Shown: positions 1 through 64,000 of the stretch, one piece after another | How the letters are laid out: every line of letters starts with the position of its first letter | Position numbering within the stretch: the stretch's first letter is position 1 | Virus record (IMG/VR): IMGVR_UViG_3300036770_007539 | Location: 237,008 to 301,007 of that record | Length of the DNA stretch: 64,000 nt | Direction: 5' to 3' (one strand) | Notes under the pieces: generated by a model | The model's input: the letters and a program-made list of their open reading frames with translations, nothing else | What the model was told of the DNA's origin: nothing | Database searches by the model: none | Position numbers and translations under genes: made by a program

Positions 1-403
1 CTTTTAAGGCTTCTAATGCTGGCTGATACCTTTTCTTGTTTAGAAATTGTAAATAAGCCTTAGCGCCTTCTATTGGGCTGTCCCAGTGCTGGAAAAATGT
101 TTGGGGGTGGTATGGTTCAAACCAATGAGTTTTACCATTTAAAATCTCATTGCATTTATATGACGTATATGTAACTCCTGGTTTTCTTTTAATATTCCCA
201 AAATTATTGTTATAAATAAACTTTCCTCTACCTACCTCTAAAGAGGTATGACACCACAAAATACATAATTGTTCTTTTGTTATTTCTTGATTATATAATT
301 CTTTCCAAGCCTGCCTCAGATAAAAAGCTAGCTCATTTTCATTTAAAGATGTGATGACGGCATCTCTGAATAAAGGATCGTTGGGTCTGGTAGAATGGTC
401 CAT
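1..403 (-). CDS. Putative glucosaminidase/lysozyme-like hydrolase, 3'-truncated by the window edge
   Basis: Hand-translated open frame from ATG 403 (MDHSTRPND...TSLEVGRGK..NNNFGNIK..EGAKAYLQFLNKKRY); not in the ORF track; start uncertain. Confidence 0.45.
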   Translation of the reverse strand, partial: MDHSTRPNDPLFRDAVITSLNENELAFYLRQAWKELYNQEITKEQLCILWCHTSLEVGRGKFIYNNNFGNIKRKPGVTYTSYKCNEILNGKTHWFEPYHPQTFFQHWDSPIEGAKAYLQFLNKKRYQPALEALK

Positions 404-486
404 AAGGTCCTCATAATAAAAAACTCCTGAAAAAAGTTTCCTTCTTTCAAGAGTTTGTTAGATAATTATATTTCAAATTATGCAAA

Positions 487-1317
487 CTAATTCATTATTT
501 TAATCCAAACATCTTTAAATTTGTTTAAATATTTTTCTTGCAGCAAAGAATTAAATCCTAATTCTGAGAATTTGACAGATAGTTTTTCTAAATCAAAAAC
601 TCCTTCTTTAACTTTCCAGTCGTTTGAATCAGAGTCTTTAATTGTAACAAAATTAATCAGAATCATATTCCTTTGATAGATTGAAAGCTCTTCTTCATTT
701 AGAAGATCTACGAAATTTTCTTTTATAACAGTTTTCTCTGCTTTCTTTTCGCCCATGATTCCGGGAATATTATCAGCTGTGTCTCCTTTGAGAGATTTAA
801 ATCTTACATAGTCGTAAGTTGGTGCTTCCATGAATTTTTTAGAAAAAGGATTGTAAATTTGAACGTTTAATTCTTTTTCTTGCAAGAGTTGCAGGTAGTC
901 AGAATCATTGCTAATGACAATATTTTCATGTTCTTTATTTTTTCTAACTAAAGTATTAATAACATCATCGCATTCATATTTGGCATGGCTAATTACTGTC
1001 ATGGGTAAATGATCTAAAATCTCATAAATTTTATATTTATTTTCGCGGAATAAATCTCTAACTTCTTGTTGAGCCGCTGTTTTAACAATTCGATTAGCCT
1101 TATAAGAAGCTAATAACTGATATCTGAATTCAGGATGACCCTCCAAAACAAAATAAACTTTGTCAGGACTGAATTGTTCCACTGTGGCTTTTAAATTTCT
1201 AATGAAATTAAAAGTCATAGCAAAGCTATCATCGGCATCTGATTTGCTTTTGCCAAATTTAATATTGGCACGCCACATGGCATTCATGCCATCAAAATAT
1301 AAAATTTTCACATTCAC
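487..1317 (-). CDS. 5'-3' exonuclease / flap endonuclease (T4 RNase H or PolA N-terminal-like)
   Basis: YFDG, YECDDVI, SNDSDYLQL, GDTADNIPG motifs. Confidence 0.9.
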   Translation of the reverse strand: MNVKILYFDGMNAMWRANIKFGKSKSDADDSFAMTFNFIRNLKATVEQFSPDKVYFVLEGHPEFRYQLLASYKANRIVKTAAQQEVRDLFRENKYKIYEILDHLPMTVISHAKYECDDVINTLVRKNKEHENIVISNDSDYLQLLQEKELNVQIYNPFSKKFMEAPTYDYVRFKSLKGDTADNIPGIMGEKKAEKTVIKENFVDLLNEEELSIYQRNMILINFVTIKDSDSNDWKVKEGVFDLEKLSVKFSELGFNSLLQEKYLNKFKDVWIKIMN

Positions 1318-1318
1318 C

Positions 1319-2245
1319 TCAAAGAGTAATATTAAAATCTTTTACAGCTTTATGAATTGCAAGATTTTTCATTTTGAATTCAAATTCAATATCTAGCTTC
1401 TCTTCATTGTTTAATTTTCTTTGAAGCTCTGGAATGTAGTGAACATAATCAGAATGTTTTCTTCGATCTTTAAAGGATCCTTCTTTAAGCAAAGGATCTG
1501 TATTGCTTAAATGAGTTAATGCTTTTACTTGCCATGTCTTCATAGATTTCTCTAGCCCTTCATCAATGCTCATGCCTCCATCGTTAAAGACGTGATGGTG
1601 GCTATCGAAGCAAATAGGAACGCCTGTTTCTTCAAAACATTGATATAAGTCATTGACATTATAGCAAAGCTCGTCATTTTCTAACGTTAACCTGTTTTTA
1701 ACATTTTCTGGTAGCTTTTTAATGCTATCAATTAAAGTTGTTAGCTGATCCCTTGTTCCGCCATGAATGTTAATTGCATAAAACGGACTCTGTTCTAGTT
1801 CCATAGAGTCAAAAATCCAGGCATGGTGTTCTAAAATTTTAATGCTTTTTCCAATAATGTCGTTTGTTTTAGACGAGATTACGCAAAATTGATCAGGATG
1901 ACAGGTAACTCGAACGTTTGATTCTTTGAGCTTTTTGCCAATCATCTTTAGTTTGTTATTAATCAAATTATTGTTAATTAACAAATGACTCACCAAGTCA
2001 TACAAAGGAAACAAATTAGAAGACAACCTAAAAACTTTGAATCCTTCTTTGATAACTTCATTTAAAGTCATAGAAAGATTATCCAAATTTGACATCCAAG
2101 TTTGGATTATTTGTTCTTCTGAGTATTTACCTTCATTGAATCTTCCAAATTGAAGATTTTTTTCTTCCATGGCATTGAAATATTCAATGATTCCATTTCT
2201 CTTCTCTTTTGATTTTAAATATTGACAGCACAAACCTATTGACAT
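1319..2245 (-). CDS. uvsE: UV damage endonuclease (UVDE)
   Basis: FRLSSNLFP, HPDQF, INIHGG, RLTLENDE, DSHHH, HSDY motifs. Confidence 0.9.
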   Translation of the reverse strand: MSIGLCCQYLKSKEKRNGIIEYFNAMEEKNLQFGRFNEGKYSEEQIIQTWMSNLDNLSMTLNEVIKEGFKVFRLSSNLFPLYDLVSHLLINNNLINNKLKMIGKKLKESNVRVTCHPDQFCVISSKTNDIIGKSIKILEHHAWIFDSMELEQSPFYAINIHGGTRDQLTTLIDSIKKLPENVKNRLTLENDELCYNVNDLYQCFEETGVPICFDSHHHVFNDGGMSIDEGLEKSMKTWQVKALTHLSNTDPLLKEGSFKDRRKHSDYVHYIPELQRKLNNEEKLDIEFEFKMKNLAIHKAVKDFNITL

Positions 2246-2793
2246 TGTTCGCCGAACCCTTCCAAGTCTATGACTTTGATCTTTAAAGAAGCATCACGCA
2301 TGATGTTTGCGTACCATAAGTCAATGTGCTTATAAGTAAACTCAGATAAAAATTGCCAGAAGCTATTTATTCTTTGAGTTTTAGTTTTGTGTATTTTAAA
2401 TGGTTTTTCTTCTGTTATGAATCGATGATAGCGGTCGCAGTTATATTCTATTTCATTCATTTCATATTTTTTCAATGGTAATAATTTTTCTCCGACATAC
2501 CAAAGAAATTTACCATCTAATATTTCGCCAAAATCATAAATATCCATGATATGTAAAGGCTTATTATTCTTTACATATTCACAAATTTCAAAAAAGTTAT
2601 TTTTATTTACTCTTGGATCTAAATTAATTTTAATAATTTTGTCATCATCATATTCGTAGATAATTCCTTCTGATCCGTATCCAATTCTGGATTTAATTTT
2701 ATTTTTATTTATTTTGCTGGGAAGTAATTGAAATATCTCTTCATCTTTCAATTCTTCGAATGTCAAATCATAAAATGCTTCTGTTATCCCCAT
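2236..2793 (-). CDS. Protein kinase-like fold protein
   Basis: IGYGSEGIIY glycine loop, IIK, HIDLWYAN catalytic loop, VIDLE. Confidence 0.6.
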   Translation of the reverse strand: MGITEAFYDLTFEELKDEEIFQLLPSKINKNKIKSRIGYGSEGIIYEYDDDKIIKINLDPRVNKNNFFEICEYVKNNKPLHIMDIYDFGEILDGKFLWYVGEKLLPLKKYEMNEIEYNCDRYHRFITEEKPFKIHKTKTQRINSFWQFLSEFTYKHIDLWYANIMRDASLKIKVIDLEGFGEQCQ

Positions 2794-3130
2794 AAATACA
2801 CAATTTGTCCCAAGTTAAATTTACTACACGGTATGTGATGCCATGTGGACCAATTTTATTGTGCAACACATGTGCCATCCCTAGCTTAACAAAGATATTT
2901 ACATCTGTCAAGCTTCTGTTAAAATTATCTTGATAAGAGCGAATTACTAAAATTCTTTTATTTAATTTCTTATTATCTTCAATGTATGAGGCGTAGCCAT
3001 CAATGGAAGAATCAAAAGTATATCCATCAATGATTTCATCAATAAACAATTGCTTAACCAACATGTTTTTAACATTATCGGTTAAGTCATTATTTACTAC
3101 GATAATTGCTGATGGGTAAAGACCACCCAT
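2768..3130 (-). CDS. Hypothetical protein
   Basis: 120 aa ORF tiled with its neighbours. Confidence 0.6.
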   Translation of the reverse strand: MGGLYPSAIIVVNNDLTDNVKNMLVKQLFIDEIIDGYTFDSSIDGYASYIEDNKKLNKRILVIRSYQDNFNRSLTDVNIFVKLGMAHVLHNKIGPHGITYRVVNLTWDKLCIYGDNRSIL

Positions 3131-3900
3131 CAGCTCTCTTCCTCAAAGTCCTCATCTTCCTCTTCCTCTTCCTCTTCCTCTTCCTCTTCCTCTTCTAGCT
3201 TATTCATTAAATTAAGAAGATTAACTTCGTTTTCATCATCAGAACTGTCAGCTAACTTTTTAAAAGTCGAATCATGAATATTTAACATTTTTAAATTTGA
3301 CTCTTGAAACTTTGCAGTTCTCAGCAAGGACAAATACAAATCATCAACTTCTTTATCAGAAACATAATTCATGTCGTCTGAAGAATTAACGTCTTGAGTG
3401 TCTTCAACGTCTCCGCCATCTTCATCGCTTGAATCGTCCATGCCTTGATTATATGAAGCATCATTAGCGTCATCTTCGATTTTATCATCTTCTTTTTCTT
3501 TATTTTCTTTTCTATGACGCCTTTTGGGAAGCATTTTAACTTCTCCCAAATCATCAACTGAGACATGTTGCTCAACTCCATCTACAATATAGCCAACATC
3601 GCCAGAATCATAAAATATAGCATCTGAAGCATTCGTTAAATCCATATGTTGGATTGTCTTATGGAACTTCATCATGTCTTTTCTAGCTGCATTTACTTGG
3701 CTTCTGGTTTTTTCTAAAGCAGCATTAATTTTGCTTGCTTGAGATTCCAAGTCATTTAAAGCCGCCTTGAGTCTACTGTAATTTTTTTTAGCTTTTTCTA
3801 AAGACGAAACTACTTTTTTTCTGCCAGTTTTTTCTTTAGCAGCTAATTTTTCAATAGCGGTAGCAAATTCTTCTGATGCTGAATGAATTTCTTTTATCAT
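3130..3900 (-). CDS. Coiled-coil protein with acidic tail and poly-Glu C-terminus
   Basis: Heptad-rich N-terminal half, Asp-rich middle, terminal Glu run. Confidence 0.7.
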   Translation of the reverse strand: MIKEIHSASEEFATAIEKLAAKEKTGRKKVVSSLEKAKKNYSRLKAALNDLESQASKINAALEKTRSQVNAARKDMMKFHKTIQHMDLTNASDAIFYDSGDVGYIVDGVEQHVSVDDLGEVKMLPKRRHRKENKEKEDDKIEDDANDASYNQGMDDSSDEDGGDVEDTQDVNSSDDMNYVSDKEVDDLYLSLLRTAKFQESNLKMLNIHDSTFKKLADSSDDENEVNLLNLMNKLEEEEEEEEEEEEEDEDFEEES

Positions 3901-3921
3901 GTCATTATGTTTTATTATTGA

Positions 3922-4647
3922 TTAATAATGTAGGTTTTTCTTATTTGCCCAGTATACATTTGCTTTTAATAAATTGTCATAAGTTCCAGCGTCTTGCCAA
4001 TATCCATTTAACATGGAGTGCTTTAATTGATTCTTATTTAGATACAAATTCAATACATCTGTAATTTCCAGCTGGTTTCTGTGAGAAGGAGATACTTCAT
4101 TTATCAGAGAGGACAATTGCTCATCAAACAAATATAATCCGGTAACGGCAAATTGACTTCCTGGATTGCTTGGTTTTTCAATAATTTCTAATATATTTCC
4201 ATTTGAATCAAAAGATGGGCAGCCAAAATTCTCAGGATCGGGAACTTCTTTTAAGAAGATTTTAGCTCCCTGAGAGAAGTCATTTACATCTTGATAAATA
4301 CTTGCGTCGGTGGTGTTGTCTCCAAGAATTACCGCCACTTGGCTGTCTTTGATAAAACTATCAGCTGCCTTAATGGCATCAGCAATACCACCGTCAGCTT
4401 TATCTTGATAGAAAAAAGACAGACTATTCAATCCAAAATCTTTTCCATTATTTAAAACTCTAATAAAATTACCAGCAAAAGGACCTGATACTACAATTCC
4501 AATATCTTTTACTCCTGCACTGACCAAAGTTTCTAGGGGATAGAAGATCATTGGCTTATCATAAATAGGTAAAAGATGCTTATTATTGGATTGGGTTAAT
4601 AGTCCAAGTCTCGTACCTAGTCCACCAGCTACAATTAAACCTTTCAT
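3922..4647 (-). CDS. Sugar-1-phosphate nucleotidyltransferase (RmlA/RfbA-like)
   Basis: GLIVAGGLGTRL, KHLLPIYDKPMI, ILGDN, EKP, LEITD, WQDAGT. Confidence 0.9.
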   Translation of the reverse strand: MKGLIVAGGLGTRLGLLTQSNNKHLLPIYDKPMIFYPLETLVSAGVKDIGIVVSGPFAGNFIRVLNNGKDFGLNSLSFFYQDKADGGIADAIKAADSFIKDSQVAVILGDNTTDASIYQDVNDFSQGAKIFLKEVPDPENFGCPSFDSNGNILEIIEKPSNPGSQFAVTGLYLFDEQLSSLINEVSPSHRNQLEITDVLNLYLNKNQLKHSMLNGYWQDAGTYDNLLKANVYWANKKNLHY

Positions 4648-4660
4648 ATTTTTCTCAATC

Positions 4661-4912
4661 TCAGTTTAGTTTCATCATTTCTTTATTAATGGATTCGTTA
4701 ATTACGACATCTTCAATCTCTGAATCAATTAAATATTCTTTATAATATTGATTGAAATTTAAATTTAAATATTCTACTTCTTCCGCTGATAATTTTTTCA
4801 TTCTGCTACTTAATAGTAATGATTCTGTTTTAATTAGAAAATCTGGATAGCCATTGTCTTTCATTAGTTTAAATCGGCACATGCTTCGAATAGTTAAATT
4901 TAAATTTTCCAT
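4661..4912 (-). CDS. Hypothetical protein
   Basis: 83 aa, tightly packed ORF. Confidence 0.55.
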   Translation of the reverse strand: MENLNLTIRSMCRFKLMKDNGYPDFLIKTESLLLSSRMKKLSAEEVEYLNLNFNQYYKEYLIDSEIEDVVINESINKEMMKLN

Positions 4913-4913
4913 T

Positions 4914-5261
4914 TTATGATAAATCCTTTGGGTTTTTTGTTGAGGGCTCTAGCCATGATGATGATTTTAATAATTCATCATGACCAATTACTGTTTTTGC
5001 ATTTTGCCAAAAGTCCTTGGATACTTCTAAAAAGTCTTCCAGCGACATCCCTAATTCAATAGCGCAGTTGGCTGATAATGACAATAACACATTAAATATT
5101 GATATCGTGCTGTCATAATTATATTTTTTTTCATAACTTGAACCAACTTTATCTATTACTTCTAAAAATTTCTCCGCAAGAAGTTGATTGAATTCTTCAT
5201 GAATTTTTTCTATTTCTTCTTCGGACATTTTTGTTTTTTTATAAGTTTTTTTCTTAGTCAA
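4914..5261 (-). CDS. Hypothetical protein
   Basis: 115 aa, tightly packed ORF. Confidence 0.55.
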   Translation of the reverse strand: MTKKKTYKKTKMSEEEIEKIHEEFNQLLAEKFLEVIDKVGSSYEKKYNYDSTISIFNVLLSLSANCAIELGMSLEDFLEVSKDFWQNAKTVIGHDELLKSSSWLEPSTKNPKDLS

Positions 5262-5935
5262 AATATTTTCCTTTTTAATTTTTTACAAAGTCTATAAATT
5301 CCTATTTCAGTTTTGGCGTCCGTTAAATAACCAGAGAGAATATGATTCAAAGCATCTTCTATTGATATTTTAAATGTTTGAGTATGTTTTTCTAATGGAT
5401 GACCGTCACCAATAACTGGAACTTTATTTTCATTTTTTATCTCTATATCTAAAAAGAATAGCCTTTCCCCACCTGTACCTGAGAAAACTCTTTTTCCGAG
5501 AAATGACATTTCATCGGGATTTACAACCAAGCCTGTTTCTTCTTTTAATTCTCTGGCAGCTGCCATCTTATAGCCTTTTACCAGTTGTTTAGATTCTTCT
5601 GGCTCCACAGCTCCTGCTGGCAATTCCCAAGTATTTCCAATTCCTACTTCTTCTGGAAAAGCCAAGTAATCTCCCGAACAAAAATCTTTTGTGGGTCGAA
5701 AGCAGCTTGTTAAATAAATGTGAGGTTCAGTCTCCAAGCTATAAGGTACAATAACTACTGCATCTAGAAACTTATTAAGTGCAAGGTCTAGCTCAAACTC
5801 CTCTGATACTTCTTGCGGATCTGTGTCGTATCGAATTACACCTTTTGTTTTCCAGATTTCATGCCATCCAGAATGAATAATTTTATAATCACTTAATTCT
5901 AATTTATGTTGTATGTGTGGTAATTTACAAGTCAT
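5258..5935 (-). CDS. Nudix hydrolase (ADP-ribose pyrophosphatase-like)
   Basis: WELPAG...ARELKEETGL Nudix box; DAKTEIG; start couples to the Fpg stop via ATGA. Confidence 0.8.
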   Translation of the reverse strand: MTCKLPHIQHKLELSDYKIIHSGWHEIWKTKGVIRYDTDPQEVSEEFELDLALNKFLDAVVIVPYSLETEPHIYLTSCFRPTKDFCSGDYLAFPEEVGIGNTWELPAGAVEPEESKQLVKGYKMAAARELKEETGLVVNPDEMSFLGKRVFSGTGGERLFFLDIEIKNENKVPVIGDGHPLEKHTQTFKISIEDALNHILSGYLTDAKTEIGIYRLCKKLKRKIF

Positions 5936-6759
5936 TTTTGTATCTCCGGGCACCACCAAGTGGTTCTTTTGTCCAATGTTTCTTCTTTGAGAATTTTCAT
6001 ATTATCGATTTGATTTTTACCATAAACTTTCAGGAAATTTTCAAAACCACCTTCTGCACCATTTGCATCTTTATAAGTCATTAAAGAAGCTCCCTGGAGA
6101 TTATAACTTTCTTTTAAAACATTTTCAATAGATTCTTTTAAAAGTTCTAGTTCATTATCAGATAGAGATAAGCCCGTTCGATGAGGGCTTAATTTTGCTC
6201 TGAACAAAGCTTCAGCTTTGACATAATTTCCAACCCCAGAAATATTCTTTTGATTCATCAAAATTTCTGGCAAAGTTTTGTCTTGTTTGATTTTCTTGTT
6301 AAAATCTTCTTGAGATGGAGGCGAATTTAACATGTCAGGTCCAATGGAGTTTAATTTTTCTTGCAATTCTTTTTCAGTCACTCGTTTAATTGTTCCGAAG
6401 TGCCTAGTATCATTAAAATAAATAATTTCTCGAATATTTATTCCTGGTTCAAAAGGCAATGATAAATGAATTCCAACTCCACTGTGTTTGCTTGGATTAA
6501 ACTGCCAAGCCCCGCTCATTCCTAGAGTAGAAATCAGGTTAGTCGAATCAGATAATTTCCAATATATAAACTTGCCCTTACAATTAATCGCTTTAATAAT
6601 TGGATATTGGCAATTGTTTAATTCTTCTTGAAATTTTGATAAAGAAATATCGGGTTTAGTTTTGAATCTGCCTCCGATTAGATCTAGTTTAATTATTTTT
6701 GAATTTTCGATCTTTTTAATTTGATCGACAATAGTTCTTACTTCAGCGCCTTCAGGCAT
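5932..6759 (-). CDS. mutM: Fpg/Nei family DNA glycosylase/AP lyase
   Basis: N-terminal PEGAEV, GKFIYW, LGMSG, FNDTRHFG, H2TH motif LMNQKNISGVGNYVKAEALF. Confidence 0.9.
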   Translation of the reverse strand: MPEGAEVRTIVDQIKKIENSKIIKLDLIGGRFKTKPDISLSKFQEELNNCQYPIIKAINCKGKFIYWKLSDSTNLISTLGMSGAWQFNPSKHSGVGIHLSLPFEPGINIREIIYFNDTRHFGTIKRVTEKELQEKLNSIGPDMLNSPPSQEDFNKKIKQDKTLPEILMNQKNISGVGNYVKAEALFRAKLSPHRTGLSLSDNELELLKESIENVLKESYNLQGASLMTYKDANGAEGGFENFLKVYGKNQIDNMKILKEETLDKRTTWWCPEIQK

Positions 6760-6782
6760 TGCATATCTTCCTTTAATTCAAA

Positions 6783-7082
6783 TCAAGAAATGTTATTAAT
6801 TTTTTTCTTATTTTGTAAAAATGTAAGAGATTCAAGATCGTCTGTTTTGTTTAATACTTTTTTCTGTTGCTCTCTTAATGCAACTTCAATTTCGCAGCTA
6901 ATTAATTTAGGATACAAATCCAATACGTCTTGGGCATTAAAATTCCCTGGACCCATTAAATCTTCCAAAATGACTTTGCAAGTTTTCAATGTTTCATAGC
7001 AAAGAGAGGCGCCTTCTTTTGCATAAATTAAGTAATCGGTCTTCTTTTCTAATTCAACTAATCTATCTTTAAATGACGACAT
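6783..7082 (-). CDS. Hypothetical protein
   Basis: 99 aa ORF. Confidence 0.55.
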   Translation of the reverse strand: MSSFKDRLVELEKKTDYLIYAKEGASLCYETLKTCKVILEDLMGPGNFNAQDVLDLYPKLISCEIEVALREQQKKVLNKTDDLESLTFLQNKKKINNIS

Positions 7083-7090
7083 AATTCTCC

Positions 7091-7306
7091 TTAACTGTTT
7101 TTACATGACCAACATTTGAAATGTGGTTTAAGTTCCGCATAAGGATAAAACTCAAAACAACTTTGACAAGTCGCCCCTGTAACTTGGCAAGTATCAAATA
7201 CAGGCAATTTAACAGAAAAATCAAACTCTAATTGTTGATTAGAGTTTTGATTTTTAAGTTTATTAATCATTTTTTCTTGTAAAATTTCTATATCTTTATC
7301 AATCAT
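7091..7306 (-). CDS. Small Cys-rich (putative Zn-binding) protein
   Basis: CQVTGATCQSC and CWSC. Confidence 0.5.
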   Translation of the reverse strand: MIDKDIEILQEKMINKLKNQNSNQQLEFDFSVKLPVFDTCQVTGATCQSCFEFYPYAELKPHFKCWSCKNS

Positions 7307-7751
7307 TTTTTCTCTTTTTATATGAATAAGTGTCTCCGCTTATATGATTTGAAACTTCTATATATTTTACATCTGTTACAGCCGAAATGCTGTAAATTGT
7401 TTCAGGATATATTTCATAAGCGTCGTCTGGGAGTAATTTTATAGTATGCGATGAATTGCCTTTTTCTACAAAAAGATCCATTCTACCTGAGATTATGAAA
7501 AAAGTTTTTATGGTATTTTTATGAAACTTTTTAGTTAAAATAGTTCTTCTTTTCAAGAAGATATTTTTAGCTATATATAATCTATTGTTTGTCCAGCGGC
7601 TTTCTTCGCCCCACAAGAACTTTTCTTTTTTTATTGAAATTTTTTTTGTTATTATTTTGTTTTGGTTCAAATAATGAACATATATCTTTACAAGATAAAG
7701 ATAGCTAAAAATTCCAAATAAAAAAAAAAAAATACCACTCAGCCCAGCCAA
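7299..7751 (-). CDS. Membrane-anchored degenerate cupin
   Basis: Hydrophobic N-terminus; WGEE..W, FFIISG, L.PDDAYEIYP, YIEVS cupin pattern lacking most metal-binding His. Confidence 0.55.
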   Translation of the reverse strand: MAGLSGIFFFLFGIFSYLYLVKIYVHYLNQNKIITKKISIKKEKFLWGEESRWTNNRLYIAKNIFLKRRTILTKKFHKNTIKTFFIISGRMDLFVEKGNSSHTIKLLPDDAYEIYPETIYSISAVTDVKYIEVSNHISGDTYSYKKRKND

Positions 7752-7778
7752 ATCCGCTCATAACAATATACTTAAAAT

Positions 7779-8072
7779 TTAGTTAATATCTTCTTTAACT
7801 GAATTATCTTTTAAAAGTTTTTCAACATAAATTCCGGCAGAATCAATCATTTCTGATAATTTATTTTTGTATTTGTATTTTTTTTCTAGTTCTTTTATTG
7901 CTTCTCTACACCAGAAATCATTGTGAGCTAAAATCATCAATTCTTCCGAAGAGAGCTTTCTCTTAGATTTATTTTCAAAATAAGCTCTAATATGGTTCGA
8001 AAGTTTCTCTGTTTGCTCTGCACAATCATCTTCTTCTTTGACTAAATATTTAAATTCAGAACTGTTAAACAT
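7779..8072 (-). CDS. Hypothetical protein
   Basis: 97 aa ORF. Confidence 0.55.
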   Translation of the reverse strand: MFNSSEFKYLVKEEDDCAEQTEKLSNHIRAYFENKSKRKLSSEELMILAHNDFWCREAIKELEKKYKYKNKLSEMIDSAGIYVEKLLKDNSVKEDIN

Positions 8073-8144
8073 ATGCTCTCCTTCTTGGCAAAGTTTGTTT
8101 AATTATCAGGCGTGAATTGTTTTTGTCAAGTTGTTATTTTTGAT

Positions 8145-8414
8145 TTAAGTGAATTCTTTAACCAATTCCATTGCTATTTGGCAAAATTTTTCCATAGAAT
8201 CTTCTAATTTTTCGCCAGAAGATTCTAAAAAAATTTTACCGTAACTTCCACAAACAACAAATTTATTATTTTTTTTAGTAAACTTTAACTTAAAACCTTT
8301 TTGTTTTAATTCAAAATATTTTTCCATTTTTTCCGAAAAAGCATCAGGTAAATTCTTTCCAAGAAATTGACCCAACGAACGAGTCGGTGCCACCGCCAAA
8401 TTTTTGTACTGCAA
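8145..8414 (-). CDS. Hypothetical protein (true start may be downstream)
   Basis: 89 aa ORF overlapping the next one. Confidence 0.45.
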   Translation of the reverse strand: MQYKNLAVAPTRSLGQFLGKNLPDAFSEKMEKYFELKQKGFKLKFTKKNNKFVVCGSYGKIFLESSGEKLEDSMEKFCQIAMELVKEFT

Positions 8415-8571
8415 GCACTAACTGGTCGGATATTTCAACTGCTCCAGTTCCTTCATTAATAAATAATAAAGATTCATTATCGATAATGTTTATTAAAATG
8501 TCCGGTTGTACCGAAAAAGAATTAGAAGAAACTAAAACCTTTTCAAAAAAGAATCTATCTCTTCGGCTCAT
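8344..8571 (-). pseudogene. Truncated paralog of the N-terminal domain of 11377..13158
   Basis: MSRRDRFFFEK..PD..II....LLFINE....VEIS aligns with MARKERFLFQK..PD..II....LLFINE....VEIS, then diverges. Confidence 0.5.
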
Positions 8572-8596
8572 AAAACCTTTATAATAAAATTATATC

Positions 8597-9040
8597 TCAC
8601 TGTTGAAACCAGCGATAAGTAACTCCCAGCATCACATTGCTGGCGCCTGTATTTTCATAAGTTATTTTAATGCATACCCCTTCTGGAATAATTAAAACGG
8701 CAGAAGTGGTAATTTCGTGCAAATGATCCCAAGGCGCAATGTATAAATCTTCAACATACTCGCCTACTATACTGTCAAGCCCTCTTCCTAAAACGTTATT
8801 TTTATCCACAATTGATAGAGAAAATTTATCTCCTAAATTTGGAGTTTTGACCCAATAACATAATCCTTGGAGTCGAACAGAAGAGCTAATCATCTTTTCA
8901 TGTATTGAAGTTCCTGGCGTACACGTATATAGTTCACCAATAAATCTTGGGTTAATTTCGGTGTAAGCATAAGGAGATTGTGCAATAATTGGAGTTCCAT
9001 CACTGGTTTTTGGATTTCCCCCTGAAATAAATCCACTCAT
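8597..9040 (-). CDS. Putative virion structural protein
   Basis: 147 aa beta-rich ORF in a coupled cluster. Confidence 0.5.
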   Translation of the reverse strand: MSGFISGGNPKTSDGTPIIAQSPYAYTEINPRFIGELYTCTPGTSIHEKMISSSVRLQGLCYWVKTPNLGDKFSLSIVDKNNVLGRGLDSIVGEYVEDLYIAPWDHLHEITTSAVLIIPEGVCIKITYENTGASNVMLGVTYRWFQQ

Positions 9041-9666
9041 ACTGACTCCTTATATCCGCGAGCAATGCATCGAAAAGTATTTATAGAAGTTAAATTATCT
9101 CTAATAGTAATCTTTAAAGAATCGCTTCCTCCAGAGGTAAGAACTACAGGCTTGTCAAAATTAATGTCAAAATGAATATAGTCTTCTGTAGAACTCACTG
9201 AGTTAATTAAGTTTGTGAAAGAGTCTGCATATTTCAAAAAATCACCTAAAAATCTAATAGGCTCATTTGAAATGTCTACTGTTTCTCCGGATTGAACAGT
9301 TTGTATAAGAATTCCATTAGTTAATGGCGTTCCGCCGCCTGTAGCGGTTCCAAATCTTCGAAAATCAGCAGTGTTTATTTCTAAGCTGGCATCTTCTAAA
9401 AATATTCTGATTCCATTAATCCATTGAGTAAATCCCGGAATAGAAACAATATTAAAAGTCACATTAGTTACCGATCCGTTAACATTCATATCAGGCGAAA
9501 TGCCGTTTACTAAATATTCTCTTAGCTGTCTTAAATTGGACAAATCAGGCGATGGAACTCCTTTAGAAGTTTCTGGCAACAACTGCACTCTAAGAGCATT
9601 GTTTTCAGTTACTGCAACTGCTCTATTGGTTCCAGTTCCATCAATAATTACTGATTTTAAGCTCAT
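9037..9666 (-). CDS. Putative virion structural protein
   Basis: 209 aa; N-terminal IIDGTGT motif shared with the next two ORFs. Confidence 0.5.
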   Translation of the reverse strand: MSLKSVIIDGTGTNRAVAVTENNALRVQLLPETSKGVPSPDLSNLRQLREYLVNGISPDMNVNGSVTNVTFNIVSIPGFTQWINGIRIFLEDASLEINTADFRRFGTATGGGTPLTNGILIQTVQSGETVDISNEPIRFLGDFLKYADSFTNLINSVSSTEDYIHFDINFDKPVVLTSGGSDSLKITIRDNLTSINTFRCIARGYKESV

Positions 9667-9675
9667 AAATTAACC

Positions 9676-10263
9676 TCATGCAAAATACGCACAAATTAAA
9701 TTCAAAGATACGTCTGCATTGGCTCCAACAGGTGTAAAAGTTACGGCAATTGTATCAGAAGTTCCTAAAACCAAAGCGCCTTGAAGAACTAGTTCATTAA
9801 AGCCAGCTGAAACATAGCCCAAAGATATTTCATTTCCTGCAGAAGATCCTACTGTTTGACCTGATGCATTTGCCCTATAAGCAACCCCAGAGAATCCCTT
9901 GCTGCTAGGAACATATAACTGTATTGGAGTTACAGCCGTTCCGCCAGATAATACTGTTCCGCCAGTAGTTTTTCTCCAAAGTTTCCAAACGCCCGCCGTA
10001 GTGCTACCAGCTGAAATTCCACCAACCGATAGCGGAAACAAGCCGTCATTTCTAACCCACAAAACTCCAGATTCTGTACCGGCTACCAAGCCAGTAATAA
10101 GACCTGTAGCAGAGTTTACAGCGGTATTTATTGTAAAAGCATCCTGTCTTTCTGCTGATGCCAATGCAATTGAGGGGATTGATTCTGCTTGTACTTTTAA
10201 TTTGTTTTTCGAAGTAACTGCAGCTAAATACCCTTGACCCGTTCCATCTTCAATTTTTGACAT
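9676..10263 (-). CDS. Putative virion structural protein
   Basis: 195 aa, Gly/Ser/Thr-rich; IEDGTGQGYLAAV. Confidence 0.5.
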   Translation of the reverse strand: MSKIEDGTGQGYLAAVTSKNKLKVQAESIPSIALASAERQDAFTINTAVNSATGLITGLVAGTESGVLWVRNDGLFPLSVGGISAGSTTAGVWKLWRKTTGGTVLSGGTAVTPIQLYVPSSKGFSGVAYRANASGQTVGSSAGNEISLGYVSAGFNELVLQGALVLGTSDTIAVTFTPVGANADVSLNLICAYFA

Positions 10264-10277
10264 ATTAATCCCTTGAT

Positions 10278-10862
10278 TTAAGCCACATTAACATAACCGG
10301 AAAAACCGGTATATGCATTAATTGTTTGAGCGCCATTAGCTGTGATAGTTACTAATAGGCTTTGTCCTCTTGGAATAGTTAGGTCTACTTCGCCAAATAC
10401 TCTTGTTGAGGCTGTTTGAGTTTGAAATAATAGTGGTGAAGAAGGCGGCGTTGCAAGCAAAGGCGTACCAGAATCTTGCTTCTTTGCATCAAATGCAAAA
10501 GATCTTCCTTCTCCAATTCGTCTGTTTTGAGGTGTAATGGCGACTCCCCCTGATACAGCGCTTGGATTTGCCCAAACTTTTAATAAAGCATTTTCAGTAG
10601 GTGCTCCACCAGCCACTCCAAGACCAATAAACCAGGCAGATATAAGAACATCATATGGCTCATTGTTTTTAAAATAAAATAATGGAGTTTGGGTTCCAAT
10701 AGTAATAGATACAAATTCTGTATTTAAATTAAAACCTAAGCCTTTAGCGCTTGCTTCTTCAAAAGTGGTTTGATTAACCGCTGAAGTAACTAATCTATTG
10801 TTATTATCAACGGAAGCCAGAAATCCTCTGCCTTTTCCGTCTTGAATAAAACTATTATTCAT
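10278..10862 (-). CDS. Putative virion structural protein
   Basis: 194 aa; IQDGKGRGFLASV; paralog-like to 9676..10263. Confidence 0.5.
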   Translation of the reverse strand: MNNSFIQDGKGRGFLASVDNNNRLVTSAVNQTTFEEASAKGLGFNLNTEFVSITIGTQTPLFYFKNNEPYDVLISAWFIGLGVAGGAPTENALLKVWANPSAVSGGVAITPQNRRIGEGRSFAFDAKKQDSGTPLLATPPSSPLLFQTQTASTRVFGEVDLTIPRGQSLLVTITANGAQTINAYTGFSGYVNVA

Positions 10863-11380
10863 AATGGGTCCTTTTCACCTGTAATTGATTCGAGCTGTCT
10901 ACGTATTAATGTTAATTCAGATAGCATTTGACTCATTAACATTGTTAATTGCCTGGATTCTACCGATAAAGAATTGGTATTATTTATCTCGGCAGAAGAT
11001 AATTTTGCACCACTTCCATCTGAAATTTTTACATTCAAAGTTTCTGGAAATTTTTTTCTAAAAATAGAAGCTGTTACTCCAGCGACAGATGTTCCTGATA
11101 ATGCCCAGTGAACTTTTACCGTTGGACTTTTGTTTAAATTTAAAATAATTACCTGAGCCACAGGCTCATTAATTGTAACAGATGATATTGCCTCTCCTAT
11201 GAGAGTATTTTCATCTGCTGGATCGACTTCAGATAAACTAAATGTTATAGAAGACCCTGAAGTTACTGGACCTGCAATATTATATACCAATCCTACTTCT
11301 GAGAATGAACCGGCTCTAAAAATAAAAGAACCATCAGAAGTAATGGTTTGATTATTTAATACAATTTCTGCGTCGCTCAT
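10859..11380 (-). CDS. Putative virion structural protein
   Basis: Beta-rich with a C-terminal coiled segment; ATGA-coupled. Confidence 0.5.
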   Translation of the reverse strand: MSDAEIVLNNQTITSDGSFIFRAGSFSEVGLVYNIAGPVTSGSSITFSLSEVDPADENTLIGEAISSVTINEPVAQVIILNLNKSPTVKVHWALSGTSVAGVTASIFRKKFPETLNVKISDGSGAKLSSAEINNTNSLSVESRQLTMLMSQMLSELTLIRRQLESITGEKDPL

Positions 11381-13158
11381 CTTATCTCCGACCAAGTTAA
11401 ATCAGCTTCGACATTGGTTCTGCCCACTGCCTCATTAACAGCTACAACAGTTAACGTATCAGCAACATTTGTTCCAGTTCCAGAAAAACCAGCAGTTCTG
11501 ATGATTCTGCCTTGAATATTAAAGAATTTAGAAATATCTATGTCTTGATGTCCTGAGTCTTCGGGTATAAACCCATGATAAATTAATTCCCCTCCAGAAT
11601 AAGAAGTTGCTGATTCATCGTACTCGACACCAGATTTAGAATTAACAGAATTCCAACTGCTGCCCGTTAAAGTTGCACCATAAATTAATTTAAAAGATAT
11701 TTTATATCCTTCCGTGCTAGCAGATAATAACTTTGGAAGAATCAACATTCTATTTGTGACTCCATTAAATGTAGCCTTGGGTCGAATTGATAATACGGGA
11801 ATTTCTGTTAAACCAACTAATTTTGGAACACTAGAATCAATAGCATGGATCCATTCAAAAGGTTCTTGCTGTTGCCCTTGAGCAGCTACACGAGCACAAA
11901 TTAATTTTACAGATCCTGCTGATGAAGCTGCCGTATTAGTAACTCGAACTTGAATTGGTAATGTGGCGGTCTTCATGTATGGAGCCGTTAAAGTGTTGGC
12001 ATGTTTTACTTCATGAACTAAAACTCCATCAACTGAATATCTTGTTGTTCCAACCCCAAACCATTGAAGTTCTATTTGGAAAATATTTCCCTTACTTAAA
12101 TCCAATGTTATTCCGCTAGGACCGCTACCATTCAAAGGATCAATATTCCAGGCGCTTTGATTATAAGTGGTTTCTACCGGAGCGCCTGAAGTACTGCTTC
12201 TTTCTACAATGGAAAAAGTTGTGCCTGATAATCTGAAAAATAACCCATCTTGATCATCAAAGTAGCCCCACTCCCTAACTTGATTAACTTGCCCGGTATC
12301 CGAATTAATAATAGACATATCAACTAATTGAGTATAGCTTGATTGATACTTGTAATATGTATTGGTTCTTATTTCAGAAGTGGAACCTGATGCACTTGTG
12401 ACTTCAACTTTTATAGCCGACTCTGCAGCTTCGTGAGTGGCAGCGCCTCCAGTAGAAGTTTTAATATCCCAATAACGAGAATCTAATTCATATTTGCTAG
12501 TTAAATCCGCAAATGTGTATAATTGTGCAACTTTTAATTCTTGTGATAAAGTGGCTTTGACTGGAGTGTTATTAGAGTCAAATAATTGAATCGGCTGTTT
12601 GGTCGTTCCAGTAGGATCGACCCTTAAAGGATTGCTTGAAGTTCCTGTTTCAACAGAGCCTCCAGATGCACTGGCTCTAAGCATGCTGCCAATAACATAT
12701 TCATTTCCAACACCAGTATTTGCATCAAAGACTCTGGCGCTTTGCATGTTGGAGCCATCATTGAATCCTGAAGCAGTTCCATTTTCAGGAAATGGAAAAT
12801 CGAAAGGATCGGTTGATGTGTAACCATCGCCACTGCCGCCGCCACCAGTGGATTGAGCAAAGTTATATATTGACGCATCATTTTGAATAAGGATAGTGGC
12901 TGATACACCAGCTACTAGTCTAAACCAAATTTTATTAATGTTTGAATAATTAACTAATAAACTCTTGATTCCTAAAGTAGAATTTAATTCACCATGTACA
13001 TTAGTTCCATCGAAAGAAATTTCAACGATAGCATTGCTTTCGTTAATAAATAATAAAGAATTATATTCAATAATATCAAAGACTACATCAGGCTCTACGT
13101 CAAAAGTAGAGCTTAATATAGTAAATTTTTGAAATAAAAAACGCTCTTTTCGTGCCAA
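11377..13158 (-). CDS. Large putative virion/tail protein with a lectin-like beta-sandwich region
   Basis: 593 aa, TTG start; REWGYFDDQDGLFF, QWFGVG motifs. Confidence 0.55.
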   Translation of the reverse strand: MARKERFLFQKFTILSSTFDVEPDVVFDIIEYNSLLFINESNAIVEISFDGTNVHGELNSTLGIKSLLVNYSNINKIWFRLVAGVSATILIQNDASIYNFAQSTGGGGSGDGYTSTDPFDFPFPENGTASGFNDGSNMQSARVFDANTGVGNEYVIGSMLRASASGGSVETGTSSNPLRVDPTGTTKQPIQLFDSNNTPVKATLSQELKVAQLYTFADLTSKYELDSRYWDIKTSTGGAATHEAAESAIKVEVTSASGSTSEIRTNTYYKYQSSYTQLVDMSIINSDTGQVNQVREWGYFDDQDGLFFRLSGTTFSIVERSSTSGAPVETTYNQSAWNIDPLNGSGPSGITLDLSKGNIFQIELQWFGVGTTRYSVDGVLVHEVKHANTLTAPYMKTATLPIQVRVTNTAASSAGSVKLICARVAAQGQQQEPFEWIHAIDSSVPKLVGLTEIPVLSIRPKATFNGVTNRMLILPKLLSASTEGYKISFKLIYGATLTGSSWNSVNSKSGVEYDESATSYSGGELIYHGFIPEDSGHQDIDISKFFNIQGRIIRTAGFSGTGTNVADTLTVVAVNEAVGRTNVEADLTWSEIR

Positions 13159-13382
13159 AGTTTTCCCCTACTTATATAATACCATTTAAATAGTTTAATT
13201 ATTTAATTATTTAATAATTTAAAAACATCAAAAAGTAAAAAGGCTACAGCAAAATCACTGCAACCTTTTTAAATGAAGGTGAAGAAACTGGAATTTTTCA
13301 AATAAAAAACGCTCTTTTCTGGTGGTCATATGCCCTCTTGTTATTATGGCGTTTAAATGATATTATTTTAAAAAATAAAGAA

Positions 13383-13404
13383 ACCGCAGCTATTACACTG
13401 CGGT
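13383..13404. terminator. Rho-independent terminator, possibly bidirectional
   Basis: ACCGCAG/CTGCGGT stem, flanked by A and T tracts. Confidence 0.6.
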
Positions 13405-13432
13405 CTCTTTATTTTTTTTTTGATGTAAAATA

Positions 13433-14905
13433 TCAGGTTATATCGAAGTAAATGTTAATAGTATTAGTACCATCATTTAATACTGCATAATAACTACCAG
13501 CAGTTAAACTTTCATCGGGCACTAAAGTTACAGATCCTCCTGTTACAGTACCGCTATCAATTAAAACATCAGGAGAAGCATCTAAGTATAGTTGCCAGCT
13601 ACCTTCGCCAGAAACAGTGATTTCTGTAGGCTCTTCAACTAAATTATATTGTGTTTCTGATGTGATTTGATATACAACGCCATTGATTGTAATAGTTACG
13701 AAACCAGAACCATCGGCAATCAATTCAGTTACTCTAGCATCGCCACTGGCGGAACCATCACCCCAAAGAGCGTGAACTTCTCCAGTGTATCCTGCAGGAA
13801 GTTCATAATAATCAAAAGATCCAAGCTTAACGGTAAAGCTGTTGGTACTAGCAGCTGAACCAAATTTAATAAACATTGGACGATTTGAGTTGTTGTAGAT
13901 AATTGCGCCTTCACGATCATTATTTGCAGCTAACAATGTAATATCGCTAGCGGAAACTGCGTGAGTGGTTACAATTGCTGAGTTAGCTTTGGACTCATTA
14001 ACTTGAAGAGCACCGTTGCTATCGAGTTTAAAGATTTGAACATTGGTTCCGTCCCAACCACCTGAGAGAAGTGGGAATCCTACTGGAGCAGAACCTGCTG
14101 CAGCAGCGCCGACCATAATTAAACGACCTTGGTCATCAGAGAGAACGTCTCTGGTAACGTCGCTGCTATCTGATGCACCAATTCTAACAGGGCTCCCTGC
14201 AATGGCAACGCCTTTAGCAGCGGCGCCAACATAAATTAAACGACCAGCTGTATCGGTTAAAACATCAGTGGTATCATAACCGTCAGAACCACCTAAGCGC
14301 ACTGGAGCACCAGCGACTGCACTTCCAGCGTCTCCAGCTCCAACACTAACTAAACGTCCAGCCGCATCTGCCAAAACATCAATGGCATCTGTGGAGTTTT
14401 TAGCAGCTATTCTGACTGGTGCTCCTGCTAAAGCAATCCCTGAATCAGCTGCTCCAGCAATGATAAGTTTGCCAGTGGAATCTGACAAGAGGTCTCTAGT
14501 GTCGGTACCATCAGAAGCTCCTAATCTTACAGGGTTTCCCACTGTAGCAGAACCGGAAGCTCCAAGACCGCCTACACTTGCAAGAAGTTCAGAAGCATCG
14601 TCTTGAACAATTGAAAGGTCTGTTGGGAAGTTATCGATGTCGATATGTCCCATAATTTTGAGTTCATCGCCATCACCTGCAGCGCCTTGGGTAGAAAGTA
14701 ACCCACCTGCAGGAGCGCCAGAAGTTCCAGCGCCTACAGCTAACTGGCGGCTATTTTCATCAAGTGAAATATAATGAGTATTTGTTCCATCAGAGCCAGC
14801 AAGTAGAATTGCAGCACTTTGTGCTGGTAATGAACTTCCGTCTTTAACAACGGCTTCATAGCCATCACTATTGAAGACGGTTGCAGTAGGAGAAGTTAAA
14901 GCCAT
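13433..14905 (-). CDS. Repeat-containing fibre/adhesin paralog 1
   Basis: Tandem ~39 aa GA..G.A.AGAPVR.G.SD..D.L.D..GRL repeats. Confidence 0.65.
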   Translation of the reverse strand: MALTSPTATVFNSDGYEAVVKDGSSLPAQSAAILLAGSDGTNTHYISLDENSRQLAVGAGTSGAPAGGLLSTQGAAGDGDELKIMGHIDIDNFPTDLSIVQDDASELLASVGGLGASGSATVGNPVRLGASDGTDTRDLLSDSTGKLIIAGAADSGIALAGAPVRIAAKNSTDAIDVLADAAGRLVSVGAGDAGSAVAGAPVRLGGSDGYDTTDVLTDTAGRLIYVGAAAKGVAIAGSPVRIGASDSSDVTRDVLSDDQGRLIMVGAAAAGSAPVGFPLLSGGWDGTNVQIFKLDSNGALQVNESKANSAIVTTHAVSASDITLLAANNDREGAIIYNNSNRPMFIKFGSAASTNSFTVKLGSFDYYELPAGYTGEVHALWGDGSASGDARVTELIADGSGFVTITINGVVYQITSETQYNLVEEPTEITVSGEGSWQLYLDASPDVLIDSGTVTGGSVTLVPDESLTAGSYYAVLNDGTNTINIYFDIT

Positions 14906-15149
14906 AGTTATCCTATAAAAAAAGTAAAATTTTAACGTTTTTGTTTGTGTTTAACTTGCTCTTAACTTTTTTCTGTCTATAGATATACGATAATATTGCA
15001 AAAATATAAGTAAATGGTAATAAAAAATTAAAACCATTCAAATATTATTAAATCGTAAAATTGAACAAAAAAACAAAAGGCTGAGGATCTTGCGACCCCC
15101 AGCCTTTCAGGTTTTATTTACGGATTATTGGTCATATTGGTGGAGGGAA

Positions 15150-17327
15150 TCACACGCCGCCGCCTCCGCCGCCGCCACCGCCACCGTTAAGCTCCCAAAA
15201 TACCAACCTAAAGGTGACACCGCTAGCTACCACAATCCAATGGTATTGGATTGTGGGAACACTACCAAATGGTGTTACAAATGTCGAAGCCGTAGAATGT
15301 GTGGATCCCTTGCTCTCGTATAGAGCTATGTCTAGCTCTGCTAGGTCTACAGGCATTCCACCGCCAACTGCCGACCCTTCTGGTGCCGGACCACCCGGGT
15401 ATGTGTTGTAGAAAATGTTTCCTGTGGATTGGAAGCTGCTATTCGAAGAGTATACTGTCAAATGCTGGGATGCAAATGTGGAAGATATGCTGCCAGGTGT
15501 CCCGGTATTATTACCATCGGAACTAACCTCATATACTCCGTCTTCTGCAACTGTGACTGTATTGGTATTGGTTACAGGACCTTCGAGCGTCCACGTCACA
15601 TCGTCATATGTTAATGTCACTGCACCCCCGCCGCCGCCGCCACCCCCGCCGCCGCCGCCAACAACATCCACAATGAGTCTGAGATCTCCCGTAGAATCTG
15701 AGCTATTGTAGAATGTGGCTTCGATGAGGTACCATTCTCCTGCAGTGATGTCTCCTGAGCCAACTTCTACAAGTGAGTTCTCAAAGACATCGTAGCTTCC
15801 GCTTCCACCATCGTCGTCATCAGCGACCAAGATGTTGGATCCTGTGTAGGAACTTCCCTCAAACAGATAGATGTAGTTGTCCTCGGACTGTACTTCATCC
15901 GTCTGTACACCGAGTCGTATACGGAGCGTTTCTCCTGGTTCAAGAGTAGGTGCTTGGAACTTGAAGTACTTCCCGTAGATCGTTTCTCCCATGTCTACGC
16001 TTCTATACTGCGCCACTACACTGGTGTCTACAGTGAAGTCATAAACTGTTCCATCGGTCAAGACCAGAGTGGGGTTAGCTGCGGTTCCTGATGCGCCACC
16101 GCCACCACCGCCGCCACCGCCACCACCGCCAGGGGCAAGTTCGGTTACTCTGGCAGATCCTGCAGCAGCTGCATCACCCCAGATGCCAGAAATTTCTCCA
16201 GTGAAACCTGCTGGTACAATATATTGAGCTTGTGGGGCAAGTCTAGCAGTAAAACTAGAAGTGCTTGCAGAAGCACCCAATTTTACATAGAGGAATTTAT
16301 TTGAGTCATTAAATACAATTGCGCCTTCACGAGCAGCATTAGAAGCTAATAAGCTTGCGCTACTTGTGGTTGCTGCTGTCTCATAGAGAGTAGCTTCGGA
16401 AGCTTTAACTTCGCTAACTTGTAGCGCCCCATTAGCGTCAAGTCTGAAGATTTGAACGTTAGTTCCATCCCAACCACCGGCAAGAACAGGATTTCCAGAA
16501 GGCGCAGAATCATCAGCTGCTGCACCTACCATAATTAAGCGACCCTGATCATCAGAGAGAATATCACGAGTGACATCCCCTGCATCAGAAGCTCCTAATC
16601 TAACAGGGCTTCCTACGATTGCATCTCCATTGTTTGCTGCACCGGATACAAGTAAACGACCAGCTGAATCCGTTAGAATATCAGTTGTATCCGTGCTGTC
16701 TGATCCGCCCATTCGTAATGGAGCACCTGCAACTGCATCTCCGGCTGAAGCAGCGCCTACATTAATTAAACGACCAGCGGCATCAGCAAGGACATTGATA
16801 GCATTAGTGCCATCGGAAGCTCCGACACGAACTGGAGCCCCAGCTAATGCATCGCCGCTTGATGCAGCACCAACAACAAGCAATCTACCAGAAGAATCTG
16901 ATAACAAGTCAAGAGTTGTTCCATCTGCTTCATTTTTAAGTCCAAGACGAACCGGATTACCAACGAGAGCTGCGCCAGAAGCGCCGAGACCGCCTACGCT
17001 GGCAAGAAGTTCGGAAGCATCATCTTGAACGATAGAGAGATCTGTTGGAAAGTTATCGATGTCGATATGACCCATAACTTTGATTTCATCACCATCGCCA
17101 GCAGCGCCTTGCATGCTAACAACATCGCCAGAAGGTGAGCCAGAAGTACCTGCACCGACGATTAATTCACGACCAGAAGAGTCAAGTGTAATGTATTGAC
17201 TGTTAGTTCCATCAGAGCCTGCTAGCAAAAGAGCTGCGCTATTTTCTGATAATGCTAAACCATTTTTTGTAGATATATCATAACCGTCTTGATTAAACAA
17301 GACTTGAGTTGGAGATTTAAGAGGCAT
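15150..17327 (-). CDS. Repeat-containing fibre/adhesin paralog 2 with poly-Gly linkers and a PPC-like domain
   Basis: Same repeats; three poly-Gly tracts; DNYIYL..ADDDDGGSG..G.WYLIEAT pattern. Confidence 0.65.
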   Translation of the reverse strand: MPLKSPTQVLFNQDGYDISTKNGLALSENSAALLLAGSDGTNSQYITLDSSGRELIVGAGTSGSPSGDVVSMQGAAGDGDEIKVMGHIDIDNFPTDLSIVQDDASELLASVGGLGASGAALVGNPVRLGLKNEADGTTLDLLSDSSGRLLVVGAASSGDALAGAPVRVGASDGTNAINVLADAAGRLINVGAASAGDAVAGAPLRMGGSDSTDTTDILTDSAGRLLVSGAANNGDAIVGSPVRLGASDAGDVTRDILSDDQGRLIMVGAAADDSAPSGNPVLAGGWDGTNVQIFRLDANGALQVSEVKASEATLYETAATTSSASLLASNAAREGAIVFNDSNKFLYVKLGASASTSSFTARLAPQAQYIVPAGFTGEISGIWGDAAAAGSARVTELAPGGGGGGGGGGGGASGTAANPTLVLTDGTVYDFTVDTSVVAQYRSVDMGETIYGKYFKFQAPTLEPGETLRIRLGVQTDEVQSEDNYIYLFEGSSYTGSNILVADDDDGGSGSYDVFENSLVEVGSGDITAGEWYLIEATFYNSSDSTGDLRLIVDVVGGGGGGGGGGGGAVTLTYDDVTWTLEGPVTNTNTVTVAEDGVYEVSSDGNNTGTPGSISSTFASQHLTVYSSNSSFQSTGNIFYNTYPGGPAPEGSAVGGGMPVDLAELDIALYESKGSTHSTASTFVTPFGSVPTIQYHWIVVASGVTFRLVFWELNGGGGGGGGGGV

Positions 17328-17473
17328 GTTTTTCCTATAGGTTAAAGTAAATAAATGTAATTGTTCTTGCCTTTACTTTCTCTTGCTCTCTTTGTTGTAA
17401 ATTTAAAGTTTATTATTATCCGGATTTAAAACTTTAAATTTACATTTTATATATATGCATTATTATTATAAAA

Positions 17474-17509
17474 AAAACGCTGCGCAGAATTTCTTCTGTG
17501 CAGCGTTTT
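17474..17509 (-). terminator. Rho-independent terminator
   Basis: 14-bp stem followed by a U tract on the minus strand. Confidence 0.7.
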
Positions 17510-17558
17510 CAGCCTAGAAAACTATTTAACTTTAACGAAGTTAAACAGTTTTTGTTTA

Positions 17559-18752
17559 TCAGGCTTCGAGTTCGGTGCAGCGTGCTGCGCCAGAAGCGGC
17601 AGCGTCGTCCCAAACACCGTGGATTGAGCCGGTGAAGCCGGAGGGGATTTCGAAGTAACCCATTGCGCCAACTTTGACTGAGAAGCTTGCTGTTGATGCA
17701 GCGCCACCGAGTTTGAGGTAGAGAGGACGGTTTGAATCGTTATAGATCATGCCGCCTTCACGGTCTGCGTTTGAAGCAAGGAATTCAGCAGAGGTTGTTG
17801 AGCAAGAAGAGCTTGAAACGGCTGCTGTTGCTGGTTTGACTTCGTTGATTTGAAGTGCGCCGTTGCTGTCGAGTTTGAAGGTTTGAACGTTGGTGCCGTC
17901 CCAGCCTGCCATGAGGACAGGGTTGCCGGAAGGAGCAGAGCCAGCAGCTGCTGCGCCTACCATGATCAAGCGACCTTGGTCGTCAGAGAGGATGTCACGG
18001 GTTACATCTGAAGAGTCAGATGCGCCGATACGTACTGGTGAACCAGAAACGGCTGCGCCGTCAGCTGCTGCACCGGAGATGAGGAGACGACCATCTGCAT
18101 CGGTGAGGATGTCGGTGGTGTCGGTTCCGTCAGAACCGCCCATGCGAACAGGGGCGCCTGCAACGGCGGAGCCTGCATCAGCAGCGCCGACCATTACGAG
18201 ACGACCAGCTGCATCAGCGAGTACGTCGATTGCATTGGTGCCATCAGAAGCGCCGATGCGGACAGGTGCGCCAGCGAGTGCTGCACCGGAGTCAGCAGCG
18301 CCAACGACGAGAAGGCGACCAGCAGAGTCAGAGAGGAGGTCACGGGTGTTGGTGCCGTCAGATGCGCCAATGCGAACTGGGTTGCCGACGAGGGCTGCAC
18401 CAGAAGCGCCGAGACCGCCTACGCTGGCAAGAAGTTCGGAAGCATCATCTTGAACGACGGAGAAGTCTGTTGGGAAGTTGTCAACGTCAACGTGACCCAT
18501 GACTTTGAGTTCGTCGCCGGTACCAGCAGTACCTTGGATGGAGAGAACTCCACCAGCTGGTGAACCTGCGGTGCCTGCGCCGACTACAAGTTGACGACCA
18601 TCAGAGTCGAGAGAAATGTAGTGGGTATCGGTACCATCAGAACCTGCAATGAGAAGTGCTGCACTGTTTTCTGCGAGTGCAAGACCATCTTTGACTGCAA
18701 TTTCATAACCATCAGAGTTAAAAAGAACGGAAACAGGTGATTCTAAAGCCAT
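17559..18752 (-). CDS. Repeat-containing fibre/adhesin paralog 3 (core only)
   Basis: Same N-terminus and repeats; ends right after the shared C-terminal domain. Confidence 0.65.
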   Translation of the reverse strand: MALESPVSVLFNSDGYEIAVKDGLALAENSAALLIAGSDGTDTHYISLDSDGRQLVVGAGTAGSPAGGVLSIQGTAGTGDELKVMGHVDVDNFPTDFSVVQDDASELLASVGGLGASGAALVGNPVRIGASDGTNTRDLLSDSAGRLLVVGAADSGAALAGAPVRIGASDGTNAIDVLADAAGRLVMVGAADAGSAVAGAPVRMGGSDGTDTTDILTDADGRLLISGAAADGAAVSGSPVRIGASDSSDVTRDILSDDQGRLIMVGAAAAGSAPSGNPVLMAGWDGTNVQTFKLDSNGALQINEVKPATAAVSSSSCSTTSAEFLASNADREGGMIYNDSNRPLYLKLGGAASTASFSVKVGAMGYFEIPSGFTGSIHGVWDDAAASGAARCTELEA

Positions 18753-19068
18753 TTTTTATCCTATAAATTTAGTTAGTTTTACTTACCGGTTAGTAGTTAA
18801 CTTAATTTGCCCAACATTGGGCGTCTTGCAGTTTGAAATGTCTTACGATATTTTTAATATCAAATAGATACAGAAAATATCCCATGTCAAAAAAATTTTT
18901 GCTATTTTGTCACATTGACAGTTTAATTCCTAATATTTTGTTAATGATATAGTTAGATTTAAGTCTAAGTTTATTGTCATTGATAATTGTTGTAATTGTC
19001 GTGCGAAATTAATCTTTCTTAATTATATACAACAAAATGTATAGAAATTTGATTAGTCAAAAAATTTT

Positions 19069-19743
19069 TTAATATTTAGTAATGCTTCTGGTTCTAGTTG
19101 TTTCTACAACGCCCGAATAAGTAATAGTATCTGTAACTGTAGCTAGTACTGTGCTTCCATCTGTAGCATATGACATCCACGTTACTTCAGATACTGTTCT
19201 ATTTGGATTATAAGTTAATACTTTTTCAACAATCTTTTGGCTTTTATCATTGGATGTCCACCAAACAATATTTGTGGGAAATACATTGCCTAATGGTAAA
19301 GTTTCTTTATATGCGCCTGTGGCAAAGCCTTCATATGGACCACGATCTGCTAAATGTATTAATCTTCTTAATGCATCATGGTCTACCCATTCAGGAGCTT
19401 CGCCAGGACCTTTTGCTTGTAAGAAATATCCATCAGGTCCGGGTGGTAAATTGACCCAATCATTTCCATCATAATATAAAGTAGAGCCATACGTTGCGCC
19501 AGGAACGTGAATGGTTGTAGTATTAATTGGCTCCCAAGATAAATTGTCATCGGTTCTACGATACAATACGTTAATGTCACTTCTCCAGAAAATTTCTCCT
19601 GGATAAGTTGGTGCCTCAGGAAAAGCTACGCCCGATGGCATTCCAAGAACGCCACCACATTCACGATCAAATTGCAATACCCCGGTTATTGTTCTATCCG
19701 AGGAATCGTTGATCTGTATCTGGGCTACTACTAATCCGGACAT
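19069..19743 (-). CDS. Putative tail fibre/virion protein
   Basis: GSTLYYDGNDWVNLPPGPDGYFL fibre-like motif. Confidence 0.5.
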   Translation of the reverse strand: MSGLVVAQIQINDSSDRTITGVLQFDRECGGVLGMPSGVAFPEAPTYPGEIFWRSDINVLYRRTDDNLSWEPINTTTIHVPGATYGSTLYYDGNDWVNLPPGPDGYFLQAKGPGEAPEWVDHDALRRLIHLADRGPYEGFATGAYKETLPLGNVFPTNIVWWTSNDKSQKIVEKVLTYNPNRTVSEVTWMSYATDGSTVLATVTDTITYSGVVETTRTRSITKY

Positions 19744-19883
19744 AAGCGACTACGATTATATATTATTATTGTATTTGACTACATTGTCATACAATGAGTT
19801 GGAACCAATTAAATTCATTATATTTTTTTCAAATATTTTTTTGTATTCTCCATTAAAAACAAAAAAATTACCGAAAGATAAAA

Positions 19884-20303
19884 TCATTTATCCTCCTGTA
19901 ATTTTCTTTGGTTGTCGATGTAATCTTTTAAAGCGTCAATGGTAACATTGCCGCTTGTTGCCAAAAAATATGAAGGAGACCAAAAATTATCTCCCCATAA
20001 TTTATCCTTTAAAAATTCTTTGTATTTTTCACGAATAGCTCGTGAAGTTCTACCTTTGAGTAAATTTATATACTTAGTAATATCTAAAGTGGGCTTAGCT
20101 CTAAAAATAATATAAAGGTGATCTTCTCCGCATTCTTGTTCTACTATCTCTACGTCAAATTCGCTGGAAACTTTTTGAGCAATAGATTTTAAATCAAGAA
20201 TAATATCGTCCTGAACAAAAACTTTTTGACGGTATTTGACTACCGTCACAAAGTGATAGCACAGTGAATACACTGAGTTGTTGTTTTTGTCGGTTCGATA
20301 CAT
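19884..20303 (-). mobile_element. tnpA: IS200/IS605 family Y1 transposase, possibly inactive
   Basis: YHFVTVVKYR, EDHL, LKGRTSR, FWSPSYF, YIDNQ; the HUH motif reads H-L-Y. Confidence 0.9.
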
Positions 20304-20427
20304 TTTTAGCCTACTGAATATTATATCGAACTATTAGCCATCATCAAAAAAAACTAAAAGTATTATAATCTCTAATGAAAAAAGAAAAAAGCCATGTATA
20401 ATGATGGCTTGTTAATGATAAATTGAT

Positions 20428-21150
20428 TTAAGTTTTGACGCTGGTAATGGATACGATCTTATTTCCTAAATATCCGAATGTTTCGGTCAAGGTATTAACT
20501 GGAGCACCAGCTGCATTATATTGAATAATGTGAACTGAAGAAACTTGAGTGTGACAAGGATTAATATTATAAGATAATTGGTACTCCCTTATTTTCTTAT
20601 TCATAGTATTGTCAGTATAAATCGTATAGTTCATTACCTTATTAGCATTGTAAGTAACTAAACTGTACCCATCTTCAGCTATGTGATGGGTTAATGTATC
20701 TAGGTTTTCGTGAGTGGCTTCGCTAATCCCAACGCTATTAATAGCAATTTCTTTGATTGCATCTTGAAGATTTCTAGAAGTAATAGAAGTCATTCCAGTA
20801 GGATCGAATCCTATGAATTTGGCTCCTGGAGGATGCATAAAATGCATTTCGCCAAAAGAAACTTCTTCTACATCTTCTGCTACGCTAAATGAATAGTCAT
20901 TTAATATTTCTTTAACAGTATAATATCCGTCTGCATCTTCTGCATTATAGATGCAAACTCTATCCCCAACTTGAACGGGGTCGTCAATACTTCTTAAAAA
21001 GAAATCAGTGGTAACAATTTTATTACCACTGACCAAAGAAGAAACAATATGTACGATGGAACCGCTGGCATAGACTAAATAACCGTCAGAAGATAACTCT
21101 TCACGGCTTAAAAAGTCTAGATCATGAAAATCTTCTTTTCTAAGTGCCAT
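20428..21150 (-). CDS. Putative virion protein
   Basis: 240 aa ORF in the structural cluster. Confidence 0.5.
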   Translation of the reverse strand: MALRKEDFHDLDFLSREELSSDGYLVYASGSIVHIVSSLVSGNKIVTTDFFLRSIDDPVQVGDRVCIYNAEDADGYYTVKEILNDYSFSVAEDVEEVSFGEMHFMHPPGAKFIGFDPTGMTSITSRNLQDAIKEIAINSVGISEATHENLDTLTHHIAEDGYSLVTYNANKVMNYTIYTDNTMNKKIREYQLSYNINPCHTQVSSVHIIQYNAAGAPVNTLTETFGYLGNKIVSITSVKT

Positions 21151-21174
21151 CGAAACTTATGTTAAAAAATTAAC

Positions 21175-21564
21175 TTAAATCTTAGTTTTTTTCTTTTCTT
21201 TCGTCGCCTTTACCTCTTTCATGCTTTCTTCTTGTTCTTTAAAGCCCTTTAATTCTTCCATTTCCTGGGCTCTTCTTTCTTCATCTAACTTATTTCTTTC
21301 GCTTTGTATAATCAAAGCATTGATAACATTATAAATTATGCTGCTCATAGATGAAAATGCTTGAGCTTGTCCTTCGGCAATAGCAGCTTGCTTTTTTAAA
21401 TTTTCCGCAGTTGTTAAACAATTTTGTTTATTTTTCTCCGCATCATTCATCATTTGGATTAAAGAAGCTTCAAAAAAGTCTTTTTGAGAAGGATTAATTA
21501 ATCCAACAGCAATTGCATCCATCAATCTTTTTCGTAATTTTACTAGATCGTCTGCGTAACTCAT
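21175..21564 (-). CDS. Coiled-coil hypothetical protein
   Basis: 129 aa, helical. Confidence 0.55.
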   Translation of the reverse strand: MSYADDLVKLRKRLMDAIAVGLINPSQKDFFEASLIQMMNDAEKNKQNCLTTAENLKKQAAIAEGQAQAFSSMSSIIYNVINALIIQSERNKLDEERRAQEMEELKGFKEQEESMKEVKATKEKKKTKI

Positions 21565-21776
21565 GTCTTTCCTTTATTTTGTTTAGCTACGTAATTGGCA
21601 ACCGTTAAACATAACTCGCAATAAACTCCATTCATTCCTTTGCCTTTGACAGAAAAAAATCTAGTTGGAATTCTTTCATTTCCGACAAGAAACGACTCAG
21701 GCGGAACATGCCCTGAGTCGCACTTGTTATTTAATGGATTTTCTACTTGTTTAATGTTTAAATCGGGCTTCATCAC
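21561..21776 (-). CDS. Small putative Zn-binding protein
   Basis: CDSGH and CELC. Confidence 0.5.
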   Translation of the reverse strand: MMKPDLNIKQVENPLNNKCDSGHVPPESFLVGNERIPTRFFSVKGKGMNGVYCELCLTVANYVAKQNKGKT

Positions 21777-21787
21777 CTATCTATATA

Positions 21788-23281
21788 TCATTGATAGATA
21801 AGATAGTTGATGTGATCATTCGTATTAATTCTAAAATAAAAAGTTACTTCTGTTGTGCTAGTTTCTTGATATTCATTTCCACCAGAAACAGGACCAGGAT
21901 CTCTTAGCAATCCTCTAGCAAATACCAACATGTTCTGACCATTGTTTGAAGTATCTAAGGTATAAGATGCTCCACCAGGAATTGTATGTGCAGTTCCAGC
22001 ATTGAAACCAGCAGAAACTCTTTCAATGATCCTTACGAAGTTAGCAGATTCTAAAGCCGTAGATAATGCTTGCAATGAAGCTGTAATGCTTTCTCCGCTG
22101 GTTAATAATGAACCGGTATAAGTTCTATCACCAATTTGCTCATTCAATACATTTAAAGCTTCTACAATGGATGGAGTCGCATCTGGCAGATCACTAAATG
22201 GATAATAATTCCCAGTGTTTGTTAATAGTGAATTAAGATCCGAAGAGCCGCTACCCGCCCCAATTAGAGTGTAAATGTCTTCAATGGCTTGTTTATCATC
22301 GTTGACATCACCAACTAAACCATTAACTAACAAAACACGTAAGGCATTTTCATCCATACTGTGCAACGATTGTCTATAAGGATAAATTGCATGAATGTTA
22401 GTGGGCTGATCTCCGTCCCAAGTATAAGGAACTGAAAAAGAAATTGGTGCGCCTGTTGGAACAGCTCTAAATTCAAGCTCAACGCTGTCAGGTGACATTC
22501 CGGAACCAGCTCTAACTCTTCCGAAAATGCGATAACCATCTTCTGCGCCGCCGACTGCAATTAATTCGTTTTCTAAATCAGAATACAATTCAACATAAGT
22601 TGACTCCCAGTTACCGGAATCATAACCATCCCAAATTGGAACGCCGGTAATGTCAACTGAATCAGCATGTTTTAAATTACCAACATCGGTCAAGGTAACA
22701 AATGTATCGCCCATGCCAACAGAAATATTCTCAAATTTTCTATTGGTAACAATGGCTTTTGCATCGGTGGTGTGTCCAGCAATGTTGGCTAAGTTAGCAG
22801 CTACAGTGGCGCTGGTATCTTCGGGACGTACATAGGTTGGAATAGCTGCATGATAGCTAACGCCTTTAATAGCTTCACGATCTGTACGAATAAAATTAAT
22901 ATCGTCTTCGAGAGAATATGGATTTCTTTCTTCCCAAGAAATTGAACCGCTGTTTGCATCAGGAAATACTGCAGTTGCATTAACAAATTCTATTTCTGTA
23001 GCAGATAGAACATCTGTAATTAAAAAGGTACCGTTGTTGCCAGGATCATCTGCATCAGTTATGGTAATAAATCTACCAATAGCAGAGGCTGTCATACCAG
23101 TTACGCCGCTAATCGATACAACTCCAGCATTGACTGCATCGACGCTTAGCGTTGCGCCTGACTGACCTGTTACAGGAGCGCCTAAAGAATTGGGCTCGTC
23201 AGATAAATTGGCATTGGCATTTTTAATTAAAGATCCGGCAATATCTAGTGCTTGATCAAGCGCATTTTTACGATAGCTCAT
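21788..23281 (-). CDS. Putative virion/tail structural protein
   Basis: 497 aa, beta-rich. Confidence 0.55.
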   Translation of the reverse strand: MSYRKNALDQALDIAGSLIKNANANLSDEPNSLGAPVTGQSGATLSVDAVNAGVVSISGVTGMTASAIGRFITITDADDPGNNGTFLITDVLSATEIEFVNATAVFPDANSGSISWEERNPYSLEDDINFIRTDREAIKGVSYHAAIPTYVRPEDTSATVAANLANIAGHTTDAKAIVTNRKFENISVGMGDTFVTLTDVGNLKHADSVDITGVPIWDGYDSGNWESTYVELYSDLENELIAVGGAEDGYRIFGRVRAGSGMSPDSVELEFRAVPTGAPISFSVPYTWDGDQPTNIHAIYPYRQSLHSMDENALRVLLVNGLVGDVNDDKQAIEDIYTLIGAGSGSSDLNSLLTNTGNYYPFSDLPDATPSIVEALNVLNEQIGDRTYTGSLLTSGESITASLQALSTALESANFVRIIERVSAGFNAGTAHTIPGGASYTLDTSNNGQNMLVFARGLLRDPGPVSGGNEYQETSTTEVTFYFRINTNDHINYLIYQ

Positions 23282-23354
23282 TGTTTCCTTTTAAAAACAG
23301 TTACATTAAGATGCAAAATTATTAATTGCTTAAACTCTTGATATATTAAAATAT

Positions 23355-24629
23355 ATGCTGATTTCAATTTTTACACCCACAAATAATACCTCTTGGCTTC
23401 TCGAAGCTTGGCAATCCCTGCAAAATCAGTCTCAAGAATTTGAATGGTTGATTGGTTTAAACAACGGAGCTGATGCTTCCATTATTCCCAATGATCCTCG
23501 GATTCGTCAAATAACTCTTGGAGAATGGAAAGGAGTTGGAGATGCCAAGCTTCGATTATGTTGTGAAGCCAAAGGAGAAGTAGTATTAGAATTAGACCAT
23601 GATGATATTTTAGCTGATGGAGCTTTGGCTAAAGTAGCAGAAGCTTTTGTCAATCCAGAAGTTGGTTTTGTTTATTCCGATACGGCAGAGTGGCTCGATG
23701 CTACAGGAGAGCCCTTTACTTATTCAGAAGCTTATGGTTGGAAAAGCTATCCTTGTGAAATTCAAGGAAGAAAGTTACAAGCCACTGCATCAAAACCAGC
23801 AACGGCTAGAAATATGTGTCAGATTCTTAATGCTCCCAATCATTTAAGAGCTTGGAGAAAAAGCGTTTATGATGCAGTTGGTGGACATGATGCCTCTTTA
23901 CAAGTAGCTGATGATTTTGATTTAATGTGCAGAACTTATTTAGTTACTAAGTTTTATCATATCAAAGAAGCTTTGTATGGTTATCGTCGAAGAGCAGATG
24001 GAGCCAATACTTGGATTTTGCATAATAAAGAAATTCAAAGACTTTGTGGGCAAGGAGCAGACCTAACTATTCCTGCGGAAGGTCAAGCTATGCCATTAAG
24101 AGATAAATATCTTCATAAGTTAGTTGAAAGAGAATGTCAATTAAATAATTTAAAGATGGTAGATATTGGCGGGGGAATTTTTGGAGCACCAGGCTGGACT
24201 ACTTTAGACGTTTCAGGTAAGCCAGATGTTCAATGGGATGTTTTTGGAACCAAGAAATTACCGTTTGAAGATAATTCTATTGGAGCTTTTAGAGCATTTG
24301 ATTTTCTGGAGCATGGTGAGAATTTGGATGCATTTTGGTTGATGGATGAAATTTATCGTTGTTTAGTTCCTGGAGGATGGTTTTTATCTTATACGCCTCA
24401 TGCGCAAGGAATTGGGGCAACGTGTGATCCATCTCATCGATCTCAGTGGGATGAACGAAGGTTTTTGTATTGGTGCTCTGAGCAATTGAGACCATTTTTA
24501 CTTTCGGCTTATCCTGAGGCTAAGGCTAAATTTCAAGCAGTAAGATTATATAAGGAGACAAGAATAATGGGACCTTCACCTTGGAGGTTTGAGGTCCCAT
24601 ATCTTATAGCTGATTTGATGAAAGTTTAG
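23355..24629 (+). CDS. GT2 glycosyltransferase fused to a class I SAM methyltransferase-like domain
   Basis: ISIFTPT, LELDHDD, HLRAW, ADDFDL; C-terminal VDIGGG, FDFLEH, LVPGG, DPSH. Confidence 0.85.
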   Translation: MLISIFTPTNNTSWLLEAWQSLQNQSQEFEWLIGLNNGADASIIPNDPRIRQITLGEWKGVGDAKLRLCCEAKGEVVLELDHDDILADGALAKVAEAFVNPEVGFVYSDTAEWLDATGEPFTYSEAYGWKSYPCEIQGRKLQATASKPATARNMCQILNAPNHLRAWRKSVYDAVGGHDASLQVADDFDLMCRTYLVTKFYHIKEALYGYRRRADGANTWILHNKEIQRLCGQGADLTIPAEGQAMPLRDKYLHKLVERECQLNNLKMVDIGGGIFGAPGWTTLDVSGKPDVQWDVFGTKKLPFEDNSIGAFRAFDFLEHGENLDAFWLMDEIYRCLVPGGWFLSYTPHAQGIGATCDPSHRSQWDERRFLYWCSEQLRPFLLSAYPEAKAKFQAVRLYKETRIMGPSPWRFEVPYLIADLMKV

Positions 24630-24631
24630 AT

Positions 24632-25561
24632 TTATTCAGTTATATCGCTGGGCGTTACTGAATATTTTTTCCAAGTTAACGGGGAAGTAGATGAGCAAAC
24701 ATAAATACCACTATCAGCGTAAACTGTTTGTCCTACAACTGCATCTCCTGGTAAGTCTGCAAATCCGCTGGCATTTGGAAAAGCTGAAGTGGGTGGTGTG
24801 AAATTGCTGGTGTAACGTGCTAAGCCTTTGGTGATCCTAAATTCATCGAGATAGCCATTCAAGAAGCCAGTGGGAGAATTCCAGCTTTCAGAACCGATTG
24901 ACCAATAGGATGCTCCGTTTGTGACCGAAGCTGCCGTGGCGCTGTCTCCAGCCTGTGTTCCATTCCAAAAAATCATTACGTTGCTACCACTTTTTACAAC
25001 TGCAAAATGATACCAAGTATCGACAAGTATCGTAGGAACTGTTCGAACAATACCACCAGGAGTACTATTCAAACTAAGTATAAGAGATGTCGATGAATTA
25101 ATCCCAAATCCAATGTCAGCAATACTTCCTGCGTTGTATTTGTTGACAATTACTTGATAGGATACGGTGTTGAGCCTTACCCATCCTTCAATGGTTAAAT
25201 CTCCGCTTCCGAAATCTGTGTCAGAAGATGCAGGAAATGTTAGGTAATCTCCGCTTCCATCGAAGGCAGCTGAAGCTCCACCGAATTTGCTTTGTGCCGT
25301 GCTAATTTTAGCATTTCCATATGCTGTAATCGTTTTTGGTGAGTATGATTTATCTGTGAACGTCGTGCTGTTATTAGCTCCGTCCATATGAAGGAGGAGT
25401 GAAACAGTTGGGTCTCCTATAACTGCATAAGATGATCCTGCCGCATTTGATCCGGCAATGCCTGTTGCGCCTTGAGCCCCCTGAGGACCTTGAATGCTTT
25501 GACCTTGTGGACCTTGGGCTCCCTGAGCCCCTTGTGGTCCTGCTACGTTTAAATTTAACAT
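24632..25561 (-). CDS. LamG/ConA-like fibre tip protein with a very short collagen segment
   Basis: LLLHMDG, KFGGASAAFDG, DLTIEGW, WYHFAVV, GYLDEFRITKG.ARY. Confidence 0.8.
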   Translation of the reverse strand: MLNLNVAGPQGAQGAQGPQGQSIQGPQGAQGATGIAGSNAAGSSYAVIGDPTVSLLLHMDGANNSTTFTDKSYSPKTITAYGNAKISTAQSKFGGASAAFDGSGDYLTFPASSDTDFGSGDLTIEGWVRLNTVSYQVIVNKYNAGSIADIGFGINSSTSLILSLNSTPGGIVRTVPTILVDTWYHFAVVKSGSNVMIFWNGTQAGDSATAASVTNGASYWSIGSESWNSPTGFLNGYLDEFRITKGLARYTSNFTPPTSAFPNASGFADLPGDAVVGQTVYADSGIYVCSSTSPLTWKKYSVTPSDITE

Positions 25562-25694
25562 TAATATCTCCTGAGATTGTTAATTGTTTAATCTTAATAC
25601 TAAAAAATATCAAGGTAAAAAACTTACCTTGATATTTTTCTTTATATTAGTATATGATTTTATTGGTAATTTTAAAGCGCCTCATTAACTAAAA

Positions 25695-27785
25695 TCAAGT
25701 TGGAACTATTGCATACTTTTTCCAAGCAACAGGGGACTCACCAGAACAAATAAACACGCCTTGATTAGTGTGAACAATGTCACCAGCTTTTGGACTAACA
25801 GGCAATGAAGCTGTGCCATCTTCTGTTGCAAATGCTTCTGTTGGCGGTGTAAAATTGCTAGTATAGCGAGCTGTGTGGCTAATTCTAAACTCGTCCATGT
25901 AGCCATTAAGGAAAAGGTTAGGTCCGCTTATTCTATCACATCCAATAGTAATGTGAATGCCAGAATTTTTAGGATTAGATGCCGCAGCGCCCCCATATTG
26001 AGTTCCATTCCAATATATTCTTAATTCTCCGCTTGAATTTCTAACTACTGCAATATGATGCCATGTTTCAGCAGTTATTGAGGGAATTGTAACAGGATGA
26101 GTAAATGTGGTAAATCCTCCAGGATGCCAAGCCCAAGTAATTTGAGTTGCGCTATCTATGTAAAGACCATAATCATAAGTAATGTTATGATTATGCTTTC
26201 CTATAATACACATTTGCGTATTTGGAACTGATGGAAAATACAACCATGTCTCTATGGTAAATTCTTTGTTGCCAAGAGCGAATTCATCACTGGGGTTGTA
26301 ATATATAAAAGAATCAGTGCCATTAAAATAACCACTGGAGACTCCAAATTTTTTAATGGCTGTACTTAATTTGGCACCACCTGATACAGTTGGAGTGATT
26401 GGACTAGAAGAGCTGTCAAGAAATGTTGTACTATTATTGTCGCCATTCATATGCAATAAGAGCATGGTCGAAGAGCCCGACACTGGCGTCAATTCCATAT
26501 AAGTATTTGCACTGTTTCCAGCGACTCCTTGCACGCCTTGAGGTCCTTGCGATCCGCCATATTCTCCTTTAAAGCCTTGACTTCCTTGGACTCCTTGGGC
26601 TCCTTGAGTTCCTTGAAAACCTTGATTGCCCTGAGTGCCTTGAGGTCCTTGAACTGCTAAACCTTGAAATCCTTGATTTCCTTGAGATCCTTGATTTCCT
26701 TGGCTTCCTTGGTCCCCTTGTACGCCTTGGGTACCTTGAAGACCCTGCGACCCTTGATGACCTTGCGACCCTTGAAAACCAATAAATCCATCAAAGCCTT
26801 GATGACCTTGAAGTCCTCGGTTTCCTTGAAAGCCTTCATTGCCTTGAAAGCCTTGAGGACCTTGGGGTCCTTGGGGACCTTGAGAACCTATCGGTCCTTG
26901 TGGTCCGGGTATTCCTTGAAAACCTTGAGTGCCTTGATCTCCCGTATGTCCTGGATATCCTTGATATCCTCTGTGTGGTCCAGGATGACCTTGATGACCT
27001 ACAACCGATCCTTGAACGCCTCTGTCTCCGCCATAGTTAGAATAACCTTGAGGACCTTGAACTCCTTGTATCCCTTGAGGACCGCCTGGAATTCCTTGAA
27101 ATCCTTGATGTCCCTGTGAACCCTGCGGACCTTGTGGACCAGGACCACCTTGAGGTCCTTGAGCCCCAGAAGATCCAGAATGTCCCGCAGGACCATTTGA
27201 GCCTTGAGGACCTTGATGACCTAAATGCCCATCCGGTCCTTGAAATCCTTGGACTCCAACAATATCTCCTTGAACTCCACGATTTCCTTGAACGCCTTGA
27301 ATTCCTCGATTCCCATCTAATCCTTGATGCCCTTGAAATCCTTGAAATCCAGTCTCGCCTTTCACGCTTAAGAAAATTGAATATTCTTTGCCTGCAACTA
27401 AACTTCCATCAGAGCCAGAAATATTAGCCGAAACGATAACTGCATATCCGCTTCCGGTAGAATATACTGAAGAAACATCAGTAACTGTTCCTACTCGATA
27501 TTTGCTATCATCATCCAATTGAACCAAGGAAAGTTTTAAATCTTGTGTTTCTAGCAATGATTTAAAACCAGCTAACAATACAGTTACATCATTGGATTCA
27601 TTGTTAATGACGTTAATTGCTAACTGTAAAGAGCTGCCTTGTTGAAAATATTTGGCATATCCATCTAATGGATTAACATCTTCTGCATTGTTGGATGGCG
27701 CTACTTTCCATTTAGAAACGCCTTTTAAATTAGATCCGCTGTTTCCTTGAGAACCTTTTGGAGCTGTGATATTTAAATGAATCAT
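25695..27785 (-). CDS. Collagen-like fibre with LamG domain
   Basis: Long G-X-Q triplet run; C-terminal LamG motifs. Confidence 0.85.
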   Translation of the reverse strand: MIHLNITAPKGSQGNSGSNLKGVSKWKVAPSNNAEDVNPLDGYAKYFQQGSSLQLAINVINNESNDVTVLLAGFKSLLETQDLKLSLVQLDDDSKYRVGTVTDVSSVYSTGSGYAVIVSANISGSDGSLVAGKEYSIFLSVKGETGFQGFQGHQGLDGNRGIQGVQGNRGVQGDIVGVQGFQGPDGHLGHQGPQGSNGPAGHSGSSGAQGPQGGPGPQGPQGSQGHQGFQGIPGGPQGIQGVQGPQGYSNYGGDRGVQGSVVGHQGHPGPHRGYQGYPGHTGDQGTQGFQGIPGPQGPIGSQGPQGPQGPQGFQGNEGFQGNRGLQGHQGFDGFIGFQGSQGHQGSQGLQGTQGVQGDQGSQGNQGSQGNQGFQGLAVQGPQGTQGNQGFQGTQGAQGVQGSQGFKGEYGGSQGPQGVQGVAGNSANTYMELTPVSGSSTMLLLHMNGDNNSTTFLDSSSSPITPTVSGGAKLSTAIKKFGVSSGYFNGTDSFIYYNPSDEFALGNKEFTIETWLYFPSVPNTQMCIIGKHNHNITYDYGLYIDSATQITWAWHPGGFTTFTHPVTIPSITAETWHHIAVVRNSSGELRIYWNGTQYGGAAASNPKNSGIHITIGCDRISGPNLFLNGYMDEFRISHTARYTSNFTPPTEAFATEDGTASLPVSPKAGDIVHTNQGVFICSGESPVAWKKYAIVPT

Positions 27786-27800
27786 ATTTTCTCCAAATTA

Positions 27801-29921
27801 TCAAGGATAGATGGTTACAGGTGTAGATGAATATTTTTTCCAAGTTGCAGGAGATGTTGCTGAACATACATAAAATCCATCTCCAGAGTAAACAATTTGA
27901 CCCAACGTTGGATTAGCTGGCAAGTAAGAAGCAGCATCTGCATTTGCAAATGCACTCGTTGAGGGTGTAAAGTTTCCTGTGTATCTGGCAATTCCTTTAC
28001 TGATACGAATTTCATCAATATATCCATTTACATACCAGCGAGGGGAGTTAGGTCTATCTGCGCCAACTCCTAAAGTAGAAACTGAGTTTGTTGTGGCGGT
28101 CACAAATGAATCACCTGCTTGAGTTCCATTCCAATAAATAGCATATGTTCCAGAGTTTTTTACAACAGCAAAGTGATACCATGCCCCAGTTGTTATTGCT
28201 GGAATTTCTCTGTAATAGAAAGCTCCATTTGTATAAAAATGTACATAATTGGCTCTGTCAATAGAGAATAACCAGTCTGCAGCAATGCCGCTATTATGCT
28301 TAGTAACAACGGTCATTGTAGTAGCATCGGACCAGCCCGCCCCTCCAGCAGCTCCAACTGAACTAAGATTTACCCATCCTTCTATGGTAAAATCACCGCT
28401 GCTCAAATCAAAATCTGAAGAATAAGGTATGTTTAAGTATCCGGAACCATTAAAACTTCCGCTGGCGCTGCCAAATTTACTGGTTGCTGTGCTAATTTTG
28501 GCAGTTCCGTTAGCTGCGGGAATCTTGGTGGTATAAGAGTTATCTGTAAATGTAGTACTTTCATTTGCTCCATCCATATGCAAAAGCAATGAAACTGTTG
28601 AATCACCTAAATCGGTATAACTAGCGTTTACTCCATTTCCAGGTCCAGCTGCCCCTTGGACTCCTTGTGGTCCTTGTGGTCCGGTAGTATCGCCTTGTAC
28701 ACCTTGCGTTCCTTGCGTTCCTTGGAATCCTTGAACGCCTTGAGTTCCCTGTGTTCCTTGCGTTCCTTGAGCGCCTTGCACAGATGAGCCTTGAACGCCT
28801 TGTGCTCCTTGAGTACCTTGAAAGCCCTGCGCTCCTTGAACGCCTTGAGTTCCTTGAGTTCCTTGAAAGCCTTGGGTTCCTTGAACACCTTGCGTTCCTT
28901 GGGCTCCAACGAATCCTGGCTCGCCTTGGAATCCTTGGTTTCCTTGAACGCCTTGAGAGCCTTGAACGCCTTGAGGTCCTGGGTATCCTCTAACTCCAGT
29001 GCTGCCCGTTGGACCAGTAGCTCCTTGAGGTCCGCCATACATGCCTTGATGACCTTGTGGACCTTGTGCTCCTTGCACTCCTTGATAACCTTGAGGTCCA
29101 CCAGCAGCGCCTTGAACGCCTTGGGGTCCTTGAGGTCCTGCATAGCCTTGGGGTCCTTGTGGAGCTTGAGGTCCCATTGCTCCTACAGGACCAGGGAATC
29201 CTTGCGGTCCTTGGGGATTTCCTTGATGACCTTGGGGTCCTTGGACGCCTTGGAATCCTTGAGGACCGCCAAATAATCCTTGAGGACCTTGAGCACCCTG
29301 ACTTCCTTGAACGCCCTGTCCTCCGACTACTCCTTGATAACCTTGAGGACCTTGAGCGCCTTGTACACCTTGGACTCCTTGAGGACCACCGGAGGCGCCT
29401 TGATGACCTTGCAAACCTTGAGGTCCTTGATAACCATCAACTCCTTGTACTCCTTGGCTGCCTTGAACGCCTTGTGCTCCGGTATCACCACGGACATTGA
29501 TTAATATAGAATATTCTTTTCCTTCGGTAAATTCTCCAGAAGCATTCAAAATAAGGCTGGCAATAATGGCGGCATTTCCTGATCCCACAGGATAAGGATA
29601 CACACTGGAAATAGCACTAATTAATCCAGATTTATAAATGCTAGGGTCATCATTTTGAATAACGGTAACGATTAAACCTTCAGATTGTAATAAGGTTTTA
29701 GAGCTAGTTAAGAACTCTAATACGCTGCTAGAACTGCTGTTAATTTCGTTGATTGCAAATTGTAAAGAAGGACCATCTTGGAAAAATTTAAAATATCCAT
29801 CGACAGGATAAACATCTGAATTATTTATAGCGGCAGACATTCGCCATTTAGAGTTGCCCAGTAAATTAGAACCGCTAATTCCTTGAACTCCTTGAGGTCC
29901 GCTGATGTTTAATTGTATCAT
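27801..29921 (-). CDS. Collagen-like fibre with LamG domain
   Basis: Long G-X-Q triplet run; C-terminal LamG motifs. Confidence 0.85.
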   Translation of the reverse strand: MIQLNISGPQGVQGISGSNLLGNSKWRMSAAINNSDVYPVDGYFKFFQDGPSLQFAINEINSSSSSVLEFLTSSKTLLQSEGLIVTVIQNDDPSIYKSGLISAISSVYPYPVGSGNAAIIASLILNASGEFTEGKEYSILINVRGDTGAQGVQGSQGVQGVDGYQGPQGLQGHQGASGGPQGVQGVQGAQGPQGYQGVVGGQGVQGSQGAQGPQGLFGGPQGFQGVQGPQGHQGNPQGPQGFPGPVGAMGPQAPQGPQGYAGPQGPQGVQGAAGGPQGYQGVQGAQGPQGHQGMYGGPQGATGPTGSTGVRGYPGPQGVQGSQGVQGNQGFQGEPGFVGAQGTQGVQGTQGFQGTQGTQGVQGAQGFQGTQGAQGVQGSSVQGAQGTQGTQGTQGVQGFQGTQGTQGVQGDTTGPQGPQGVQGAAGPGNGVNASYTDLGDSTVSLLLHMDGANESTTFTDNSYTTKIPAANGTAKISTATSKFGSASGSFNGSGYLNIPYSSDFDLSSGDFTIEGWVNLSSVGAAGGAGWSDATTMTVVTKHNSGIAADWLFSIDRANYVHFYTNGAFYYREIPAITTGAWYHFAVVKNSGTYAIYWNGTQAGDSFVTATTNSVSTLGVGADRPNSPRWYVNGYIDEIRISKGIARYTGNFTPSTSAFANADAASYLPANPTLGQIVYSGDGFYVCSATSPATWKKYSSTPVTIYP

Positions 29922-30007
29922 CTAATTCTCCAAAACAAGTTAAATAAATAAACTTACAAGTTTATCTTCATCTGCCCATCTTTATTTATATCTGTTTATT
30001 GAATAAT

Positions 30008-30475
30008 TTAATAACTTAACTCCACTTCCAATACCCCCACCGCCCTCAACCTCTCCATAACTAAATTGTCCATCTTGTAACAATGCAACCTCTCCCTGTC
30101 ACTATAATATACCTCCCCACGCCTCATATACAACATCATGTCATCGTAATCTAAATAATAATACTCATCATCCACCACCCTCTTCTCTACCTCTATCCCC
30201 AAATCCCCCAACTTGTTCACCCACTCCAATGCCACATCCCATAACAACATCTCCACCCTCCCCACCATACTTATATCTTTAACCCTCCAAATCTTTCCCA
30301 CTCCCATATCCTCCGACTCCATCAATAAATATCCAATCTCCTTGGTCTTTCCCCGTACACATATCCTCACCTCTCCATCTCTAGAAAAAAGTTTAACCTT
30401 ATACCCGTTGGGCAACTTCACCAAACGGTCTTTGAGCCCGTCTAAGTTGCGTATAAAAGTCATACCTATATGCAA
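30008..30475 (-). CDS. Hypothetical protein (possibly acetyltransferase-like)
   Basis: 155 aa; composition distorted by skew. Confidence 0.45.
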   Translation of the reverse strand: MHIGMTFIRNLDGLKDRLVKLPNGYKVKLFSRDGEVRICVRGKTKEIGYLLMESEDMGVGKIWRVKDISMVGRVEMLLWDVALEWVNKLGDLGIEVEKRVVDDEYYYLDYDDMMLYMRRGEVYYSDRERLHCYKMDNLVMERLRAVGVLEVELSY

Positions 30476-30628
30476 TTTTAATCGTAAATTTTCCCAAACT
30501 TAAATAATTAATTTAATCTTTTTCTCGTCGCCCTAAAAATTAAAATCTTCCGAGTAAACCTTGCCACCCAATATAAATCGATCCAAAATCGGAGTGCTAT
30601 CTTTCCGCTAAATTTAATATCATTTTTT

Positions 30629-31243
30629 TCAATAAATAAATTTTCTAATTTTATTTAATCCAATTCCCATTACCTTGGATAATACCTCCACCTCCGCTAA
30701 ACATTCTCGCTCTTGACCACCCACCAAATCCGCCCCAGACCAATCCTTTAATACATCCTTTAAATCAGGAATGAAAAATCCATAACCCTCCAAATCTTCC
30801 ACCAATAATTCATCCACCCCAATCAATTCCACATCCCCTTCCCCTAAATCCCGAATGTCCCGAATCTCATTATCAATCATATACCCAGCAATCTTTTCCA
30901 CATCCTCCGATGAAAAACAAGGATGATCCATTATCTCTCGGAAAAATCCATACCCCTTATCAAAAAACTCCGCCCGAGATATAAATTCCTCATATAACTC
31001 CTCATCATAATTCATCTTCTCTAAATAATATCTTCTTAAATCTTCCTCCGAACTCATTCCCAGTTCAGGTCCGTTCCATAATACCAAAATCCGAGAATAT
31101 CCAACAGCTACCCCCAATAACTCCCCAATGTCAAATCCAATAAATCCCTCATACTCAGGTTGAACATCCACAATAATTAATTTCCCTCCCCCAACCACCT
31201 GAGCAAACTTATCTACCAACTTCCTTATTTCCTTAACATCCAT
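30629..31243 (-). CDS. Hypothetical protein, cysteine hydrolase/isochorismatase-like N-terminus
   Basis: LIIVDVQPEY; GG..ECL.EV. Confidence 0.5.
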   Translation of the reverse strand: MDVKEIRKLVDKFAQVVGGGKLIIVDVQPEYEGFIGFDIGELLGVAVGYSRILVLWNGPELGMSSEEDLRRYYLEKMNYDEELYEEFISRAEFFDKGYGFFREIMDHPCFSSEDVEKIAGYMIDNEIRDIRDLGEGDVELIGVDELLVEDLEGYGFFIPDLKDVLKDWSGADLVGGQERECLAEVEVLSKVMGIGLNKIRKFIY

Positions 31244-31283
31244 ACCTCAATATCCTACCATTACCATATTTTCATATATTACC

Positions 31284-31667
31284 ATGATCCCCCTCAATTA
31301 TCAACTCCAAGCCCTAGGCGCCATTAATCAAGTCTTCCTCAAAATCCTCCCCCACTCTCCCCATGACCCCACCCCAGCCTGGATCTACCTCACCCTCCAT
31401 CCCAATAACTCCTGGATCCTCACCGCCTCCTCCTCCAATCTCCCTCTCCTAACCCAACTCTTCGAAATTGCCCTGGAACTTCCCTCCACCATCAATTCCA
31501 ACGGTATCTCGCCCTCCAATTTCATCCCTCCTTGGGAAATCCCCCTATGGGAATCCCTCCAAGAAAGATCCGATCTCTCCCATCACCCCTTCAAAAAAGA
31601 TTCAACCCACTTATTCCAAGATTTAAAAAATAATGACCGAATCTGCCTTAAAGATTATCACTTCTGA
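31284..31667 (+). CDS. Hypothetical protein
   Basis: 127 aa, fills the gap between minus-strand genes; Pro/Leu/Ser-rich because of skew. Confidence 0.4.
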   Translation: MIPLNYQLQALGAINQVFLKILPHSPHDPTPAWIYLTLHPNNSWILTASSSNLPLLTQLFEIALELPSTINSNGISPSNFIPPWEIPLWESLQERSDLSHHPFKKDSTHLFQDLKNNDRICLKDYHF

Positions 31668-31682
31668 ATCCTCATCCCAACC

Positions 31683-32306
31683 TCATCCCAACCTCTTCTT
31701 CAATCCACCAATCAATCCCCCCAAGGTCCGATCCACCCATACCGTCGTCCCACAATACGTATCCTCAAAATGTATCTCCTCGTAATTCCCAGGTACCTCC
31801 ACTACCTCATACCCATATGTCCCCCTCTTCACCCTCCTACCATCCCTCGTACTGTCATGCCCCACAATTACCCCAGCCCGACCCATTACCAGATTCACAA
31901 TATCTCCCCGATTGCAAATCCCCGGATCCACAAAAATTAAATCCCACCCACCCCCTACCCCATCCACGATCTCCCGTAACTCACCCATATGCCCCCGCTC
32001 CTCAATCGGATATCCCCCAACCCTCGCCTCCTCATGCGCCCGACGTATCCCCTCCCCAGCTTCCACATAAACACCCCTCCAGTTCCTACCAACATACCTC
32101 TCCCTGCTCCTCTCATACCACCCCCTATTAAATTCCCCCAAGGAAATCTCCACAGACATTACCTCCCCACTATGATCCAATAAATACTCCGTCCCATCCC
32201 CTATCCCAAATTCCAATAACCGTCCCACCTTATATTCCCTAAACACTATCTCCAGATAATGATGCCAGTCCTGCGCTACCCCAAATCCATAATCCCTCTT
32301 TTTCAT
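31683..32306 (-). CDS. Class I SAM methyltransferase-like protein
   Basis: LLEFGIG, VMSVE, WDLIFVD, VIVGHD. Confidence 0.65.
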   Translation of the reverse strand: MKKRDYGFGVAQDWHHYLEIVFREYKVGRLLEFGIGDGTEYLLDHSGEVMSVEISLGEFNRGWYERSRERYVGRNWRGVYVEAGEGIRRAHEEARVGGYPIEERGHMGELREIVDGVGGGWDLIFVDPGICNRGDIVNLVMGRAGVIVGHDSTRDGRRVKRGTYGYEVVEVPGNYEEIHFEDTYCGTTVWVDRTLGGLIGGLKKRLG

Positions 32307-32823
32307 TCATTTCTCCTAAAAGTTATTTTCTATCTCTTATATCTCTTAATTACTATGTTTCTAAAATGACCATATGTGACCATATAATAATTTGTTCCAA
32401 GAAATTTTTATCAAAAAGTCCTGAATTAAAGGATCCACTTTTTACCACTTAAAACCACTTTTTACCATTTTTAACTAATTAAAATCAACCCCAAAGAAAT
32501 TATCTTATAAATAAAAGATAACACAAGGAAATGTAATGGTGGGAAGTAGTGGGAAAAGAAAAAGATGTCAAAAATAGAAAATGAAAAGACTGACGGATAG
32601 AAAAGACATAGAGAGAAGTGGGATAGATGGGATAGAAGCGGGAACAGAGAGAAGAGGAATTGGATAGAAAGGGAAACAAAGAAGATAGAAGATGGATAGG
32701 AAATGGATAGAAGTGGGAACAGGTGGGTGATAGAATACGGATAGAAGGTGAATAGAATACAGATAGAAGAGGGAACAGGCGGGGTAGAAAGGGGATGGAA
32801 GGGGAGAGGATATGGATAGAAAG

Positions 32824-32987
32824 GGATAGAATACGGATGGAATATGGATGGAATATGGGTAGAATATGGGTAGAATACGGATAGAATACGGATAGGAGTG
32901 GGATAGAATACGGATAGGAGTGGGATAGAAGTGGGATGGAATACGGATAGAAAGGAATGGAAGTGGGATAGGAGTGGGATAGAAAGA
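32824..32987 (+). repeat. About 15 tandem copies of an 11-bp unit GGATAGAATAC/GGATAGGAGTG
   Basis: Units read directly; degenerate GGATAG copies extend left to about 32590. Confidence 0.9.
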
Positions 32988-33116
32988 GGAGAGGATTGGT
33001 GGGAGTTGGTGCCAGAAGTAAATAAGAGCCATAAGTACGTTTACCCTGCTCGGGCGTCCGCTTCGACACGCCTGTCATCCCCCTCCATCGCTACCTGCCC
33101 CCTTTTGCCCCATTTC

Positions 33117-33258
33117 TTGACAATCTCTGGTTTGTTGCTATATATATGGTGTGACGACGAGACGAGACGAAACGAAACGCATCGCGAAACGATGCGAAAC
33201 GGAACGAATCGGCTCACGAACGACGCACGCTTGACAAGTGCCGGATCGGCGCTAGGAT
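33117..33258 (+). promoter_or_regulatory. Tandem sigma70-like promoters, unit 1
   Basis: TTGACA 33117-N16-TATATA; TTGACA 33231-N16-TAGGAT. Confidence 0.75.
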
Positions 33259-33340
33259 AGTGGTGTGGCGGATCGTCACGCCGTTGCCGGACGGATTCCG
33301 GTATCTCCCATGGGGGCAACGCCCCCGGAAAGGATCTCCC

Positions 33341-33634
33341 GTGTCAAAGGGAGCGATCCGTAGGAGAGCCCGTCGCTACAGGGAGCACGGGCTCTCCTTC
33401 ATCGTGCGCGTTCGGCTGGCGAAAGCCGCCGAACGCGCGATGAGCGACGAGGGCGGTCTCCGCGCCCTCGGCGCGGAGATGATCACGCATCGCACGTACA
33501 CAATGTGTACGTGCGATGCGTGCGACGAGTGGATCGCCGAGTGGAAGCTCGGCGATTTCACCATCAAAACCGACAGCGGATACATCGTATCCGCTGTCAA
33601 AAACCAACCCGTGCTCCCCTCTTCGGAGGGTTGA
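33341..33634 (+). CDS. Hypothetical protein
   Basis: AAAGGA RBS and GTG start; stop lies inside a repeat hairpin. Confidence 0.55.
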   Translation: MSKGAIRRRARRYREHGLSFIVRVRLAKAAERAMSDEGGLRALGAEMITHRTYTMCTCDACDEWIAEWKLGDFTIKTDSGYIVSAVKNQPVLPSSEG

Positions 33635-33642
33635 GCGCGGGT

Positions 33643-33701
33643 TGCGTCGCCAAGGTCCGCTTTCGAGCGGAGGGGGTTCGATTCCCCCGCGACGCACTAC
33701 C
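33643..33701 (+). ncRNA. Anticodon-less tRNA-like element 1
   Basis: TGCGTCGC/GCGACGCA stem; T-arm GGGGG-TTCGATT-CCCCC. Confidence 0.7.
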
Positions 33702-33761
33702 GCGCCAGACGGATTCTGGTGTTTCTCGAATGGGGGACATATGTCCCCGGAGGATAAGAGC

Positions 33762-34496
33762 ATGATGAAAAAGTACAATATTGCCGCGAAGTCCGCTCCC
33801 GCTCCCGCCCCCGCCGCCGCCCCCGTCGCCGCCGCCGTCCTCGCCGCCCCGGAGAACCCGGGCGTGTGGTTCGACCTCCACATCACGCGATTCAAAGAGG
33901 TGGGTTGCTCGGCTCGGGGCAACTTCGCGATGGTGCCGTCGGGCACCGTCGCGATCCTAGGGGCGAGCGACTACGAAGTCGGAGACGCCCTTTTGTCATA
34001 CGACTTCGATCGGGAGGGGCACACGCCCCTCAGCACCGCCCTCTCGCTCCGCATCTGGGCGGACCACACGTGGTGGGGAAAGGAATACCTCAAAGGCTGG
34101 GGCGCCGCCGCCCGCCGAAAGGCGGAGCGGATCTTGAACGACCTCGCGACGCCCGGTGGTAGCGACGAGGAGGACTACCCGGCATGGGTAGCTGCTGCAA
34201 AGCAGTATACTCTCTACTGCTTCCCCCCGTTCGACTTGTATCAGCGTATTCTTGTTGTGGAGTCTGACAGGTGCGGGTTCATAACCGCCCGCGTCGACGA
34301 GCAGCATCCGGATGAGAGCAAGCCCATGCACGGGGGCTGGCTGGTGCTTGCCCTTGCTCGAACGCAAGACCTGCCATCCAAGACCCGCCAAGCATGGGAG
34401 ATGTGCTCCCCGCTGTGGAGGGCGAGAGCCCTCGAATACATCCGTATGGTTGGATTTAAGGTTACGCCAGGAAGTTTCCTGGCTGATCTGGTCTGA
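33762..34496 (+). CDS. Hypothetical protein with an Ala/Pro-rich N-terminal linker
   Basis: RBS and ATG after a structured leader; 244 aa. Confidence 0.65.
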   Translation: MMKKYNIAAKSAPAPAPAAAPVAAAVLAAPENPGVWFDLHITRFKEVGCSARGNFAMVPSGTVAILGASDYEVGDALLSYDFDREGHTPLSTALSLRIWADHTWWGKEYLKGWGAAARRKAERILNDLATPGGSDEEDYPAWVAAAKQYTLYCFPPFDLYQRILVVESDRCGFITARVDEQHPDESKPMHGGWLVLALARTQDLPSKTRQAWEMCSPLWRARALEYIRMVGFKVTPGSFLADLV

Positions 34497-34538
34497 CCTG
34501 TCTCCCCCGCGCTCCCCTTCGGGGTCGAGCGCGGGGGC

Positions 34539-34611
34539 GTGCATCGCTTTGGAGTCTCGTTCCCCCGCAAGGGGGAACGAGGAGGGGGTTCGATTCCCTC
34601 ACGATGCACCA
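34539..34611 (+). ncRNA. Anticodon-less tRNA-like element 2
   Basis: GTGCATCG/CGATGCAC stem; TTCGATT T-loop; ends ACCA. Confidence 0.75.
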
Positions 34612-34898
34612 TGAGGAACATTCGTTCCTCCCGTTGTCGGACGGATTCCGGCTTCTCGTTGGGGCGCTCGCGCCGCCGAGCGGGAGGCGTTCCGCGCTTC
34701 CCTTCGCGGCGATGAGCGCCGTGAGGGGAATCGCGGTCGCCGCCTCGGCGACCGCGACGTCATCTGACCCATCTGCCCCTGGCTCCCCTCGCAAGAGGGT
34801 CGAGCCGGGGGCATCACCCCGAGGAACATTCGTTCCTCACCCTGACCGGAGGGTGTCCGGTGCTTCCAAGGGGATGAATGTCCCCGGAAAGGATTCTG

Positions 34899-35111
34899 AT
34901 GACCATCGGCGAGGCGGTCGACCGCCTCGTCTCGGAGGGGTACAACCCCGACCGAGACGACCTCCCCGCATGGGCAAAGGGGAAGGGGTTCCGACAGGAA
35001 CTCCGGACCCTCCCCTGCGGGGAGGAGTGCTGCGGGCAAGGGTACGCCCTTGTCCGCGGCAACGACGACGAGGAGGAGGAGCGGTTCATTCCGCTTCCTC
35101 CTCTCTTCTGA
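34899..35111 (+). CDS. Hypothetical protein with CGEECCG motif (paralog of 40796..41086)
   Basis: AAAGGA RBS; shared motif. Confidence 0.6.
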   Translation: MTIGEAVDRLVSEGYNPDRDDLPAWAKGKGFRQELRTLPCGEECCGQGYALVRGNDDEEEERFIPLPPLF

Positions 35112-35163
35112 GACTCGCCCCTGGCTCCCCTCGCAAGAGGGTCGAGCCGGGGGCATTTTTTCT

Positions 35164-35408
35164 GCGCTACATTGGCTATTTGGAGATCTAGTGTATTCGA
35201 AGCCGTACTATAAGAAATATTCTTCTTTCAATGACTTCTTTTTCTTTTCTCTTTTCCAAGAAAGAGGGGGGAGGGGGAGTCAATGAAAAAAAATCTTCTT
35301 TACAAGAGGCTTTACCTTTCTTTTTAGAGATCATGTTTCTTCGAAGCCAGTGCAGGTCTGACATTTCTAATCAATCGTTCGTTTTATTACTCTCTTGATA
35401 GCTAGGGC
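35164..35408. repeat. AT-rich spacer element 1
   Basis: GCGCTACATTGGCT ... AGCCAGTGCAG ... GCTAGGGC. Confidence 0.75.
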
Positions 35409-35433
35409 ATATTGTCGTGTTTGCGTGCGTAAC

Positions 35434-35535
35434 TTGACAAGTGATGGATCGTTGCTAGTATGTAGGGTGTGAGATGAACGCAAACGAGACAACGCAAGCG
35501 CGCTTGATTGACAAGCGGTGCAGCGGTGCTAGTAT
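35434..35535 (+). promoter_or_regulatory. Tandem sigma70-like promoters, unit 2
   Basis: TTGACA 35434-N16-TAGTAT; TTGACA 35508-N16-TAGTAT. Confidence 0.8.
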
Positions 35536-35819
35536 GCGGTCATCGAAGATTCGACGCAGCATAGGGGCGTCGAGACGAGCCGCCGTTAGCGGTGCTCTAA
35601 CAGAGCAGTCACGGGCTAGCCCGTGAATCGAGCCGGGCGATTCCCGGTGGTGAGCAAGGGATCTTGCGGCTTTGCCGGTTGAAGCCGCAAGATCCCTTGC
35701 CCTTGATAATCTGTGGAAGCTGTGCATAATGGTGTGCATGGCTTTGGGGGTCAATCCCCGCTTTGCCGGAGAGTGTCCGGTAACGTCCAAGGGGACGCAT
35801 GTCCCCGGAAAGGACTTTC

Positions 35820-36185
35820 TTGAACCTCCAAAAGAGGATCGAGGAAGTGGACCAGGCGCTCGCGCGTCTGGTCCAGAGCGAGATCGTCGTCGCGCAGGTA
35901 GTGCTCGACGATCTGATCTACCTCCACCGCCCCGCCAGCCGTCAGCACGTCTTGCGACAGCGGGCGGATCGCCTACTCCAGGATCGGGACTGGCGAGTCC
36001 AGCCGATCCTGGAGCGGCGCGAGCGACTGGAGCGCCTTCGCGGGCTGCTCGTCGCTCGCGCCGCACGCGCCGCAGGTCGCGACACCTGCGGCTACTGTGG
36101 GTGGGACAACGGTCCCATCGACCCCGCCACAGGTCGCGGTCTCAGCCGTCAAGGCTGGGATTGCGGCTATTGCGGGGGGAACTAA
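35820..36185 (+). CDS. Coiled-coil protein with a C-terminal Zn finger
   Basis: CGYCGWD..CGYC; TTG start after AAAGGA. Confidence 0.6.
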   Translation: MNLQKRIEEVDQALARLVQSEIVVAQVVLDDLIYLHRPASRQHVLRQRADRLLQDRDWRVQPILERRERLERLRGLLVARAARAAGRDTCGYCGWDNGPIDPATGRGLSRQGWDCGYCGGN

Positions 36186-36243
36186 CCCTTCTCTCCGCAT
36201 CGTTTCCTCCGCGCTCCCCTTCGGGGTCGAGCGCGGGGGAGGC

Positions 36244-36312
36244 TGCATCTTCTCGCTTGGAGGCGAGCGCCCCTTGCGGGGCGGACGGGTTCGATTCCCG
36301 TAGGATGTACCA
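36244..36312 (+). ncRNA. Anticodon-less tRNA-like element 3 (four-arm)
   Basis: TGCATCTT/AGGATGTA; GG-containing D-like loop; 4-nt-loop middle arm; ACGGG-TTCGATT-CCCGT; ends ACCA. Confidence 0.75.
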
Positions 36313-36380
36313 TGAGAGCTTGTCTCTCCCGCGTCGGACGGATTCCGATTGTCTGCGATCGAGAAAGGAGGACTGTCCAC

Positions 36381-36722
36381 ATGGCACAGTACCTCGGAAA
36401 CGCCTTCTCGCTCGGTATGCTCGATTGTCTCACGGCGGAAACGCCTGTGAGCGTCGAGTGTGCCGCCTTCACGCTCGACGAGGCACGCGCCTACGTCGAG
36501 CACAACCGCCCGACCTCGACGGTCGGGCACCTCGACACGGCGGAACTCTTCTCCGCCATGTTGGGGTCTTCCGTGGAGATGCGCCGCGTCTCCACGTCTC
36601 TGATCGGCGGGGATGAGATCCTCGTCGGTCAATACAACGGTCCGCGTCTTCCGGAGGGGGCGAAGAGCCTCCCCGAGGGCGCCAAGGTCCGCTGGATTCT
36701 GGCGCGCATCGTCGCGCGCTGA
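36381..36722 (+). CDS. acrIII-1: DUF1874 / AcrIII-1-like viral ring nuclease (anti-CRISPR type III)
   Basis: YLGNAFS, TLDEAR, STVGHLDTAELFSAMLG, EMRR, GDEIL, RLPEG match the STIV B116 / SIRV1 gp29 / YddF pattern. Confidence 0.8.
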   Translation: MAQYLGNAFSLGMLDCLTAETPVSVECAAFTLDEARAYVEHNRPTSTVGHLDTAELFSAMLGSSVEMRRVSTSLIGGDEILVGQYNGPRLPEGAKSLPEGAKVRWILARIVAR

Positions 36723-36881
36723 GGGTCCACACTCGCCCCTGGTTCCCCGCAAGGGTTGAGCCGGGGGCGTCCCTTCGGGGGAATATCTTTGGAAACTGCC
36801 TGCAAGTTCTGGCTTGTGGGCAGCTTCGAGGGATTGTCCCTTGACCGTAGCTAGGCGGACACCTAGCATCAGGAGGGTCAC

Positions 36882-37106
36882 ATGACTCTTCAAGAAGCAA
36901 TCCGAGAGGTCCGAGACCTTTCGGGAATCCCGGAGGAGCAGCTGCTCCGGGATTGGAACGAGAAGAAGTGCCAGTCTATGGACTGGCACTTCGACACCGA
37001 GACGGTCGAAGACCGTCTCGGAGAGTTGGTGACGTACTTCTACGTGGAAATCATCCCCGAAGGGGATGGTTTCCGCGTCAGGTCTCGAAAAGAGACCTGG
37101 CGATGA
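36882..37106 (+). CDS. Hypothetical protein
   Basis: AGGAGG RBS; 74 aa. Confidence 0.6.
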   Translation: MTLQEAIREVRDLSGIPEEQLLRDWNEKKCQSMDWHFDTETVEDRLGELVTYFYVEIIPEGDGFRVRSRKETWR

Positions 37107-37413
37107 GCCTCGCCCCCGCGTTCCCCTTCGGGGTCGAGCGCGGGGGCACTCGCGGGTTGAGCCGAAAGGTTCCCCGCTCTGACTTCAGGTGGCTCCGACG
37201 CTGATAACGGCGCGGGTTTGATACCCGCTGGAGGACACAGAACATCCTCCTAGCGAAAAGCCGCAGCGGGGAGTGCTTCCGATTCGGGTTACGGTGCAGG
37301 TTTGAGTCCTGCTCTCCCGCGTCACGGGGGTCGGTTGAGACGCCGCCGAACGGAAGCAACGCCTGATTGCAACAACAATAAAGGGGGCGCATATCCCCCG
37401 GAAAGGATATGGT

Positions 37414-38127
37414 TTGAGGACCATCTGCATCGGCGACATCCACGGATGTATCGCCGAGTTTCAAAAGCTCGTGGAGGTTCTCGCGCCCACGAGCGAGGAT
37501 CGGATCGTCCTGTTGGGCGATCTGATCGACAAGGGTCCAAAAAGCGCAGAAGTGGTTCGCTTCGCCCGCGAGATCGGAGCGACCACCATTCAGGGCAACC
37601 ACGAGGAGAAGGCTCTTCGATGGTTTGCCCACGAGAAGACTCGGATCGCCACGGGGAAGGCGAATCCGATGAGCCCTCCCGAGCACAAGGTTCGGGAGTG
37701 GAACACGATCCCCGCCGATGATCGGGAGTGGCTGGCAGCTGCTCCCGTTTACACGGATCTCGGCTCCGGGTTCCTCGCCGTTCACGGCGGGATGCTGCCC
37801 GGGGTCAAGCCACAAGATCACAAGAAGGGAATCCCCCTCCGCCTGAGGTTCGTCAACGACAAGGGCAAGTTTCTGCCCCTCGACGACGACCACGGCGATC
37901 CTGAGGGAGGTATCCCCTGGTACCAGGTCTACGATGGGGAGCACTCCCTGGTGGTGGGTCACACGGTTCACAGCCTGGAGTATCCCCGAATGGATCGTAT
38001 CGGGGATCGGGTGATCTGGCACCTGGACACGGGTTGCGTTCATGGTGGTCGCCTGACGGCGCTCATCCTGGAGACGCAAGAAGTCGTCCAGGTACAAGCG
38101 TCCCAAGTCTACAAGGCGCGGGACTGA
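37414..38127 (+). CDS. Calcineurin-like metallophosphoesterase (ApaH/PrpE/Pnkp-phosphatase-like)
   Basis: GDIHG, GDLIDKG, GNHE, HGG, GHT, LDTGCVHGGRLTA. Confidence 0.9.
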   Translation: MRTICIGDIHGCIAEFQKLVEVLAPTSEDRIVLLGDLIDKGPKSAEVVRFAREIGATTIQGNHEEKALRWFAHEKTRIATGKANPMSPPEHKVREWNTIPADDREWLAAAPVYTDLGSGFLAVHGGMLPGVKPQDHKKGIPLRLRFVNDKGKFLPLDDDHGDPEGGIPWYQVYDGEHSLVVGHTVHSLEYPRMDRIGDRVIWHLDTGCVHGGRLTALILETQEVVQVQASQVYKARD

Positions 38128-38447
38128 GGCGATTGGATTGTTCCTGCGTTCCCCGCAAGGGTTGAGCGCAGGAACAAGTTTCAAGAAGAAAGGAAGAGGA
38201 AGTGGAAATCTGTATGGTTTCGGGTTTTCCGACTCCTTGCGGGTGTTTTGCCTGCCAGGAGTCGGTGGAGCAGGCGCGCGGTGGCAACTGCCACTGCAGC
38301 GCCTGCTGCAAGGTTCGCTTCGGAAACGAAGCGAACGAAGCGAACGAAGGTTGCCGATGGGAGGCGGTTCGACCGCCTCGTCCTCGGCAGTAGGAATCGC
38401 CCCATCGCGTTCCCCCTTGCGGGGTCGAGCGCGATGGGGATTTTTCT

Positions 38448-38683
38448 GCGCTACATTGGCTATATCTGAGATCTTGACATATTCGTTGCTGATGCAGAAT
38501 CTTTTTTTCTTCAATGATTTTTCTTTTTTCTTTTCTACGGGAGGGAGAAACAAGAGAATCAATGAGCTAAGATATTCTTCAAAAGAAACGACTTGTCATT
38601 TATCTTTTACGAGATCAAACACATTCGGAGCCGATGCAGCTCTGATTCGTTTATCAAACGTTTGTTTAGTTCTCAGCTAGGGC
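38448..38683. repeat. AT-rich spacer element 2
   Basis: GCGCTACATTGGCT ... AGCCGATGCAGC ... GCTAGGGC. Confidence 0.75.
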
Positions 38684-38717
38684 TAGGGTGTTCGTTTCTG
38701 CGTGAATCTGTGCAGCC

Positions 38718-38873
38718 TTGACAACGGGCGGATCGATGCTAGATTGTATGGTGTGAGAGAGAGCAACGAATCGAAACAAGCGAGCGAATGAGCGAACGCA
38801 TAAGCCGCGACGGTAGCGGTTAGCGGGTAGCGGATAGCGCGTAGCTTGACACGGTTGGATTCGCTGCTAGGCT
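38718..38873 (+). promoter_or_regulatory. Tandem sigma70-like promoters, unit 3
   Basis: TTGACA 38718-N16-TAGATT; TTGACA 38846-N16-TAGGCT. Confidence 0.75.
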
Positions 38874-38894
38874 TTCTCATAGAAGGGAGGTTAC

Positions 38895-39200
38895 ATGCAA
38901 CAGATTTGTGGAAGATGCTCCGGAAGGGAGAGTCATTCCTGTTGCCCTGATTGCAGGGGAAAGGGCTGGCTTTCCCGCGCGGACGTTCGCGTTCTTCGCT
39001 TGAAGCAGGCGGCATTCTGTTTGCTTCACGAGAAGGCGCGCGAGCATTGGCTCACGCTGAGTGAGCCGCGTCCGCGCCAGGAGTCCTTCGTGCTGGACTA
39101 CGTGTTCAAGCACGAGCAATGGTACTTCGAGACGATCGTCTCGAAGTTTACCCCGGAGCAGAAGCGCACGCTTCTGCGTCGGTTCCCCTGCAATCCCTGA
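38895..39200 (+). CDS. Hypothetical protein with a DnaJ-type Zn motif
   Basis: CGRCSGR..CPDCRGKG. Confidence 0.6.
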   Translation: MQQICGRCSGRESHSCCPDCRGKGWLSRADVRVLRLKQAAFCLLHEKAREHWLTLSEPRPRQESFVLDYVFKHEQWYFETIVSKFTPEQKRTLLRRFPCNP

Positions 39201-39307
39201 ACCGGGTAGAGCGAGCCCTCGCAAGGGGGCTCGTTCCCTACAACCGGATCTGGATCGTGATTGATCTAGGTTCGATTATAGGGATTACCCCTATTGAAAG
39301 GAGGAGC

Positions 39308-39445
39308 ATGAAGTTTCTGGAAAAGCTCTCGAATCGATTGCCCTACGTCGTTCAAGAGTCCCCGCTCGACCCGATCACTTGGATCTTTGCGGTCCCTTTG
39401 CTGGTCCTTTACGGGATTGGCTACATTGTCGGGGGATTGACGTGA
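39308..39445 (+). CDS. Small membrane peptide
   Basis: GAGGAG RBS; hydrophobic C-terminal half. Confidence 0.5.
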   Translation: MKFLEKLSNRLPYVVQESPLDPITWIFAVPLLVLYGIGYIVGGLT

Positions 39446-39615
39446 AAGACGACTTCCTCGACGATATCATCGCAAAGATCGACTCTCTTCGCATCGAGGA
39501 GTGCGAGAGCGGGGCGATCATTCGCAAGCCGGAGGTGAGCGACTTCAAGCGTCCCTCCCTTCTACCCAAGATCATCAACATGCGATCCTTGCTGGTCGAT
39601 TCTAGCAAGTCGTGA
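39442..39615 (+). CDS. Hypothetical protein
   Basis: GTG start overlapping the upstream stop. Confidence 0.45.
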   Translation: MKDDFLDDIIAKIDSLRIEECESGAIIRKPEVSDFKRPSLLPKIINMRSLLVDSSKS

Positions 39616-39621
39616 ACGGCA

Positions 39622-39687
39622 GCATCCCCTCGTGTGGTTGCGAGCACCTGAAAAGGTGGACAGGTTCGATTCCTGTGGGATGCACTA
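39622..39687 (+). ncRNA. tRNA-like element 4 (compact cloverleaf)
   Basis: GCATCCC/GGGATGC; CTCG-TGTGGTTG-CGAG; CACC-TGAAAA-GGTG; ACAGG-TTCGATT-CCTGT; ends ACTA. Confidence 0.75.
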
Positions 39688-39747
39688 CCGCGTCGGACGG
39701 ATTCCGATATCTCTTGAATGGGGGCAAAGCTCCCGGAAGGATTCTTC

Positions 39748-40131
39748 ATGTCGAATGATGACCGTATCGAGCGATTTGCTCGCTCGATCGCCTTGAAGCT
39801 GTACAACGATTCATGGTCCGAGAACGACCTCAAGTACTTTCTCGTACCCCGCCCGCCGCCTGCGTGGGTGGTTTGCAATGTTGCAGCTTCCAATGCGTTC
39901 ATTAGAGGCGGCGAACCTCTGGATCGAGAGGGCATGATCGCTCTTGCTGGTGATTGTGCAAGGAAAATCTTTGCAATCTTCCAGGAGGAGATGTTCATAG
40001 ATTCGGAGGTGACTGTTCCATCTCCCCTCTACCAGCAGGAAGATATCGAGCAGGCGATCTTGACCATCCCTGCGAGGGTGGACGAGGCTCTCGAAGAAGC
40101 GAAGAAACCCCCGATTCGTGCCATCGCATGA
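39748..40131 (+). CDS. Hypothetical protein
   Basis: RBS after a structured leader. Confidence 0.6.
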   Translation: MSNDDRIERFARSIALKLYNDSWSENDLKYFLVPRPPPAWVVCNVAASNAFIRGGEPLDREGMIALAGDCARKIFAIFQEEMFIDSEVTVPSPLYQQEDIEQAILTIPARVDEALEEAKKPPIRAIA

Positions 40132-40293
40132 GTTTGGTGTGGTATCGTCCCTGGCTCCCCTCTTCGGAGGGTCAAGCCGGAGGCACCCCTTCGGGTGAAT
40201 ATCTTTGGAGCCTGCTTGCAAGTTTCTTGTAGGCAGGTTCGAGGGATTATCTCTCGACCGATACCGGACGGATATCCGGCAAAGGGAGACATC

Positions 40294-40629
40294 ATGTACG
40301 ATGATGATGTGCTCGAAGCTCTGCTGGTGCTCTTGACTGAGCATCAGCGGTTGGAGAGGCTTCTGAACGCTCAGAAGTCTCGTGGGATCGCCTTCGAATG
40401 CCTTCTCCGCCAGCAGAAAGCTGTCGAGAAGGCTCTCTTCTCTCGCACGATGCGGGGGAAGATTCGCCGCCAGCTCCGCGACGCCGCCGACAAGGCGGCA
40501 GTCGAGAAGATGCACGCAGCCGCCGCCAAGAAGCTGCGAGAGGCAGAAGCTGAGAAGCGTTGGGAGGCGGAGGAGCGAATGAAGCAAACGTGGCGAGAGC
40601 TTGGCGCGGTCGCCGCCAAATTTCCGTAG
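40294..40629 (+). CDS. Coiled-coil hypothetical protein
   Basis: GGGAG RBS; Glu/Lys/Arg/Ala-rich. Confidence 0.6.
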   Translation: MYDDDVLEALLVLLTEHQRLERLLNAQKSRGIAFECLLRQQKAVEKALFSRTMRGKIRRQLRDAADKAAVEKMHAAAAKKLREAEAEKRWEAEERMKQTWRELGAVAAKFP

Positions 40630-40795
40630 TGTTCTAGATCGAATCCGTCCCATCGCGTTCCCCTTCGGGGTGAGCGCGATGGGGCGACCCTTCATGGGAA
40701 TATCTTTGGAAGCTACCTGCAAGTTTCTTGCAGGTAGCTTCGAGGGATTGTCCCTTGATTGAAACCAGGCAAATACCTGGTCTTTTGGAGGCATC

Positions 40796-41086
40796 ATGGG
40801 CATCATCATCGAAGTTGTGAACCACCCCTCTGCTAACGAAAAAACAAAATGGTGGATGATTGAGACGTTGGAGAACGTCTTCAACATCTCCTTGACTGCT
40901 GAGGAGGATCGCCAGTTGGATATGGTGATGGAGAATTTGCCCGTGGGAGGTACGATTCGTATCTCTCACGACAGTCTTCCTGTGGAGTACTTACTTCACC
41001 GAGCGCAGGAACGAGACGTTCCTTACTCTTGCGGTGAGGAATGCTGCGGAATCGAATCCTACGAATGGGTTCGGTTGTTGACATGA
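40796..41086 (+). CDS. Hypothetical protein with CGEECCG motif
   Basis: GGAGG RBS; paralog of 34899..35111. Confidence 0.65.
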   Translation: MGIIIEVVNHPSANEKTKWWMIETLENVFNISLTAEEDRQLDMVMENLPVGGTIRISHDSLPVEYLLHRAQERDVPYSCGEECCGIESYEWVRLLT

Positions 41087-41206
41087 CTTGGGAGGATCTT
41101 GGGGGAGTGGCAACGTTGCTGCTCCTCTTTCTGATGGTTCTCTTTGCGTGAAGTCCTGTCCGGGGCGAGGTTGAGCCGAAAGGTTCCCTCGTTCCGGGTC
41201 TTTTCT

Positions 41207-41444
41207 GCGCTACACTGGCTATTTCTTTGGAGATCATGCATGTTCAGATTCTTTTTTGTAATCAAAATCTTTCAGTGTTTTTCCTTTTTCTTTTTTCACA
41301 ACATAAGAGAAATAAACAACAATGATAAATGTGGTTTCAATAAACGATTTCTAACGATCATTTCTTTTCAAAGAGACATGAATGTTCAGAGCCTATGCAG
41401 CCCTGATTGTGTTATCAAACGTTCGTTTAGTTCTTAGCTAGGGC
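41207..41444. repeat. AT-rich spacer element 3
   Basis: GCGCTACACTGGCT ... AGCCTATGCAGC ... GCTAGGGC. Confidence 0.75.
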
Positions 41445-41479
41445 ATAAAGCGCGTTAGATCGTGAATATAGGCGTGCGC

Positions 41480-41595
41480 TTGACAAGTAGCTGATCGTTG
41501 CTAGTATGTAGGGTGTGAGAGGGAGAGTGTGAACGGAAACGCTAGCAAGCGCGAACGGGCTAGCGGTTGACAACGGCTCGAGCGTGGTGTATACT
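41480..41595 (+). promoter_or_regulatory. Tandem sigma70-like promoters, unit 4
   Basis: TTGACA 41480-N16-TAGTAT; TTGACA 41567-N17-TATACT. Confidence 0.8.
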
Positions 41596-41615
41596 GCATC
41601 ACGGTAGGAGGAAGC

Positions 41616-41789
41616 ATGTACGTCATTCAGGTAGGCAGGGGACCCAAGGGTTCGTATCGTACCCGCTACACGTTCAGTGCGGAGGATTGGACCAAAGCAA
41701 GCTTCTACTACGCTTGCATCAATGTGGGGTACGGGTACAAGAAGCGCCTTGTGCGCGATGGCAAGGTGATCGCACGCTGCTACAGCTGA
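41616..41789 (+). CDS. 57 aa basic protein (MYVIQVGRGPKGSY...)
   Basis: AGGAGG RBS; hand-translated, below the ORF-track cutoff. Confidence 0.6.
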   Translation: MYVIQVGRGPKGSYRTRYTFSAEDWTKASFYYACINVGYGYKKRLVRDGKVIARCYS

Positions 41790-41803
41790 AAGGACAAGTG
41801 AGC

Positions 41804-41959
41804 ATGAAAGTAACGCCTGCAATCGTCAAGGCTCAGATTCGTGCGGCGAGGGCGCAAGCCTCTCGCCTGAAGAAGATGATTGCGCTGCTGGAGCAGCGCG
41901 ACCGCGCATACAGGCACTTGGAGGAGCTTGGTGATAGATTGGCTCACTTGAAGAAGTGA
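41804..41959 (+). CDS. Small coiled-coil protein
   Basis: AAGGA RBS. Confidence 0.5.
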   Translation: MKVTPAIVKAQIRAARAQASRLKKMIALLEQRDRAYRHLEELGDRLAHLKK

Positions 41960-42068
41960 GCCGGAATGGGCGAGCCCTTGCGGGCTCGTTCCCTGCAATC
42001 GGACCTGGATCGTCACTGATCTAGGTTCGACTCCAGGGAATCTTTCCTGGTCTTTCGGAGGTGTGTTT

Positions 42069-42530
42069 ATGGTCAAGGTCGTCATCATGCAAGGTGTCCC
42101 TGGTTCGGGCAAGTCGAGCTACGTCAAGTCGCTGCGACCCGTGGCGACGGTGGTCTGCTCGGCGGATACGTTCTTCGAGTCGTGGAGCCCGGAAACGGGT
42201 GCTACCTATAACTTCGACCCGTCCAAGCTCGGCGAGGCGCACGGCGAGTGCCTGTTGAGTTTCGTGGACGCCATGGAATATGCCAACCAAGACGGCGATA
42301 CGGTGGTGGTGGATAACACCAACACCACCGCCATGGAGATTGCACCCTACATGGCGCTCGCGAACGCCTACGGGTGCGAGGTTGAGATCGTGCGAGTCCA
42401 GTGCGACCCCGAGATCGCCGCTGCTCGCAACATTCACGGCGTTCCGCTGGCTTCGATCCGCCGCATGGCAGACAACATCGCGAACTTCCACGCCCCGCCA
42501 TTCTGGCGGTTCAAGCTGACGGAAGTGTGA
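42069..42530 (+). CDS. P-loop kinase (AAA_33 / polynucleotide kinase / N4BP2-like)
   Basis: GVPGSGKS Walker A; SADTFF; VVVDNTN; ARNIHGVP. Confidence 0.85.
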   Translation: MVKVVIMQGVPGSGKSSYVKSLRPVATVVCSADTFFESWSPETGATYNFDPSKLGEAHGECLLSFVDAMEYANQDGDTVVVDNTNTTAMEIAPYMALANAYGCEVEIVRVQCDPEIAAARNIHGVPLASIRRMADNIANFHAPPFWRFKLTEV

Positions 42531-42632
42531 ACTAGGACGGGCGAGCCTGCAAGGGCTCGCTCCCTGCAATCGGGATTCGATACGGATCGAATCTCGATTC
42601 TAGGGAATGTCCCCTAGCAACATGGAGGCTTT

Positions 42633-42890
42633 ATGCCCTTGTTCGTTTCTTTCGAGGATGACAACATCGACCCCACCTACGCCGACGCTTCCGACGCGGT
42701 GATCGTTTCTGCGCTGCACGATGCGGCGTTGGAAACCAATCCGTGTGTGGGTCGCGGAGTGCGGCATCGTGCTCCGGTCGCGCCTCGCACCGAAAAGGAG
42801 ATCATCGCCTTCGCCAAGGTGATGGGATGGCGAACGGAAGGATCGGGGAGTGATCTTGTGATCTACCCCGCTGTTTCCGAGGATGACTGA
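42633..42890 (+). CDS. Hypothetical protein (paralog of 47019..47270)
   Basis: MPLFVSF.D...DPTYA shared. Confidence 0.7.
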   Translation: MPLFVSFEDDNIDPTYADASDAVIVSALHDAALETNPCVGRGVRHRAPVAPRTEKEIIAFAKVMGWRTEGSGSDLVIYPAVSEDD

Positions 42891-42963
42891 TAGGACGGGC
42901 GAGCCCCTTGGCAACAAGGGGCTCGCATCTCTCGACACTCAATCCGAAACGTGAAAGGCTGAT

Positions 42964-43128
42964 GTGGATCCGAAAGAAAAAAAGCAATCTATGTTGGACC
43001 GAATGAACGCGAATAACGCGGAGATTCATCGGAAGATGAAAGAAGCTGCGGAGAAGAATGGGGAAATGGATTCCTCGCTGCGCGAGGCTATTCTCAAGAT
43101 CGGAGCAAAACCCTCTTCGGAGGGTTGA
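42964..43128 (+). CDS. 54 aa hypothetical protein
   Basis: Hand-translated; ends PSSEG inside a repeat hairpin. Confidence 0.45.
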   Translation: MDPKEKKQSMLDRMNANNAEIHRKMKEAAEKNGEMDSSLREAILKIGAKPSSEG

Positions 43129-43185
43129 GCGCGGGCACCAATCGCCGCAAGGTGCGGCGATGATCAAACGTGAAAGGCTGGAATA

Positions 43186-43443
43186 ATGTTCTCGTTGAAA
43201 AATGTTTCAGTTCAGCGGACATTCATCCTGATGATCGGGGATCGTATTCAAGGCGTCGCCAAAAGCGAGCAAGAACTACGCCCCATTGCTAAGGAGGCGT
43301 GGCGTCGGTACGGGGTCGCGCGCCCTCAATCTCCCGGAAAGGTTTTCGTGGTAGAAACCACGATTCCCTTTTTGAAGGGAATCGAATGGGTGGAGACTAC
43401 ACCACCGAAGTTCGTGTGCGATATCGACCTGGATAGTGATTGA
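43186..43443 (+). CDS. Hypothetical protein
   Basis: 85 aa ORF. Confidence 0.55.
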   Translation: MFSLKNVSVQRTFILMIGDRIQGVAKSEQELRPIAKEAWRRYGVARPQSPGKVFVVETTIPFLKGIEWVETTPPKFVCDIDLDSD

Positions 43444-43526
43444 TCCAGGTTCGATGAAGGAAGTTTGAACCACAATGAGAAGCGAGCCCTCGCAAGGGGG
43501 CTTGCTTCCTAGACAAAGGAAGCTCC

Positions 43527-43988
43527 ATGACGTTATCAAGAGATGTCATGATCGAAGCATACAACGATGCGGTGGCAGCAGCATACGGGGCAATCCGTTC
43601 GCGCTGCCCTGTAGAACTGGCTACCGCTGCCGATCTTCTCGCAAAAACTTCACCTTCGGAGGAATACTTCGATAATCACGCCATCACTCAGCACAAGACC
43701 TTGACGCATCACGTCGAGTTTTATCGTGCTCAAGAACGCGACGACGACTTTTTGAATGCTCTGTTCGACGAGTTTGCCGACAATCACGACATGGATCTCG
43801 ACGACGACGACGCAGCTAGTTTCGCTCGTAGTTGTGTAAACAACTACGGCTCGAGCTTTCTTGTTTATCAAGAGGCGCGAGGTTCGTTTCCTGGTGGCGA
43901 ATGTACGGCGGGGGGAATCGCCTCTGCCTGGAATATCATTCGCGATCAGATCAAGTTTGCAAAGAAGGAAAAGGAGGTATTGCCATGA
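43527..43988 (+). CDS. Hypothetical acidic protein
   Basis: AAGGAAG RBS; 153 aa. Confidence 0.6.
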   Translation: MTLSRDVMIEAYNDAVAAAYGAIRSRCPVELATAADLLAKTSPSEEYFDNHAITQHKTLTHHVEFYRAQERDDDFLNALFDEFADNHDMDLDDDDAASFARSCVNNYGSSFLVYQEARGSFPGGECTAGGIASAWNIIRDQIKFAKKEKEVLP

Positions 43989-44398
43989 ACAAGTACGCCA
44001 GCATCAAGGAATACGTCGAAGCTCTCTACCGAGAGGGCAACAATCAGGTTGCGGATACGTTGCAGCGTATCCGTTCGGGCGAGTCCAACGACGTTTCCGA
44101 GGTTTTCAAACCTACGGAAGCTCTCCGAAACGCAGGCTTCGAGGTAATGCCTCAAGAAGTCACCGATCCGGTCCTGGAAGCCTTCGGATTGCGCTCTTTC
44201 GGAGAGGGTGCTTTTGCGGTATACGACATGTATGGTCGAACCCCTTATCACAAGCTCTCCAGTGCGGAGATTCTGGAGCGTTTCCGTGCCAAGACGGTCA
44301 CGCATGAAGTCGATGTTCTTTGCGAGTTTCTTCGCTACTATCTCGAAGGCGTTTTTCGTCGCGCCATGTACGAAGGCGAGCACTATCAAAAGAAGTAA
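43985..44398 (+). CDS. Hypothetical protein
   Basis: AAGGAGG RBS; ATGA coupling. Confidence 0.65.
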   Translation: MNKYASIKEYVEALYREGNNQVADTLQRIRSGESNDVSEVFKPTEALRNAGFEVMPQEVTDPVLEAFGLRSFGEGAFAVYDMYGRTPYHKLSSAEILERFRAKTVTHEVDVLCEFLRYYLEGVFRRAMYEGEHYQKK

Positions 44399-44525
44399 CT
44401 GAATCGTAAGGGCGAGCCTCTTCGGGGGCTCGCTCCCTGCAATCGAATATTGACTCCCGGCATGTTCTGGGATACAGTCGATGTTCGATTCTAGGGAGTT
44501 TCCCCTAGTTTCTTCGGAGGAAAGC

Positions 44526-44735
44526 ATGCGTTGTTTCATGTATGGCGAAGTTCACACGATGGACGGCAAGCGCAAGATGGTGCGACGTTACTTCGACGGA
44601 TCGGGGAACGTCTACGCAGCTGCACTTCAAGAACTTTACAAGCGTAAAGACAAGGGTTCCCCTTGGAGAGGTGATGCAGTCAACGTCATCACTCCTTTGG
44701 GACAGAGGGTGATCGTCGAAGTTCCTCATCTGTAA
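44526..44735 (+). CDS. Hypothetical protein
   Basis: GGAGG RBS after a switch-like leader. Confidence 0.6.
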   Translation: MRCFMYGEVHTMDGKRKMVRRYFDGSGNVYAAALQELYKRKDKGSPWRGDAVNVITPLGQRVIVEVPHL

Positions 44736-44788
44736 CCAATCTCAACACCTGGAGCATGTGTCTAAACTGCTCCTTTCCAAAGGAGAAT

Positions 44789-44914
44789 ATGTCCAAACGC
44801 AAGAACTCCGATGAAGTTCTCGAAGCTCGAATCGCTCATCGTCTCGCCATGATTGCCGCTTTGGAGGCGGAAATCGCGGAACTTCGCAAGCAACAAGGAA
44901 AGGATAACCAATGA
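44789..44914 (+). CDS. 41 aa coiled-coil peptide
   Basis: AAAGGAG RBS; hand-translated. Confidence 0.5.
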   Translation: MSKRKNSDEVLEARIAHRLAMIAALEAEIAELRKQQGKDNQ

Positions 44915-45189
44915 CCGCTCGATCTGCTCGTCGACAGCACTCCAAGTATCTGCGTGAGATGGGTGTGCCCTTCATCATGCGCCAGAGTCTCGCCAAGACT
45001 CGCTACCAAGGATTGATGGATGACCATTACTTGAGTCGAAAAACTCAGCTGGTCACTACCTACTACGACAGCAACGGTTGCGATTGCTGTCCTCCTTCCA
45101 AGATTCAATATTGGGAGGTGGTGGTGCAGAAAAAGACCTATCGAATCCAAACGGAAGATGGTCGAATCCAATCTTGCCTCAAGTTCTGA
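44911..45189 (+). CDS. Hypothetical protein
   Basis: ATGA coupling; 92 aa. Confidence 0.55.
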   Translation: MTARSARRQHSKYLREMGVPFIMRQSLAKTRYQGLMDDHYLSRKTQLVTTYYDSNGCDCCPPSKIQYWEVVVQKKTYRIQTEDGRIQSCLKF

Positions 45190-45237
45190 GGCTTGGGGAC
45201 GCATCTGGGGCTGAACGGTCCTGGGTGCGTCCCCGAA

Positions 45238-45489
45238 GCGCTACATTGGCTCAACAGTGATCTTTGCATGTTCAGAACGTTCTTTATGCAAAAGCATCTT
45301 TTTTCTTTCAATGATTGCTATTTCTTCTTTCAAGTAACGACATGAATAATCAATGAATGACAAGTATCTTTCAAACAAAGAACTTTCAAATCATATATCT
45401 TTTCAACCAGATCTTTGTTCGTTCAGAGCCTATGCAGTCCTGACTTTTTCACTGGCTTTTTGACGGTTTTCGTCCCTTCTGGCTAGGGC
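45238..45489. repeat. AT-rich spacer element 4
   Basis: GCGCTACATTGGCT ... AGCCTATGCAGT ... GCTAGGGC. Confidence 0.75.
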
Positions 45490-45522
45490 TAGATCGCTTG
45501 TTTTCGCGCATATTCGCGCGCC

Positions 45523-45649
45523 TTGACAATCGGCGGATCGTTGCTAGTATGTAGGGTGTGAGAGAGAGCACGAACGAACGAATGAACGAACGAACGCTAG
45601 CACGACGCTAGCGCGATGCGTTTGACGCGGCTCGATTCGATGCTACGTT
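45523..45649 (+). promoter_or_regulatory. Tandem sigma70-like promoters, unit 5
   Basis: TTGACA 45523-N16-TAGTAT; TTGACG 45622-N16-TACGTT. Confidence 0.75.
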
Positions 45650-45683
45650 GCAAGTGTCGCCGATACATGGCGAGGGAGGCAAT

Positions 45684-46157
45684 ATGTGGATTGACCAGCG
45701 CGAGATCGACCGAGAGAACGAGAACTACAGCCTGGAGTCGCACCAGGAGGTAGTTCAGGAACAGGCTCGGAAAGAGATGATCGCGAGCTTGACCAAGCTC
45801 TGGGAGGAGACGGATCGCAAGATCGACGGCAAACGCGAAGCTCTCACGAGTGAGAGCTTCGACGAATACATCCGTCGGATCGCAGATGATAACGCCTATG
45901 AGAAGCGCGAAGCTCTCTCGGAGAAGCTCGGACGCAAACTCACCCGTGATGAGGAGCACGAAATCTTTCGCGAGGAGAAGGATAGCATCATTCAAAAGAT
46001 CAATGGCGAGATCGAGATCCTGGTCGCCAAGCTCGACATGATCGAAACGCAACTTCGCAGCCTGGGTGCTCGCAAGGCACGTCCTTACGAGCACTGGAAC
46101 GAGGAGGAGCACATCGTTCAGTATCTGGAAACCAGGAACGACAACCGCGACTACTGA
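45684..46157 (+). CDS. Acidic coiled-coil protein (paralog of 53676..54170)
   Basis: Shared LGAR..RPYEH.NE.E..YLE.R..NDR C-terminus. Confidence 0.7.
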   Translation: MWIDQREIDRENENYSLESHQEVVQEQARKEMIASLTKLWEETDRKIDGKREALTSESFDEYIRRIADDNAYEKREALSEKLGRKLTRDEEHEIFREEKDSIIQKINGEIEILVAKLDMIETQLRSLGARKARPYEHWNEEEHIVQYLETRNDNRDY

Positions 46158-46212
46158 ACCCAAGATCCCGGCTCGCCCTTCGGGGCGGGTCGGGTTCGAC
46201 AACGGAGGAATC

Positions 46213-46485
46213 ATGGAAAAGATTGCACGAGTGGTTGAGCACCCCGAAGCCCAAAAGTACGACCTGCGATGCAACTATCATCGGGGCGTCCTGGTGGACG
46301 TGCCTTCGGACAAGGTTCTGCGAGGGTACGATGGCGGTCTGTACGCCACCGTGGACGGTGAGTGGTACAGCGTTCATCCGTCCAATACTTCCAACCTGAT
46401 CGGAGCCCTGGGTATTCGATACCAGCTCCGAGAGGAAGGCTCGGAGGGAGACATGATCTCCTTCCTGCAAGCGCAAACCGACTGA
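46213..46485 (+). CDS. Hypothetical protein
   Basis: GGAGG RBS. Confidence 0.6.
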   Translation: MEKIARVVEHPEAQKYDLRCNYHRGVLVDVPSDKVLRGYDGGLYATVDGEWYSVHPSNTSNLIGALGIRYQLREEGSEGDMISFLQAQTD

Positions 46486-46587
46486 TCTGGACGGGCGAGC
46501 CCGCAAGGGCTCGCTCCCTGCAATCGGGATTCGATACGGATCGAATCTCGATTCTAGGGAATGTCCCCTAGCAACGGAGGTATTGTG

Positions 46588-46908
46588 ATGGGCAAACTGG
46601 CAGGATCGATGTGGAGGATCAATAAGTCGAGCATGGTGGTTCCCCTCCAGCCTGTCGAGGACGCGGATGCGTATTGGTTTGGCTATGCTGAACTTGACGA
46701 GGGAGACACGGTAATCATCCTCGGTGAACCGGTCCCCACGGTCGATTCAGACCCCGCTAAGAAGCACCACAGCTACGTCCCTGTCGAGTTTCGTAACGGT
46801 TACGCGCCTTTTTTCGGGTGGCGCAACGGTTATGTGTCCAACTACAAGGGTTACATGAACGCGACCTACTTCATCTGCGAATCTATCTGGATGGAGAGAG
46901 TAGGGTAA
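46588..46908 (+). CDS. Hypothetical protein (SH3-like?)
   Basis: GGAGG RBS after a switch-like leader. Confidence 0.55.
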   Translation: MGKLAGSMWRINKSSMVVPLQPVEDADAYWFGYAELDEGDTVIILGEPVPTVDSDPAKKHHSYVPVEFRNGYAPFFGWRNGYVSNYKGYMNATYFICESIWMERVG

Positions 46909-47018
46909 TATCCAGAACTAGGACGGGCGAGCCCGCAAGGGCTCGCTCCCTGCAATCGGGATTCGACACTTGTCGAGTTTCGATTCTAGGGAATGTCCCC
47001 TAGCACCAAGGAGGCTTT

Positions 47019-47270
47019 ATGCCGCTTTTCGTTTCTTTCCAGGATTCCAGCACCGATCCCACCTACGCGCTCGCCGATGATGTGGTCCTCGTCGAGAGCA
47101 GCGACGACGATGACAACAATCCTTGCGTCGGGCGCTCGGTTCGTCGCACCGCACCCGTCGCTCCGATGACGGCGGAAGAGATTCGCGCTTTCGCTATGGT
47201 CATGGGTTGGTCATGGGAGACGCACCGTGATGGGACACTGGTCCTATCTACGGGCGTCCAAGATATCTGA
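47019..47270 (+). CDS. Hypothetical protein (paralog of 42633..42890)
   Basis: Same leader and N-terminus. Confidence 0.7.
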   Translation: MPLFVSFQDSSTDPTYALADDVVLVESSDDDDNNPCVGRSVRRTAPVAPMTAEEIRAFAMVMGWSWETHRDGTLVLSTGVQDI

Positions 47271-47389
47271 TAGGAAGGGCGAGCCCTCGCAAGGGGGCTC
47301 GCTCCCTGCAATCGAACCTTGATGCCGAAAACATCGGAGCTATGTCAAGGTTCGATTCTAGGGATGTCCCTAGTGTTACGGAGGTTTCC

Positions 47390-47848
47390 ATGAACGACGA
47401 TTATCTGCACGTCAACCAGTTCAGCTTCAACTTCCGCCAGAATCAGTACGAGATCCTGGAACTCAAGGGTGTCAACATCTACGAAGATAGGACCATCTGG
47501 TGCTCTCATGCCGATGATGGGGAAGGCTGGGATGTATTCATCTGCTACCAGCCCGAAGATGACGACAATACTGGGACCATCAATCCTAGCCATCTCAACA
47601 AGTCTTGGGCTAAGAAGTTCAAGACTGAGATGCAAGAAGATCAGGACGGTGAACCCGCTCCTTGGAACATGGGCAGGAATCTGAGCATGAGCGAGGTTCA
47701 AAGCATGGTTCGCTACTTCAGGCGAAAGATACTGGTGGGTGTCCTTCGGCAGAAACGCGACCGTGAACTCGGTTACTGTGACGAGGATCTCAACCGAGAA
47801 AAGTGGTCCAACTACTGGATCGGCGAAGGCTATACCGAATACTACTGA
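47390..47848 (+). CDS. Hypothetical protein (paralog of 52511..52957)
   Basis: Shared GEGWDVFI.Y.PEDDD, SWAKKFKTEMQEDQDG, MVRYFRR. Confidence 0.75.
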   Translation: MNDDYLHVNQFSFNFRQNQYEILELKGVNIYEDRTIWCSHADDGEGWDVFICYQPEDDDNTGTINPSHLNKSWAKKFKTEMQEDQDGEPAPWNMGRNLSMSEVQSMVRYFRRKILVGVLRQKRDRELGYCDEDLNREKWSNYWIGEGYTEYY

Positions 47849-47902
47849 AACAACGCACCTGGGCATGTGTCTAAACTGCCCTTTTCTTGAAAGGAGAATG
47901 TC

Positions 47903-48193
47903 ATGAACAATGATTTTCGTGCTTCCATTCTTGCCGCTCGTGAAGATTGGCGCATATCCAATCTGATCAAAGCAATCCAGTCTCATCTGGACGGTGAGGA
48001 AATCTATCTTCCCCGATTCGAGGAAGATCAGCAGGGCGGTCATTTCGTGCTCTCGGAATGGATCAAGATCCCTGCTTCCCGAATCATGAGAATATTGGGA
48101 GTCGACCATCCCCGCGATTTGGGATGGGGGCGTGATGGTGAACCACCGACTCCGAATCCTTCGGCAATTCCTTTCAAAGGAGAATGTCAATGA
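47903..48193 (+). CDS. Hypothetical protein
   Basis: AAAGGAG RBS. Confidence 0.6.
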   Translation: MNNDFRASILAAREDWRISNLIKAIQSHLDGEEIYLPRFEEDQQGGHFVLSEWIKIPASRIMRILGVDHPRDLGWGRDGEPPTPNPSAIPFKGECQ

Positions 48194-48390
48194 ACGTGAA
48201 TGAGTTTCTGAAAGAGGCATTGGAGCCGCAACCTCAAATGCGCAAGGGGCAGCATTTCATCAATCGTCTTACGGTGGTGAAGCCCTGGCTATCTTACAAG
48301 CTCCAGCAGACAGGCTTGGATCCATACTACGTTGACAGCAAGCTGCCTGCTGCAATCCAATACACCGTAGAAAACTGGGATCTCTTCTAA
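48190..48390 (+). CDS. Hypothetical protein
   Basis: AAAGGAG RBS; ATGA coupling. Confidence 0.6.
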   Translation: MNVNEFLKEALEPQPQMRKGQHFINRLTVVKPWLSYKLQQTGLDPYYVDSKLPAAIQYTVENWDLF

Positions 48391-48400
48391 AAGAGATACC

Positions 48401-48461
48401 GCATCGACTGGTCCGCACCCGCAAGGGTGCGGAGGAGGTTCGATTCCTCCACGATGCACTA
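48401..48461 (+). ncRNA. Anticodon-less tRNA-like element 5
   Basis: GCATCG/CGATGC; CTGGT linker; GCAA hairpin; GGAGG-TTCGATT-CCTCC; ends ACTA. Confidence 0.75.
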
Positions 48462-48513
48462 AGCACACAAGCTGTTGCATTGGGCAATTGCAAGTGCTTT
48501 CGTGAGGTGAGTC

Positions 48514-48891
48514 ATGGATTTCGTTCTTTCCCGCAAGACTGGCAGCGACATGTACGGATTCTGCCCCCTTTTCCAGTCTTTGGTCATCGGGAATCTGCGC
48601 GTCTCCATCCAAGCGAGTCGAACCCACTTCTCCTCTCCCCAAGCAGACTTCTCCAACTCGGACTTGTATTCTGAGTTCGAAGTGGCGCTGCTGACGCTCC
48701 GAGATGGCAAGTGGTTTCATCCGGAGAAGGACAAGCGGTTCGCTCAAACCGAATGGGCAAAGTACTACTGGAAAGACTACGATGACGTAGCTGCTTACGT
48801 ACCGCGTCATCTGGTGGCGCAAATGATAACTGACCTGCGCTTGGATGCGGCTTCAAGGCGAAAGCGTATGAAGCCGATTGCCAAGAAGTGA
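48514..48891 (+). CDS. Hypothetical protein
   Basis: GAGGTG RBS; 125 aa. Confidence 0.65.
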   Translation: MDFVLSRKTGSDMYGFCPLFQSLVIGNLRVSIQASRTHFSSPQADFSNSDLYSEFEVALLTLRDGKWFHPEKDKRFAQTEWAKYYWKDYDDVAAYVPRHLVAQMITDLRLDAASRRKRMKPIAKK

Positions 48892-48956
48892 CCGCACAGC
48901 CTCTCGGCTCGCCCTTCGGGGCGGGTCGGGAGGCTTTTTTTTTTGCGAAGAAGTAG

Positions 48957-49210
48957 AGCGGCTTCGCCGCTCCAATGTTTCTATCAATTTCTTTTTTTCA
49001 AAGCCATATTCATTTCAATTTCAAAAACAAATCATTTCTTTGAAATCTATTCAGATTCAATTACAAGATACTTTGATTTCAAACAGTATCTTTGATCATC
49101 TTATTCCATACAATGTTTTTCCATTCTTTTCTAACAAAGCCAATGTAGCGCTGACATTCCGTCAATGGTTTTTGTCCCGTTTTTTGCCTTTTACCCCTTC
49201 GGGCTAGGGC
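48957..49210. repeat. AT-rich spacer element 5 (variant)
   Basis: GAGCGGC-TTC-GCCGCTC CAATG ... AGCCAATGTAGCGC ... GCTAGGGC. Confidence 0.7.
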
Positions 49211-49234
49211 AGAATACGTCTAAACGCACGCGAT

Positions 49235-49360
49235 TTGACAAGCGCAAGATCGTTGCTAGTATGTAGGGTGTGAGAACGAATGCGAACACGCAAACGCTCT
49301 CGTCGAGAGTAGCACGGCGCGATTGACAATGTTTGACAATCGCGGATTCGTGGCTACAAT
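49235..49360 (+). promoter_or_regulatory. Tandem sigma70-like promoters, unit 6
   Basis: TTGACA 49235-N16-TAGTAT; TTGACA 49333-N16-TACAAT. Confidence 0.8.
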
Positions 49361-49397
49361 ACAGATGCGGCAATCAAGCCGCGTTTCGGAGGTTGTC

Positions 49398-49853
49398 ATG
49401 TCCAACACGTTCAAGATCGATCCCTCGTTCCTCGTCAAGTTCGTTTCCTCCGTCGTGGATGCTGCGAACAAGCGGATTCCGGTCAAGGATCTGGCTGGAA
49501 TCCTGCAAAGGCTCGACAGCGATCAGGGGCGCGTGGCTGCGTCGTTCGACGCCGACGATCTGGAAAAGGTGATCGTCGGCACGGTCAACAACCTGCACGG
49601 ATTCGACATTCGTGCGGGTCGTTCGGGTGGCGTCGGGCGCGTGGAGATGTTCAAGGGTGGAGCATCCGACGAGCCGAGCGGTGTCGCCGCGCAGATCGCG
49701 GCACGTCTGCGTGAATACTGCAAGGCGGCTGGAAAGCCCTTGGAGATCCCCGAGTCCCGGCGGATCGTCAACGCTTACCTGAACGATCTGATCTTGCAGC
49801 AGGCACCGGGCAATCTGACGGCGGAGGATCTGCTGTCTCGATACGGCGGCTGA
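49398..49853 (+). CDS. Promoter-proximal protein (paralog of 51807..52232)
   Basis: Shared VDAAN.R.PV, RAGRSGGVGR, FKGG, NAYL. Confidence 0.75.
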   Translation: MSNTFKIDPSFLVKFVSSVVDAANKRIPVKDLAGILQRLDSDQGRVAASFDADDLEKVIVGTVNNLHGFDIRAGRSGGVGRVEMFKGGASDEPSGVAAQIAARLREYCKAAGKPLEIPESRRIVNAYLNDLILQQAPGNLTAEDLLSRYGG

Positions 49854-49982
49854 TCGGGTGAGGGAGCGAGCCTTTAGGGGCTCGCTCCCTGTAACCGAGG
49901 GTTGACACCGAAAACATCGGATCTATGTCAATCTTCGGTTACAGGGAGCAATTCCGCTATCCTGTATTCTGGGAGTGTTTGC

Positions 49983-50243
49983 ATGAGAATGCATGAGATT
50001 CTGGCACCGATCCGCGCGCACGCACGTCTCGCTCCGCTGGATCGTCTGTCCGTGGATGGTGCGAAGATCCTCGCCGACATGGTGTACGCCATGCGTGGCG
50101 CGGATCGTCGCTGTCAAGAGCACGCGGCGGATTGTCTCGCGGCTCTGCGTCCGCGTCTCTACGATCTCTGGGACGTGGCTCGCGCTGTCGAGCCGTGTCC
50201 AGAGTGGCTGAAGCCACTGGCGGAGTACGGTCCTCGACACTGA
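49983..50243 (+). CDS. Hypothetical protein
   Basis: GGGAG RBS after a switch-like leader. Confidence 0.55.
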   Translation: MRMHEILAPIRAHARLAPLDRLSVDGAKILADMVYAMRGADRRCQEHAADCLAALRPRLYDLWDVARAVEPCPEWLKPLAEYGPRH

Positions 50244-50316
50244 AACAAGGGCGGGGAACGAGCCCGAATGGGCTCGTTCCCCGCCTGTCTCTCATCTCAA
50301 ACCTGGAGGTTTTCAC

Positions 50317-50655
50317 ATGCGTATGCACCCCACTACTGCCATTCTCGTGACCCTCAACACCTTCGCCCGCGAATACGTCGAGTATTACGGAGGGGTGAAT
50401 CACCTGCTGGACGTTCCTGTTCTCGCGGAACAGGGGCGTGCGCTGGAGGCGGTCATCACCGCCATCTACAAGGGAATCGTCGATGGCAGTATCCCTGCCA
50501 ACGAGCGCACACGTCAAAGCGCGCAACAGTGGAGCGAGGGGTTGATTACCCTTCCAGAATCTCTGGCATTCCTGATCTCTGAGATGAAGCCGCCGAAAGG
50601 CATTCCCCTTCACGGTGAACGCTTGGCGGTCATTCTTGGAGGCTTCTTGCCTTAG
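50317..50655 (+). CDS. Hypothetical protein
   Basis: GGAGG RBS. Confidence 0.6.
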   Translation: MRMHPTTAILVTLNTFAREYVEYYGGVNHLLDVPVLAEQGRALEAVITAIYKGIVDGSIPANERTRQSAQQWSEGLITLPESLAFLISEMKPPKGIPLHGERLAVILGGFLP

Positions 50656-50802
50656 TCATCGACACGAGAGCGAGCCCTCGCAAGGGGCTCGCTCCCTGCA
50701 ATCGAACCTTGACGAGCACTTGTTGCTGTGATAACGTCAAGGTTCGATTCTAGGGGATTGACAATTCTGTGTGAGCTAACCTTTCCCTCAAAGGAGGTAT
50801 CA

Positions 50803-51237
50803 ATGAACATCGAAATCGACCCGATCAGCATGGCTCTCATCAAGAACCCTCGTGCCGTTGCCAAGGCGATGGTGGTCCTGTTTTCTTTCCAGACAGCTAA
50901 GGAGAGAAGCACGGGCATCACCAGGGAATCCAACGGCAAGGGCTTCTCTTCTTACGACGATAAGAAGTGCAGCCGCTACGCACGATGGATCCTCCGCATA
51001 AGTAACAACGCCTCTGACGAGGAGGTGCGGACCAAAATCCGCAACTACCTGACGCACGGTCATCAACCCAACAACCGTGACCTGACCGGTACTCATCTGG
51101 ATGACGCTCGTATGCGCTCTCTCAAGTACGTCGGTCAGCTGAAGCGGTATGCTGACAGCAAGAAGGCTGCCAGCGCGGCGGTCACTGCACCGGTCACGGC
51201 TCCTACGGAGGCGAATGATGCAGCTGACGATTCTTGA
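50803..51237 (+). CDS. Hypothetical protein
   Basis: AAGGAGG RBS. Confidence 0.65.
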   Translation: MNIEIDPISMALIKNPRAVAKAMVVLFSFQTAKERSTGITRESNGKGFSSYDDKKCSRYARWILRISNNASDEEVRTKIRNYLTHGHQPNNRDLTGTHLDDARMRSLKYVGQLKRYADSKKAASAAVTAPVTAPTEANDAADDS

Positions 51238-51293
51238 CTATCTGATCCGTAGCAATGCGGATTGTGTAGTCCAGCAAGCTTGGAAGTGAAAGT

Positions 51294-51333
51294 GAGCGAG
51301 TCCCTGGCAACGGGGGCTCGCTCCTTTTTTTTG
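51294..51333 (+). terminator. Rho-independent terminator
   Basis: GAGCGAG..CTCGCTC stem followed by a T tract. Confidence 0.7.
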
Positions 51334-51344
51334 TGGATTTTTCA

Positions 51345-51600
51345 GCGCTAGGGCGGCTTTGCCGCCCCAATGAGATCAATGTTTGGAGCCCGATCTATTC
51401 CAATGCCCTATTTCTATTCCAACAATGCTTCTATATTCTTCTATCTATCTCTCTTTGCTTCTTTCAATTCATTCTTACAATGAACTTAAACAATCTCTTC
51501 AATGATCAATGTTTGGAGCCAATGTAGGTTTTCCATTGTTTTGGGTGATTTTTAATCTCAGAATTGGTGATTTCCCGAAAAAATGCTTTTTAGCTAGGGC
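51345..51600. repeat. AT-rich spacer element 6 (variant)
   Basis: GGGCGGC-TTT-GCCGCCC CAATG; several CAATG boxes; AGCCAATGTAG; GCTAGGGC. Confidence 0.7.
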
Positions 51601-51624
51601 ATGTTGCGCGTATGGGCGCACGAT

Positions 51625-51652
51625 TTGACAAGCGGGGGATCGTTGCTAGTAT
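51625..51652 (+). promoter_or_regulatory. Sigma70-like promoter, unit 7
   Basis: TTGACA-N16-TAGTAT. Confidence 0.8.
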
Positions 51653-51806
51653 GCAAGGTGTGAGAGAGACGCTAACCGATACGCGATAACGCGATAGGGC
51701 AACGATACGCATTTTCGCGTGTTTATGTTGGCGTGGGCTGAAGCTAGGATTAAGCGATGGTTGCTTAATGCGTGTTTCAGTGGTTGTTTGTTATTCGAGG
51801 TGTATC

Positions 51807-52232
51807 ATGTTCAAGTTCGATTTTTCCGCCGTCCACAACGCTGTTGTTTCGCTCGTCGATGCTGCAAACCACCGCGTTCCGGTGGAGGGGCTTTCCAAGG
51901 ATTTGAAGGTTGCGGGATTCGATCTGGGTGAGGACGCGGACGTGGTTATCCGCGCAATTTGCGCGGCGTCTACGGTCGTGGATTTGCGGGCGGGTCGTTC
52001 TGGCGGCGTTGGTCGAAAGGAGTGGTTTAAGGGCGGGGCTAATCCTGAGCCTACGGGTGTGGGTGCAAAGATCGCCAAATCCATTCGTGAAACCGCTGGA
52101 ATTTCTCTTCCCAAGGGTGATGAGCGTTCGGCTTCTCTGGCAATTGCGAACGCATATCTGGAGGCATTGGCGACTGGAAAATGCGATCCAATGCCGCTGG
52201 CGGAGGTAATCAAGAAGTTCGGCAAGAGCTGA
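51807..52232 (+). CDS. Promoter-proximal protein (paralog of 49398..49853)
   Basis: Shared motifs as listed for 49398..49853. Confidence 0.75.
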   Translation: MFKFDFSAVHNAVVSLVDAANHRVPVEGLSKDLKVAGFDLGEDADVVIRAICAASTVVDLRAGRSGGVGRKEWFKGGANPEPTGVGAKIAKSIRETAGISLPKGDERSASLAIANAYLEALATGKCDPMPLAEVIKKFGKS

Positions 52233-52510
52233 AAAGCCAAGGGTTTGCGGTAATCCCATAAAACCGCTCATAGCTTGCCAACTAGAGTCCTTTCCATTAA
52301 CGTAAGTGGCGGATACGTCCTGTTTTTGGTGTAAATGGTCGCTCTATTATTAGAGTAGTTGGCGCACCTGGGTAAGTGTATAAACTGCCTTTTTCCGGCG
52401 AGGCGATTACCTATCAAATCGTCGGAACCAAAACTAAAAAGTTAGAATAACTGGGCTGGCTATTTTTATAATAGCTGGTCTTAGATACTCTCGACAAAAG
52501 AGGAAAAGTC

Positions 52511-52957
52511 ATGAAACAAATTTTGGACGTTGAGGATTTCACCTTTTCTCTCGAGCCGGATCGGTATGAGATTCTGAGTCTAAAAGGTGCAAATCTCTAC
52601 GAAGATCGAAACATCTGGCTTGAAAAAGCGGAAAATGGGGAAGGTTGGGATGTATTCATTACTTACCGACCGGAAGATGACGATAACCGTGGCAGCTACA
52701 ATCCTGTGGGATTGAATCGATCCTGGGCTAAAAAGTTCAAGACTGAAATGCAGGAAGATCAGGATGGTGAGGTTAAACCCTGGAATATGGGCAGTAATCT
52801 GACCACGGATGAAGTTAAGGGAATGGTTCGATATTTCCGCCGAACGGCATTGGTGGGGATATTGCGAGCCAAGCGGGATCGTGAGTGTTACGGTGAGGAT
52901 TTGGAAAAGGAGAAGTGGGACAATTACTGGGCGGGTGAGGGATATTCTGGGTATTGA
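52511..52957 (+). CDS. Hypothetical protein (paralog of 47390..47848)
   Basis: Long shared blocks. Confidence 0.75.
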   Translation: MKQILDVEDFTFSLEPDRYEILSLKGANLYEDRNIWLEKAENGEGWDVFITYRPEDDDNRGSYNPVGLNRSWAKKFKTEMQEDQDGEVKPWNMGSNLTTDEVKGMVRYFRRTALVGILRAKRDRECYGEDLEKEKWDNYWAGEGYSGY

Positions 52958-53083
52958 GGGTAAACACCTGGGTAAGTGTTAAAACTGCCTTTTTCCCTAG
53001 GATGCGATTACCTATCAATTCCTAGGGACCAAACAATCAGAAAAACCAATAACTGAGTGTTTTTCGGAACAAGGAGAAATCAA

Positions 53084-53395
53084 ATGACCTTGCATTATCT
53101 CATGGCGGAATATGTTGATTCTCAATCGTACATGCACAATAACAGCGAAGTTATTGGTGGTCCTGGGTATAAGGAAAAGCAAAAGAGGCATTTGCGAGCC
53201 TGCAAAAAGCTCCAGGAATACGTCATGAACAATCTTCCCGCTGAAGATAACTTCAGCATTTACAATGGGGAAACCGAGGAGCGTCTAGTTTCTTTAATTA
53301 AGGAAACTGGGGAAGAACTATTTTACTCGAACGCTTCATGCGGCACGCGAATCTGTAGGGATAAGTTTGGGTTGGTTTATGTATTCGGCGTGTAA
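53084..53395 (+). CDS. Hypothetical protein
   Basis: AAGGAG RBS. Confidence 0.6.
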   Translation: MTLHYLMAEYVDSQSYMHNNSEVIGGPGYKEKQKRHLRACKKLQEYVMNNLPAEDNFSIYNGETEERLVSLIKETGEELFYSNASCGTRICRDKFGLVYVFGV

Positions 53396-53410
53396 TAGAA
53401 GGAGAGAATC

Positions 53411-53566
53411 ATGAACGAACGTGTTAGGTTGATTCGTCGAAAGCTCATTGATTACACTTCGGAATCCGAGGAATTCAAGGATTTCTATTTGGTGATTGAG
53501 GGTCAAAAGCTGACATTCAGCAGAGCCGGTGAGACGATCGAAATCAACATCGAAGAAAAGAGTTGA
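53411..53566 (+). CDS. 51 aa protein (paralog of 54441..54611)
   Basis: MNE.V.L...QKLT...E.IEINI.EKS; hand-translated. Confidence 0.6.
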   Translation: MNERVRLIRRKLIDYTSESEEFKDFYLVIEGQKLTFSRAGETIEINIEEKS

Positions 53567-53675
53567 AGTTTACACCTGGACAAGTGGATAAACTGTCTTT
53601 TCCTAATGGTGAGATTACCTATCAATCCATTAGGACCAAACAATCAGAAAAACCAATAACTGAGAGGTTATCATC

Positions 53676-54170
53676 ATGGCAATGGCAAATGTTCGTGGTT
53701 ATGTGGTTGAGTCCGAAGATTCTGATAACGAGGATTCGGATCGCGAGGATTCGGATAACGAGATCAAGGCAGAAATCCGAAGGGAAATGATTGCCAAGCT
53801 CGCGAGGGAATGGAATCAAATCAATAACCGAATCGAAATCGAAAGTTTCGATGATGAGCTTCAAGGTCAAAGGGCGGATTATCATGCCGAAATGGCAGAT
53901 GAATACGTCCAAAACTGTCTTTATGGGCTTTTCAAGGAAAAGCCCAATGTAACTCCAGAGGAAAAGGCGGCTTTCATTGAAAAAGCCCAAAACGAATATT
54001 ACAAGAAAGTTTCCCAAGAGGAAAACAAGATTTATCTGCAGAAGCAGGTAATCGAGGAGCTTTTGGGAAATTTGGGTGCTCGAATGATGCGTCCTTATGA
54101 GCATCATAACGAGATGGAGGGTTATTACCGATATATGGAAAACCGATACAACAATGATCGGGATTGGTAA
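53676..54170 (+). CDS. Acidic coiled-coil protein (paralog of 45684..46157)
   Basis: Shared C-terminus. Confidence 0.7.
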   Translation: MAMANVRGYVVESEDSDNEDSDREDSDNEIKAEIRREMIAKLAREWNQINNRIEIESFDDELQGQRADYHAEMADEYVQNCLYGLFKEKPNVTPEEKAAFIEKAQNEYYKKVSQEENKIYLQKQVIEELLGNLGARMMRPYEHHNEMEGYYRYMENRYNNDRDW

Positions 54171-54234
54171 TAACTGAACAAACACCTAGGGTAAGTGTAT
54201 AAACTGCCCTTTTCCTAAAGGTTGGAGGTGCGAT

Positions 54235-54426
54235 ATGGGTTACGACATGAATCTCGGAAACATAAACTTCGAGAATATGGTAAAGCGAACGGCTCAAATG
54301 CTTTCCTTTGAGGTTTCCGTGGAGGATATTCGCGAAGCCCTAATCGCAGAAGGTTGCACGGAGGAGCAAGCGTATTTTGTTTATATTGCGGCAAAGTTGC
54401 TTCTTCGCGAGCCTGCAAACCCTTGA
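54235..54426 (+). CDS. Hypothetical protein
   Basis: GGAGG RBS. Confidence 0.6.
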   Translation: MGYDMNLGNINFENMVKRTAQMLSFEVSVEDIREALIAEGCTEEQAYFVYIAAKLLLREPANP

Positions 54427-54440
54427 AATAGGAGGAAATC

Positions 54441-54611
54441 ATGAATGAAAAGGTCAAACTTCTTCTCGAGAAAATCGTAGATTTCGTTACCTTGGAATCC
54501 GAGGATTTCGAGGACTACGACCTAATATGGGATAACCAAAAGGAACTTCAAAAGCTGACATTAATCGGTGCCAGCGAGAAGATCGAAATCAACATCCAAG
54601 AAAAGAGTTGA
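54441..54611 (+). CDS. 56 aa protein (paralog of 53411..53566)
   Basis: AGGAGG RBS; hand-translated. Confidence 0.6.
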   Translation: MNEKVKLLLEKIVDFVTLESEDFEDYDLIWDNQKELQKLTLIGASEKIEINIQEKS

Positions 54612-54698
54612 GGTTTACACCTAGGGTAAGTGTATAAACTACCCTTGTATAAACTGCCCTTTTCTTCATAAACCTTTCAAAGCAGAGGAAAAAAAGTC

Positions 54699-54974
54699 AT
54701 GAAGATCAGTTTTTGTCATCCCAGGAGCGCACACAAAACTGTTTACTTTTTTTTCGGTCGCCACAATGTTAGGGCTGGCTTTACAGTAAAGGATTCTAAC
54801 GGTTATCTGCCAATGATCCACTTTGGTTTCAATGAAAAAAGCGGGGATATTCGCTTGGGTGTGAGCTTTCAAAGTTACTTGATTTTGAAAGAGCGATTAC
54901 CCGTCTTGGCAGATGGAATCATGAAAGTTCAGAACAAGGCGAGAAAGTTGATTGATACTCGCTGGAAAGATTGA
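54699..54974 (+). CDS. Hypothetical protein
   Basis: 91 aa ORF. Confidence 0.55.
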   Translation: MKISFCHPRSAHKTVYFFFGRHNVRAGFTVKDSNGYLPMIHFGFNEKSGDIRLGVSFQSYLILKERLPVLADGIMKVQNKARKLIDTRWKD

Positions 54975-55025
54975 TCAGCTAAAAGCTGAAGTTTGACACC
55001 TAAGCATGTGTATAAACTGCTTTAC

Positions 55026-55098
55026 GGGTCCATAACTCAATTGGTAGAGTAGCTGGCTTTTAACCAGTTTGTTGGCAGTTCGACCCTGCCTGGACCCA
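55026..55098 (+). tRNA. trnK: tRNA-Lys(UUU)
   Basis: GGGTCCA/TGGACCC acceptor; anticodon loop CTTTTAA; GGCAG-TTCGACC-CTGCC. Confidence 0.9.
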
Positions 55099-55246
55099 CA
55101 AAGAAAAAGACAAATCTAAAAGAGGAAAACATGAAAATCCTGGTATTGAACGATTCTGCGGAGGAGATTCTTTTGGCATTGAAGCCATAGATTGAAAACA
55201 CGGTTACATGCACAAGTAACTTCCTCAAACATTTGAGGGATGGAAA

Positions 55247-55966
55247 ATGAAAGCAAGAATCCTAAGTGACCTACATTTTGAGTTTTCTCAAGACCAAGGA
55301 AAGGATTTTATTGCCAATCAAAACGATTCGGACTATGATCTTTTGATTTTGGCAGGCGATATTGCTCCTGTAGGAATCTTGCTGTCTGTTTTCCAGAAGT
55401 TTCGGAAAGCGGCTGGCAATCGACCTATTGTATTCGTTCCCGGCAATCATGAATATTATCATTCCAGCTTGGAAGAAGCTAACAATATCTTCTCTCAGCT
55501 TGATGAGATTCATGTTTTGAACGGAAATGTTGTCAATATCGGGGATGTGCGAATTGTGGGAACTACCTTGTGGTTTCCTCATTCTGGAATGATGCAAGCC
55601 TCTGATTATCAAATCAATGATTTCCATAAGATTTCTGATTTGAATCAGTGGCTAAATCACCGATCTAGGTGGGAGGCTAACTTCCTAAATCAAAACATCC
55701 AAGAGAATGACATAGTGGTAACTCATTATCTGCCTTGTTATGACTCGGTGGATGATAAGTTCAAGAACAGCAATCTCAACAAATACTTTGTTCATAACGT
55801 AAAGCCTTTGGTTGAGGATTGCGGAGTTAAACTTTGGGTTCATGGTCATACCCATTCTTCTGTGGATTACACTTTGGGTTCTACCAGGGTGGTTTGTAAT
55901 CCCTGTGGATATCCTGGGCATGATTTGAATCTGAACTTTAACAACCGCCTAACCATTGATCTTTAA
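55247..55966 (+). CDS. Calcineurin-like metallophosphoesterase
   Basis: LSDLHFE, LAGDI, VPGNHEYY, VTHYLP, WVHGHTH, VVCNP.GY. Confidence 0.9.
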   Translation: MKARILSDLHFEFSQDQGKDFIANQNDSDYDLLILAGDIAPVGILLSVFQKFRKAAGNRPIVFVPGNHEYYHSSLEEANNIFSQLDEIHVLNGNVVNIGDVRIVGTTLWFPHSGMMQASDYQINDFHKISDLNQWLNHRSRWEANFLNQNIQENDIVVTHYLPCYDSVDDKFKNSNLNKYFVHNVKPLVEDCGVKLWVHGHTHSSVDYTLGSTRVVCNPCGYPGHDLNLNFNNRLTIDL

Positions 55967-56062
55967 TGACATGGTGGCAATGTCTTAGGTTCCCACTTAT
56001 CCTATAAAAGTGGAAGTTTCTCCTATTACCCAAAACACACCCATTAACAAACAAAGGTAAAT

Positions 56063-56482
56063 ATGAACAAAGCAGCTTCTTTGTACGATTCGGCAGCAAA
56101 CCTTATTTCCGCCAAAGCCGTTTATTGGCTTAATAACCATCGTTTGCAACTCCTGAATCTTAAGAATAGCGAAATTACCCGACGTTTGAGCAGTTACAAT
56201 ATGGGTTGGATTTCGGCTATCTCGATTCTCGAGCATTTTAGCTTTCTTCAATCCTTGGACGAAGAATTCATGAATCATCGGGAATATCAAATTCTGTGTG
56301 ATTCCTGGTTTGCTTCTCATGATGCAGCTTTGGTTGAATGGGCAAAGATGGAATTTGAGCAATTGGCTCAAGTTGCAAAGGAAGATATGGAGGGAATTAC
56401 TAAAGACTCAATTTCCCCCCGAGCCGCACAACAGCTTTTTGATACAGTTCGCATCAGAAACTTTAAGGGTCTGGCTGCGTAA
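56063..56482 (+). CDS. Hypothetical protein
   Basis: 139 aa ORF. Confidence 0.6.
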   Translation: MNKAASLYDSAANLISAKAVYWLNNHRLQLLNLKNSEITRRLSSYNMGWISAISILEHFSFLQSLDEEFMNHREYQILCDSWFASHDAALVEWAKMEFEQLAQVAKEDMEGITKDSISPRAAQQLFDTVRIRNFKGLAA

Positions 56483-56546
56483 AGGTAAAGATTCACCTGG
56501 GCATGTGGATAAACTGCCCTTTCCCCCAACATAAAAACGAGGCTTT

Positions 56547-56726
56547 ATGAACAACGATTCTACTCAGTTTCAGTTTACTTGCTGTGATTCTTGTTTTCAG
56601 AAGTCTGTTTGTACCGTTCATTATTACAACGGTATTCCTGTAATTGCTACCTGCAAAACCTGCGATCTTCGTGCCTTCCAAAATAAGGCTTCTCAGCAAA
56701 TCAATCAATGGCTAATCGGTAAGTAA
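56547..56726 (+). CDS. 59 aa Cys-rich protein
   Basis: CCDSC..C..CKTC; hand-translated. Confidence 0.5.
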   Translation: MNNDSTQFQFTCCDSCFQKSVCTVHYYNGIPVIATCKTCDLRAFQNKASQQINQWLIGK

Positions 56727-56736
56727 AGATAAAACC

Positions 56737-56922
56737 ATGCGTAATTACCAAGAATCCCTCAATCGTTTGATTTGTGACATGACTTCTCTAAAGCGCGTTT
56801 ATGAGTGTACGCATCCAAAGACAAATGATACTTTTGTGGAATTGGTGGAGGATAACGTAACCACTCGATATCGTTGGGATATTGAAGATGGGTTTATATC
56901 TTGCGGCGAAGTTTTATTTTGA
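56737..56922 (+). CDS. Hypothetical protein
   Basis: 61 aa ORF. Confidence 0.5.
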   Translation: MRNYQESLNRLICDMTSLKRVYECTHPKTNDTFVELVEDNVTTRYRWDIEDGFISCGEVLF

Positions 56923-56934
56923 AGGTTGAAGGGC

Positions 56935-56962
56935 TTGACAAGAAAATTTCCCGTGTTATGTT
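56935..56962 (+). promoter_or_regulatory. Sigma70-like promoter
   Basis: TTGACA-N16-TATGTT with extended TG. Confidence 0.7.
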
Positions 56963-57080
56963 AGCTTGGTTGGCGGATATCCCTAAACCGCCCGTTTAAT
57001 ATCAAAAGCCTACAAGAAGGATATTAAATGTAAATTTGACTTGTGGGCAGACCTGGGTAAGTCTAAAACTGCCCTTTAAT

Positions 57081-57164
57081 GTCGCTGTGGTGGAATCGGC
57101 AGACACGATTGACTCAAAATCAATTGATAGTAATATCGTATCAGTTCAAGTCTGATCAGCGACA
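57081..57164 (+). tRNA. trnL: tRNA-Leu(CAA)
   Basis: GTCGCTG/CAGCGAC; ATTGA-CTCAAAA-TCAAT; long variable arm; TTCAAGT T-loop. Confidence 0.9.
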
Positions 57165-57200
57165 CAAATTCTCAAGTAACCCAATCCAAAGGATAAAGCA

Positions 57201-57377
57201 ATGAATTCCGATAATAAACAAGCCCTGAAAAACCTCAACGAAGGCGAGGAGATTGTTATCGAGGGAAAAACCTATACTCTGTTCCATAATGAATATGGAA
57301 ACCGAGAGTATAAGGTTTCCCCTCATGCGCCAAAGTGTTATGATAAGGATTGCTACTGGACAGCTAATCCTTTCTGA
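57201..57377 (+). CDS. 58 aa hypothetical protein
   Basis: AAAGGA RBS; hand-translated. Confidence 0.5.
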   Translation: MNSDNKQALKNLNEGEEIVIEGKTYTLFHNEYGNREYKVSPHAPKCYDKDCYWTANPF

Positions 57378-57503
57378 TAATATTTAAGGTTGACCGTTTC
57401 CTCCATGAAAAACGGCAGCGGTTTCCGGTAATCCCTTAGGTATTAAAACCGGGTATTGTAAATCCAAGCCAAATCTTTAACTCCAAGATAAAGGCAAAGA
57501 CAA

Positions 57504-57698
57504 ATGAGCAGCTATTCCATTGTTATCGGGCGTTTCGAGTTTGGGGATTCCGAGATGTTTTCGGTAATCCAAACCAATAATATTGAGGAGCTTTCTCCTG
57601 TGGATCGGGATAATCCGCACTTTGGTAAATGGGTGGATATGGTTTATACCACCTTTTCAAAGGGGCGGCTTTTCCATGATGAGAAAAATGGTTCTTAA
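57504..57698 (+). CDS. Hypothetical protein
   Basis: 64 aa ORF. Confidence 0.45.
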   Translation: MSSYSIVIGRFEFGDSEMFSVIQTNNIEELSPVDRDNPHFGKWVDMVYTTFSKGRLFHDEKNGS

Positions 57699-58083
57699 TG
57701 GTCGCAGCCGTCATTATCAGGATTTAGATATGACTGAAAAAGAAATTCAAGATCGAATCAATGTGATTAAAAATTTAGCTGCTGAATATCAAGGATATCA
57801 AGAGCAGAATAAAAGTTATAAAAGTTTAGCCGGTGAATATAAATGGAATGATTTGGATCTTCCTCCAAGGAAAAAGTTATCTTTTACTACTATCAATGGA
57901 ATTGACTTTTACATGGTAGGTCGTAATTCCAGTCAAGATTTTTATCTTGGATTAGATTCAAAAGGAAATTATTGGATTCGTTCTTTGGAAGTAGATTCTT
58001 ATAACGAAGATGGCGAACCTGAATATAAAGAGGATATTCACCAAGTAGATAATTTGGAATATGCTTATTTAGGTCATCTATGA
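57676..58083 (+). CDS. Hypothetical protein (start uncertain)
   Basis: Long open frame. Confidence 0.55.
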   Translation: MMRKMVLNGRSRHYQDLDMTEKEIQDRINVIKNLAAEYQGYQEQNKSYKSLAGEYKWNDLDLPPRKKLSFTTINGIDFYMVGRNSSQDFYLGLDSKGNYWIRSLEVDSYNEDGEPEYKEDIHQVDNLEYAYLGHL

Positions 58084-58370
58084 AGATTGAGCTTATAGAA
58101 ATCAAAGATAATCCTGATGGTTCTGCCCAATATATTTTTGAGGTAGATGAGGAACCAGGATTAGTCTAAAAACAAAGGGTTGGGTGGACTCCTGGAAAAC
58201 ACCTTTTGTAATATAAGTGGGTGTCTTTACCTAATACTTTGGTCGGTATTATGGCAGGGCAAGATTTAGATAGACGACCAACTATCTAAATTAAAGGTTC
58301 GACGCCTTTTATTAGCGAGAGCTAATACGCAATAAAGGCACGCACTTATATTACAAACAAATTCGAGGAG

Positions 58371-58604
58371 ATGATTATGTTCAATGTTGACTGGAGCGGT
58401 GCGGTTCCTATTTCTGAAGTTACCCGAAACGAGTGGGCAAAGGAGCTTATCAATAAGCTCCAGGAAAATCCCGAAATGGAATATACTTATATTCTTGGCG
58501 GTGAAAGCATTGTCTTTGCCGCAAAAAGCGGAGATCGAATCCAAGTTTTCGATTGCAAGCTAGTTCGACGGGGAGAAACTTCCCTGGAACCTACCGAGGA
58601 GTAA
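58371..58604 (+). CDS. Hypothetical protein
   Basis: GAGGAG RBS. Confidence 0.6.
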   Translation: MIMFNVDWSGAVPISEVTRNEWAKELINKLQENPEMEYTYILGGESIVFAAKSGDRIQVFDCKLVRRGETSLEPTEE

Positions 58605-58801
58605 ATCCTGAAAAATCCGTGCCAGTTAGCTACTGGCTAGTTAGGACCAACCTAATGAATGAAATGGGGTAGCTCCCATAAAAAAGGGATGTTAACCGAG
58701 TCTATTCGGTGAGCCATAACCGCTGGCTTTGAGTTATTTCAACGGATCGCGTAGGGCGTCCCGAGAAATAACAGCGGTTACTTTTATAAAGGGAGAAAAT
58801 C

Positions 58802-59011
58802 ATGATTAAGCACGCCGTTGAAGGTTCGGAAAACGTATTCGAGGAATGTAATGCGATTCCGGTTCGAGTATTGTTTTCTCCTGGTGGACCTACGGGCGAA
58901 CCTACTTATTATCTAATGCAAGATGATAAGATGATGATTATCTCCCAAAGTATGTTGAAGGCTATTGTGGAGAAAAGCGTGATGGAGGAATCTTATTCTG
59001 AGGAAATTTAG
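58802..59011 (+). CDS. Hypothetical protein
   Basis: GGGAG RBS. Confidence 0.55.
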   Translation: MIKHAVEGSENVFEECNAIPVRVLFSPGGPTGEPTYYLMQDDKMMIISQSMLKAIVEKSVMEESYSEEI

Positions 59012-59039
59012 AGGTGGGAAAAGAAAGTTGTAACGGGGG

Positions 59040-59068
59040 TTGACGGGGAAAAGAAAGAGTGTTATAGT
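59040..59068 (+). promoter_or_regulatory. Sigma70-like promoter upstream of tRNA-Leu(UAA)
   Basis: TTGACG-N17-TATAGT. Confidence 0.7.
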
Positions 59069-59105
59069 AGTGGTGTGAATGAGAGAATAGATTAGCTTAA
59101 TATAT

Positions 59106-59397
59106 GCCTAGGTAGCCCAAAGGCAGGAGGCAGGGGACTTAAAAAATTGAGTGCTCCTTGGGAAACTAAGGAAGTAGAACTGCTCAAATTCGGTGAAACT
59201 CTCTGAAAGGAGACAATACCGAGCCAAGCAAATCGAAAGATTTGAAGGTGTAGAGACTAGACGGGCAGGGTCTAAGGCAATAATCAAATTGCTATGATCA
59301 AGGTATAGTCCAGACCACAACTCAAGAAATTGAGCCTGGTGTGAATCAGGGTGGTAAGAAAATCCCTACAGTGTGGGTTCGAATCCCACCCTAGGCA
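59106..59397 (+). tRNA. trnL: tRNA-Leu(UAA), split: exon 1 59106-59140, exon 2 59359-59397
   Basis: GCCTAGG/CCTAGGC acceptor; spliced anticodon arm GGGGA-CTTAAAA-TCCCT; GTGGG-TTCGAAT-CCCAC. Confidence 0.9.
59141..59358 (+). ncRNA. Group I intron (IC3-like, 218 nt, no ORF) in the tRNA-Leu(UAA) anticodon
   Basis: P AAATTCGGTGAAAC, Q AATACCGAGCC, R AGAGACTAGA, S AAGGTATAGTCC; terminal G; inserted after U34. Confidence 0.9.
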
Positions 59398-59504
59398 CTA
59401 ATGTAGGATAAAGTAGTAAAGTAATAAAGGCGCTGGTTATGATGAAAAATCAAATTAGCGCCTTTATTCTTAGCATCAAGTTTGTCTGAAAAGGAGTTAA
59501 TACC

Positions 59505-59678
59505 ATGCGTAAGTATCTCACCAAGGTTCAAGTTCTGTCTCTTTTCCGAGAATTCGATAACTCCCCCAAAGGTGATATTGTCTGGAAACGTGAAGCCTGG
59601 AATAACTTTACCGATTATCTTTGCAAGGATGGACAAATTTCATCCCAACAATATGATAATTGGACCAATCCGTTCTGA
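59505..59678 (+). CDS. 57 aa hypothetical protein
   Basis: AAGGAG RBS; hand-translated MRKYLTK...WTNPF. Confidence 0.6.
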   Translation: MRKYLTKVQVLSLFREFDNSPKGDIVWKREAWNNFTDYLCKDGQISSQQYDNWTNPF

Positions 59679-59728
59679 CCAATAATTCCTCAAATTCCAT
59701 CTCGTTAGTTTTAGAGAAAGAGGATATC

Positions 59729-60193
59729 ATGGAAATCTGTAGCAATTGCAACGGTGAAGGTTATGAATACTTCGTGGAGGATTTCCGAGAGTTTCGAGAT
59801 GCCTGTTATCATTGTGGTACAACCGGAATGATTGACGATAATAAGGCATACCATGATAAAATCCAAAAGGTTGCCGTATTTCTAGCCCAATGCGAAGTTG
59901 AGGATTATCGAAAAGCGGTGGATTCCAATCCTGATGGAGAAGGTTGGGATTTTCGAGCAGCCGAATCTATGATGAGCGGTTGGGAACTGTACCAATCTTG
60001 TGTTTATAATTATGCTGAGGAGTATCATCATCTCTTGACAAAGATGGATCTTGAAGGTCAAGATTTGCTGATTGCTTGGCATAATCAAGTCTTATACAAT
60101 CTTTGCAGAAATCCGCCTGCTGTTAACTTTGTTCCTAGGGTTACTTATCAGCCAGATTTGTATCAGGTTGATAGTGATGAAATTCCGTTCTGA
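59729..60193 (+). CDS. Protein with an N-terminal DnaJ-type Zn finger
   Basis: CSNCNGEG..CYHCGTTG. Confidence 0.65.
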   Translation: MEICSNCNGEGYEYFVEDFREFRDACYHCGTTGMIDDNKAYHDKIQKVAVFLAQCEVEDYRKAVDSNPDGEGWDFRAAESMMSGWELYQSCVYNYAEEYHHLLTKMDLEGQDLLIAWHNQVLYNLCRNPPAVNFVPRVTYQPDLYQVDSDEIPF

Positions 60194-60206
60194 GAGGGAT
60201 ATTAAA

Positions 60207-60428
60207 ATGCGAAAGAACATTCAGGCTGCTTATTCTGCCGCTATCAATGGTAAGAGCTATTCCACTAAGAATGGTTCTCTTTCGGTAAAAGAGGGGATTA
60301 TCCGTAGTTATGCTATGGAAATCGGTCGATTAATCAATGGAAATGAGATTGAGGTGACTTCCGAAAAAGCTCCAAGTAAGACCACGGCTTGTCATATCAA
60401 GGGTTTGCGATTTCTGGCAGATAGATAA
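60207..60428 (+). CDS. Hypothetical protein
   Basis: GAGGG RBS. Confidence 0.55.
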   Translation: MRKNIQAAYSAAINGKSYSTKNGSLSVKEGIIRSYAMEIGRLINGNEIEVTSEKAPSKTTACHIKGLRFLADR

Positions 60429-60440
60429 GAAAGAGGCAAC

Positions 60441-60698
60441 ATGAATTTTCTCGAGTCTTTTACTAAGATTGTAGCTTCGCTGGAAGCCAGCCAAAAGGAT
60501 CTTAATGACTTGATTGAAATTCGGTCAAGTTATCAAAAGATGCTAAACCATCTTTCTAAAAAGACACCTACTCCCGAAGTTCAAACCCAAATCCAAAAAA
60601 TCTCTCGAGATTTACAATACGCAAACAAACTGATAGCTAAATGTCAAACCGCTATCAAGTTATTTTCCCAAGCTCTTAGCTCTCCAAATCCCAACTAA
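60441..60698 (+). CDS. Helical protein (paralog of 61427..61681)
   Basis: IVA.LE..Q.DLN.L ... LSS.NPN shared. Confidence 0.6.
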   Translation: MNFLESFTKIVASLEASQKDLNDLIEIRSSYQKMLNHLSKKTPTPEVQTQIQKISRDLQYANKLIAKCQTAIKLFSQALSSPNPN

Positions 60699-60701
60699 CT
60701 T

Positions 60702-60745
60702 AAAAGGGGAAGGTTTCCTTAACTGGAAACCTTCCCCTTTTTTTT
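60702..60745 (+). terminator. Rho-independent terminator
   Basis: 17-bp perfect stem followed by a T tract. Confidence 0.8.
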
Positions 60746-61336
60746 GTTCATTATTTAATTATAATAATATAATTAACAATCTCTATTTCAATGTTTTAAA
60801 AAGCAGCCGCCCTAGATATTCTAATATTATATTTACTAGCTTTTTGCTTTTTCTTTTAATTCTTCGCCAGCCATTTCTCATTGCCCTGGGTTTTTTCCAA
60901 TGTCTTTTCATTCTTAGCCCGGTTTAATTACTAAATAACTTATCCATACAAGCGATTAATTGTTTATGATTGTTTATACAGTTATCTTTGAAGGAAATCC
61001 TGGCAAGAAGATAGCACCAGATATTAATTTGACAAGAATCAAATAGCTATAGATAGAAGATTGGGGAATTAATGTAAGTAAGGGTGGCAAAGATAACAAT
61101 AGCGGAAGGGCTACGGCGGCAAATTCTAAGATTATATTTACTAGATAACTTCTTATTATTAAATTACTGGTTCAATTTCATTTCTTATTACCCTTATTAC
61201 TCTTTTCTTTTTCCTTTGCTAGAGGGATTTTCCAAGCATAATTACATTAACATACGCTTGTTTGGTTCCATATATATACTATATAATATAGTGATTAAGA
61301 TTTGCGTGTGTGTGGATACTTTCTGGTAAATGGGGG

Positions 61337-61365
61337 TTGACGATTTAAATGATCGTGGTTAAGTT
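61337..61365 (+). promoter_or_regulatory. Sigma70-like promoter
   Basis: TTGACG-N17-TAAGTT. Confidence 0.6.
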
Positions 61366-61426
61366 ATCTGAGGGTGGGTAGAACAATTAAGGAAAGTTAG
61401 TTATTCCTGCAATTGGAGAGGCAAAT

Positions 61427-61681
61427 ATGAACATTGATATCTTTAATGAGATTGTTGCTGATATGGAATTGGCTCAATCGGATTTAAATCTTCTTTATGC
61501 TGCTCAAAATGATGCCATTGATCAATTGGCTAAACTTGCTATGAAAGCCATTTCAAACGAGCGTTATATTCTTGCGGTAGAAAAGATTGAAAGTCAGCTT
61601 TTGGAAATTGAGGATCTTATTTATGATTCTCGGATGACCATTCAATTGGCTATTAAGGTTCTTTCCTCCAATCCTAACTGA
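61427..61681 (+). CDS. Helical protein (paralog of 60441..60698)
   Basis: Shared motifs as listed for 60441..60698. Confidence 0.6.
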   Translation: MNIDIFNEIVADMELAQSDLNLLYAAQNDAIDQLAKLAMKAISNERYILAVEKIESQLLEIEDLIYDSRMTIQLAIKVLSSNPN

Positions 61682-61694
61682 AAGAAATATCACC

Positions 61695-62321
61695 ATGAAT
61701 TCTATTCTTCGAGCTACCAATAATCTCAAGCCTTTTCTGAATCAAATTGTGGGTTATGTTCGGGTGAATAAAAGTTATATTCATCATAAGAATACTTTTG
61801 AGACTGCGGCATGGTGGGAAGATTCCGAAATTCAAACCGGGATTTATCCTTTGGTTTTGAAGCAAAGCTATTTGGCTCCTTATTCTTTGATCCTATCTAG
61901 TATTTTTTCTGCTAAGGTGACAGATTGTCATTTTGGTAGTTCTCATGATAAGAATCGAATTGGTGGGGATCGAGAGATCCATGTAAATTTTGATATTGTA
62001 GATTGTATCAATAAGACGGGTTATATTTCTGGCGAAGAAAAGGATTTTGTAGTTCATCCTTTTCTGTGGGAAGGATTTATTGAGTCTGCCCGAATTGAAT
62101 TGGAAGAATGTGTTAAGGGTATGAATCAGTCTTATCAAGATTATCATTTTAAGGGAGATGGTAATTATAATGGTAATCTTTCTATGCTGGGTTATTATGC
62201 TCGAAATATCGAGGCATTGACTAAGGCAATTGATGAAATGAAGCGGGTAAAAGATAAGTTTGATAACGCTACGGAATATATGGCTAAGATTTATTCCGAA
62301 AATACTTCTTGGGCAGCTTAA
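61695..62321 (+). CDS. Hypothetical protein
   Basis: 208 aa ORF. Confidence 0.65.
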   Translation: MNSILRATNNLKPFLNQIVGYVRVNKSYIHHKNTFETAAWWEDSEIQTGIYPLVLKQSYLAPYSLILSSIFSAKVTDCHFGSSHDKNRIGGDREIHVNFDIVDCINKTGYISGEEKDFVVHPFLWEGFIESARIELEECVKGMNQSYQDYHFKGDGNYNGNLSMLGYYARNIEALTKAIDEMKRVKDKFDNATEYMAKIYSENTSWAA

Positions 62322-62343
62322 TCTTAATTAACTTAACTGAAAG

Positions 62344-62365
62344 AGCCCCTTTATTGGGGCTTTTT
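62344..62365 (+). terminator. Rho-independent terminator
   Basis: AGCCCC/GGGGCT stem followed by a T tract. Confidence 0.7.
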
Positions 62366-62427
62366 CTTTGGTGGATCTTTAACGATCCAATTCTCGAGAT
62401 ATGGCAAAAAGAAGTTATTTTGAGGTG

Positions 62428-62455
62428 TTGACACATAAAAGTTCGTGGTTATGTT
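62428..62455 (+). promoter_or_regulatory. Sigma70-like promoter
   Basis: TTGACA-N16-TATGTT. Confidence 0.7.
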
Positions 62456-62462
62456 AGGGTAG

Positions 62463-62660
62463 GTGGGAGAAGCAAAGATAAAAAAAGCTGAGAATATCAT
62501 GGATAAGCAAATCAAGGATTATGAAACCTGTGGAGTTTGTGGATATGATCATTCTTATGATTTTCCTGTTCTTTCGGAAGAACAACTTTTGGAAGCGGAA
62601 GCTCAACATCTCGAGTTTGAATATCAATGTTTGAATGACTTTGATTATCCTGGACCTTGA
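62463..62660 (+). CDS. Small acidic protein with CxxC
   Basis: CGVCGYDH; start may be 62499. Confidence 0.5.
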   Translation: MGEAKIKKAENIMDKQIKDYETCGVCGYDHSYDFPVLSEEQLLEAEAQHLEFEYQCLNDFDYPGP

Positions 62661-62684
62661 GTAAATTTTAGAATCGAGGTATTT

Positions 62685-63188
62685 ATGAGCAACGATATGA
62701 CCAAAATCAATCATCTTGTGATTCAAACCGCTGAATATTTGGGTTCTGTCCCAAGCGATGATGATAGTTTTGATGCAAAAATCAAAGTCACGGGTACATT
62801 TAATGGTATCAAGTTTGAAGTATTTGATACCATTGCTGTAGCTTTGAAGCAAGATTTGTATGGCAGATTTTACATGAAAGATTATGAAAGTCATTTCATT
62901 GAGGGAAATGGCGATAATTATCAAATCTTTCTTGATGGTAAGGAAGATACTGCTGACAATTATACTTTGGATTTGTCTTTTAAGGACAAGCTAGATTCTT
63001 TTTTGGATTATATTGGTTGGGATAACGGAAGCGATAAATTGCAAAAGGCTTTGATTCCTTTGAAGAGTCAAATTCTTGAAGTAGAGGAAAATTATTTTTC
63101 TGAATCTATCGGTGATTATCTTGATTCGGAAAAAGAATCCAGAGATCCGCTCGGATATCGTGGGCTTAGCCAATCTGATTTTATCTGA
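62685..63188 (+). CDS. Hypothetical acidic protein
   Basis: GAGGT RBS; 167 aa. Confidence 0.65.
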   Translation: MSNDMTKINHLVIQTAEYLGSVPSDDDSFDAKIKVTGTFNGIKFEVFDTIAVALKQDLYGRFYMKDYESHFIEGNGDNYQIFLDGKEDTADNYTLDLSFKDKLDSFLDYIGWDNGSDKLQKALIPLKSQILEVEENYFSESIGDYLDSEKESRDPLGYRGLSQSDFI

Positions 63189-63218
63189 GGATTTTCGGCT
63201 GGAGAGGAAAAAGCAATT

Positions 63219-63599
63219 ATGAAACGCACTATTGAAATGGAAGATACTTTGGAGTCTCGTGTTAATTCTGCTATTGAGCAGGTTCGCGAGCATTTTCAAT
63301 CTTATCTGAAGGACAATAATTGTACGGAATGTCCTGATGTTTCAGATTTGAATTATTCTGGGGAGGTTCATGAAATTGTAGATAGTTGCGTTCCGGTGTA
63401 TACCAAGGAAATTAAAGATACTTGGTATTTGCATCAAGACGAGCTAACTGAGGCTTATGAGAATTCTGGAATGGGCGATAATTCTTTTGATAATGGGGGA
63501 ATGGTAGCTATTTATTGTTATATTGAGCAAAAGGTTTACGAATGGTTTGATGAGAATTCCGAGGAGATTTTCGAGAATTTCAAGAAGGATCAAGGATAA
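63219..63599 (+). CDS. Hypothetical acidic protein
   Basis: 126 aa, Asp/Glu-rich. Confidence 0.65.
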   Translation: MKRTIEMEDTLESRVNSAIEQVREHFQSYLKDNNCTECPDVSDLNYSGEVHEIVDSCVPVYTKEIKDTWYLHQDELTEAYENSGMGDNSFDNGGMVAIYCYIEQKVYEWFDENSEEIFENFKKDQG

Positions 63600-63603
63600 G
63601 AAT

Positions 63604-63807
63604 ATGCTAAGCACTACCAAGAAGTTTTTTATGCTTGTGGATAATGAGGGAATTGATGCTGTCACAAATTCTTGGAATGACATGAGGGATTATTGTTCGG
63701 AAACTGGCAAAACTGGCAAAGTTTATGTGGTAGAAAATAAGATTCCTTTTGGGGGCAAGGTAGAGGATATTACAACTGTCACTAATTTCTTTGGTGATAT
63801 TAAGTGA
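63604..63807 (+). CDS. Hypothetical protein
   Basis: 67 aa ORF. Confidence 0.5.
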   Translation: MLSTTKKFFMLVDNEGIDAVTNSWNDMRDYCSETGKTGKVYVVENKIPFGGKVEDITTVTNFFGDIK

Positions 63808-64000
63808 TTTGAACAGATGGTTAAGGTTAAACATCTATGGCGAAATCTTTGGCATTTTCTCAGAGGAGTTAATGTGGAGAATTATCGAGGGATTTGTCAA
63901 AGGTGCGGTCAAACCGGACAAGTTCATATTTCGGAAGTGAAGTGTCTCAGGCATAAGTGAATGAAAAAGAGAAATGCGCCATTGGGGGTGGCGCATTTTA

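What the first reader, a model, noticed from the sequence alone, without database searches (positions are those of the whole stretch)
30000..33010. Extreme mirror-image C/G skew flipping at the point of transcriptional divergence
Seen: plus-strand 30181-30240 has 29 C and 2 G, while 32761-32820 has 29 G and 2 C. The flip lies at about 32.3-32.5 kb, where minus-strand genes give way to plus-strand genes. The skew also affects the plus-strand ORF 31284..31667, so it follows the strand and not the coding direction. It is confined to about 3 kb. Inference: persistent single-strandedness with C deamination on each side of a replication origin or genome-end junction.
Basis: partly seen in the sequence, partly recalled or inferred. 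Interest (0 to 1): 0.7.

Follow-up and report, generated by a model that had tools for sequence, protein, structure and literature searches.

The report
Mirror-image G/C strand bias in phage
A large phage and its relatives keep a 3-kb stretch in which, on each side of a divergence point, the strand reading away from it is rich in G and almost free of C whichever way the genes point; the cause is not proven, but this composition favours RNA:DNA hybrids (R-loops).

Summary
All 28 windows of 500 nt with |GC skew| above 0.45 lie at window 29.8-33.2 kb, and the sign flips at about 32,500. It is not an assembly chimera and not codon choice.

Three minus-strand genes (A, B, C) and one plus-strand gene (D) are conserved, and all carry the same plus-strand bias at every codon position. 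To the right lies a non-coding purine tract of about 500 nt.

Four related contigs with enough flank show the same layout: GC-rich RNA island, purine tract, AT-rich spacer, skewed genes. The tract's composition is conserved; its sequence is not. Distant homologues of B and C elsewhere have ordinary composition.

Cytosine deamination does not fit. G is gained from A, T and C, T falls, and GC content rises.

Two consequences can be computed. The outward RNAs would form the most stable RNA:DNA hybrids in the record, and they offer Rho no loading windows.

Best reading, about 0.3: a selected, R-loop-prone divergent transcription zone, possibly a replication start. Localised strand-asymmetric mutation remains a serious rival. 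No promoter, transcript or DNA start has been mapped.

The parts
29922..30007 (.). Left border of the domain: an AT-rich gap between gene A and the unskewed collagen-repeat gene (27801-29921).
   Evidence: The gap has 5 G and 15 C. The collagen gene has GC3 skew -0.44, ordinary for this genome. No significant terminator fold was found.
30008..30475 (-). Gene A, 155 aa, function unknown. Its coding strand is G-rich and C-poor.
   Evidence: Homologues at 65-88% identity occur in L003, L005, L013 and L015. G3 is .49 and C3 is .09. No Pfam or PHROG match above threshold.
30629..31243 (-). Gene B, 204 aa, from a conserved phage family of unknown function.
   Evidence: 54 homologues were found. The model is confident (pLDDT 92.7) but has no PDB fold match. 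G3 is .34, against .10 in the unskewed homologue in L007.
31284..31667 (+). Gene D, 127 aa, on the opposite strand. Its coding strand is C-rich and G-poor, which shows that the bias follows the DNA strand.
   Evidence: D is intact in L003, L013 and L014 at about 89-90% amino-acid identity. Differences by codon position are 11/7/28, 11/6/25 and 8/6/34. There is one in-frame codon indel. All antisense frames carry 5-11 stops.
31683..32306 (-). Gene C, 207 aa, with a class I SAM-dependent methyltransferase fold. It is the most G-rich gene (G .44, C .075 on its coding strand).
   Evidence: Foldseek matches COMT, TrmR and MnmM-type methyltransferases (probability 1.0, TM .5-.58). Homologues at 62-86% identity are also skewed wherever their DNA was examined; homologues at 42-43% (L016, L017) are not.
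32307..32499 (.). AT-rich spacer (24-26% GC) at the point of divergence. It holds the blocks ATGACCATATGTGACCATATAATAA (32366-32390) and GTTCCAAGAAATTTTTATCAAAAAGTCCTGA (32394-32424), and CCACTTTTTA x4 (32435-32473).
   Evidence: Both blocks are shared with L003 and L012. One leftward sigma-70-like site scores 9 of 12 (32414-32387); no rightward site was found. No DnaA boxes were found.
32500..33010 (+). Non-coding purine tract (A .42, G .37, T .17, C .04). It includes about 24 tandem 11-nt units of consensus GATAGAATAGG (32729-32984) and 20 copies of GATAG.
   Evidence: As RNA a 150-nt stretch folds with MFE 0. It is the most hybrid-favouring stretch of the record, at -0.278 kcal/mol per bp. 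An equivalent tract of 310-570 nt with 78-86% purine is present in L003, L012, L014 and L015.
33009..33048 (+). Conserved end of the purine tract: GTGCCAGAAGT..GCCATAAGT..TTTACCCTG. It marks the border with the GC-rich island.
   Evidence: It is the only well-aligned block common to all five sequences in alignment A3.
33117..33258 (+). First two sigma-70-like promoter copies of the GC-rich RNA island (TTGACA-N16-TATATA at 33117-33144; TTGACA-N16-TAGGAT at 33231-33258). They read rightward, away from the flip.
   Evidence: (family D8).

Best explanation
This is a composition-coded domain that has been conserved over a long time and is probably maintained by selection. Two stretches leave an AT-rich spacer of about 200 bp in opposite directions. 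One is a leftward group of small genes (C, antisense-D, B, A). The other is a rightward non-coding purine tract. In both, the strand reading away from the spacer is rich in G or purines and almost free of C.

Shown:
- The domain is real.
- It follows the DNA strand, not the coding direction.
- Its borders fall at gene borders.
- It recurs in relatives whose sequence has diverged, always where a GC-rich RNA island and a purine tract are also seen, wherever the flank is long enough to tell.

Computed from sequence:
- An RNA read outward would pair with its template more stably than the DNA duplex does. These are the two most extreme places in the 301-kb record.
- The purine tract would have no structure of its own as RNA.
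- Neither outward RNA has any C>G window for Rho to load on. Every inward (antisense) window is one.

Inferred:
- Outward transcription leaves persistent RNA:DNA hybrids (R-loops) on both sides of the spacer.
- These hold the DNA open.
- They most plausibly serve to start replication, as at other R-loop-primed origins, or to keep the neighbouring RNA-gene promoters underwound.

Outward transcription of the tract, the R-loops themselves and any origin activity are all untested.
For: 1. The domain is unique in the record, at about 6 sd from the mean.
2. The bias acts alike on both coding directions. In plus-strand letters, third positions of gene C shift by C +.40, T -.21, A -.12, G -.08. Those of gene D shift by C +.42, T -.22, A -.15, G -.06.
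3. G is actively gained, not only C lost. GGG rises from 8% to 54% of Gly codons, GTG from 8% to 52% of Val, and GAG from 21% to 76% of Glu.
4. Sites expected to be least constrained on the same strand differ threefold in G. Four-fold sites have 53-76% and intergenic spacers 19-21%. One mutational equilibrium does not predict that.
5. The purine tract keeps its composition in five relatives (78-86% purine, C 1.5-6.5%), although the tracts of the more distant relatives are not alignable.
6. Homologues of B and C in phages without this layout have ordinary skew of .09-.32. The state is therefore derived and tied to this locus.
7. Hybrid-minus-duplex energy is -0.278 kcal/mol per bp in the tract and -0.265 in gene C. 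The genome mean is +0.02 to +0.04 with sd .05-.06.
8. 14 of the 15 R-loop-forming sequences predicted in the record lie here, all oriented outward.
9. C>G windows make up 0% of outward sense windows and 100% of antisense windows. Ordinary sense strands have 22-35%. The Rho logic follows PMC6144790.
10. The tract as RNA has MFE 0.
11. G-rich RNA and skewed promoters are linked to R-loops in PMC3787257.
12. The spacer is AT-rich with short direct repeats and sits beside an array with 11-bp phasing, which is an origin-like layout.
Against: - No rightward promoter was found in the spacer, and the only leftward one is weak.
- No RNA data could be listed.
- No DnaA boxes were found in the spacer.
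- No Pol A, Pol B or RNase H family was found in the 71%-complete record.
- Cumulative skew gives only a local minimum here.
- In L003 the skew runs over more than 7 kb of coding genes. That is far more than a primer needs, and R-loops across genes should hinder their expression.
- G-run clustering beyond what codon usage gives is weak, z about 2 combined.
- The energy and R-loop scans restate G-richness, so they are not independent evidence.
- Selection has not been separated from mutation.
Confidence: 0.3

Rival explanations
1. A localised, strand-asymmetric mutation process drives the minus strand toward G on the left and the plus strand toward G on the right. Candidates are transcription-associated damage or repair on the exposed non-template strand, or a low-fidelity polymerase copying the first kilobases from a start site. 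The composition would then be a by-product, as in vertebrate mitochondrial DNA.
For: - The bias follows the strand regardless of coding direction. Gene D behaves like mitochondrial ND6 (my knowledge of mtDNA).
- It reaches third positions hardest. GC3 skew is .69-.86, against -.2 to -.44 in neighbouring genes.
- Against the unskewed homologue of B in L007, the largest class of change is A to G: 69 sites against 9 in the reverse direction.
- Plus-strand third positions of gene C (C .51, A .30, T .14, G .04) resemble a mitochondrial light strand.
- Counts between window and L003 are roughly symmetric (G>A 20, A>G 15), as expected at an equilibrium.
Against: - At Gly and Val four-fold sites the G gain comes mainly from T and C, not from A.
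- T does not rise.
- Four-fold sites and intergenic spacers on the same strand differ threefold in G.
- The right arm is A-rich.
- The borders are abrupt and lie at gene borders.
- The strength varies by gene without a distance gradient. In L003, G3 runs .52.31.20.48 (C3 of the oppositely coded D).43 with increasing distance.
- No known prokaryotic process gives |skew| of 0.7-0.9 over a few kilobases.
Confidence: 0.25
2. The selected property is immunity to Rho, with no role for R-loops or replication. The outward RNAs include untranslated stretches: the purine tract and the 440 nt antisense to gene D. They lack any site for Rho to load on, so the units are read to the end. Any inward or antisense RNA is an ideal Rho substrate and is cut short, which insulates the divergent units.
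For: - C>G windows of 78 nt make up 0% of outward sense windows and 100% of antisense windows.
- The antisense RNA is C-rich, G-poor and nearly unstructured, at -8.6 kcal/mol per 150 nt against -27 for the genome.
- Regions without C>G bubbles lack Rho-dependent signals, according to PMC6144790.
- Both low C and high G count against Rho loading in that model.
Against: - Translated genes do not normally need this protection.
- It does not explain why only this gene group is affected.
- The mRNA of gene D would itself be a perfect Rho target.
- Whether the unknown host has Rho at all is not known.
- No rightward promoter was found for the tract.
Confidence: 0.2
3. The right arm is a protein-binding array, either iterons of an origin or a partition (centromere-like) site. 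It is made of units phased at 11 bp around a GATAG core. The skew of the left genes would then be a separate matter.
For: - About 24 tandem 11-nt units and 20 GATAG copies lie in 510 nt, against 1.5 per kb in the genome.
- L014 has an 11-nt array with a different unit, GGGAACAGTAA.
- GATAG recurs 8 times in the L003 tract.
Against: - The unit sequence is not conserved between relatives.
- L003 and L012 have no regular array.
- What is conserved is the composition.
- No candidate binding protein was identified.
Confidence: 0.1
4. One reading: long-lived single-stranded DNA with cytosine deamination on each side of an origin or of a junction of genome ends.
For: - The polarity matches an origin.
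- The C-poor strands are those that would be displaced.
- There is a local minimum of cumulative skew at window 32524.
Against: - GC content is raised, T is not gained, and G is gained from all three other bases.
- The right arm is A+G-rich.
- Contigs from three samples run straight through the stretch, though this does not exclude a concatemer junction.
Confidence: 0.05

Closest known systems
GC-skewed, R-loop-forming regions downstream of CpG-island promoters in human genes (PMC3787257)
   Same: The G-rich non-template strand begins at the start of the transcription unit. G-rich RNA gives hybrids of superior stability.
   Different: The skew here is far stronger, as far as I recall the human values. 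The domain lies in a phage with a 33% GC genome and covers protein-coding genes at all codon positions. There is no link to methylation. R-loops have not been shown here.
Immunoglobulin class-switch regions (my knowledge)
   Same: They are kilobase-scale, G-rich and C-poor on the non-template strand, partly made of short tandem repeats, lie downstream of a promoter, and form R-loops.
   Different: Switch regions are non-coding and eukaryotic, and they serve recombination. Here most of the left arm codes for conserved proteins.
R-loop-primed replication origins: ColE1 ori, phage T4 oriF/oriG, mitochondrial CSB/OH (my knowledge)
   Same: A promoter reads into a stretch where G-rich RNA stays paired to a C-rich template beside AT-rich DNA. 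The polarity equals that of the nascent leading strands.
   Different: Those elements are tens to hundreds of nucleotides long and one-sided. Here the stretches are 0.5 kb and 2.4 kb (more than 7 kb in L003) and two-sided. No origin activity, RNase H or primer processing is shown.
Heavy/light strand asymmetry of vertebrate mitochondrial DNA (my knowledge)
   Same: One strand is G-poor at every codon position. The single gene on the other strand (ND6 there, D here) has the mirrored codon usage. Third-position values are similar.
   Different: In mtDNA the bias is genome-wide, graded with time spent single-stranded, and enriches G+T. Here it is local, has sharp borders, and enriches purines at four-fold sites.
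Rho utilisation logic: C>G bubbles (PMC6144790)
   Same: The antisense strands are continuous C>G bubbles and are unstructured. The sense strands have none.
   Different: Rho logic is known for short sites of about 80 nt, not for whole operons shaped to avoid them. The host and its Rho are unknown.
Szybalski's transcription-direction rule and purine loading of RNA-like strands (my knowledge)
   Same: The RNA-like strand is purine-rich and the template carries pyrimidine clusters.
   Different: The usual effect is a few percent and follows each gene's direction. Here it is extreme and overrides the direction of gene D.

Membership tests
R-loop-forming, GC-skewed promoter-proximal region | Strong positive G-over-C skew on the non-template strand downstream of a start site | tested here: met
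   Skew is +0.68 over 2.3 kb reading leftward and +0.81 over 0.5 kb reading rightward. The strands count as non-template only if transcription runs outward.
R-loop-forming, GC-skewed promoter-proximal region | G clusters (initiation zone) followed by an elongation zone with at least 40% G | tested here: met
   14 of the 15 sequences in the whole record that meet these rules lie here. The rules were recalled from memory and implemented in simplified form.
R-loop-forming, GC-skewed promoter-proximal region | An active promoter reading into the skewed stretch | tested here: inconclusive
   One leftward sigma-70-like site scores 9 of 12. No rightward site was found. No RNA runs were listed.
R-loop-forming, GC-skewed promoter-proximal region | RNA:DNA hybrids detected in vivo | not testable with these tools
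   This needs DRIP or bisulfite footprinting in infected cells.
Replication origin (iteron or R-loop type) | Nascent DNA starts, or a copy-number peak, at the site | not testable with these tools
   Only assembled contigs with flat depth were available.
Replication origin (iteron or R-loop type) | AT-rich unwinding element next to repeated binding sites | tested here: met
   The spacer has 24-26% GC and carries CCACTTTTTA x4. An array with 11-nt phasing lies beside it.
Replication origin (iteron or R-loop type) | DnaA boxes or an adjacent initiator gene | tested here: not met
   No TTWTNCACA match with at least 7 of 8 positions lies in 32250-32560. Genes A-D have no initiator-like match.
Replication origin (iteron or R-loop type) | Global minimum of cumulative GC skew | tested here: inconclusive
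   Only a local minimum lies at window 32524. The curve follows gene orientation, and the record is 71% complete.
Deamination-driven strand asymmetry (mtDNA type) | The exposed strand gains T (from C) and G (from A), with A the base most depleted | tested here: not met
   T3 falls from .42 to .25-.37. At Gly and Val four-fold sites A goes from .36 to .31, T from .40 to .16 and C from .16 to 0.
Deamination-driven strand asymmetry (mtDNA type) | The bias is independent of coding direction | tested here: met
   Gene D mirrors genes A-C.
Deamination-driven strand asymmetry (mtDNA type) | A gradient with distance or exposure time | tested here: not met
   The borders are sharp. In L003, G3 runs .52.31.20.48.43 along 7 kb.
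Rho-proof transcript / Rho-prone antisense | No C>G windows of 78 nt on the sense RNA, and continuous ones on the antisense RNA | tested here: met
   0% against 100%.
Rho-proof transcript / Rho-prone antisense | The host has Rho and the transcripts respond to it | not testable with these tools
   The host is unknown. The source is a subsurface metagenome.
Restriction-site avoidance | Depletion of G/C-containing palindromes | tested here: not met
   There are 13 six-base palindromes against 10-16 in controls of similar length, and 34 four-base ones against 43-53.

The most novel reading that the evidence does not exclude
A lineage of very large phages uses composition rather than sequence as a cis element. 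A G-only (C-free) outward strand on both sides of an AT-rich spacer, extending over whole protein genes, locks outward transcripts into RNA:DNA hybrids that Rho cannot remove. This creates a two-sided R-loop replication start, or a permanently open zone, beside an expandable array of GC-rich structured RNA genes. The proteins of the flanking genes have been reshaped to fit this nucleic-acid constraint.
Probability: 0.2. Interest if true: 0.8.

Novelty: new variant of a known kind. Interest (0 to 1): 0.62.

Why it matters
If the bias is selected, a bulk property of DNA can be conserved as a functional element. That property is the near-absence of one base from one strand over kilobases. It would then be strong enough to reshape codon use and amino-acid content of four conserved genes, including one on the opposite strand.

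It would also give a sequence-only marker for R-loop-based replication starts or control zones in large phages, whose origins are mostly unmapped.

If the bias is mutational, it would be the strongest local strand-specific mutation bias I know of in a prokaryotic virus, and it would point to an unknown targeted process.

Either way the locus is linked to a 19-kb array of structured RNA genes that no Rfam family matched at its curated cut-off.

Tried and rejected
- Assembly chimera: rejected. Contigs from three samples bridge both borders.
- Codon choice alone: rejected. All codon positions, the intergenic DNA, a non-coding tract and both coding directions are affected.
- Foreign origin of the genes: rejected. 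Families B and C have ordinary-composition members in other phages.
- Restriction-site avoidance: rejected. Palindromes containing G/C are not depleted.
- Thermophile-style GC-rich RNA as the explanation for the island: not supported. The two tRNAs have 44-51% GC.
- DnaA boxes in the spacer: none.
- Intrinsic terminator at the left border: none significant.
- G-quadruplex density: modest. Six motifs against 1.7±2.1 expected.
- G-run clustering beyond codon usage: weak.
- Searches that found nothing: phage database by DNA; conserved spacer and promoter motifs in viral and metagenome contigs; RNA sequencing runs; Pol A, Pol B and RNase H families in the record.
- Function searches for proteins A, B and D by Pfam, PHROGs, PDB sequence search, Foldseek and the ESM Atlas gave no usable function. 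Rfam found no known family in the skewed stretch or the island at curated cut-offs.
- Literature searches found no description of such a domain in phages.
Full report
**Setting**

The window is the last 64 kb of a 301,007-bp linear IMG/VR virus record that CheckV rates 71% complete. Runs from a subsurface metagenome hold the sequence. Most of the record has about 33% GC. Genes to the left of the finding include two collagen-repeat proteins with laminin-G domains, which look like tail fibres, and a UvdE endonuclease. To the right lies a block of 52-64% GC at window 33-52 kb, followed by tRNA genes and a group I intron.

**1.

- Window 30000-32306 has C .368 and G .071, a skew of -0.68. Window 32500-33010 has G .372 and C .039, a skew of +0.81.
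- All 28 of the record's 500-nt windows with |skew| above 0.45 form one run here. The record's mean is 0.07 and its sd 0.13.
- The flip is sharp, at 32,500 ± 50. The left border is at about 29,920 and the right border at about 33,010.
- The stretch is not a mis-join. One contig of run X1, which may be the source sample, spans 28800-34536 without a difference. Contigs from two other samples bridge each border.

**2. What is there**

Left arm:
- Three minus-strand genes: A (30008-30475), B (30629-31243) and C (31683-32306).
- One plus-strand gene: D (31284-31667).
- B belongs to a family with 54 detected members.
- C has six close homologues and a class I SAM-methyltransferase fold.
- D is intact in three relatives. 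Changes concentrate at third codon positions (11/7/28, 11/6/25, 8/6/34), there is one in-frame codon indel, and every antisense frame is full of stops. The plus-strand ORF is therefore a real gene.

Centre:
- A spacer of 193 nt with 24-26% GC. It carries short direct repeats and two blocks shared with L003 and L012.

Right arm:
- A non-coding purine tract (A .42, G .37, T .17, C .04). About half of it is a tandem array of 11-nt units.
- The tract ends at a conserved motif, GTGCCA..GCCATAAGT..TTTACCCTG.

**3. Nature of the bias**

Ordinary genes of this genome have third positions of A .35, C .12, G .11, T .42.
- Genes A-C have G3 .34-.51 and C3 .03-.09.
- Gene D, coded on the other strand, has C3 .54 and G3 .05.
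- In plus-strand letters, gene C shifts by C +.40, T -.21, A -.12, G -.08. Gene D shifts by C +.42, T -.22, A -.15, G -.06. The pressure therefore belongs to the DNA strand and has equal strength in both coding directions.

The bias is an active gain of G, not only avoidance of C:
- GGG goes from 8% to 54% of Gly codons.
- GTG goes from 8% to 52% of Val codons.
- GAG goes from 21% to 76% of Glu codons.
- GGC and GTC are each used 0 times in 72 and 58 codons.

First and second positions and amino-acid content shift as well. Examples are K to R and fewer A, P, T, H and Q residues.

At Gly and Val four-fold sites G rises from .08 to .53, mainly at the cost of T (.40 to .16) and C (.16 to 0). Intergenic pieces are G-poor on the plus strand but not C-rich.

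**4. Relatives**

- The contigs encoding close homologues that were fetched (L003, L005/L006, L012-L015; C at 74-86% identity) carry the same skew.5-.77 on the coding strand.
- Where the flank is long enough (L003, L012, L014, L015) the same four-part layout recurs. It consists of a GC-rich block, a purine tract (310-570 nt, 78-86% purine, C 1.5-6.5%), an AT-rich spacer and the skewed genes.
- The tracts of the more distant relatives cannot be aligned apart from the end motif. L014 has an 11-nt array with a different unit.
- L004, a more distant relative (B 64%), also has a GC-rich block next to skewed genes.
- Homologues of B at 24-61% identity and of C at 42-43% identity lie in ordinary phage contexts with skew .09-.32. 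The state is therefore derived and belongs to this locus.
- The strength differs from gene to gene and does not fall off with distance. In L003, G3 is .44, .52, .31, .20, .48 (C3 of D) and .43 along 7 kb.
- The collagen gene next door is unskewed in the window and L005, and the skew drops where it begins in L013.
- Gene order within the block is shuffled between relatives.

**5.

Cytosine deamination predicts lower GC, a gain of T and, on the right arm, G+T-richness. None of these is seen. Adding adenine deamination, as in mitochondrial DNA, fits some third-position values and the behaviour of gene D. It does not fit the four-fold sites, the sharp borders, the gene-specific strengths or the A-rich right arm.

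The origin or genome-end part is open:
- The polarity is origin-like.
- Cumulative G-C has only a local minimum at 32524.
- No DnaA boxes were found.
- No read-level data were available.

**6. Consequences that can be computed**

- The two most hybrid-favouring 300-nt windows of the record are the purine tract read rightward (-0.278 kcal/mol per bp) and gene C read leftward (-0.265). The mean is +0.02 to +0.04 with sd .05-.06.
- 14 of the 15 sequences that meet simplified R-loop-forming rules lie here, all oriented outward.
- The tract as RNA has no structure, with MFE 0.
- The outward RNAs have no 78-nt window with C above G. Their antisense has nothing else, and it is nearly unstructured.
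- Single-stranded C-rich, G-poor RNA is what Rho binds (PMC6144790). G-rich RNA gives the hybrid stability that underlies R-loops at skewed promoters (PMC3787257).
- These measures restate the composition. They show what the composition would do, not that it does it.

**7. Interpretation**

I commit, at about 0.3, to a selected composition domain that makes outward transcription from the spacer R-loop-prone and Rho-proof on both sides. It would hold the DNA open beside the RNA island, most plausibly to start replication.

Points in favour of selection:
- Composition is conserved without sequence conservation.
- G content differs threefold between four-fold sites and spacers on the same strand.
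- The borders lie at gene borders.

Points against, or untested:
- No rightward promoter was found.
- The length of the domain in L003 is far beyond what a primer needs.
- Hybrids across genes would carry a cost.

Rivals:
- Localised strand-asymmetric mutation (0.25).
- Rho insulation alone (0.2).
- An iteron or partition array for the right arm only (0.1).

Restriction avoidance was tested and rejected.

**8. Novelty**

I found no description of such a domain in phages. It resembles known GC-skew and R-loop regions and mitochondrial strand asymmetry. It differs from them in scale, locality, sharp borders and coverage of coding genes. I therefore rate it a new variant of a known kind.

Noticed in passing
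window 33050-52000: A 19-kb block of 52-64% GC in a 33% GC phage genome, with few credible ORFs. It holds 8 rightward sigma-70-like promoter copies, five of them identical over TTGACA-N17-TAGTAT-GTAGGGTGTGAGA. Its RNA folds very stably, at -56.5 kcal/mol per 150 nt against -27 for the genome. It has many GNRA or UUCG hairpins. No Rfam family matched at its curated cut-off. It looks like an array of structured RNA genes.
   Followed up: partly
window 39198-39308, 41950-42060, 42521-42631, 44400-44520, 46475-46585, 46907-47017, 47263-47385, 49846-49960, 50659-50780: Nine copies of a module of about 110 nt with two hairpins. 7 of the 29 predicted pairs keep pairing through changes on both sides, which is evidence of a conserved RNA structure.
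   Followed up: partly
window 33643-33697, 34540-34609, 39622-39685, 48401-48459: tRNA-like minihelices. Each has an acceptor-like stem, one GC hairpin, and a T arm with loop UUCGAUU, followed by CACUA or CACCA. There is no D arm. Fold z-scores are -3.2 to -5.6. Weak Rfam matches to tRNA-Sec and mascRNA fall below threshold. They may be processing signals within the RNA island.
   Followed up: partly
L014 1-3350 and L015 1-3050, compared with window 33050-57170: In these relatives the GC-rich island is only about 2.3 kb. It is followed by the same tRNA-Lys and tRNA-Leu region that lies at 53-57 kb in the window. The island therefore expands and contracts between relatives.
   Followed up: partly
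window 33146-33230, 38325-38349, 45567-45605: The stretches just downstream of the island promoters are nearly free of T. They are made of ACGAA/ACGAG-type repeats, a second odd composition rule at this locus.
   Followed up: no
window 32435-32473; L003 about 1700-1740 (inverted); L004 about 1290-1310: The motif CCACTTTTTACC(AC) recurs next to the start of the skewed genes in three relatives, once in inverted orientation. It may be a regulatory or promoter element of the phage.
   Followed up: no
L015 about 3460-3600 (spacer): The spacer of this relative carries a run of (CCTAA)n on the G-poor strand. This is a simple repeat that obeys the same no-G rule.
   Followed up: no
window 59131-59336 and 59376: A group I intron (Rfam, 59.9 bits) is followed 40 nt later by a tRNA-like T arm and 3' end. 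This suggests an intron-split tRNA gene that ARAGORN did not call.
   Followed up: no
window 24632-29921: Three neighbouring minus-strand genes have laminin-G/concanavalin-like domains. Two of them (696 and 706 aa) have long collagen Gly-X-Y repeats and are probable tail fibres. Short contigs laid there at 90% likeness showed many skip and go-back joints.
   Followed up: no
window 1-64000: GC content steps through at least four levels: about 31% at 1-9 kb, 37% at 9-14 kb, 45-49% at 14-19 kb, and 52-64% at 33-52 kb. This points to strong mosaicism in this end of the genome.
   Followed up: no

What the first reader, a model, noticed from the sequence alone, without database searches (positions are those of the whole stretch)
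32590..32990. 11-bp, helically phased tandem array at the skew switch
Seen: about 15 units of GGATAGAATAC / GGATGGAATAT / GGATAGGAGTG at 32824-32987, degenerate GGATAG copies upstream, and an AT-rich stretch at ~32310-32510 with ACCACT repeats. The period is not a multiple of 3 and the overlapping ORFs are low-complexity artefacts. Inference: iteron-like or terminase/packaging binding sites next to an unwinding element.
Basis: partly seen in the sequence, partly recalled or inferred. Interest (0 to 1): 0.6.

Follow-up and report, generated by a model that had tools for sequence, protein, structure and literature searches.

The report
Purine-rich repeat tract at phage strand-switch
The 11-bp repeat array is real, non-coding and unique in a 301-kb jumbo phage. 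It sits where an extreme DNA strand bias flips sign. Related phages keep a purine-rich, cytosine-free tract at the same junction but not the repeat sequence or its spacing, so it looks like a composition-dependent cis element (possibly origin-associated) rather than classical iterons.

Summary
An 11-bp tandem array (core 32729-32990; 15 clean units at 32824-32987) lies inside a 490-bp tract (32520-33008) that is 81% purine and 4% C. It has no copy elsewhere in the 301-kb phage contig. It is non-coding and matches no Rfam family. Contigs from four samples of one study cover its parts without differences, and two of them bridge its right end into the high-GC block.

Four related metagenomic phages keep the same architecture. 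C-poor genes run leftward from an AT-rich control region. A 340-580 nt purine-rich C-poor tract follows, then a conserved boundary motif, then a high-GC block of promoter-driven cassettes. The repeat unit and period are not conserved: 11 nt again in L008 with a different unit, 12/18 in L009, none in L003/L006. Two 99.5%-identical strains differ by 28-nt and 1-nt indels in the tract.

The strand bias flips at 32519/32520 and does not depend on gene orientation.

Best reading (about 0.35): a composition-dependent, G-cluster/R-loop-prone DNA element of an origin-like strand-switch locus, with the array a recent slippage expansion. Sequence-specific iterons, terminus-flanking repeats, a sponge RNA and a functionless spacer remain open. 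The "unwinding element" is mainly the leftward promoter with phased T-tracts.

The parts
32729..32990 (+). Core 11-bp tandem array (about 24 units; the cleanest 15 at 32824-32987), G/A-rich on the + strand.
   Evidence: TRF period 11, 23.6 copies. Copies in register. Lag-11 z = 9.4. Unit list.
32520..32728 (+). Degenerate 5' part of the purine-rich, C-poor tract, with scattered GGATAG/GGGAAC units. It contains GGGAAGTAGTGGGA (32541), which is shared with L003.
   Evidence: Composition A 0.44-0.54, C 0.04-0.05. Sequence. Motif unique in the genome. Alignment to L003.
33009..33048 (+). Conserved boundary motif ending the tract: GTGCCAGAAGT, 8 nt, GCCATAAGT, 3 nt, TTTACCCTG. It is present in all four relatives with 16-19 bp repeat spacing.
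   Evidence: (unique in the genome). Contigs of runs X2 and X4 start at 33048 and one X2 contig ends at 33020.
32307..32519 (.). AT-rich control region.
- Leftward sigma70-like promoter (TTGATA-16-AATTAT, 32414->32387, minus strand).
- Conserved blocks 32365-32390 and 32394-32424.
- 10-bp-phased CCACTTTTTA x4 at 32435-32473, inverted relative to L003/L008.
- Palindrome at 32500-32521.
29950..32306 (-). Left arm of the asymmetric domain (+ strand G 6-8%).
- 31683-32306(-): 207 aa, Methyltransf_24-like.
- 31284-31667(+): 127 aa, on the C-rich strand.
- 30629-31243(-): 204 aa.
- 30008-30475(-): 155 aa.
   Evidence: Purifying selection on the 127-aa frame. Homologues and synteny. Atlas hint.
33117..33258 (+). 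The first two rightward promoters of the high-GC cassette block: TTGACA..TATATA at 33117-33147 and TTGACA-16-TAGGAT at 33231-33258.
   Evidence: Promoter family D4/D8. Scan. Sequence.

Best explanation
The array is the most regular, recently expanded part of a 490-bp non-coding DNA tract. The tract's conserved property is composition, not sequence. On the strand that runs 5'->3' away from the AT-rich control region it is about 80% purine, rich in G clusters (a GGA or GGG every 9-11 nt) and almost free of C.

Together with the oppositely polarised, equally C-poor gene arm on the other side, it forms a strand-switch locus unique to this phage clade. It lies between a strong leftward promoter and a battery of rightward early-type promoters.

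I infer that the locus is a site of a strand-specific DNA transaction, most likely replication initiation. Negative supercoiling between the divergent promoters and the AT-rich, bent control region would favour opening. The G-cluster, C-free strand would favour a persistent displaced strand (R-loop or G-quadruplex loop), in the manner of the T4 oriF/oriG, ColE1 or mitochondrial origins.

The 11-bp units arose by replication slippage of a GGGATAG-type motif and are tolerated because they keep that composition.

Shown: existence, uniqueness, non-coding status, conserved position and composition, fast turnover, and a DNA-level bias independent of gene orientation. Inferred: origin function, R-loop formation and any transcription of the tract.
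For: - Unique in 301 kb, and exactly at the only extreme skew flip.
- The same junction architecture occurs in L003, L006, L008 and L009. Tracts are 340-580 nt, A+G about 80%, C 2-7%, with 30-44 GGA each.
- A script that applies QmRLFS-style R-loop criteria flags only three intervals in the genome: the array (+ 32620-33034), the C-poor gene arm on the opposite strand (- 30961-32207), and one short site in the GC block.
- The asymmetry is a DNA-strand property. The 127-aa gene on the C-rich strand is under purifying selection (46 differences, codon positions 11/7/28; 26 synonymous against 13 non-synonymous codons) and has G3 5% and C3 54%.
- The control region is AT-rich, has 10-bp-phased T-tracts and conserved motifs, and lies between divergent promoters.
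- L008 carries 20 GATC in 300 bp just beyond the boundary motif.
- Precedent: three of T4's more active origins (oriE, oriF, oriG) lie near transcription-divergence and compositional-shift points. oriE has evenly spaced 12-nt repeats. oriF and oriG work through R-loops (PMC3016281).
Against: - No promoter reading into the tract is convincingly predicted in the window. Only weak, non-homologous candidates exist in L003 and L009.
- No RNA data exist; all holder runs are DNA.
- No initiator gene is adjacent, and no DnaA homologue is in the contig.
- The phage is not T4-like in its replication genes. It has DnaE, DnaB-like helicase and topoisomerase IA, and no gp59 or T4 RNase H.
- R-loop propensity is a direct consequence of composition, so one search is not independent evidence.
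- Polarised substitutions show no C->T excess, so a long-lived single-stranded state is not evident as a mutational signature.
- The tract's rapid turnover is equally compatible with no function.
Confidence: 0.35

Rival explanations
1. A functionless, slippage-prone spacer. The tract is low-complexity DNA inside a domain of extreme strand bias, and the 11-bp array is a neutral microsatellite-like expansion.
For: - Unit sequence and period differ between relatives.
- L003 and L006 are 99.5% identical overall, but their differences concentrate in two places: a 28-nt indel, a 1-nt indel and 5 substitutions inside the tract, and about 8 mismatches in the high-GC side at L003 901-1100.
- The central units are near-identical 22-bp duplicates.
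- No structure, no Rfam hit and no ORF.
Against: - A tract of 340-580 nt with the same polarity, purine content and sharp conserved boundaries persists in five genomes whose flanking protein is only 72-86% identical. A neutral spacer in a 94%-coding phage would be expected to shrink or drift in composition.
- An 11-nt period arises in two lineages with related cores.
Confidence: 0.25
2. True iterons: an array of sequence-specific sites for a phage protein (initiator, regulator, or partition adaptor as at R1 parC or TubZRC tubC) that polymerises along abutting 11-bp sites.
For: - Abutting 11-bp units in strict register.
- A shared core of the type GGRA-A/T-A/C-AG in the window, L008 and L003 units.
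- Unique locus.
- The phage encodes a tubulin-family protein.
- T4 oriE has 12-nt repeats.
Against: - There is no regular spacing in L003/L006 and a different period in L009.
- Indels of 1 and 28 nt are tolerated.
- No DNA-binding, ParR/TubR-like or Rep-like gene is recognised beside the array.
- The tubulin gene is 65 kb away and has no repeats near it.
- No ParM or ParA families were found.
Confidence: 0.2
3. Repeats flanking a genome terminus or concatemer junction. The conserved boundary motif (33009-33048) would be a terminase recognition or cutting site, and the array would correspond to the short repeat arrays that flank the T7 terminal repeat (recalled from memory, not checked here). 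The promoter battery to the right would be the first-entering early region.
For: - The boundary motif is the best-conserved non-coding element of the junction.
- All strong early-type promoters point away from it.
- Contigs of two runs begin at 33048, and depth roughly doubles to the right in X2 (5.5 against 12.1).
- A GpA-type large terminase is present.
Against: - Contigs from X1 and X3 run straight through the boundary.
- Contig depths are contig means and are confounded by GC content and by shared strains.
- There are no end repeats in the contig and no second copy of the block.
- The terminase gene is 170 kb away.
Confidence: 0.1
4. A transcribed, unstructured purine-rich non-coding RNA that titrates an RNA-binding factor. 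Candidates are a CsrA/RsmA-type GGA binder, Shine-Dalgarno-like decoys for 30S subunits, or sigma70 through the repeated -10-like TAGAAT on the non-template strand.
For: - 44 GGA in 486 nt, and 30-39 in relatives.
- The RNA is predicted to be essentially unstructured (-38.5 kcal/mol for 546 nt, z = +0.76).
- TAGAAT occurs 7 times against 0.4 expected.
- Promoter-like sites reading into the tract lie at its start in L009 (TTGAAG-17-TAGAAT) and inside its first ~70 nt in L003.
Against: - No match to CsrB/RsmY/RsmZ or any other Rfam family at E <= 1.
- The GGA motifs are not presented in hairpin loops.
- There is no intrinsic terminator at the end and no good promoter in the window.
- No RNA run holds the locus.
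- The C-poverty is a DNA-strand property, not an RNA-sense property.
Confidence: 0.1

Closest known systems
Phage T4 oriE (12-nt evenly spaced direct repeats, the 'iterons')
   Same: A cluster of short, evenly spaced direct repeats in a phage genome. It lies near a point where transcription diverges and strand composition shifts, close to early-type promoters. The role of the repeats is still unproven in T4 too (PMC3016281).
   Different: This phage is not T4-like in its replication genes. The units here are 11 bp, about 24 copies, strongly purine-rich, and not conserved in sequence or period among relatives. No RepEB-like gene was identified.
R-loop origins (T4 oriF/oriG, ColE1, mitochondrial CSB) and R-loop-forming sequences such as immunoglobulin switch regions
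   Same: A G-cluster-rich, C-poor strand next to promoters and an AT-rich region. It meets G-cluster plus 40%-or-more-G zone criteria. It is tandemly repetitive like switch regions.
   Different: No promoter has been shown to transcribe the tract, and no RNase H or UvsW-type context was identified. T4 DUEs are A+T-rich, not G-rich. The comparison with switch regions and the QmRLFS rules rests on my own knowledge.
Type II/III partition centromeres (R1 parC 11-bp iterons; TubZRC tubC 12-bp iterons)
   Same: Directly abutting 11-12-bp direct repeats next to a promoter region. The phage has a tubulin homologue.
   Different: Centromere arrays lie immediately upstream of their adaptor and motor genes. 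Here the tubulin gene is 65 kb away with no array and no adaptor is recognised. The properties of parC and tubC are recalled from memory.
CsrB/RsmZ-type protein-sponge RNAs
   Same: High density of GGA motifs in a roughly 500-nt non-coding stretch.
   Different: No Rfam match, no hairpin presentation, no promoter or terminator, and no evidence of transcription.

Membership tests
Iteron-type replication origin (plasmid/phage; T4 oriE-like) | Tandem or evenly spaced direct repeats of one conserved unit | tested here: met
   11-bp units, about 24 copies, lag-11 z = 9.4.
Iteron-type replication origin (plasmid/phage; T4 oriE-like) | Repeats conserved (unit and spacing) at the syntenic site of close relatives | tested here: not met
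   A tract is present in 4 of 4 relatives, but the unit and period differ: none in L003/L006, 12/18 in L009, 11 with another unit in L008. A 28-nt indel separates 99.5%-identical strains.
Iteron-type replication origin (plasmid/phage; T4 oriE-like) | Cognate initiator gene adjacent, or iterons inside it | tested here: not met
   Neighbouring proteins have no Rep, wHTH or DnaA-like hits. The 207-aa protein is Methyltransf_24-like.
Iteron-type replication origin (plasmid/phage; T4 oriE-like) | Adjacent AT-rich unwinding region | tested here: inconclusive
   The 76% A+T region 32307-32519 adjoins the tract. Much of it is a conserved leftward promoter with phased T-tracts. Melting was not tested.
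Iteron-type replication origin (plasmid/phage; T4 oriE-like) | Replication actually initiates there | not testable with these tools
   Needs marker-frequency analysis, 2D gels or an origin-cloning assay.
R-loop-primed origin | Promoter directing transcription into the zone | tested here: inconclusive
   No site in the window passes the scan. Weak sites at or just inside the tract start in L003 and L009. No RNA runs.
R-loop-primed origin | G-rich, C-poor non-template strand able to hold an RNA:DNA hybrid | tested here: met
   G 39-40%, C 3-4%. It is one of only three G-cluster plus G-rich intervals in 301 kb.
CsrB/RsmZ sponge RNA | Covariance-model match; GGA in hairpin loops; own promoter and terminator | tested here: not met
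   No Rfam hit at E <= 1. The fold is no better than shuffles. No terminator-like site on the + strand at the tract end (the only nearby site, 33196->33178, is on the minus strand), and no promoter-like site on the + strand reading into the tract.
Partition centromere (parC/tubC) | Array immediately upstream of adaptor and cytomotive ATPase/GTPase genes | tested here: not met
   The tubulin homologue lies at genome 204.7-206.0 kb with no repeats nearby. No ParM or ParA.
Terminase pac/cos site or terminal-repeat flank | Physical DNA ends or a coverage step at the site | tested here: inconclusive
   Contig breaks at 33020 and 33048 and about 2x depth to the right in X2, but contigs from X1 and X3 bridge the site. 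Only contigs were available, no read ends.
Protein-coding repeat | Open frame conserved in relatives; indels in multiples of 3 | tested here: not met
   27 TAG codons on the + strand. The minus-strand ORFs are broken by 28-nt and 1-nt indels between near-identical strains. The period is 11.

The most novel reading that the evidence does not exclude
The array is the visible tip of a selection-maintained, strand-polar 'C-free island'. On both sides of one control region, the DNA strand running 5'->3' outward is kept nearly devoid of cytosine over 0.5 kb and 2.5 kb, and over more than 7 kb in relatives. This holds whatever the orientation of the genes inside, and newly inserted genes show weaker bias.

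This would mark a previously undescribed kind of phage cis-locus. It could be an origin or entry region whose displaced or lagging-template strand must lack C, either to hold a G-loop or R-loop, to lack primase or nuclease target sites, or to escape a C-directed attack on single-stranded DNA.
Probability: 0.15. Interest if true: 0.85.

Novelty: new variant of a known kind. Interest (0 to 1): 0.55.

Why it matters
Replication origins and other cis-acting sites of uncultured jumbo phages are almost unknown. This locus offers a sharply delimited candidate of 0.8 kb with conserved flanking motifs, which can be cloned and tested.

The surrounding asymmetry is more unusual. GC skew reaches 0.7-0.8, flips at one point, is independent of gene orientation, and shows no deamination signature. 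Ordinary replication or transcription bias does not explain it. If selection maintains it, that points to a new constraint on phage DNA strands.

The case also shows that conserved composition with free-running repeat units can mimic iterons in single-genome scans.

Tried and rejected
- **Alternative genetic code.** ORF coverage of the rest of the genome is 94% under table 11, and reassigning stops adds little. The standard code was kept and no other code was used.
- **Known RNA family.** None in the tract at E <= 1.
- **Array, promoter and boundary motifs elsewhere.**
  - No hits in IMG/VR and no DNA match in INPHARED phages.
  - The single GTDB hit (L022, a Sphingobacteriaceae MAG) is a chance match inside ordinary bacterial genes.
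- **Chimeric assembly.** Rejected. Independent contigs from X1 and X3 cross the junction, and five separate assemblies show the same architecture.
- **T4-like classification.** No gp23, gp59 or T4 RNase H. The cyanomyovirus hits concern one virion protein at 31% identity.
- **'C-poor mRNA' ideas** (escape from C-analogue chain terminators or from C-specific RNases). Weakened, because a conserved gene on the opposite strand carries the complementary bias and residual C shows no sequence context.
- **Cytosine deamination as the driver.** Polarised changes give C->T 3, C->A 3 and C->G 4. The numbers are small.
- **Sigma54 promoter in the boundary motif (TGGCAC).** The -12 GC element is absent (by eye).
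- **DnaA boxes.** The CCAC repeats match at most 7 of 9 positions of the relaxed consensus (by eye).
- **Inverted-duplication origin of the tract.** Only weak complementary matches, as expected from composition.
- **Function of neighbouring proteins.** Pfam, PHROGs and the Atlas give nothing beyond a Methyltransf_24 hint.
- **RNA evidence.** No RNA run holds the locus.

Full report
**What is there.** The window is the last 64 kb of a 301,007-bp IMG/VR virus contig (linear, CheckV 71%) with about 33% G+C overall. The reported array exists.
- TRF finds period 11, 23.6 copies at 32729-32984, with a 22-bp higher-order row.
- Copies sit in strict 11-bp register.
- Fifteen clean units occupy 32824-32987.
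- Lag-11 self-identity is 0.55, z = 9.4 against shuffles.

The array is the regular core of a longer tract, 32520-33008. On the + strand this tract is 42% A, 39% G, 16% T and 4% C. Its motifs and those of the flanking control region occur nowhere else in the 301 kb.

**Assembly.** An X1 contig runs through 31000-34536 with no differences. An X2 contig spans the whole tract to 33020, and an X3 contig bridges 32886-33198. An X4 contig covers only 32418-32694, the start of the tract. All four are samples of one study. The junction with the high-GC DNA to the right is therefore not an assembly chimera.

**Not coding, not a known RNA.**
- The + strand carries 27 TAG codons.
- The two long minus-strand ORFs lie on a strand too poor in A and G to make stops.
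- Near-identical relatives differ there by 28-nt and 1-nt indels.
- The genome uses the standard code. Stop reassignments were tallied only as a check, and none was adopted.
- No Rfam family matches the tract at E <= 1.
- Either strand folds no better than shuffled sequence.

**Surroundings.**
- *Left.* Minus-strand genes of 207, 204 and 155 aa, then two collagen plus LamG fibre-like genes.
- *Right.* From about 33.05 to 52.3 kb lies a 52-62% G+C block. It consists of eight or nine cassettes. Each has a conserved sigma70-like promoter, a structured leader, one + strand gene, a terminator and an AT-rich spacer.
- *The phage.* A jumbo myovirus with DnaE-type polymerase, DnaB-like helicase, topoisomerase IA, GpA-type terminase, an intein, ribonucleotide reductase and a tubulin homologue. 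It lacks T4 gp23, gp59 and RNase H.

**The skew switch.** From 30008 to 32519 the + strand has 6-8% G, in intergenic stretches as well. From 32520 to 32990 it has 3-5% C. No other part of the contig approaches this.

The bias is a property of the DNA strand, not of mRNA. The 127-aa ORF 31284-31667 lies on the C-rich strand. It is conserved under purifying selection (window against L003: 46 differences at codon positions 11/7/28; 26 synonymous against 13 non-synonymous codons). Its third positions are 54% C and 5% G.

Residual C has no preferred sequence context. Polarised substitutions show no C->T excess (small numbers). Deamination of an exposed strand is therefore not evident as the cause.

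**Relatives.** Proteins 62-86% identical to the 207-aa protein led to contigs L003-L009. The four that reach the junction are L003, L006, L008 and L009. All show the same order:
1. C-poor genes
2. AT-rich control region
3. a 340-580-nt purine-rich, C-poor tract
4. a boundary motif (two GTGCCAT-A/T-A-G/A-T repeats 16-19 bp apart, then TTTACCCT)
5. high-GC DNA with the same promoter type

Homologues at 24-43% identity sit in normally composed DNA without any tract.

Position, polarity, composition, GGA density and sharp boundaries are conserved. Sequence and period are not.
- L008 has its own 11-nt unit (GGGGACAGTAA; lag-11 z = 8.7).
- L009 has 12/18-nt units.
- L003 and L006 have no regular period.
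- L003 and L006 are 99.5% identical overall, yet the tract holds a 28-nt indel, a 1-nt indel and 5 substitutions.

Gene content of the C-poor arm also varies. Inserted genes show weaker skew.

**The AT-rich stretch.** It contains a leftward promoter (TTGATA-16-AATTAT, 32414->32387). Its -35 and -10 regions are the best-conserved blocks of the region. Upstream of it lie four 10-bp-phased CCACTTTTTA repeats, which is a bent-DNA/UP-like arrangement. The element is inverted in the window relative to L003 and L008. No convincing rightward promoter into the tract is predicted in the window. Weak ones appear in L003 and L009.

**Interpretation.** The conservation pattern argues against classical iterons and for a composition-dependent element.

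The most coherent reading is an origin-like strand-switch locus: an AT-rich bent region between strong divergent promoters, flanked by strands rich in G clusters and free of C. By simple G-cluster criteria, these are among only three R-loop-prone intervals in the genome, the third being a short site in the GC block. The 20 GATC sites in 300 bp next to the boundary in L008 add an origin-like trait.

T4 offers the nearest documented parallel. Its active origins lie near transcription-divergence and skew-shift points, oriE has evenly spaced 12-nt repeats of unproven role, and oriF/oriG use R-loops (PMC3016281).

I give this reading 0.35. The rivals are:
- a functionless slippage-prone spacer (0.25)
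- true protein-binding iterons (0.2)
- terminus or concatemer-junction repeats, with the boundary motif as the terminase site (0.1; contig breaks at 33020 and 33048 and about 2x depth to the right in X2)
- a purine-rich sponge RNA (0.1)

**Limits.** No RNA run holds the locus. Only contigs could be laid on it, not reads, so transcript ends, DNA ends and true depth are unknown. Neighbouring proteins are orphans, apart from a Methyltransf_24-like hint. The host is unknown. The QmRLFS-style rules, the CsrA, parC/tubC and T7 comparisons rest on my own knowledge.

No broken toxin gene, animal virus or spliced model was involved.

Noticed in passing
window 33050-52300: A 52-62% G+C block inside a 33% G+C phage. 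It holds eight or nine cassettes. Each starts with a conserved sigma70-like promoter (TTGACAAG..GATCGTTGCTAGTAT..GGGTGTGAGA at 33231, 35434, 35508, 38718, 41480, 45523, 49235, 51625, and probably 33117). This is followed by an ACGA-rich leader, GC hairpins, one + strand gene, an intrinsic terminator and an AT-rich spacer. Examples of the genes: a metallophosphoesterase-like ORF at 37471-38127 and a P-loop ORF at 42063-42530. All repeats are confined to the block.
   Followed up: partly
window 33643-33699, 34539-34611, 36244-36312, 39622-39687, 48401-48461 (+): Five tRNA-like elements. Each has an acceptor stem, a T arm (GGTTCGATTCC) and a ..CACCA or CACTA 3' end, but a tetraloop hairpin where the anticodon loop should be. 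ARAGORN does not call them. They give weak Rfam hits to tRNA-Sec and mascRNA (24-27 bits). Fold z-scores are -3.2 to -5.8.
   Followed up: partly
window 29950-32519; L003 1902-8854: A gene arm whose one DNA strand has only 6-9% C whatever the gene orientation. The skew is weaker in genes present in only some relatives (L003 795-aa and 811-aa genes 0.3-0.5; L008/L009 opposite-strand gene about 0.2). The cause is unknown, and there is no C->T signature.
   Followed up: partly
window 33020-33048 and rightward: Logan contigs of runs X2 and X4 begin exactly at 33048, and one X2 contig ends at 33020. Contig depth is about 2x higher right of the boundary in X2 (5.5 against 12.1) and about 2.6x higher from 34508 in X1. 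Possible causes are a terminal repeat, GC bias, or sequence shared by several strains.
   Followed up: no
L008 2851-3150; L009 about 3520-3660: L008 has 20 GATC sites (mostly TGGATC) in 300 bp just beyond the boundary motif. L009 has a (CCTAAC)x7 hexamer array in its control region. Neither is present in the window.
   Followed up: no
window 32435-32473 against L003 about 1700-1740 and L008: The ACCACTTTTTACC / AAAGTGGATC element of the control region is in opposite orientation in the window and in the relatives. This suggests a small inversion between conserved flanks.
   Followed up: no
window 32731-32904: The repeat unit contains TAGAAT, a -10-like hexamer of the same TAGnAT type as the block's promoters. 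It occurs 7 times against 0.4 expected from shuffles.
   Followed up: partly
window 25695-29921 (-): Two paralogous proteins of about 700 aa with collagen triple-helix repeats and a concanavalin/LamG domain, followed by a third LamG protein (24632-25561). They are probably tail fibres.
   Followed up: no
window 55026-55099, 57081-57165, 59131-59336: tRNA-Lys(UUU), tRNA-Leu(CAA) and a group I intron (59.9 bits), in a stretch (52-64 kb) with only 54% ORF coverage.
   Followed up: no
genome 204.7-206.0 kb, 209.3-210.7 kb, 78.6-82.2 kb, 109.8-114.4 kb: A tubulin-family gene (64.5 bits) with no repeat array nearby, a DnaB-like helicase, a DnaE-type Pol III alpha, and an intein with a LAGLIDADG domain inside a 1533-aa ORF.
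   Followed up: partly

Follow-up and report, generated by a model that had tools for sequence, protein, structure and literature searches.

Predicted structured RNA cassettes between small, putatively early genes of a 301-kb phage genome

To characterize the intergenic regions of a 301-kb phage genome, we analyzed a 64,000-nucleotide window at the end of an IMG/VR phage contig (IMGVR_UViG_3300036770_007539, positions 237,008 to 301,007; window coordinates are used throughout). Between 33.1 and 57.5 kb the window carries about 52 co-oriented small genes arranged in seven units, each opened by an AT-rich spacer plus tandem sigma70-type promoters and closed by a stem-loop. Apart from AcrIII-1, a PNK-like kinase and two phosphoesterases, the products of these genes have no recognizable function. 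The AcrIII-1/DUF1874 assignment is marginal in the window itself (Pfam, 26.3 bits against a cut-off of 26), although its homologue in the relative L060 carries PF08960 (L-numbers are our handles for other contigs used in the comparison; L010, L060 and L064 are independent contigs from other samples). Genuine tRNA genes are interspersed with the ORFs in the same orientation, here and in relatives. The features of the region are collected in Table 1.

Table 1. Predicted features of the 33.1-57.5 kb region, in window coordinates.
Position	Strand	Feature	Remarks
33117..33144	+	Unit 0 first promoter	TTGACA, spacer, TATATA-type -10
33231..33258	+	Unit 0 second promoter	10/12
35434..35461	+	Unit 1 promoter P1	TTGACA-16-TAGTAT with TG
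35508..35535	+	Unit 1 promoter P2	
38718..38745	+	Unit 2 promoter P1	
38846..38875	+	Unit 2 promoter P2	Weaker
41480..41507	+	Unit 3 promoter P1	
41567..41595	+	Unit 3 promoter P2	11/12
45523..45550	+	Unit 4 promoter P1	
45623		Unit 4 second promoter	
49235..49262	+	Unit 5 promoter P1	
49333..49360	+	Unit 5 promoter P2	11/12
51625..51652	+	Unit 6 promoter P1	
35117..35165	+	Unit 0 closing stem-loop plus U-run	Stem 100% identical to the internal stem-loop at 34775-34814, which has no U-run
38400..38447	+	Unit 1 closing stem-loop plus U-run	
41160..41206	+	Unit 2 closing stem-loop	Short U-run
45196..45236	+	Unit 3 closing stem-loop	No U-run
48898..48945	+	Unit 4 intrinsic terminator	17 bp, T10
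51294..51332	+	Unit 5 intrinsic terminator	
35166..35433	+	AT-rich spacer	GCGCTACATTGGCT box at left end, imperfect inverse at right end; equivalent spacers 38448-38717, 41207-41479, 45237-45522, 48946-49234, 51333-51624
33644..33699	+	tRNA-like element TL1	7-bp acceptor, T arm, UUCG-capped stem in place of the anticodon arm, A-CUA tail; Rfam subthreshold tRNA-Sec/mascRNA
34541..34611	+	tRNA-like element TL2	A-CCA tail; z -5.6
36245..36312	+	tRNA-like element TL3	D-like arm with GG, A-CCA tail; upstream of AcrIII-1
39622..39687	+	tRNA-like element TL4	D-like arm, A-CUA tail
48401..48461	+	tRNA-like element TL5	A-CUA tail; z -4.8
37148..37330	+	Structured gap	Two degenerate T-arm-like hairpins (UUUGAUA, UUUGAGU loops)
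33606..33645	+	Type A 3' stem-loop	Abuts TL1
34500..34538	+	Type A 3' stem-loop	3 nt before TL2
34775..34814	+	Type A 3' stem-loop	Internal, no U-run
36202..36240	+	Type A 3' stem-loop	4-5 nt before TL3
36735..36768	+	Type A 3' stem-loop	Precedes the first type C module
37109..37147	+	Type A 3' stem-loop	
38140..38175	+	Type A 3' stem-loop	
40147..40186	+	Type A 3' stem-loop	Precedes a type C module
40647..40685	+	Type A 3' stem-loop	Precedes a type C module
36769..36871	+	Type C module (long composite stem plus hairpins)	Other copies 40187-40284 and 40686-40786; z -5.3, -4.0, -10.3
33287..33326	+	5' hairpin pair (CCGGA..UCCGG, then GGGG..CCCC abutting the SD)	Further copies 33705-33748, 34846-34885, 35766-35806, 39693-39734; single hairpins 36336-36352, 37383-37399, 40264-40279
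39209..39295	+	Type B module	3' stem-loop, short inverted repeat, CUAGGG-type hairpin
41969..42050	+	Type B module	Short inverted repeat
42539..42617	+	Type B module	Short inverted repeat
44410..44508	+	Type B module	Embedded promoter-like TTGACT-17-TACAGT
46493..46571	+	Type B module	Short inverted repeat
46925..47003	+	Type B module	Short inverted repeat
47277..47373	+	Type B module	Weak promoter-like TTGATG-16-TATGTC
49862..49946	+	Type B variant	TTGACA-16-TATGTC; no 5' hairpin
50666..50755	+	Type B module	TTGACG-17-TAACGT (TG-extended), same form as in relatives
44746..44772	+	D3 pseudoknot	
47856..47881	+	D3 pseudoknot	
52365..52390	+	D3 pseudoknot	Followed by D3b hairpin 52393-52427
52965..52990	+	D3 pseudoknot	Followed by D3b hairpin 52994-53028
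53573..53598	+	D3 pseudoknot	Followed by D3b hairpin 53601-53635
54183..54209	+	D3 pseudoknot	
54618..54644	+	D3 pseudoknot	A partial second copy follows, to 54666
54997..55022	+	D3 pseudoknot	Ends 3 nt before tRNA-Lys
56494..56519	+	D3 pseudoknot	
57050..57074	+	D3 pseudoknot	GAC/GUC variant of stem 1; upstream of tRNA-Leu
52241..52267	+	E element, a second H-type pseudoknot	GGG-UUU-GCGG-UAAU-CCC-AUAAAA-CCGC; second copy 57418-57452; topology by reading
55026..55099	+	Genuine tRNA-Lys(UUU)	Embedded among the small ORFs; no encoded CCA
57081..57165	+	Genuine tRNA-Leu(CAA)	36 nt before the next start codon; no encoded CCA
36381..36722	+	AcrIII-1 / DUF1874 (STIV B116-like) gene	phrog_5063; homologues in relatives

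A preliminary description of this region, made from the sequence alone, had proposed that almost every intergenic gap contains members of a small kit of folded RNA elements in fixed order, and our analysis confirms this observation: the elements are present, all on the + strand, and exceed chance expectation. Of the 52 gene junctions, 7 are unit boundaries, 9 are tight or overlapping (15 nt or less, with no element) and 36 are gaps of 53 nt or more, such that "almost every gap" refers to the long gaps. Of these 36, 33 carry recognizable kit members, and a 34th (50244-50316) holds a perfect hairpin of the same style. The order of the elements is never violated. In type A gaps a 3' stem-loop is followed by a tRNA-like element, a CCGGA hairpin, a GGGG/CCCC hairpin and the SD; in type B gaps a 3' stem-loop is followed by a CCCUGCAAUCG linker plus long inverted repeat, a CUAGGG hairpin and the SD; in type C gaps a 3' stem-loop is followed by a long composite stem and the SD; and type D gaps contain (the E pseudoknot), the D3 pseudoknot, (the D3b hairpin) and the SD, in that order. 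The tRNA mimics occur in only five gaps, plus two degenerate copies, all in the GC-rich block.

The units are delimited by conserved promoters, and a scan for such sites found 24 promoter-like sequences against 9.8 +/- 2.8 in shuffled sequence, with the 11 best all on the + strand. The AT-rich spacers, of about 270 nt, are flanked by a 14-nt box (GCGCTACATTGGCT) and its imperfect inverse (10-14 of 14 positions by reading, although an exact-seed scan did not list the pair), and the closing stem-loops carry a U-run in 5 of 6 cases. The gaps are also more strongly folded than coding controls of the same length, with median MFE z-scores of -3.8 and -1.7, respectively (Mann-Whitney p = 6e-4). Several coding stretches in the GC-rich block nevertheless fold as strongly as the gaps, so a low MFE alone says little there. 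Base-pair covariation and the folds of individual copies, on the other hand, support selection on the folds of the five anticodon-less tRNA-like elements, the nine copies of the long inverted repeat and the ten or eleven copies of the 26-nt H-type D3 pseudoknot.

Because GC content jumps from 0.30-0.45 to 0.50-0.66, we considered whether the GC-rich block (33-52 kb) could be a mis-assembled piece of another genome, and regard this as very unlikely. The D3 pseudoknot and paralogous genes occur on both sides of the GC boundary, the boundary lies inside unit 6 with no break, and L010, L060 and L064 show the same mix of GC-rich genes, AT-rich spacers and low-GC D3 genes.

The five tRNA-like elements maintain 6-7 of 7 acceptor pairs and 5 of 5 T-stem pairs, an invariant UUCGAUU loop with G53-C61, a GG in the D region and a discriminator A, while their stems are entirely different between copies but always paired and capped by UUCG, GCAA, GAAA or UUGC. 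A stable stem-loop ends 0-5 nt upstream of TL1-3, and a hairpin begins 1-6 nt downstream. The acceptor and T arms are of ordinary phage-tRNA type, as the same 3' pattern hits real tRNAs in 48 other viral contigs, and the region carries counter-defense-like genes (AcrIII-1, the PNK-like kinase and the phosphoesterases), which raises the possibility that the elements act in trans, after excision or in place, as decoys or sponges for tRNA-directed host defenses or for tRNA-modifying and CCA-adding enzymes, or that they are decaying tRNA pseudogenes with no role in mRNA punctuation. We consider these readings unlikely: the anticodon arm is replaced by a tetraloop-capped stem in all five, so they cannot decoy anticodon nucleases, pseudogenes would not keep perfect pairing with wholly different stem sequences, and each element sits at the same place in the cassette order. 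The elements are absent from all six related loci recovered, which leaves them without comparative support, and they could be a recent private expansion.

In contrast to the preliminary description, which counted the pseudoknot among the processing-like modules of this region, D3 is a pan-phage element tied to the upstream stop codon and behaves like a 3'-end element, with at least 186 instances in IMG/VR and no Rfam match. Both stems covary, and 90 of 96 non-canonical stem-1 variants are fully complementary. D3 starts 6-7 nt after a stop codon in 56 instances and never closer than 5 nt, and 52% of instances lie within 15 nt of an ORF end, against 3.6% of random positions. It ends 2-7 nt, mostly 3 nt, before a tRNA in 13 IMG/VR instances from other phages, and 3 nt before tRNA-Lys here and in L009 and L010.

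The long stems had likewise been regarded as processing-like modules, but the type B stem, which covaries, is an inverted repeat that embeds a sigma70-like -35/-10 pair in 7 of 7 copies in relatives and in 4 of 9 copies in the window (11 of 16 distinct copies). Many cistrons therefore probably have their own promoter, as in the T4 PeSLs (PMC2839356), and are not simply cut from a long transcript; internal promoters would make processing unnecessary for many of them. It is thus possible, though we consider it less likely than the model below, that the cassettes are purely transcriptional, with stem-loops acting as attenuators or terminators, promoters re-initiating transcription gene by gene, no endonucleolytic punctuation, and the tRNA-like elements being just another kind of stable attenuating structure. 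In line with this reading, a further promoter-type module sits directly upstream of genes in L010, the same stem-loop family serves as a terminator when followed by a U-run, D3 is followed by U3-5 in this phage family, and PeSL stem-loops have been shown to attenuate transcription (PMC2839356). However, internal stem-loops lack U-runs, and five type B copies, all type A and type C modules and D3 have no usable promoter. Moreover, an invariant canonical T-loop, a D-region GG and a 7-bp acceptor with an A-C(C/U)A tail are not needed for attenuation, and D3 keeps a pseudoknot stem that a terminator does not need.

Relatives carry the same genes in different orders with the same cassettes between them, and a 95% identical 284-nt single-gene cassette has unrelated flanks, which supports the proposed shuffling of genes. 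The breakpoints of this cassette fall in the intergenic modules, one of them at a GGYTCGAT remnant, and a conserved ATAGCCAAT-type box in the spacers looks like a DNA site. These observations could also indicate that the repeats work at the DNA level only, as recombination sites, cruciforms or protein-binding palindromes, with RNA folding a by-product, but we consider this unlikely: all elements are strand-specific and co-oriented with the genes, G-U pairs are tolerated, the arm spacing of the type B repeat varies from 4 to about 30 nt, and D3 is a pseudoknot with fixed spacing to stop codons and tRNAs, which only makes sense in RNA.

The earlier interpretation, in which long early transcripts are cut by several host ribonucleases into individually protected mRNAs while the repeats allow shuffling of cargo such as AcrIII-1, is therefore supported only in part. 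Our preferred explanation, held with moderate confidence, is that this is the hyperplastic early (host-takeover) region of a phage that one structural protein links distantly to T4-like cyanomyoviruses, and that host sigma70-RNA polymerase most likely reads seven units of 2-4 kb from strong tandem promoters. In this view, each small gene is wrapped in a structured cassette that would insulate and stabilize its message, with a stable tetraloop-capped stem-loop or small pseudoknot just past the stop codon and a hairpin abutting the Shine-Dalgarno sequence of the next gene. Where a tRNA or an anticodon-less tRNA-like element lies between the two, host RNase P and RNase Z would excise it, such that the upstream message would end in the stem-loop or pseudoknot with only 0-5 nt of tail and the downstream message would begin with its 5' hairpin. 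Where the type B inverted repeat lies between them, a new transcript could start from the embedded promoter, while read-through RNA would instead form a 19-26 bp duplex. The conserved cassette sequences would also be the crossover points at which single-gene cassettes are exchanged between related phages. The folds, their covariation and order, the promoter-like content and the shuffled gene order are demonstrated by the sequences, whereas the identity of the polymerase, every cleavage (by RNase III, P or Z) and the early timing are inferred, the polymerase and the timing from promoter similarity only. Excision of the genuine tRNAs from these transcripts must already occur, given their position among co-oriented ORFs, but two of the five tRNA-like elements encode CCA, which blocks RNase Z in known systems.

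Taken together, the anticodon-less tRNA-like elements look new, and the D3 pseudoknot is an RNA part found widely in other phages, while the type B modules resemble the promoter/stem-loop cassettes of T4, the PeSLs, more than dedicated RNase III sites, and the proposed exchange of single-gene cassettes at conserved intergenic sequences follows what has been shown for T4 PeSLs (PMC2839356, PMC4122927).

To place the small-gene region in its genomic context, we first searched for relatives of the 301,007-bp viral contig IMGVR_UViG_3300036770_007539, of which the window is the last 64 kb. A megablast of the region against 50,697 deposited phage genomes returned no close relative, exact-motif scans of IMG/VR for the unit promoter and for the linker of the type B module recovered only the source contig, and protein-guided searches yielded only the source contig in IMG/VR and one metagenome contig, with no homologue found for a 244-aa ORF early in the region. 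The left part of the window encodes virion proteins, including collagen-like and Laminin_G fibre proteins and a 593-aa structural protein about 31% identical to one of T4-like cyanomyoviruses. Composition is strikingly uneven, with a GC content of 0.30-0.45 in most of the window but 0.50-0.66 between 33.1 and 52.2 kb. Strand composition is also extreme to the left of the small genes: the + strand has only 6-8% G over 29950-32450, where the genes lie on the - strand so that their sense strand is C-poor, followed by a 500-nt tract with 4% C made of about 24 copies of an 11-nt repeat (GATAGAATAGG), and the asymmetry flips at about 32480, just left of the first putative early promoter.

Using Shine-Dalgarno (SD)-guided starts, we placed about 52 small co-oriented ORFs on the + strand. 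These fall into seven units delimited by a highly conserved sigma70-like promoter (TTGACA, 16 nt, then TAGTAT with an upstream TG), present as a variant at the first unit, and a second promoter lies 75-115 nt downstream in six of the seven units, none being found after 51625. A promoter scan recovered 24 promoter-like sites, compared with 9.8 +/- 2.8 in shuffled sequences, and the 11 best are all on the + strand. Units end in a stem-loop, which carries a U-run in five of six cases and is followed by a 14-nt box, an AT-rich spacer of about 270 nt, an imperfect inverse copy of the box (10-14 of 14), a GCTAGGGC motif and the promoters. The pairing of the two boxes rests on our reading of the alignment, as an exact-seed inverted-repeat scan did not recover it. 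The spacers contain short ATG-started, Phe/Ser/Leu-rich reading frames around a conserved TTCAATGA box, one of which gives a chance-level Rfam match to a Phe leader (E = 1.1). The stem-loop that closes the first unit (unit 0) is 100% identical to an internal one that lacks the U-run, and the same hairpin family would therefore serve as a terminator or as an internal 3' structure depending only on its tail; no internal stem-loop has a U-run.

Coordinates of features in the window (and, where indicated, in other loci)
Positions	Feature	Remarks
1319-2245, 23355-24629, 24632-29921	UvdE UV-endonuclease, a glycosyltransferase-methyltransferase fusion, and three collagen-repeat or Laminin_G_3 fibre-like proteins on the - strand	
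29950-33010	Region of extreme strand composition	
33117/33231	Variant of the unit promoter	
33644-33699	tRNA-like element TL1	
33762-34496	244-aa ORF	
34541-34611	tRNA-like element TL2	
34775-34814	Internal stem-loop without U-run	
35117-35156	Stem-loop closing unit 0	
35209-35290	Short reading frames in AT-rich spacer	
35434	Unit promoter	
36245-36312	tRNA-like element TL3	
36381-36722	AcrIII-1/DUF1874 gene	Middle strongly folded
36882-37106	ORF	Middle strongly folded
37107-37413	307-nt gap	Two degenerate T-arm-like hairpins
37414-38127	Calcineurin-like phosphoesterase	
38214-38393	ORF	Middle strongly folded; may be an RNA rather than a protein gene
38505-38575	Short reading frames in AT-rich spacer	
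38718	Unit promoter	
39622-39687	tRNA-like element TL4	
41480	Unit promoter	
42069-42530	PNK-like P-loop kinase	
42633/47019	Paralogous genes	
43172-43455	284-nt single-gene segment	95% identical in relative L010
45305-45335	Short reading frames in AT-rich spacer	
45523	Unit promoter	
45684/53676	Paralogous genes	32% amino-acid identity
47390/52511	Paralogous genes	66% amino-acid identity
48401-48461	tRNA-like element TL5	
49235	Unit promoter	
49398/51807	Paralogous genes	44% amino-acid identity
51625	Unit promoter	
52241-52267	Element E	
55026-55099	Genuine tRNA gene	
55247-55966	Calcineurin-like phosphoesterase	
57081-57165	Genuine tRNA gene	
57418-57452	Element E	
59107-59400	tRNA-Leu(UAA) gene split in its anticodon loop	Missed by ARAGORN
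59131-59336	Group I intron found by Rfam	
L010 8110-8140	Element E in relative L010	
L167, about 12095-12122	D3 in Clostridium phage phiCT19406B	Record positions

Of the 52 gene junctions, 7 are unit boundaries, 9 are tight or overlapping and 36 are gaps of 53 nt or more, and 33 of these 36 contain members of four cassette types, always in the same order. Type A consists of a bipartite GC-rich stem-loop, a tRNA-like element, a CCGGA..UCCGG hairpin and a GGGG..CCCC hairpin abutting the SD; type B of a GCGAGCC..GGCUCGC stem-loop, a long inverted repeat, a CUAGGG..CCCUAG hairpin and the SD; type C (three copies) of a type A stem-loop, a long composite stem (12 bp plus an extension) and the SD; and type D, found mostly in the low-GC part, of a 26-nt element (D3), sometimes preceded by element E and followed by hairpin D3b, and then the SD. 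The gaps fold far better than shuffled sequences (median z -3.8) and better than coding controls (median z -1.7; p = 6e-4), although some GC-rich ORFs are themselves extremely structured, and the middles of three of them fold with z-scores of -7.6 to -9.6, as strongly as the intergenic modules. The preliminary description, which reported a small kit of RNA elements in fixed order in almost every intergenic gap, is therefore borne out as an observation, and the feature is real and well supported.

Each of the five tRNA-like elements folds on its own into a 7-bp acceptor stem, a 5-bp T stem with the invariant loop UUCGAUU and the G53-C61 pair, a D region with GG (a real D-like hairpin in two copies), and a perfectly paired stem capped by UUCG, GCAA, UUGC or GAAA where the anticodon arm should be, followed by discriminator A and then CCA (two copies) or CUA (three copies). 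Because MAFFT could not align the 5' halves of the elements, the helices were tabulated per copy rather than in a covariance model; the stems differ completely between copies yet always pair, and the T stem shows G-C/A-U and G-C/C-G exchanges. Neither ARAGORN nor the Rfam tRNA model (RF00005) calls these elements, and the best Rfam hits fall below threshold, namely tRNA-Sec (23.7-26.8 bits against a gathering score of 47) and mascRNA (26.7 bits against 42.5), the latter an RNase P/Z-processed tRNA mimic. Only two loci in the window qualify as genuine tRNA genes by these methods, in addition to an intron-split tRNA-Leu(UAA), a type of gene that is typical of cyanobacteria and hence a hint about the host. 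The genuine tRNAs of this phage lack an encoded CCA, and the intron-split one ends A-CUA, like three of the mimics. The 3' acceptor/T pattern of the elements is that of ordinary phage tRNAs, as a search of IMG/VR with this pattern hit ordinary tRNAs almost exclusively, the four exceptions being odd tRNAs or noise and not anticodon-less elements. Their geometry is consistent: a type A stem-loop ends 0-5 nt before TL1-3, TL4 and TL5 start 6 and 10 nt after a stop codon, and a hairpin starts 1-6 nt after the tail. None of the six related loci examined has such elements, or any type A or type C part.

For the type B modules, we aligned eleven copies, eight of the nine in the window and three from the relative L010. 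Cells are 92% paired, and the long stem is 97% paired with compensatory changes at 5 of 14 pairs. Folding from the conserved linker shows that the real helix is longer, 19-26 bp, and runs from CCCUR-C-AAUCG to CGAUU-C-UAGGG (a CCCUR/YAGGG extension), giving an intercistronic imperfect duplex of about two helical turns as in RNase III processing sites of the T7 type. The repeat also contains a sigma70-like promoter, with the -35 (TTGACn) in the 5' arm, followed by 16-17 nt, and the -10 (TAACGT, TAGAGT or TACAGT) in the 3' arm, in all seven distinct copies from relatives and in four of nine window copies, two of them weak, and a GC-rich stem-loop lies upstream. A transcript started there would begin a few nucleotides before the CUAGGG hairpin. 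This is what Arbiol et al. described as PeSLs (promoter-early stem-loops), composite promoter/stem-loop cassettes with the stem-loop between or over the -35/-10 boxes that flank ORFans and mediate modular shuffling (PMC2839356; PMC4122927). The five short copies keep the inverted repeat without a promoter, so the pairing itself seems to be kept, and type A, type C and D3 likewise lack a promoter. In the relatives L008 and L009, a further repeated intergenic motif, GAATCGATTGATTGGTGCGATAC, lies directly upstream of SD sequences at several sites and looks like an extended -10 promoter (TGcGATACT).

To assess gene shuffling, we recovered relatives through two conserved proteins (loci L008, L009, L010 and L060-L065; one 8.8-kb and one 5.9-kb relative had no retrievable DNA). 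These share type B modules, D3, E, the spacer box and tandem TTGACA promoters, but they carry homologues of window genes in different orders, as seen in L010, L060, L063 and L064. In L010 and L060, for example, the AcrIII-1 homologue sits next to the AAA_33 kinase, whereas their counterparts in the window lie in units 1 and 3. A 284-nt segment holding one gene is 95% identical between L010 and the window while its flanks are unrelated, and its downstream breakpoint falls in a remnant of the type B repeat. Within the window, four pairs of paralogous genes exist in a GC-rich and an AT-rich version on either side of the composition boundary, which suggests repeated import of cassettes from relatives with a different base composition. 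Most of the cargo has no family. AcrIII-1/DUF1874 just passes the Pfam cut-off, and the PNK-like P-loop kinase and the two calcineurin-like phosphoesterases (NinI-like) also match parts of a multidomain RNA-ligase PHROG, so they may have RNA-repair or counter-defence functions. The anti-defence cargo proposed in the preliminary description is thus established for one gene and plausible for a few.

The D3 element is a pan-phage pseudoknot. Ten or eleven copies in the window plus eight from relatives give a hairpin that is 99% paired, with compensatory changes at 5 of 6 pairs, and a second, 3-bp helix lies between the 5' flank (CAC) and the loop (GUG), making D3 an H-type pseudoknot with a conserved NNUAAAC third loop; in this family the second helix shows one double change. 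A scan of IMG/VR found the motif in more than 100 unrelated contigs, and a relaxed scan gave at least 165-186 distinct instances, in which the short helix covaries massively, with 5' flank/loop combinations of CAC/GTG (69 instances), GTC/GAC (35), GAC/GTC (26), GTG/CAC (8), GAG/CTC (7), CTC/GAG (4) and others (16). Of 96 non-canonical instances, 90 are fully complementary. The element usually occurs once per contig (loci L066-L254), but a 361-kb contig (L105, L118) has at least five copies. BLAST of D3 against cultured phages gave only an intergenic copy in Clostridium phage phiCT19406B and a copy in a crAss-like phage inside an annotated tmRNA. No Rfam family, preQ1 included, was hit at E of 10 or less on 52230-55030, at E of 5 or less on 33-58 kb, or in 20 other D3-bearing loci, and neither a literal sequence search nor topical searches of the literature found the element, a catalogue of 8,495 IMG/VR candidates (PMC10690425) lying outside this comparison. 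A plain sigma70 or T4-late promoter was considered because of the TATAAA/TAAACT core and a TTGACA 4 nt upstream in one phage group, but was rejected as the whole story because both pseudoknot stems covary. A DnaA box, a sigma54 site, a T7-type promoter, a pistol or hammerhead ribozyme and a preQ1-I aptamer were considered by reading; none fits, in agreement with the Rfam searches. D3 is followed by U3-5 here, but in only 28 of 186 instances elsewhere.

The position of D3 is informative: 52% of instances start within 15 nt of the end of an open frame of at least 60 codons, against 3.6% of random positions, with a spacing that peaks sharply at 6 nt (39 instances) and 7 nt (17) and is never below 5. 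Moreover, 13 instances from other phages end 2-7 nt, mostly exactly 3 nt, before a tRNA 5' end, and the same holds for tRNA-Lys here and in L009 and L010. D3 is therefore tied to the end of the upstream gene, and we infer from the ribosome footprint that it sits as close as a terminating ribosome would allow without unwinding it; where a tRNA follows, it would be left with a 3-nt tail after RNase P cleavage. Element E has the same pseudoknot topology (stem 1 GGG/CCC or AGG/CCU, stem 2 NCGG/CCGN, A-rich third loop), with covarying stems among copies by our reading. It also occurs in other viral contigs (L358, L364, L366, L375, L380 and L386), often followed by a U-run, lies 4 nt before tRNA-Leu in L010, and is not in Rfam.

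Collectively, the analysis demonstrates the elements, their order, their selected folds and their strand specificity, host-type promoters at unit starts and inside many type B modules, and shuffled cassettes among relatives, whereas we infer that the block is early, that excision of tRNAs and tRNA-like elements by RNase P/Z makes structured, tail-less 3' ends and hairpin-led 5' ends, that the type B duplex is cut in read-through RNA, that the promoters and terminators are active as such, and that the cassettes are the crossover sites. The earlier interpretation, in which long early transcripts are cut by several host ribonucleases into individually protected mRNAs and the repeats allow shuffling, is partly supported, being right in outline but too uniform, as the kit mixes PeSL-like promoter cassettes, probable processing elements and a general phage pseudoknot. 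The strongest argument for processing-coupled end protection is the recurring pattern of a stable structure, then 0-5 nt, then a tRNA shape, which appears with two unrelated structures (D3 and the type A stem-loop) and with both real and mock tRNAs.

A bolder reading, which we regard as possible but unlikely, is that phages use an RNase P-coupled way of making protected mRNA ends, in which a compact structure (either D3, as a new widespread RNA class, or a tetraloop stem-loop) sits as close to the stop codon as a terminating ribosome allows and is followed within 0-5 nt by a tRNA or a tRNA-derived anticodon-less element. Excision of the tRNA shape would leave the upstream message with a structured, tail-less 3' end, a bacterial and viral counterpart of MALAT1/mascRNA, and in this phage the tRNAs would have been reduced to pure punctuation marks. 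If the proposed organization holds, it shows how a giant phage expresses dozens of tiny accessory and counter-defence genes at individually set levels from a few promoters, and how these genes travel between phages with their expression signals attached. The anticodon-less elements would be, to our knowledge, the first case of tRNA-like mRNA punctuation in a phage, and the abundance of D3 across unrelated phages, its fixed placement after stop codons and, in several phages, before tRNAs, and its lack of an Rfam match make it testable at once. All of these elements are small, modular parts of the kind that synthetic biologists build by hand as insulators.

Several known systems share parts of this organization. 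D3 and E have the topology and size of small H-type pseudoknots with an A-rich third loop, such as the preQ1-I riboswitch aptamer and the recoding pseudoknots placed 6-8 nt after a slippery or stop codon, and the spacing of D3 is that at which a structure touches the mRNA entry site of a terminating ribosome; unlike a riboswitch, however, D3 occurs after unrelated genes and before tRNAs. tRNA punctuation, plant mitochondrial t-elements (PMC1920247) and MALAT1/mascRNA likewise involve tRNA-shaped elements without decoding function between or after messages, where RNase P/Z cleavage would define mRNA ends, with a protective structure immediately upstream of the predicted RNase P site as in MALAT1, although literature searches turned up no phage case. 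The early region of phage T7 has tandem strong host-type promoters (A1-A3), a polycistronic early transcript, structured intercistronic RNase III sites whose cleavage leaves a protective 3' hairpin, and one terminator (TE), but here the pattern is repeated seven times, the duplexes double as predicted promoters, and any RNase III cleavage is inferred. The PeSL cassettes of T4-type phages (PMC2839356; PMC4122927) are also repeated intergenic cassettes that combine a sigma70-like promoter with a stable stem-loop, are concentrated in hyperplastic regions full of ORFans, flank single genes and are used as crossover points, so that related phages carry the same genes in different arrangements. In contrast, more than half of the cassettes here have no promoter, they are built from several unrelated structured families (tRNA-like elements, pseudoknots and composite stems), and AT-rich upstream regions exist only at unit boundaries. 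Taken together, the region is best placed with the PeSL-type modular early regions as a richer form, from which it differs by two parts that look new, the putative tRNA-like punctuation elements and the D3 (and E) post-stop pseudoknots.
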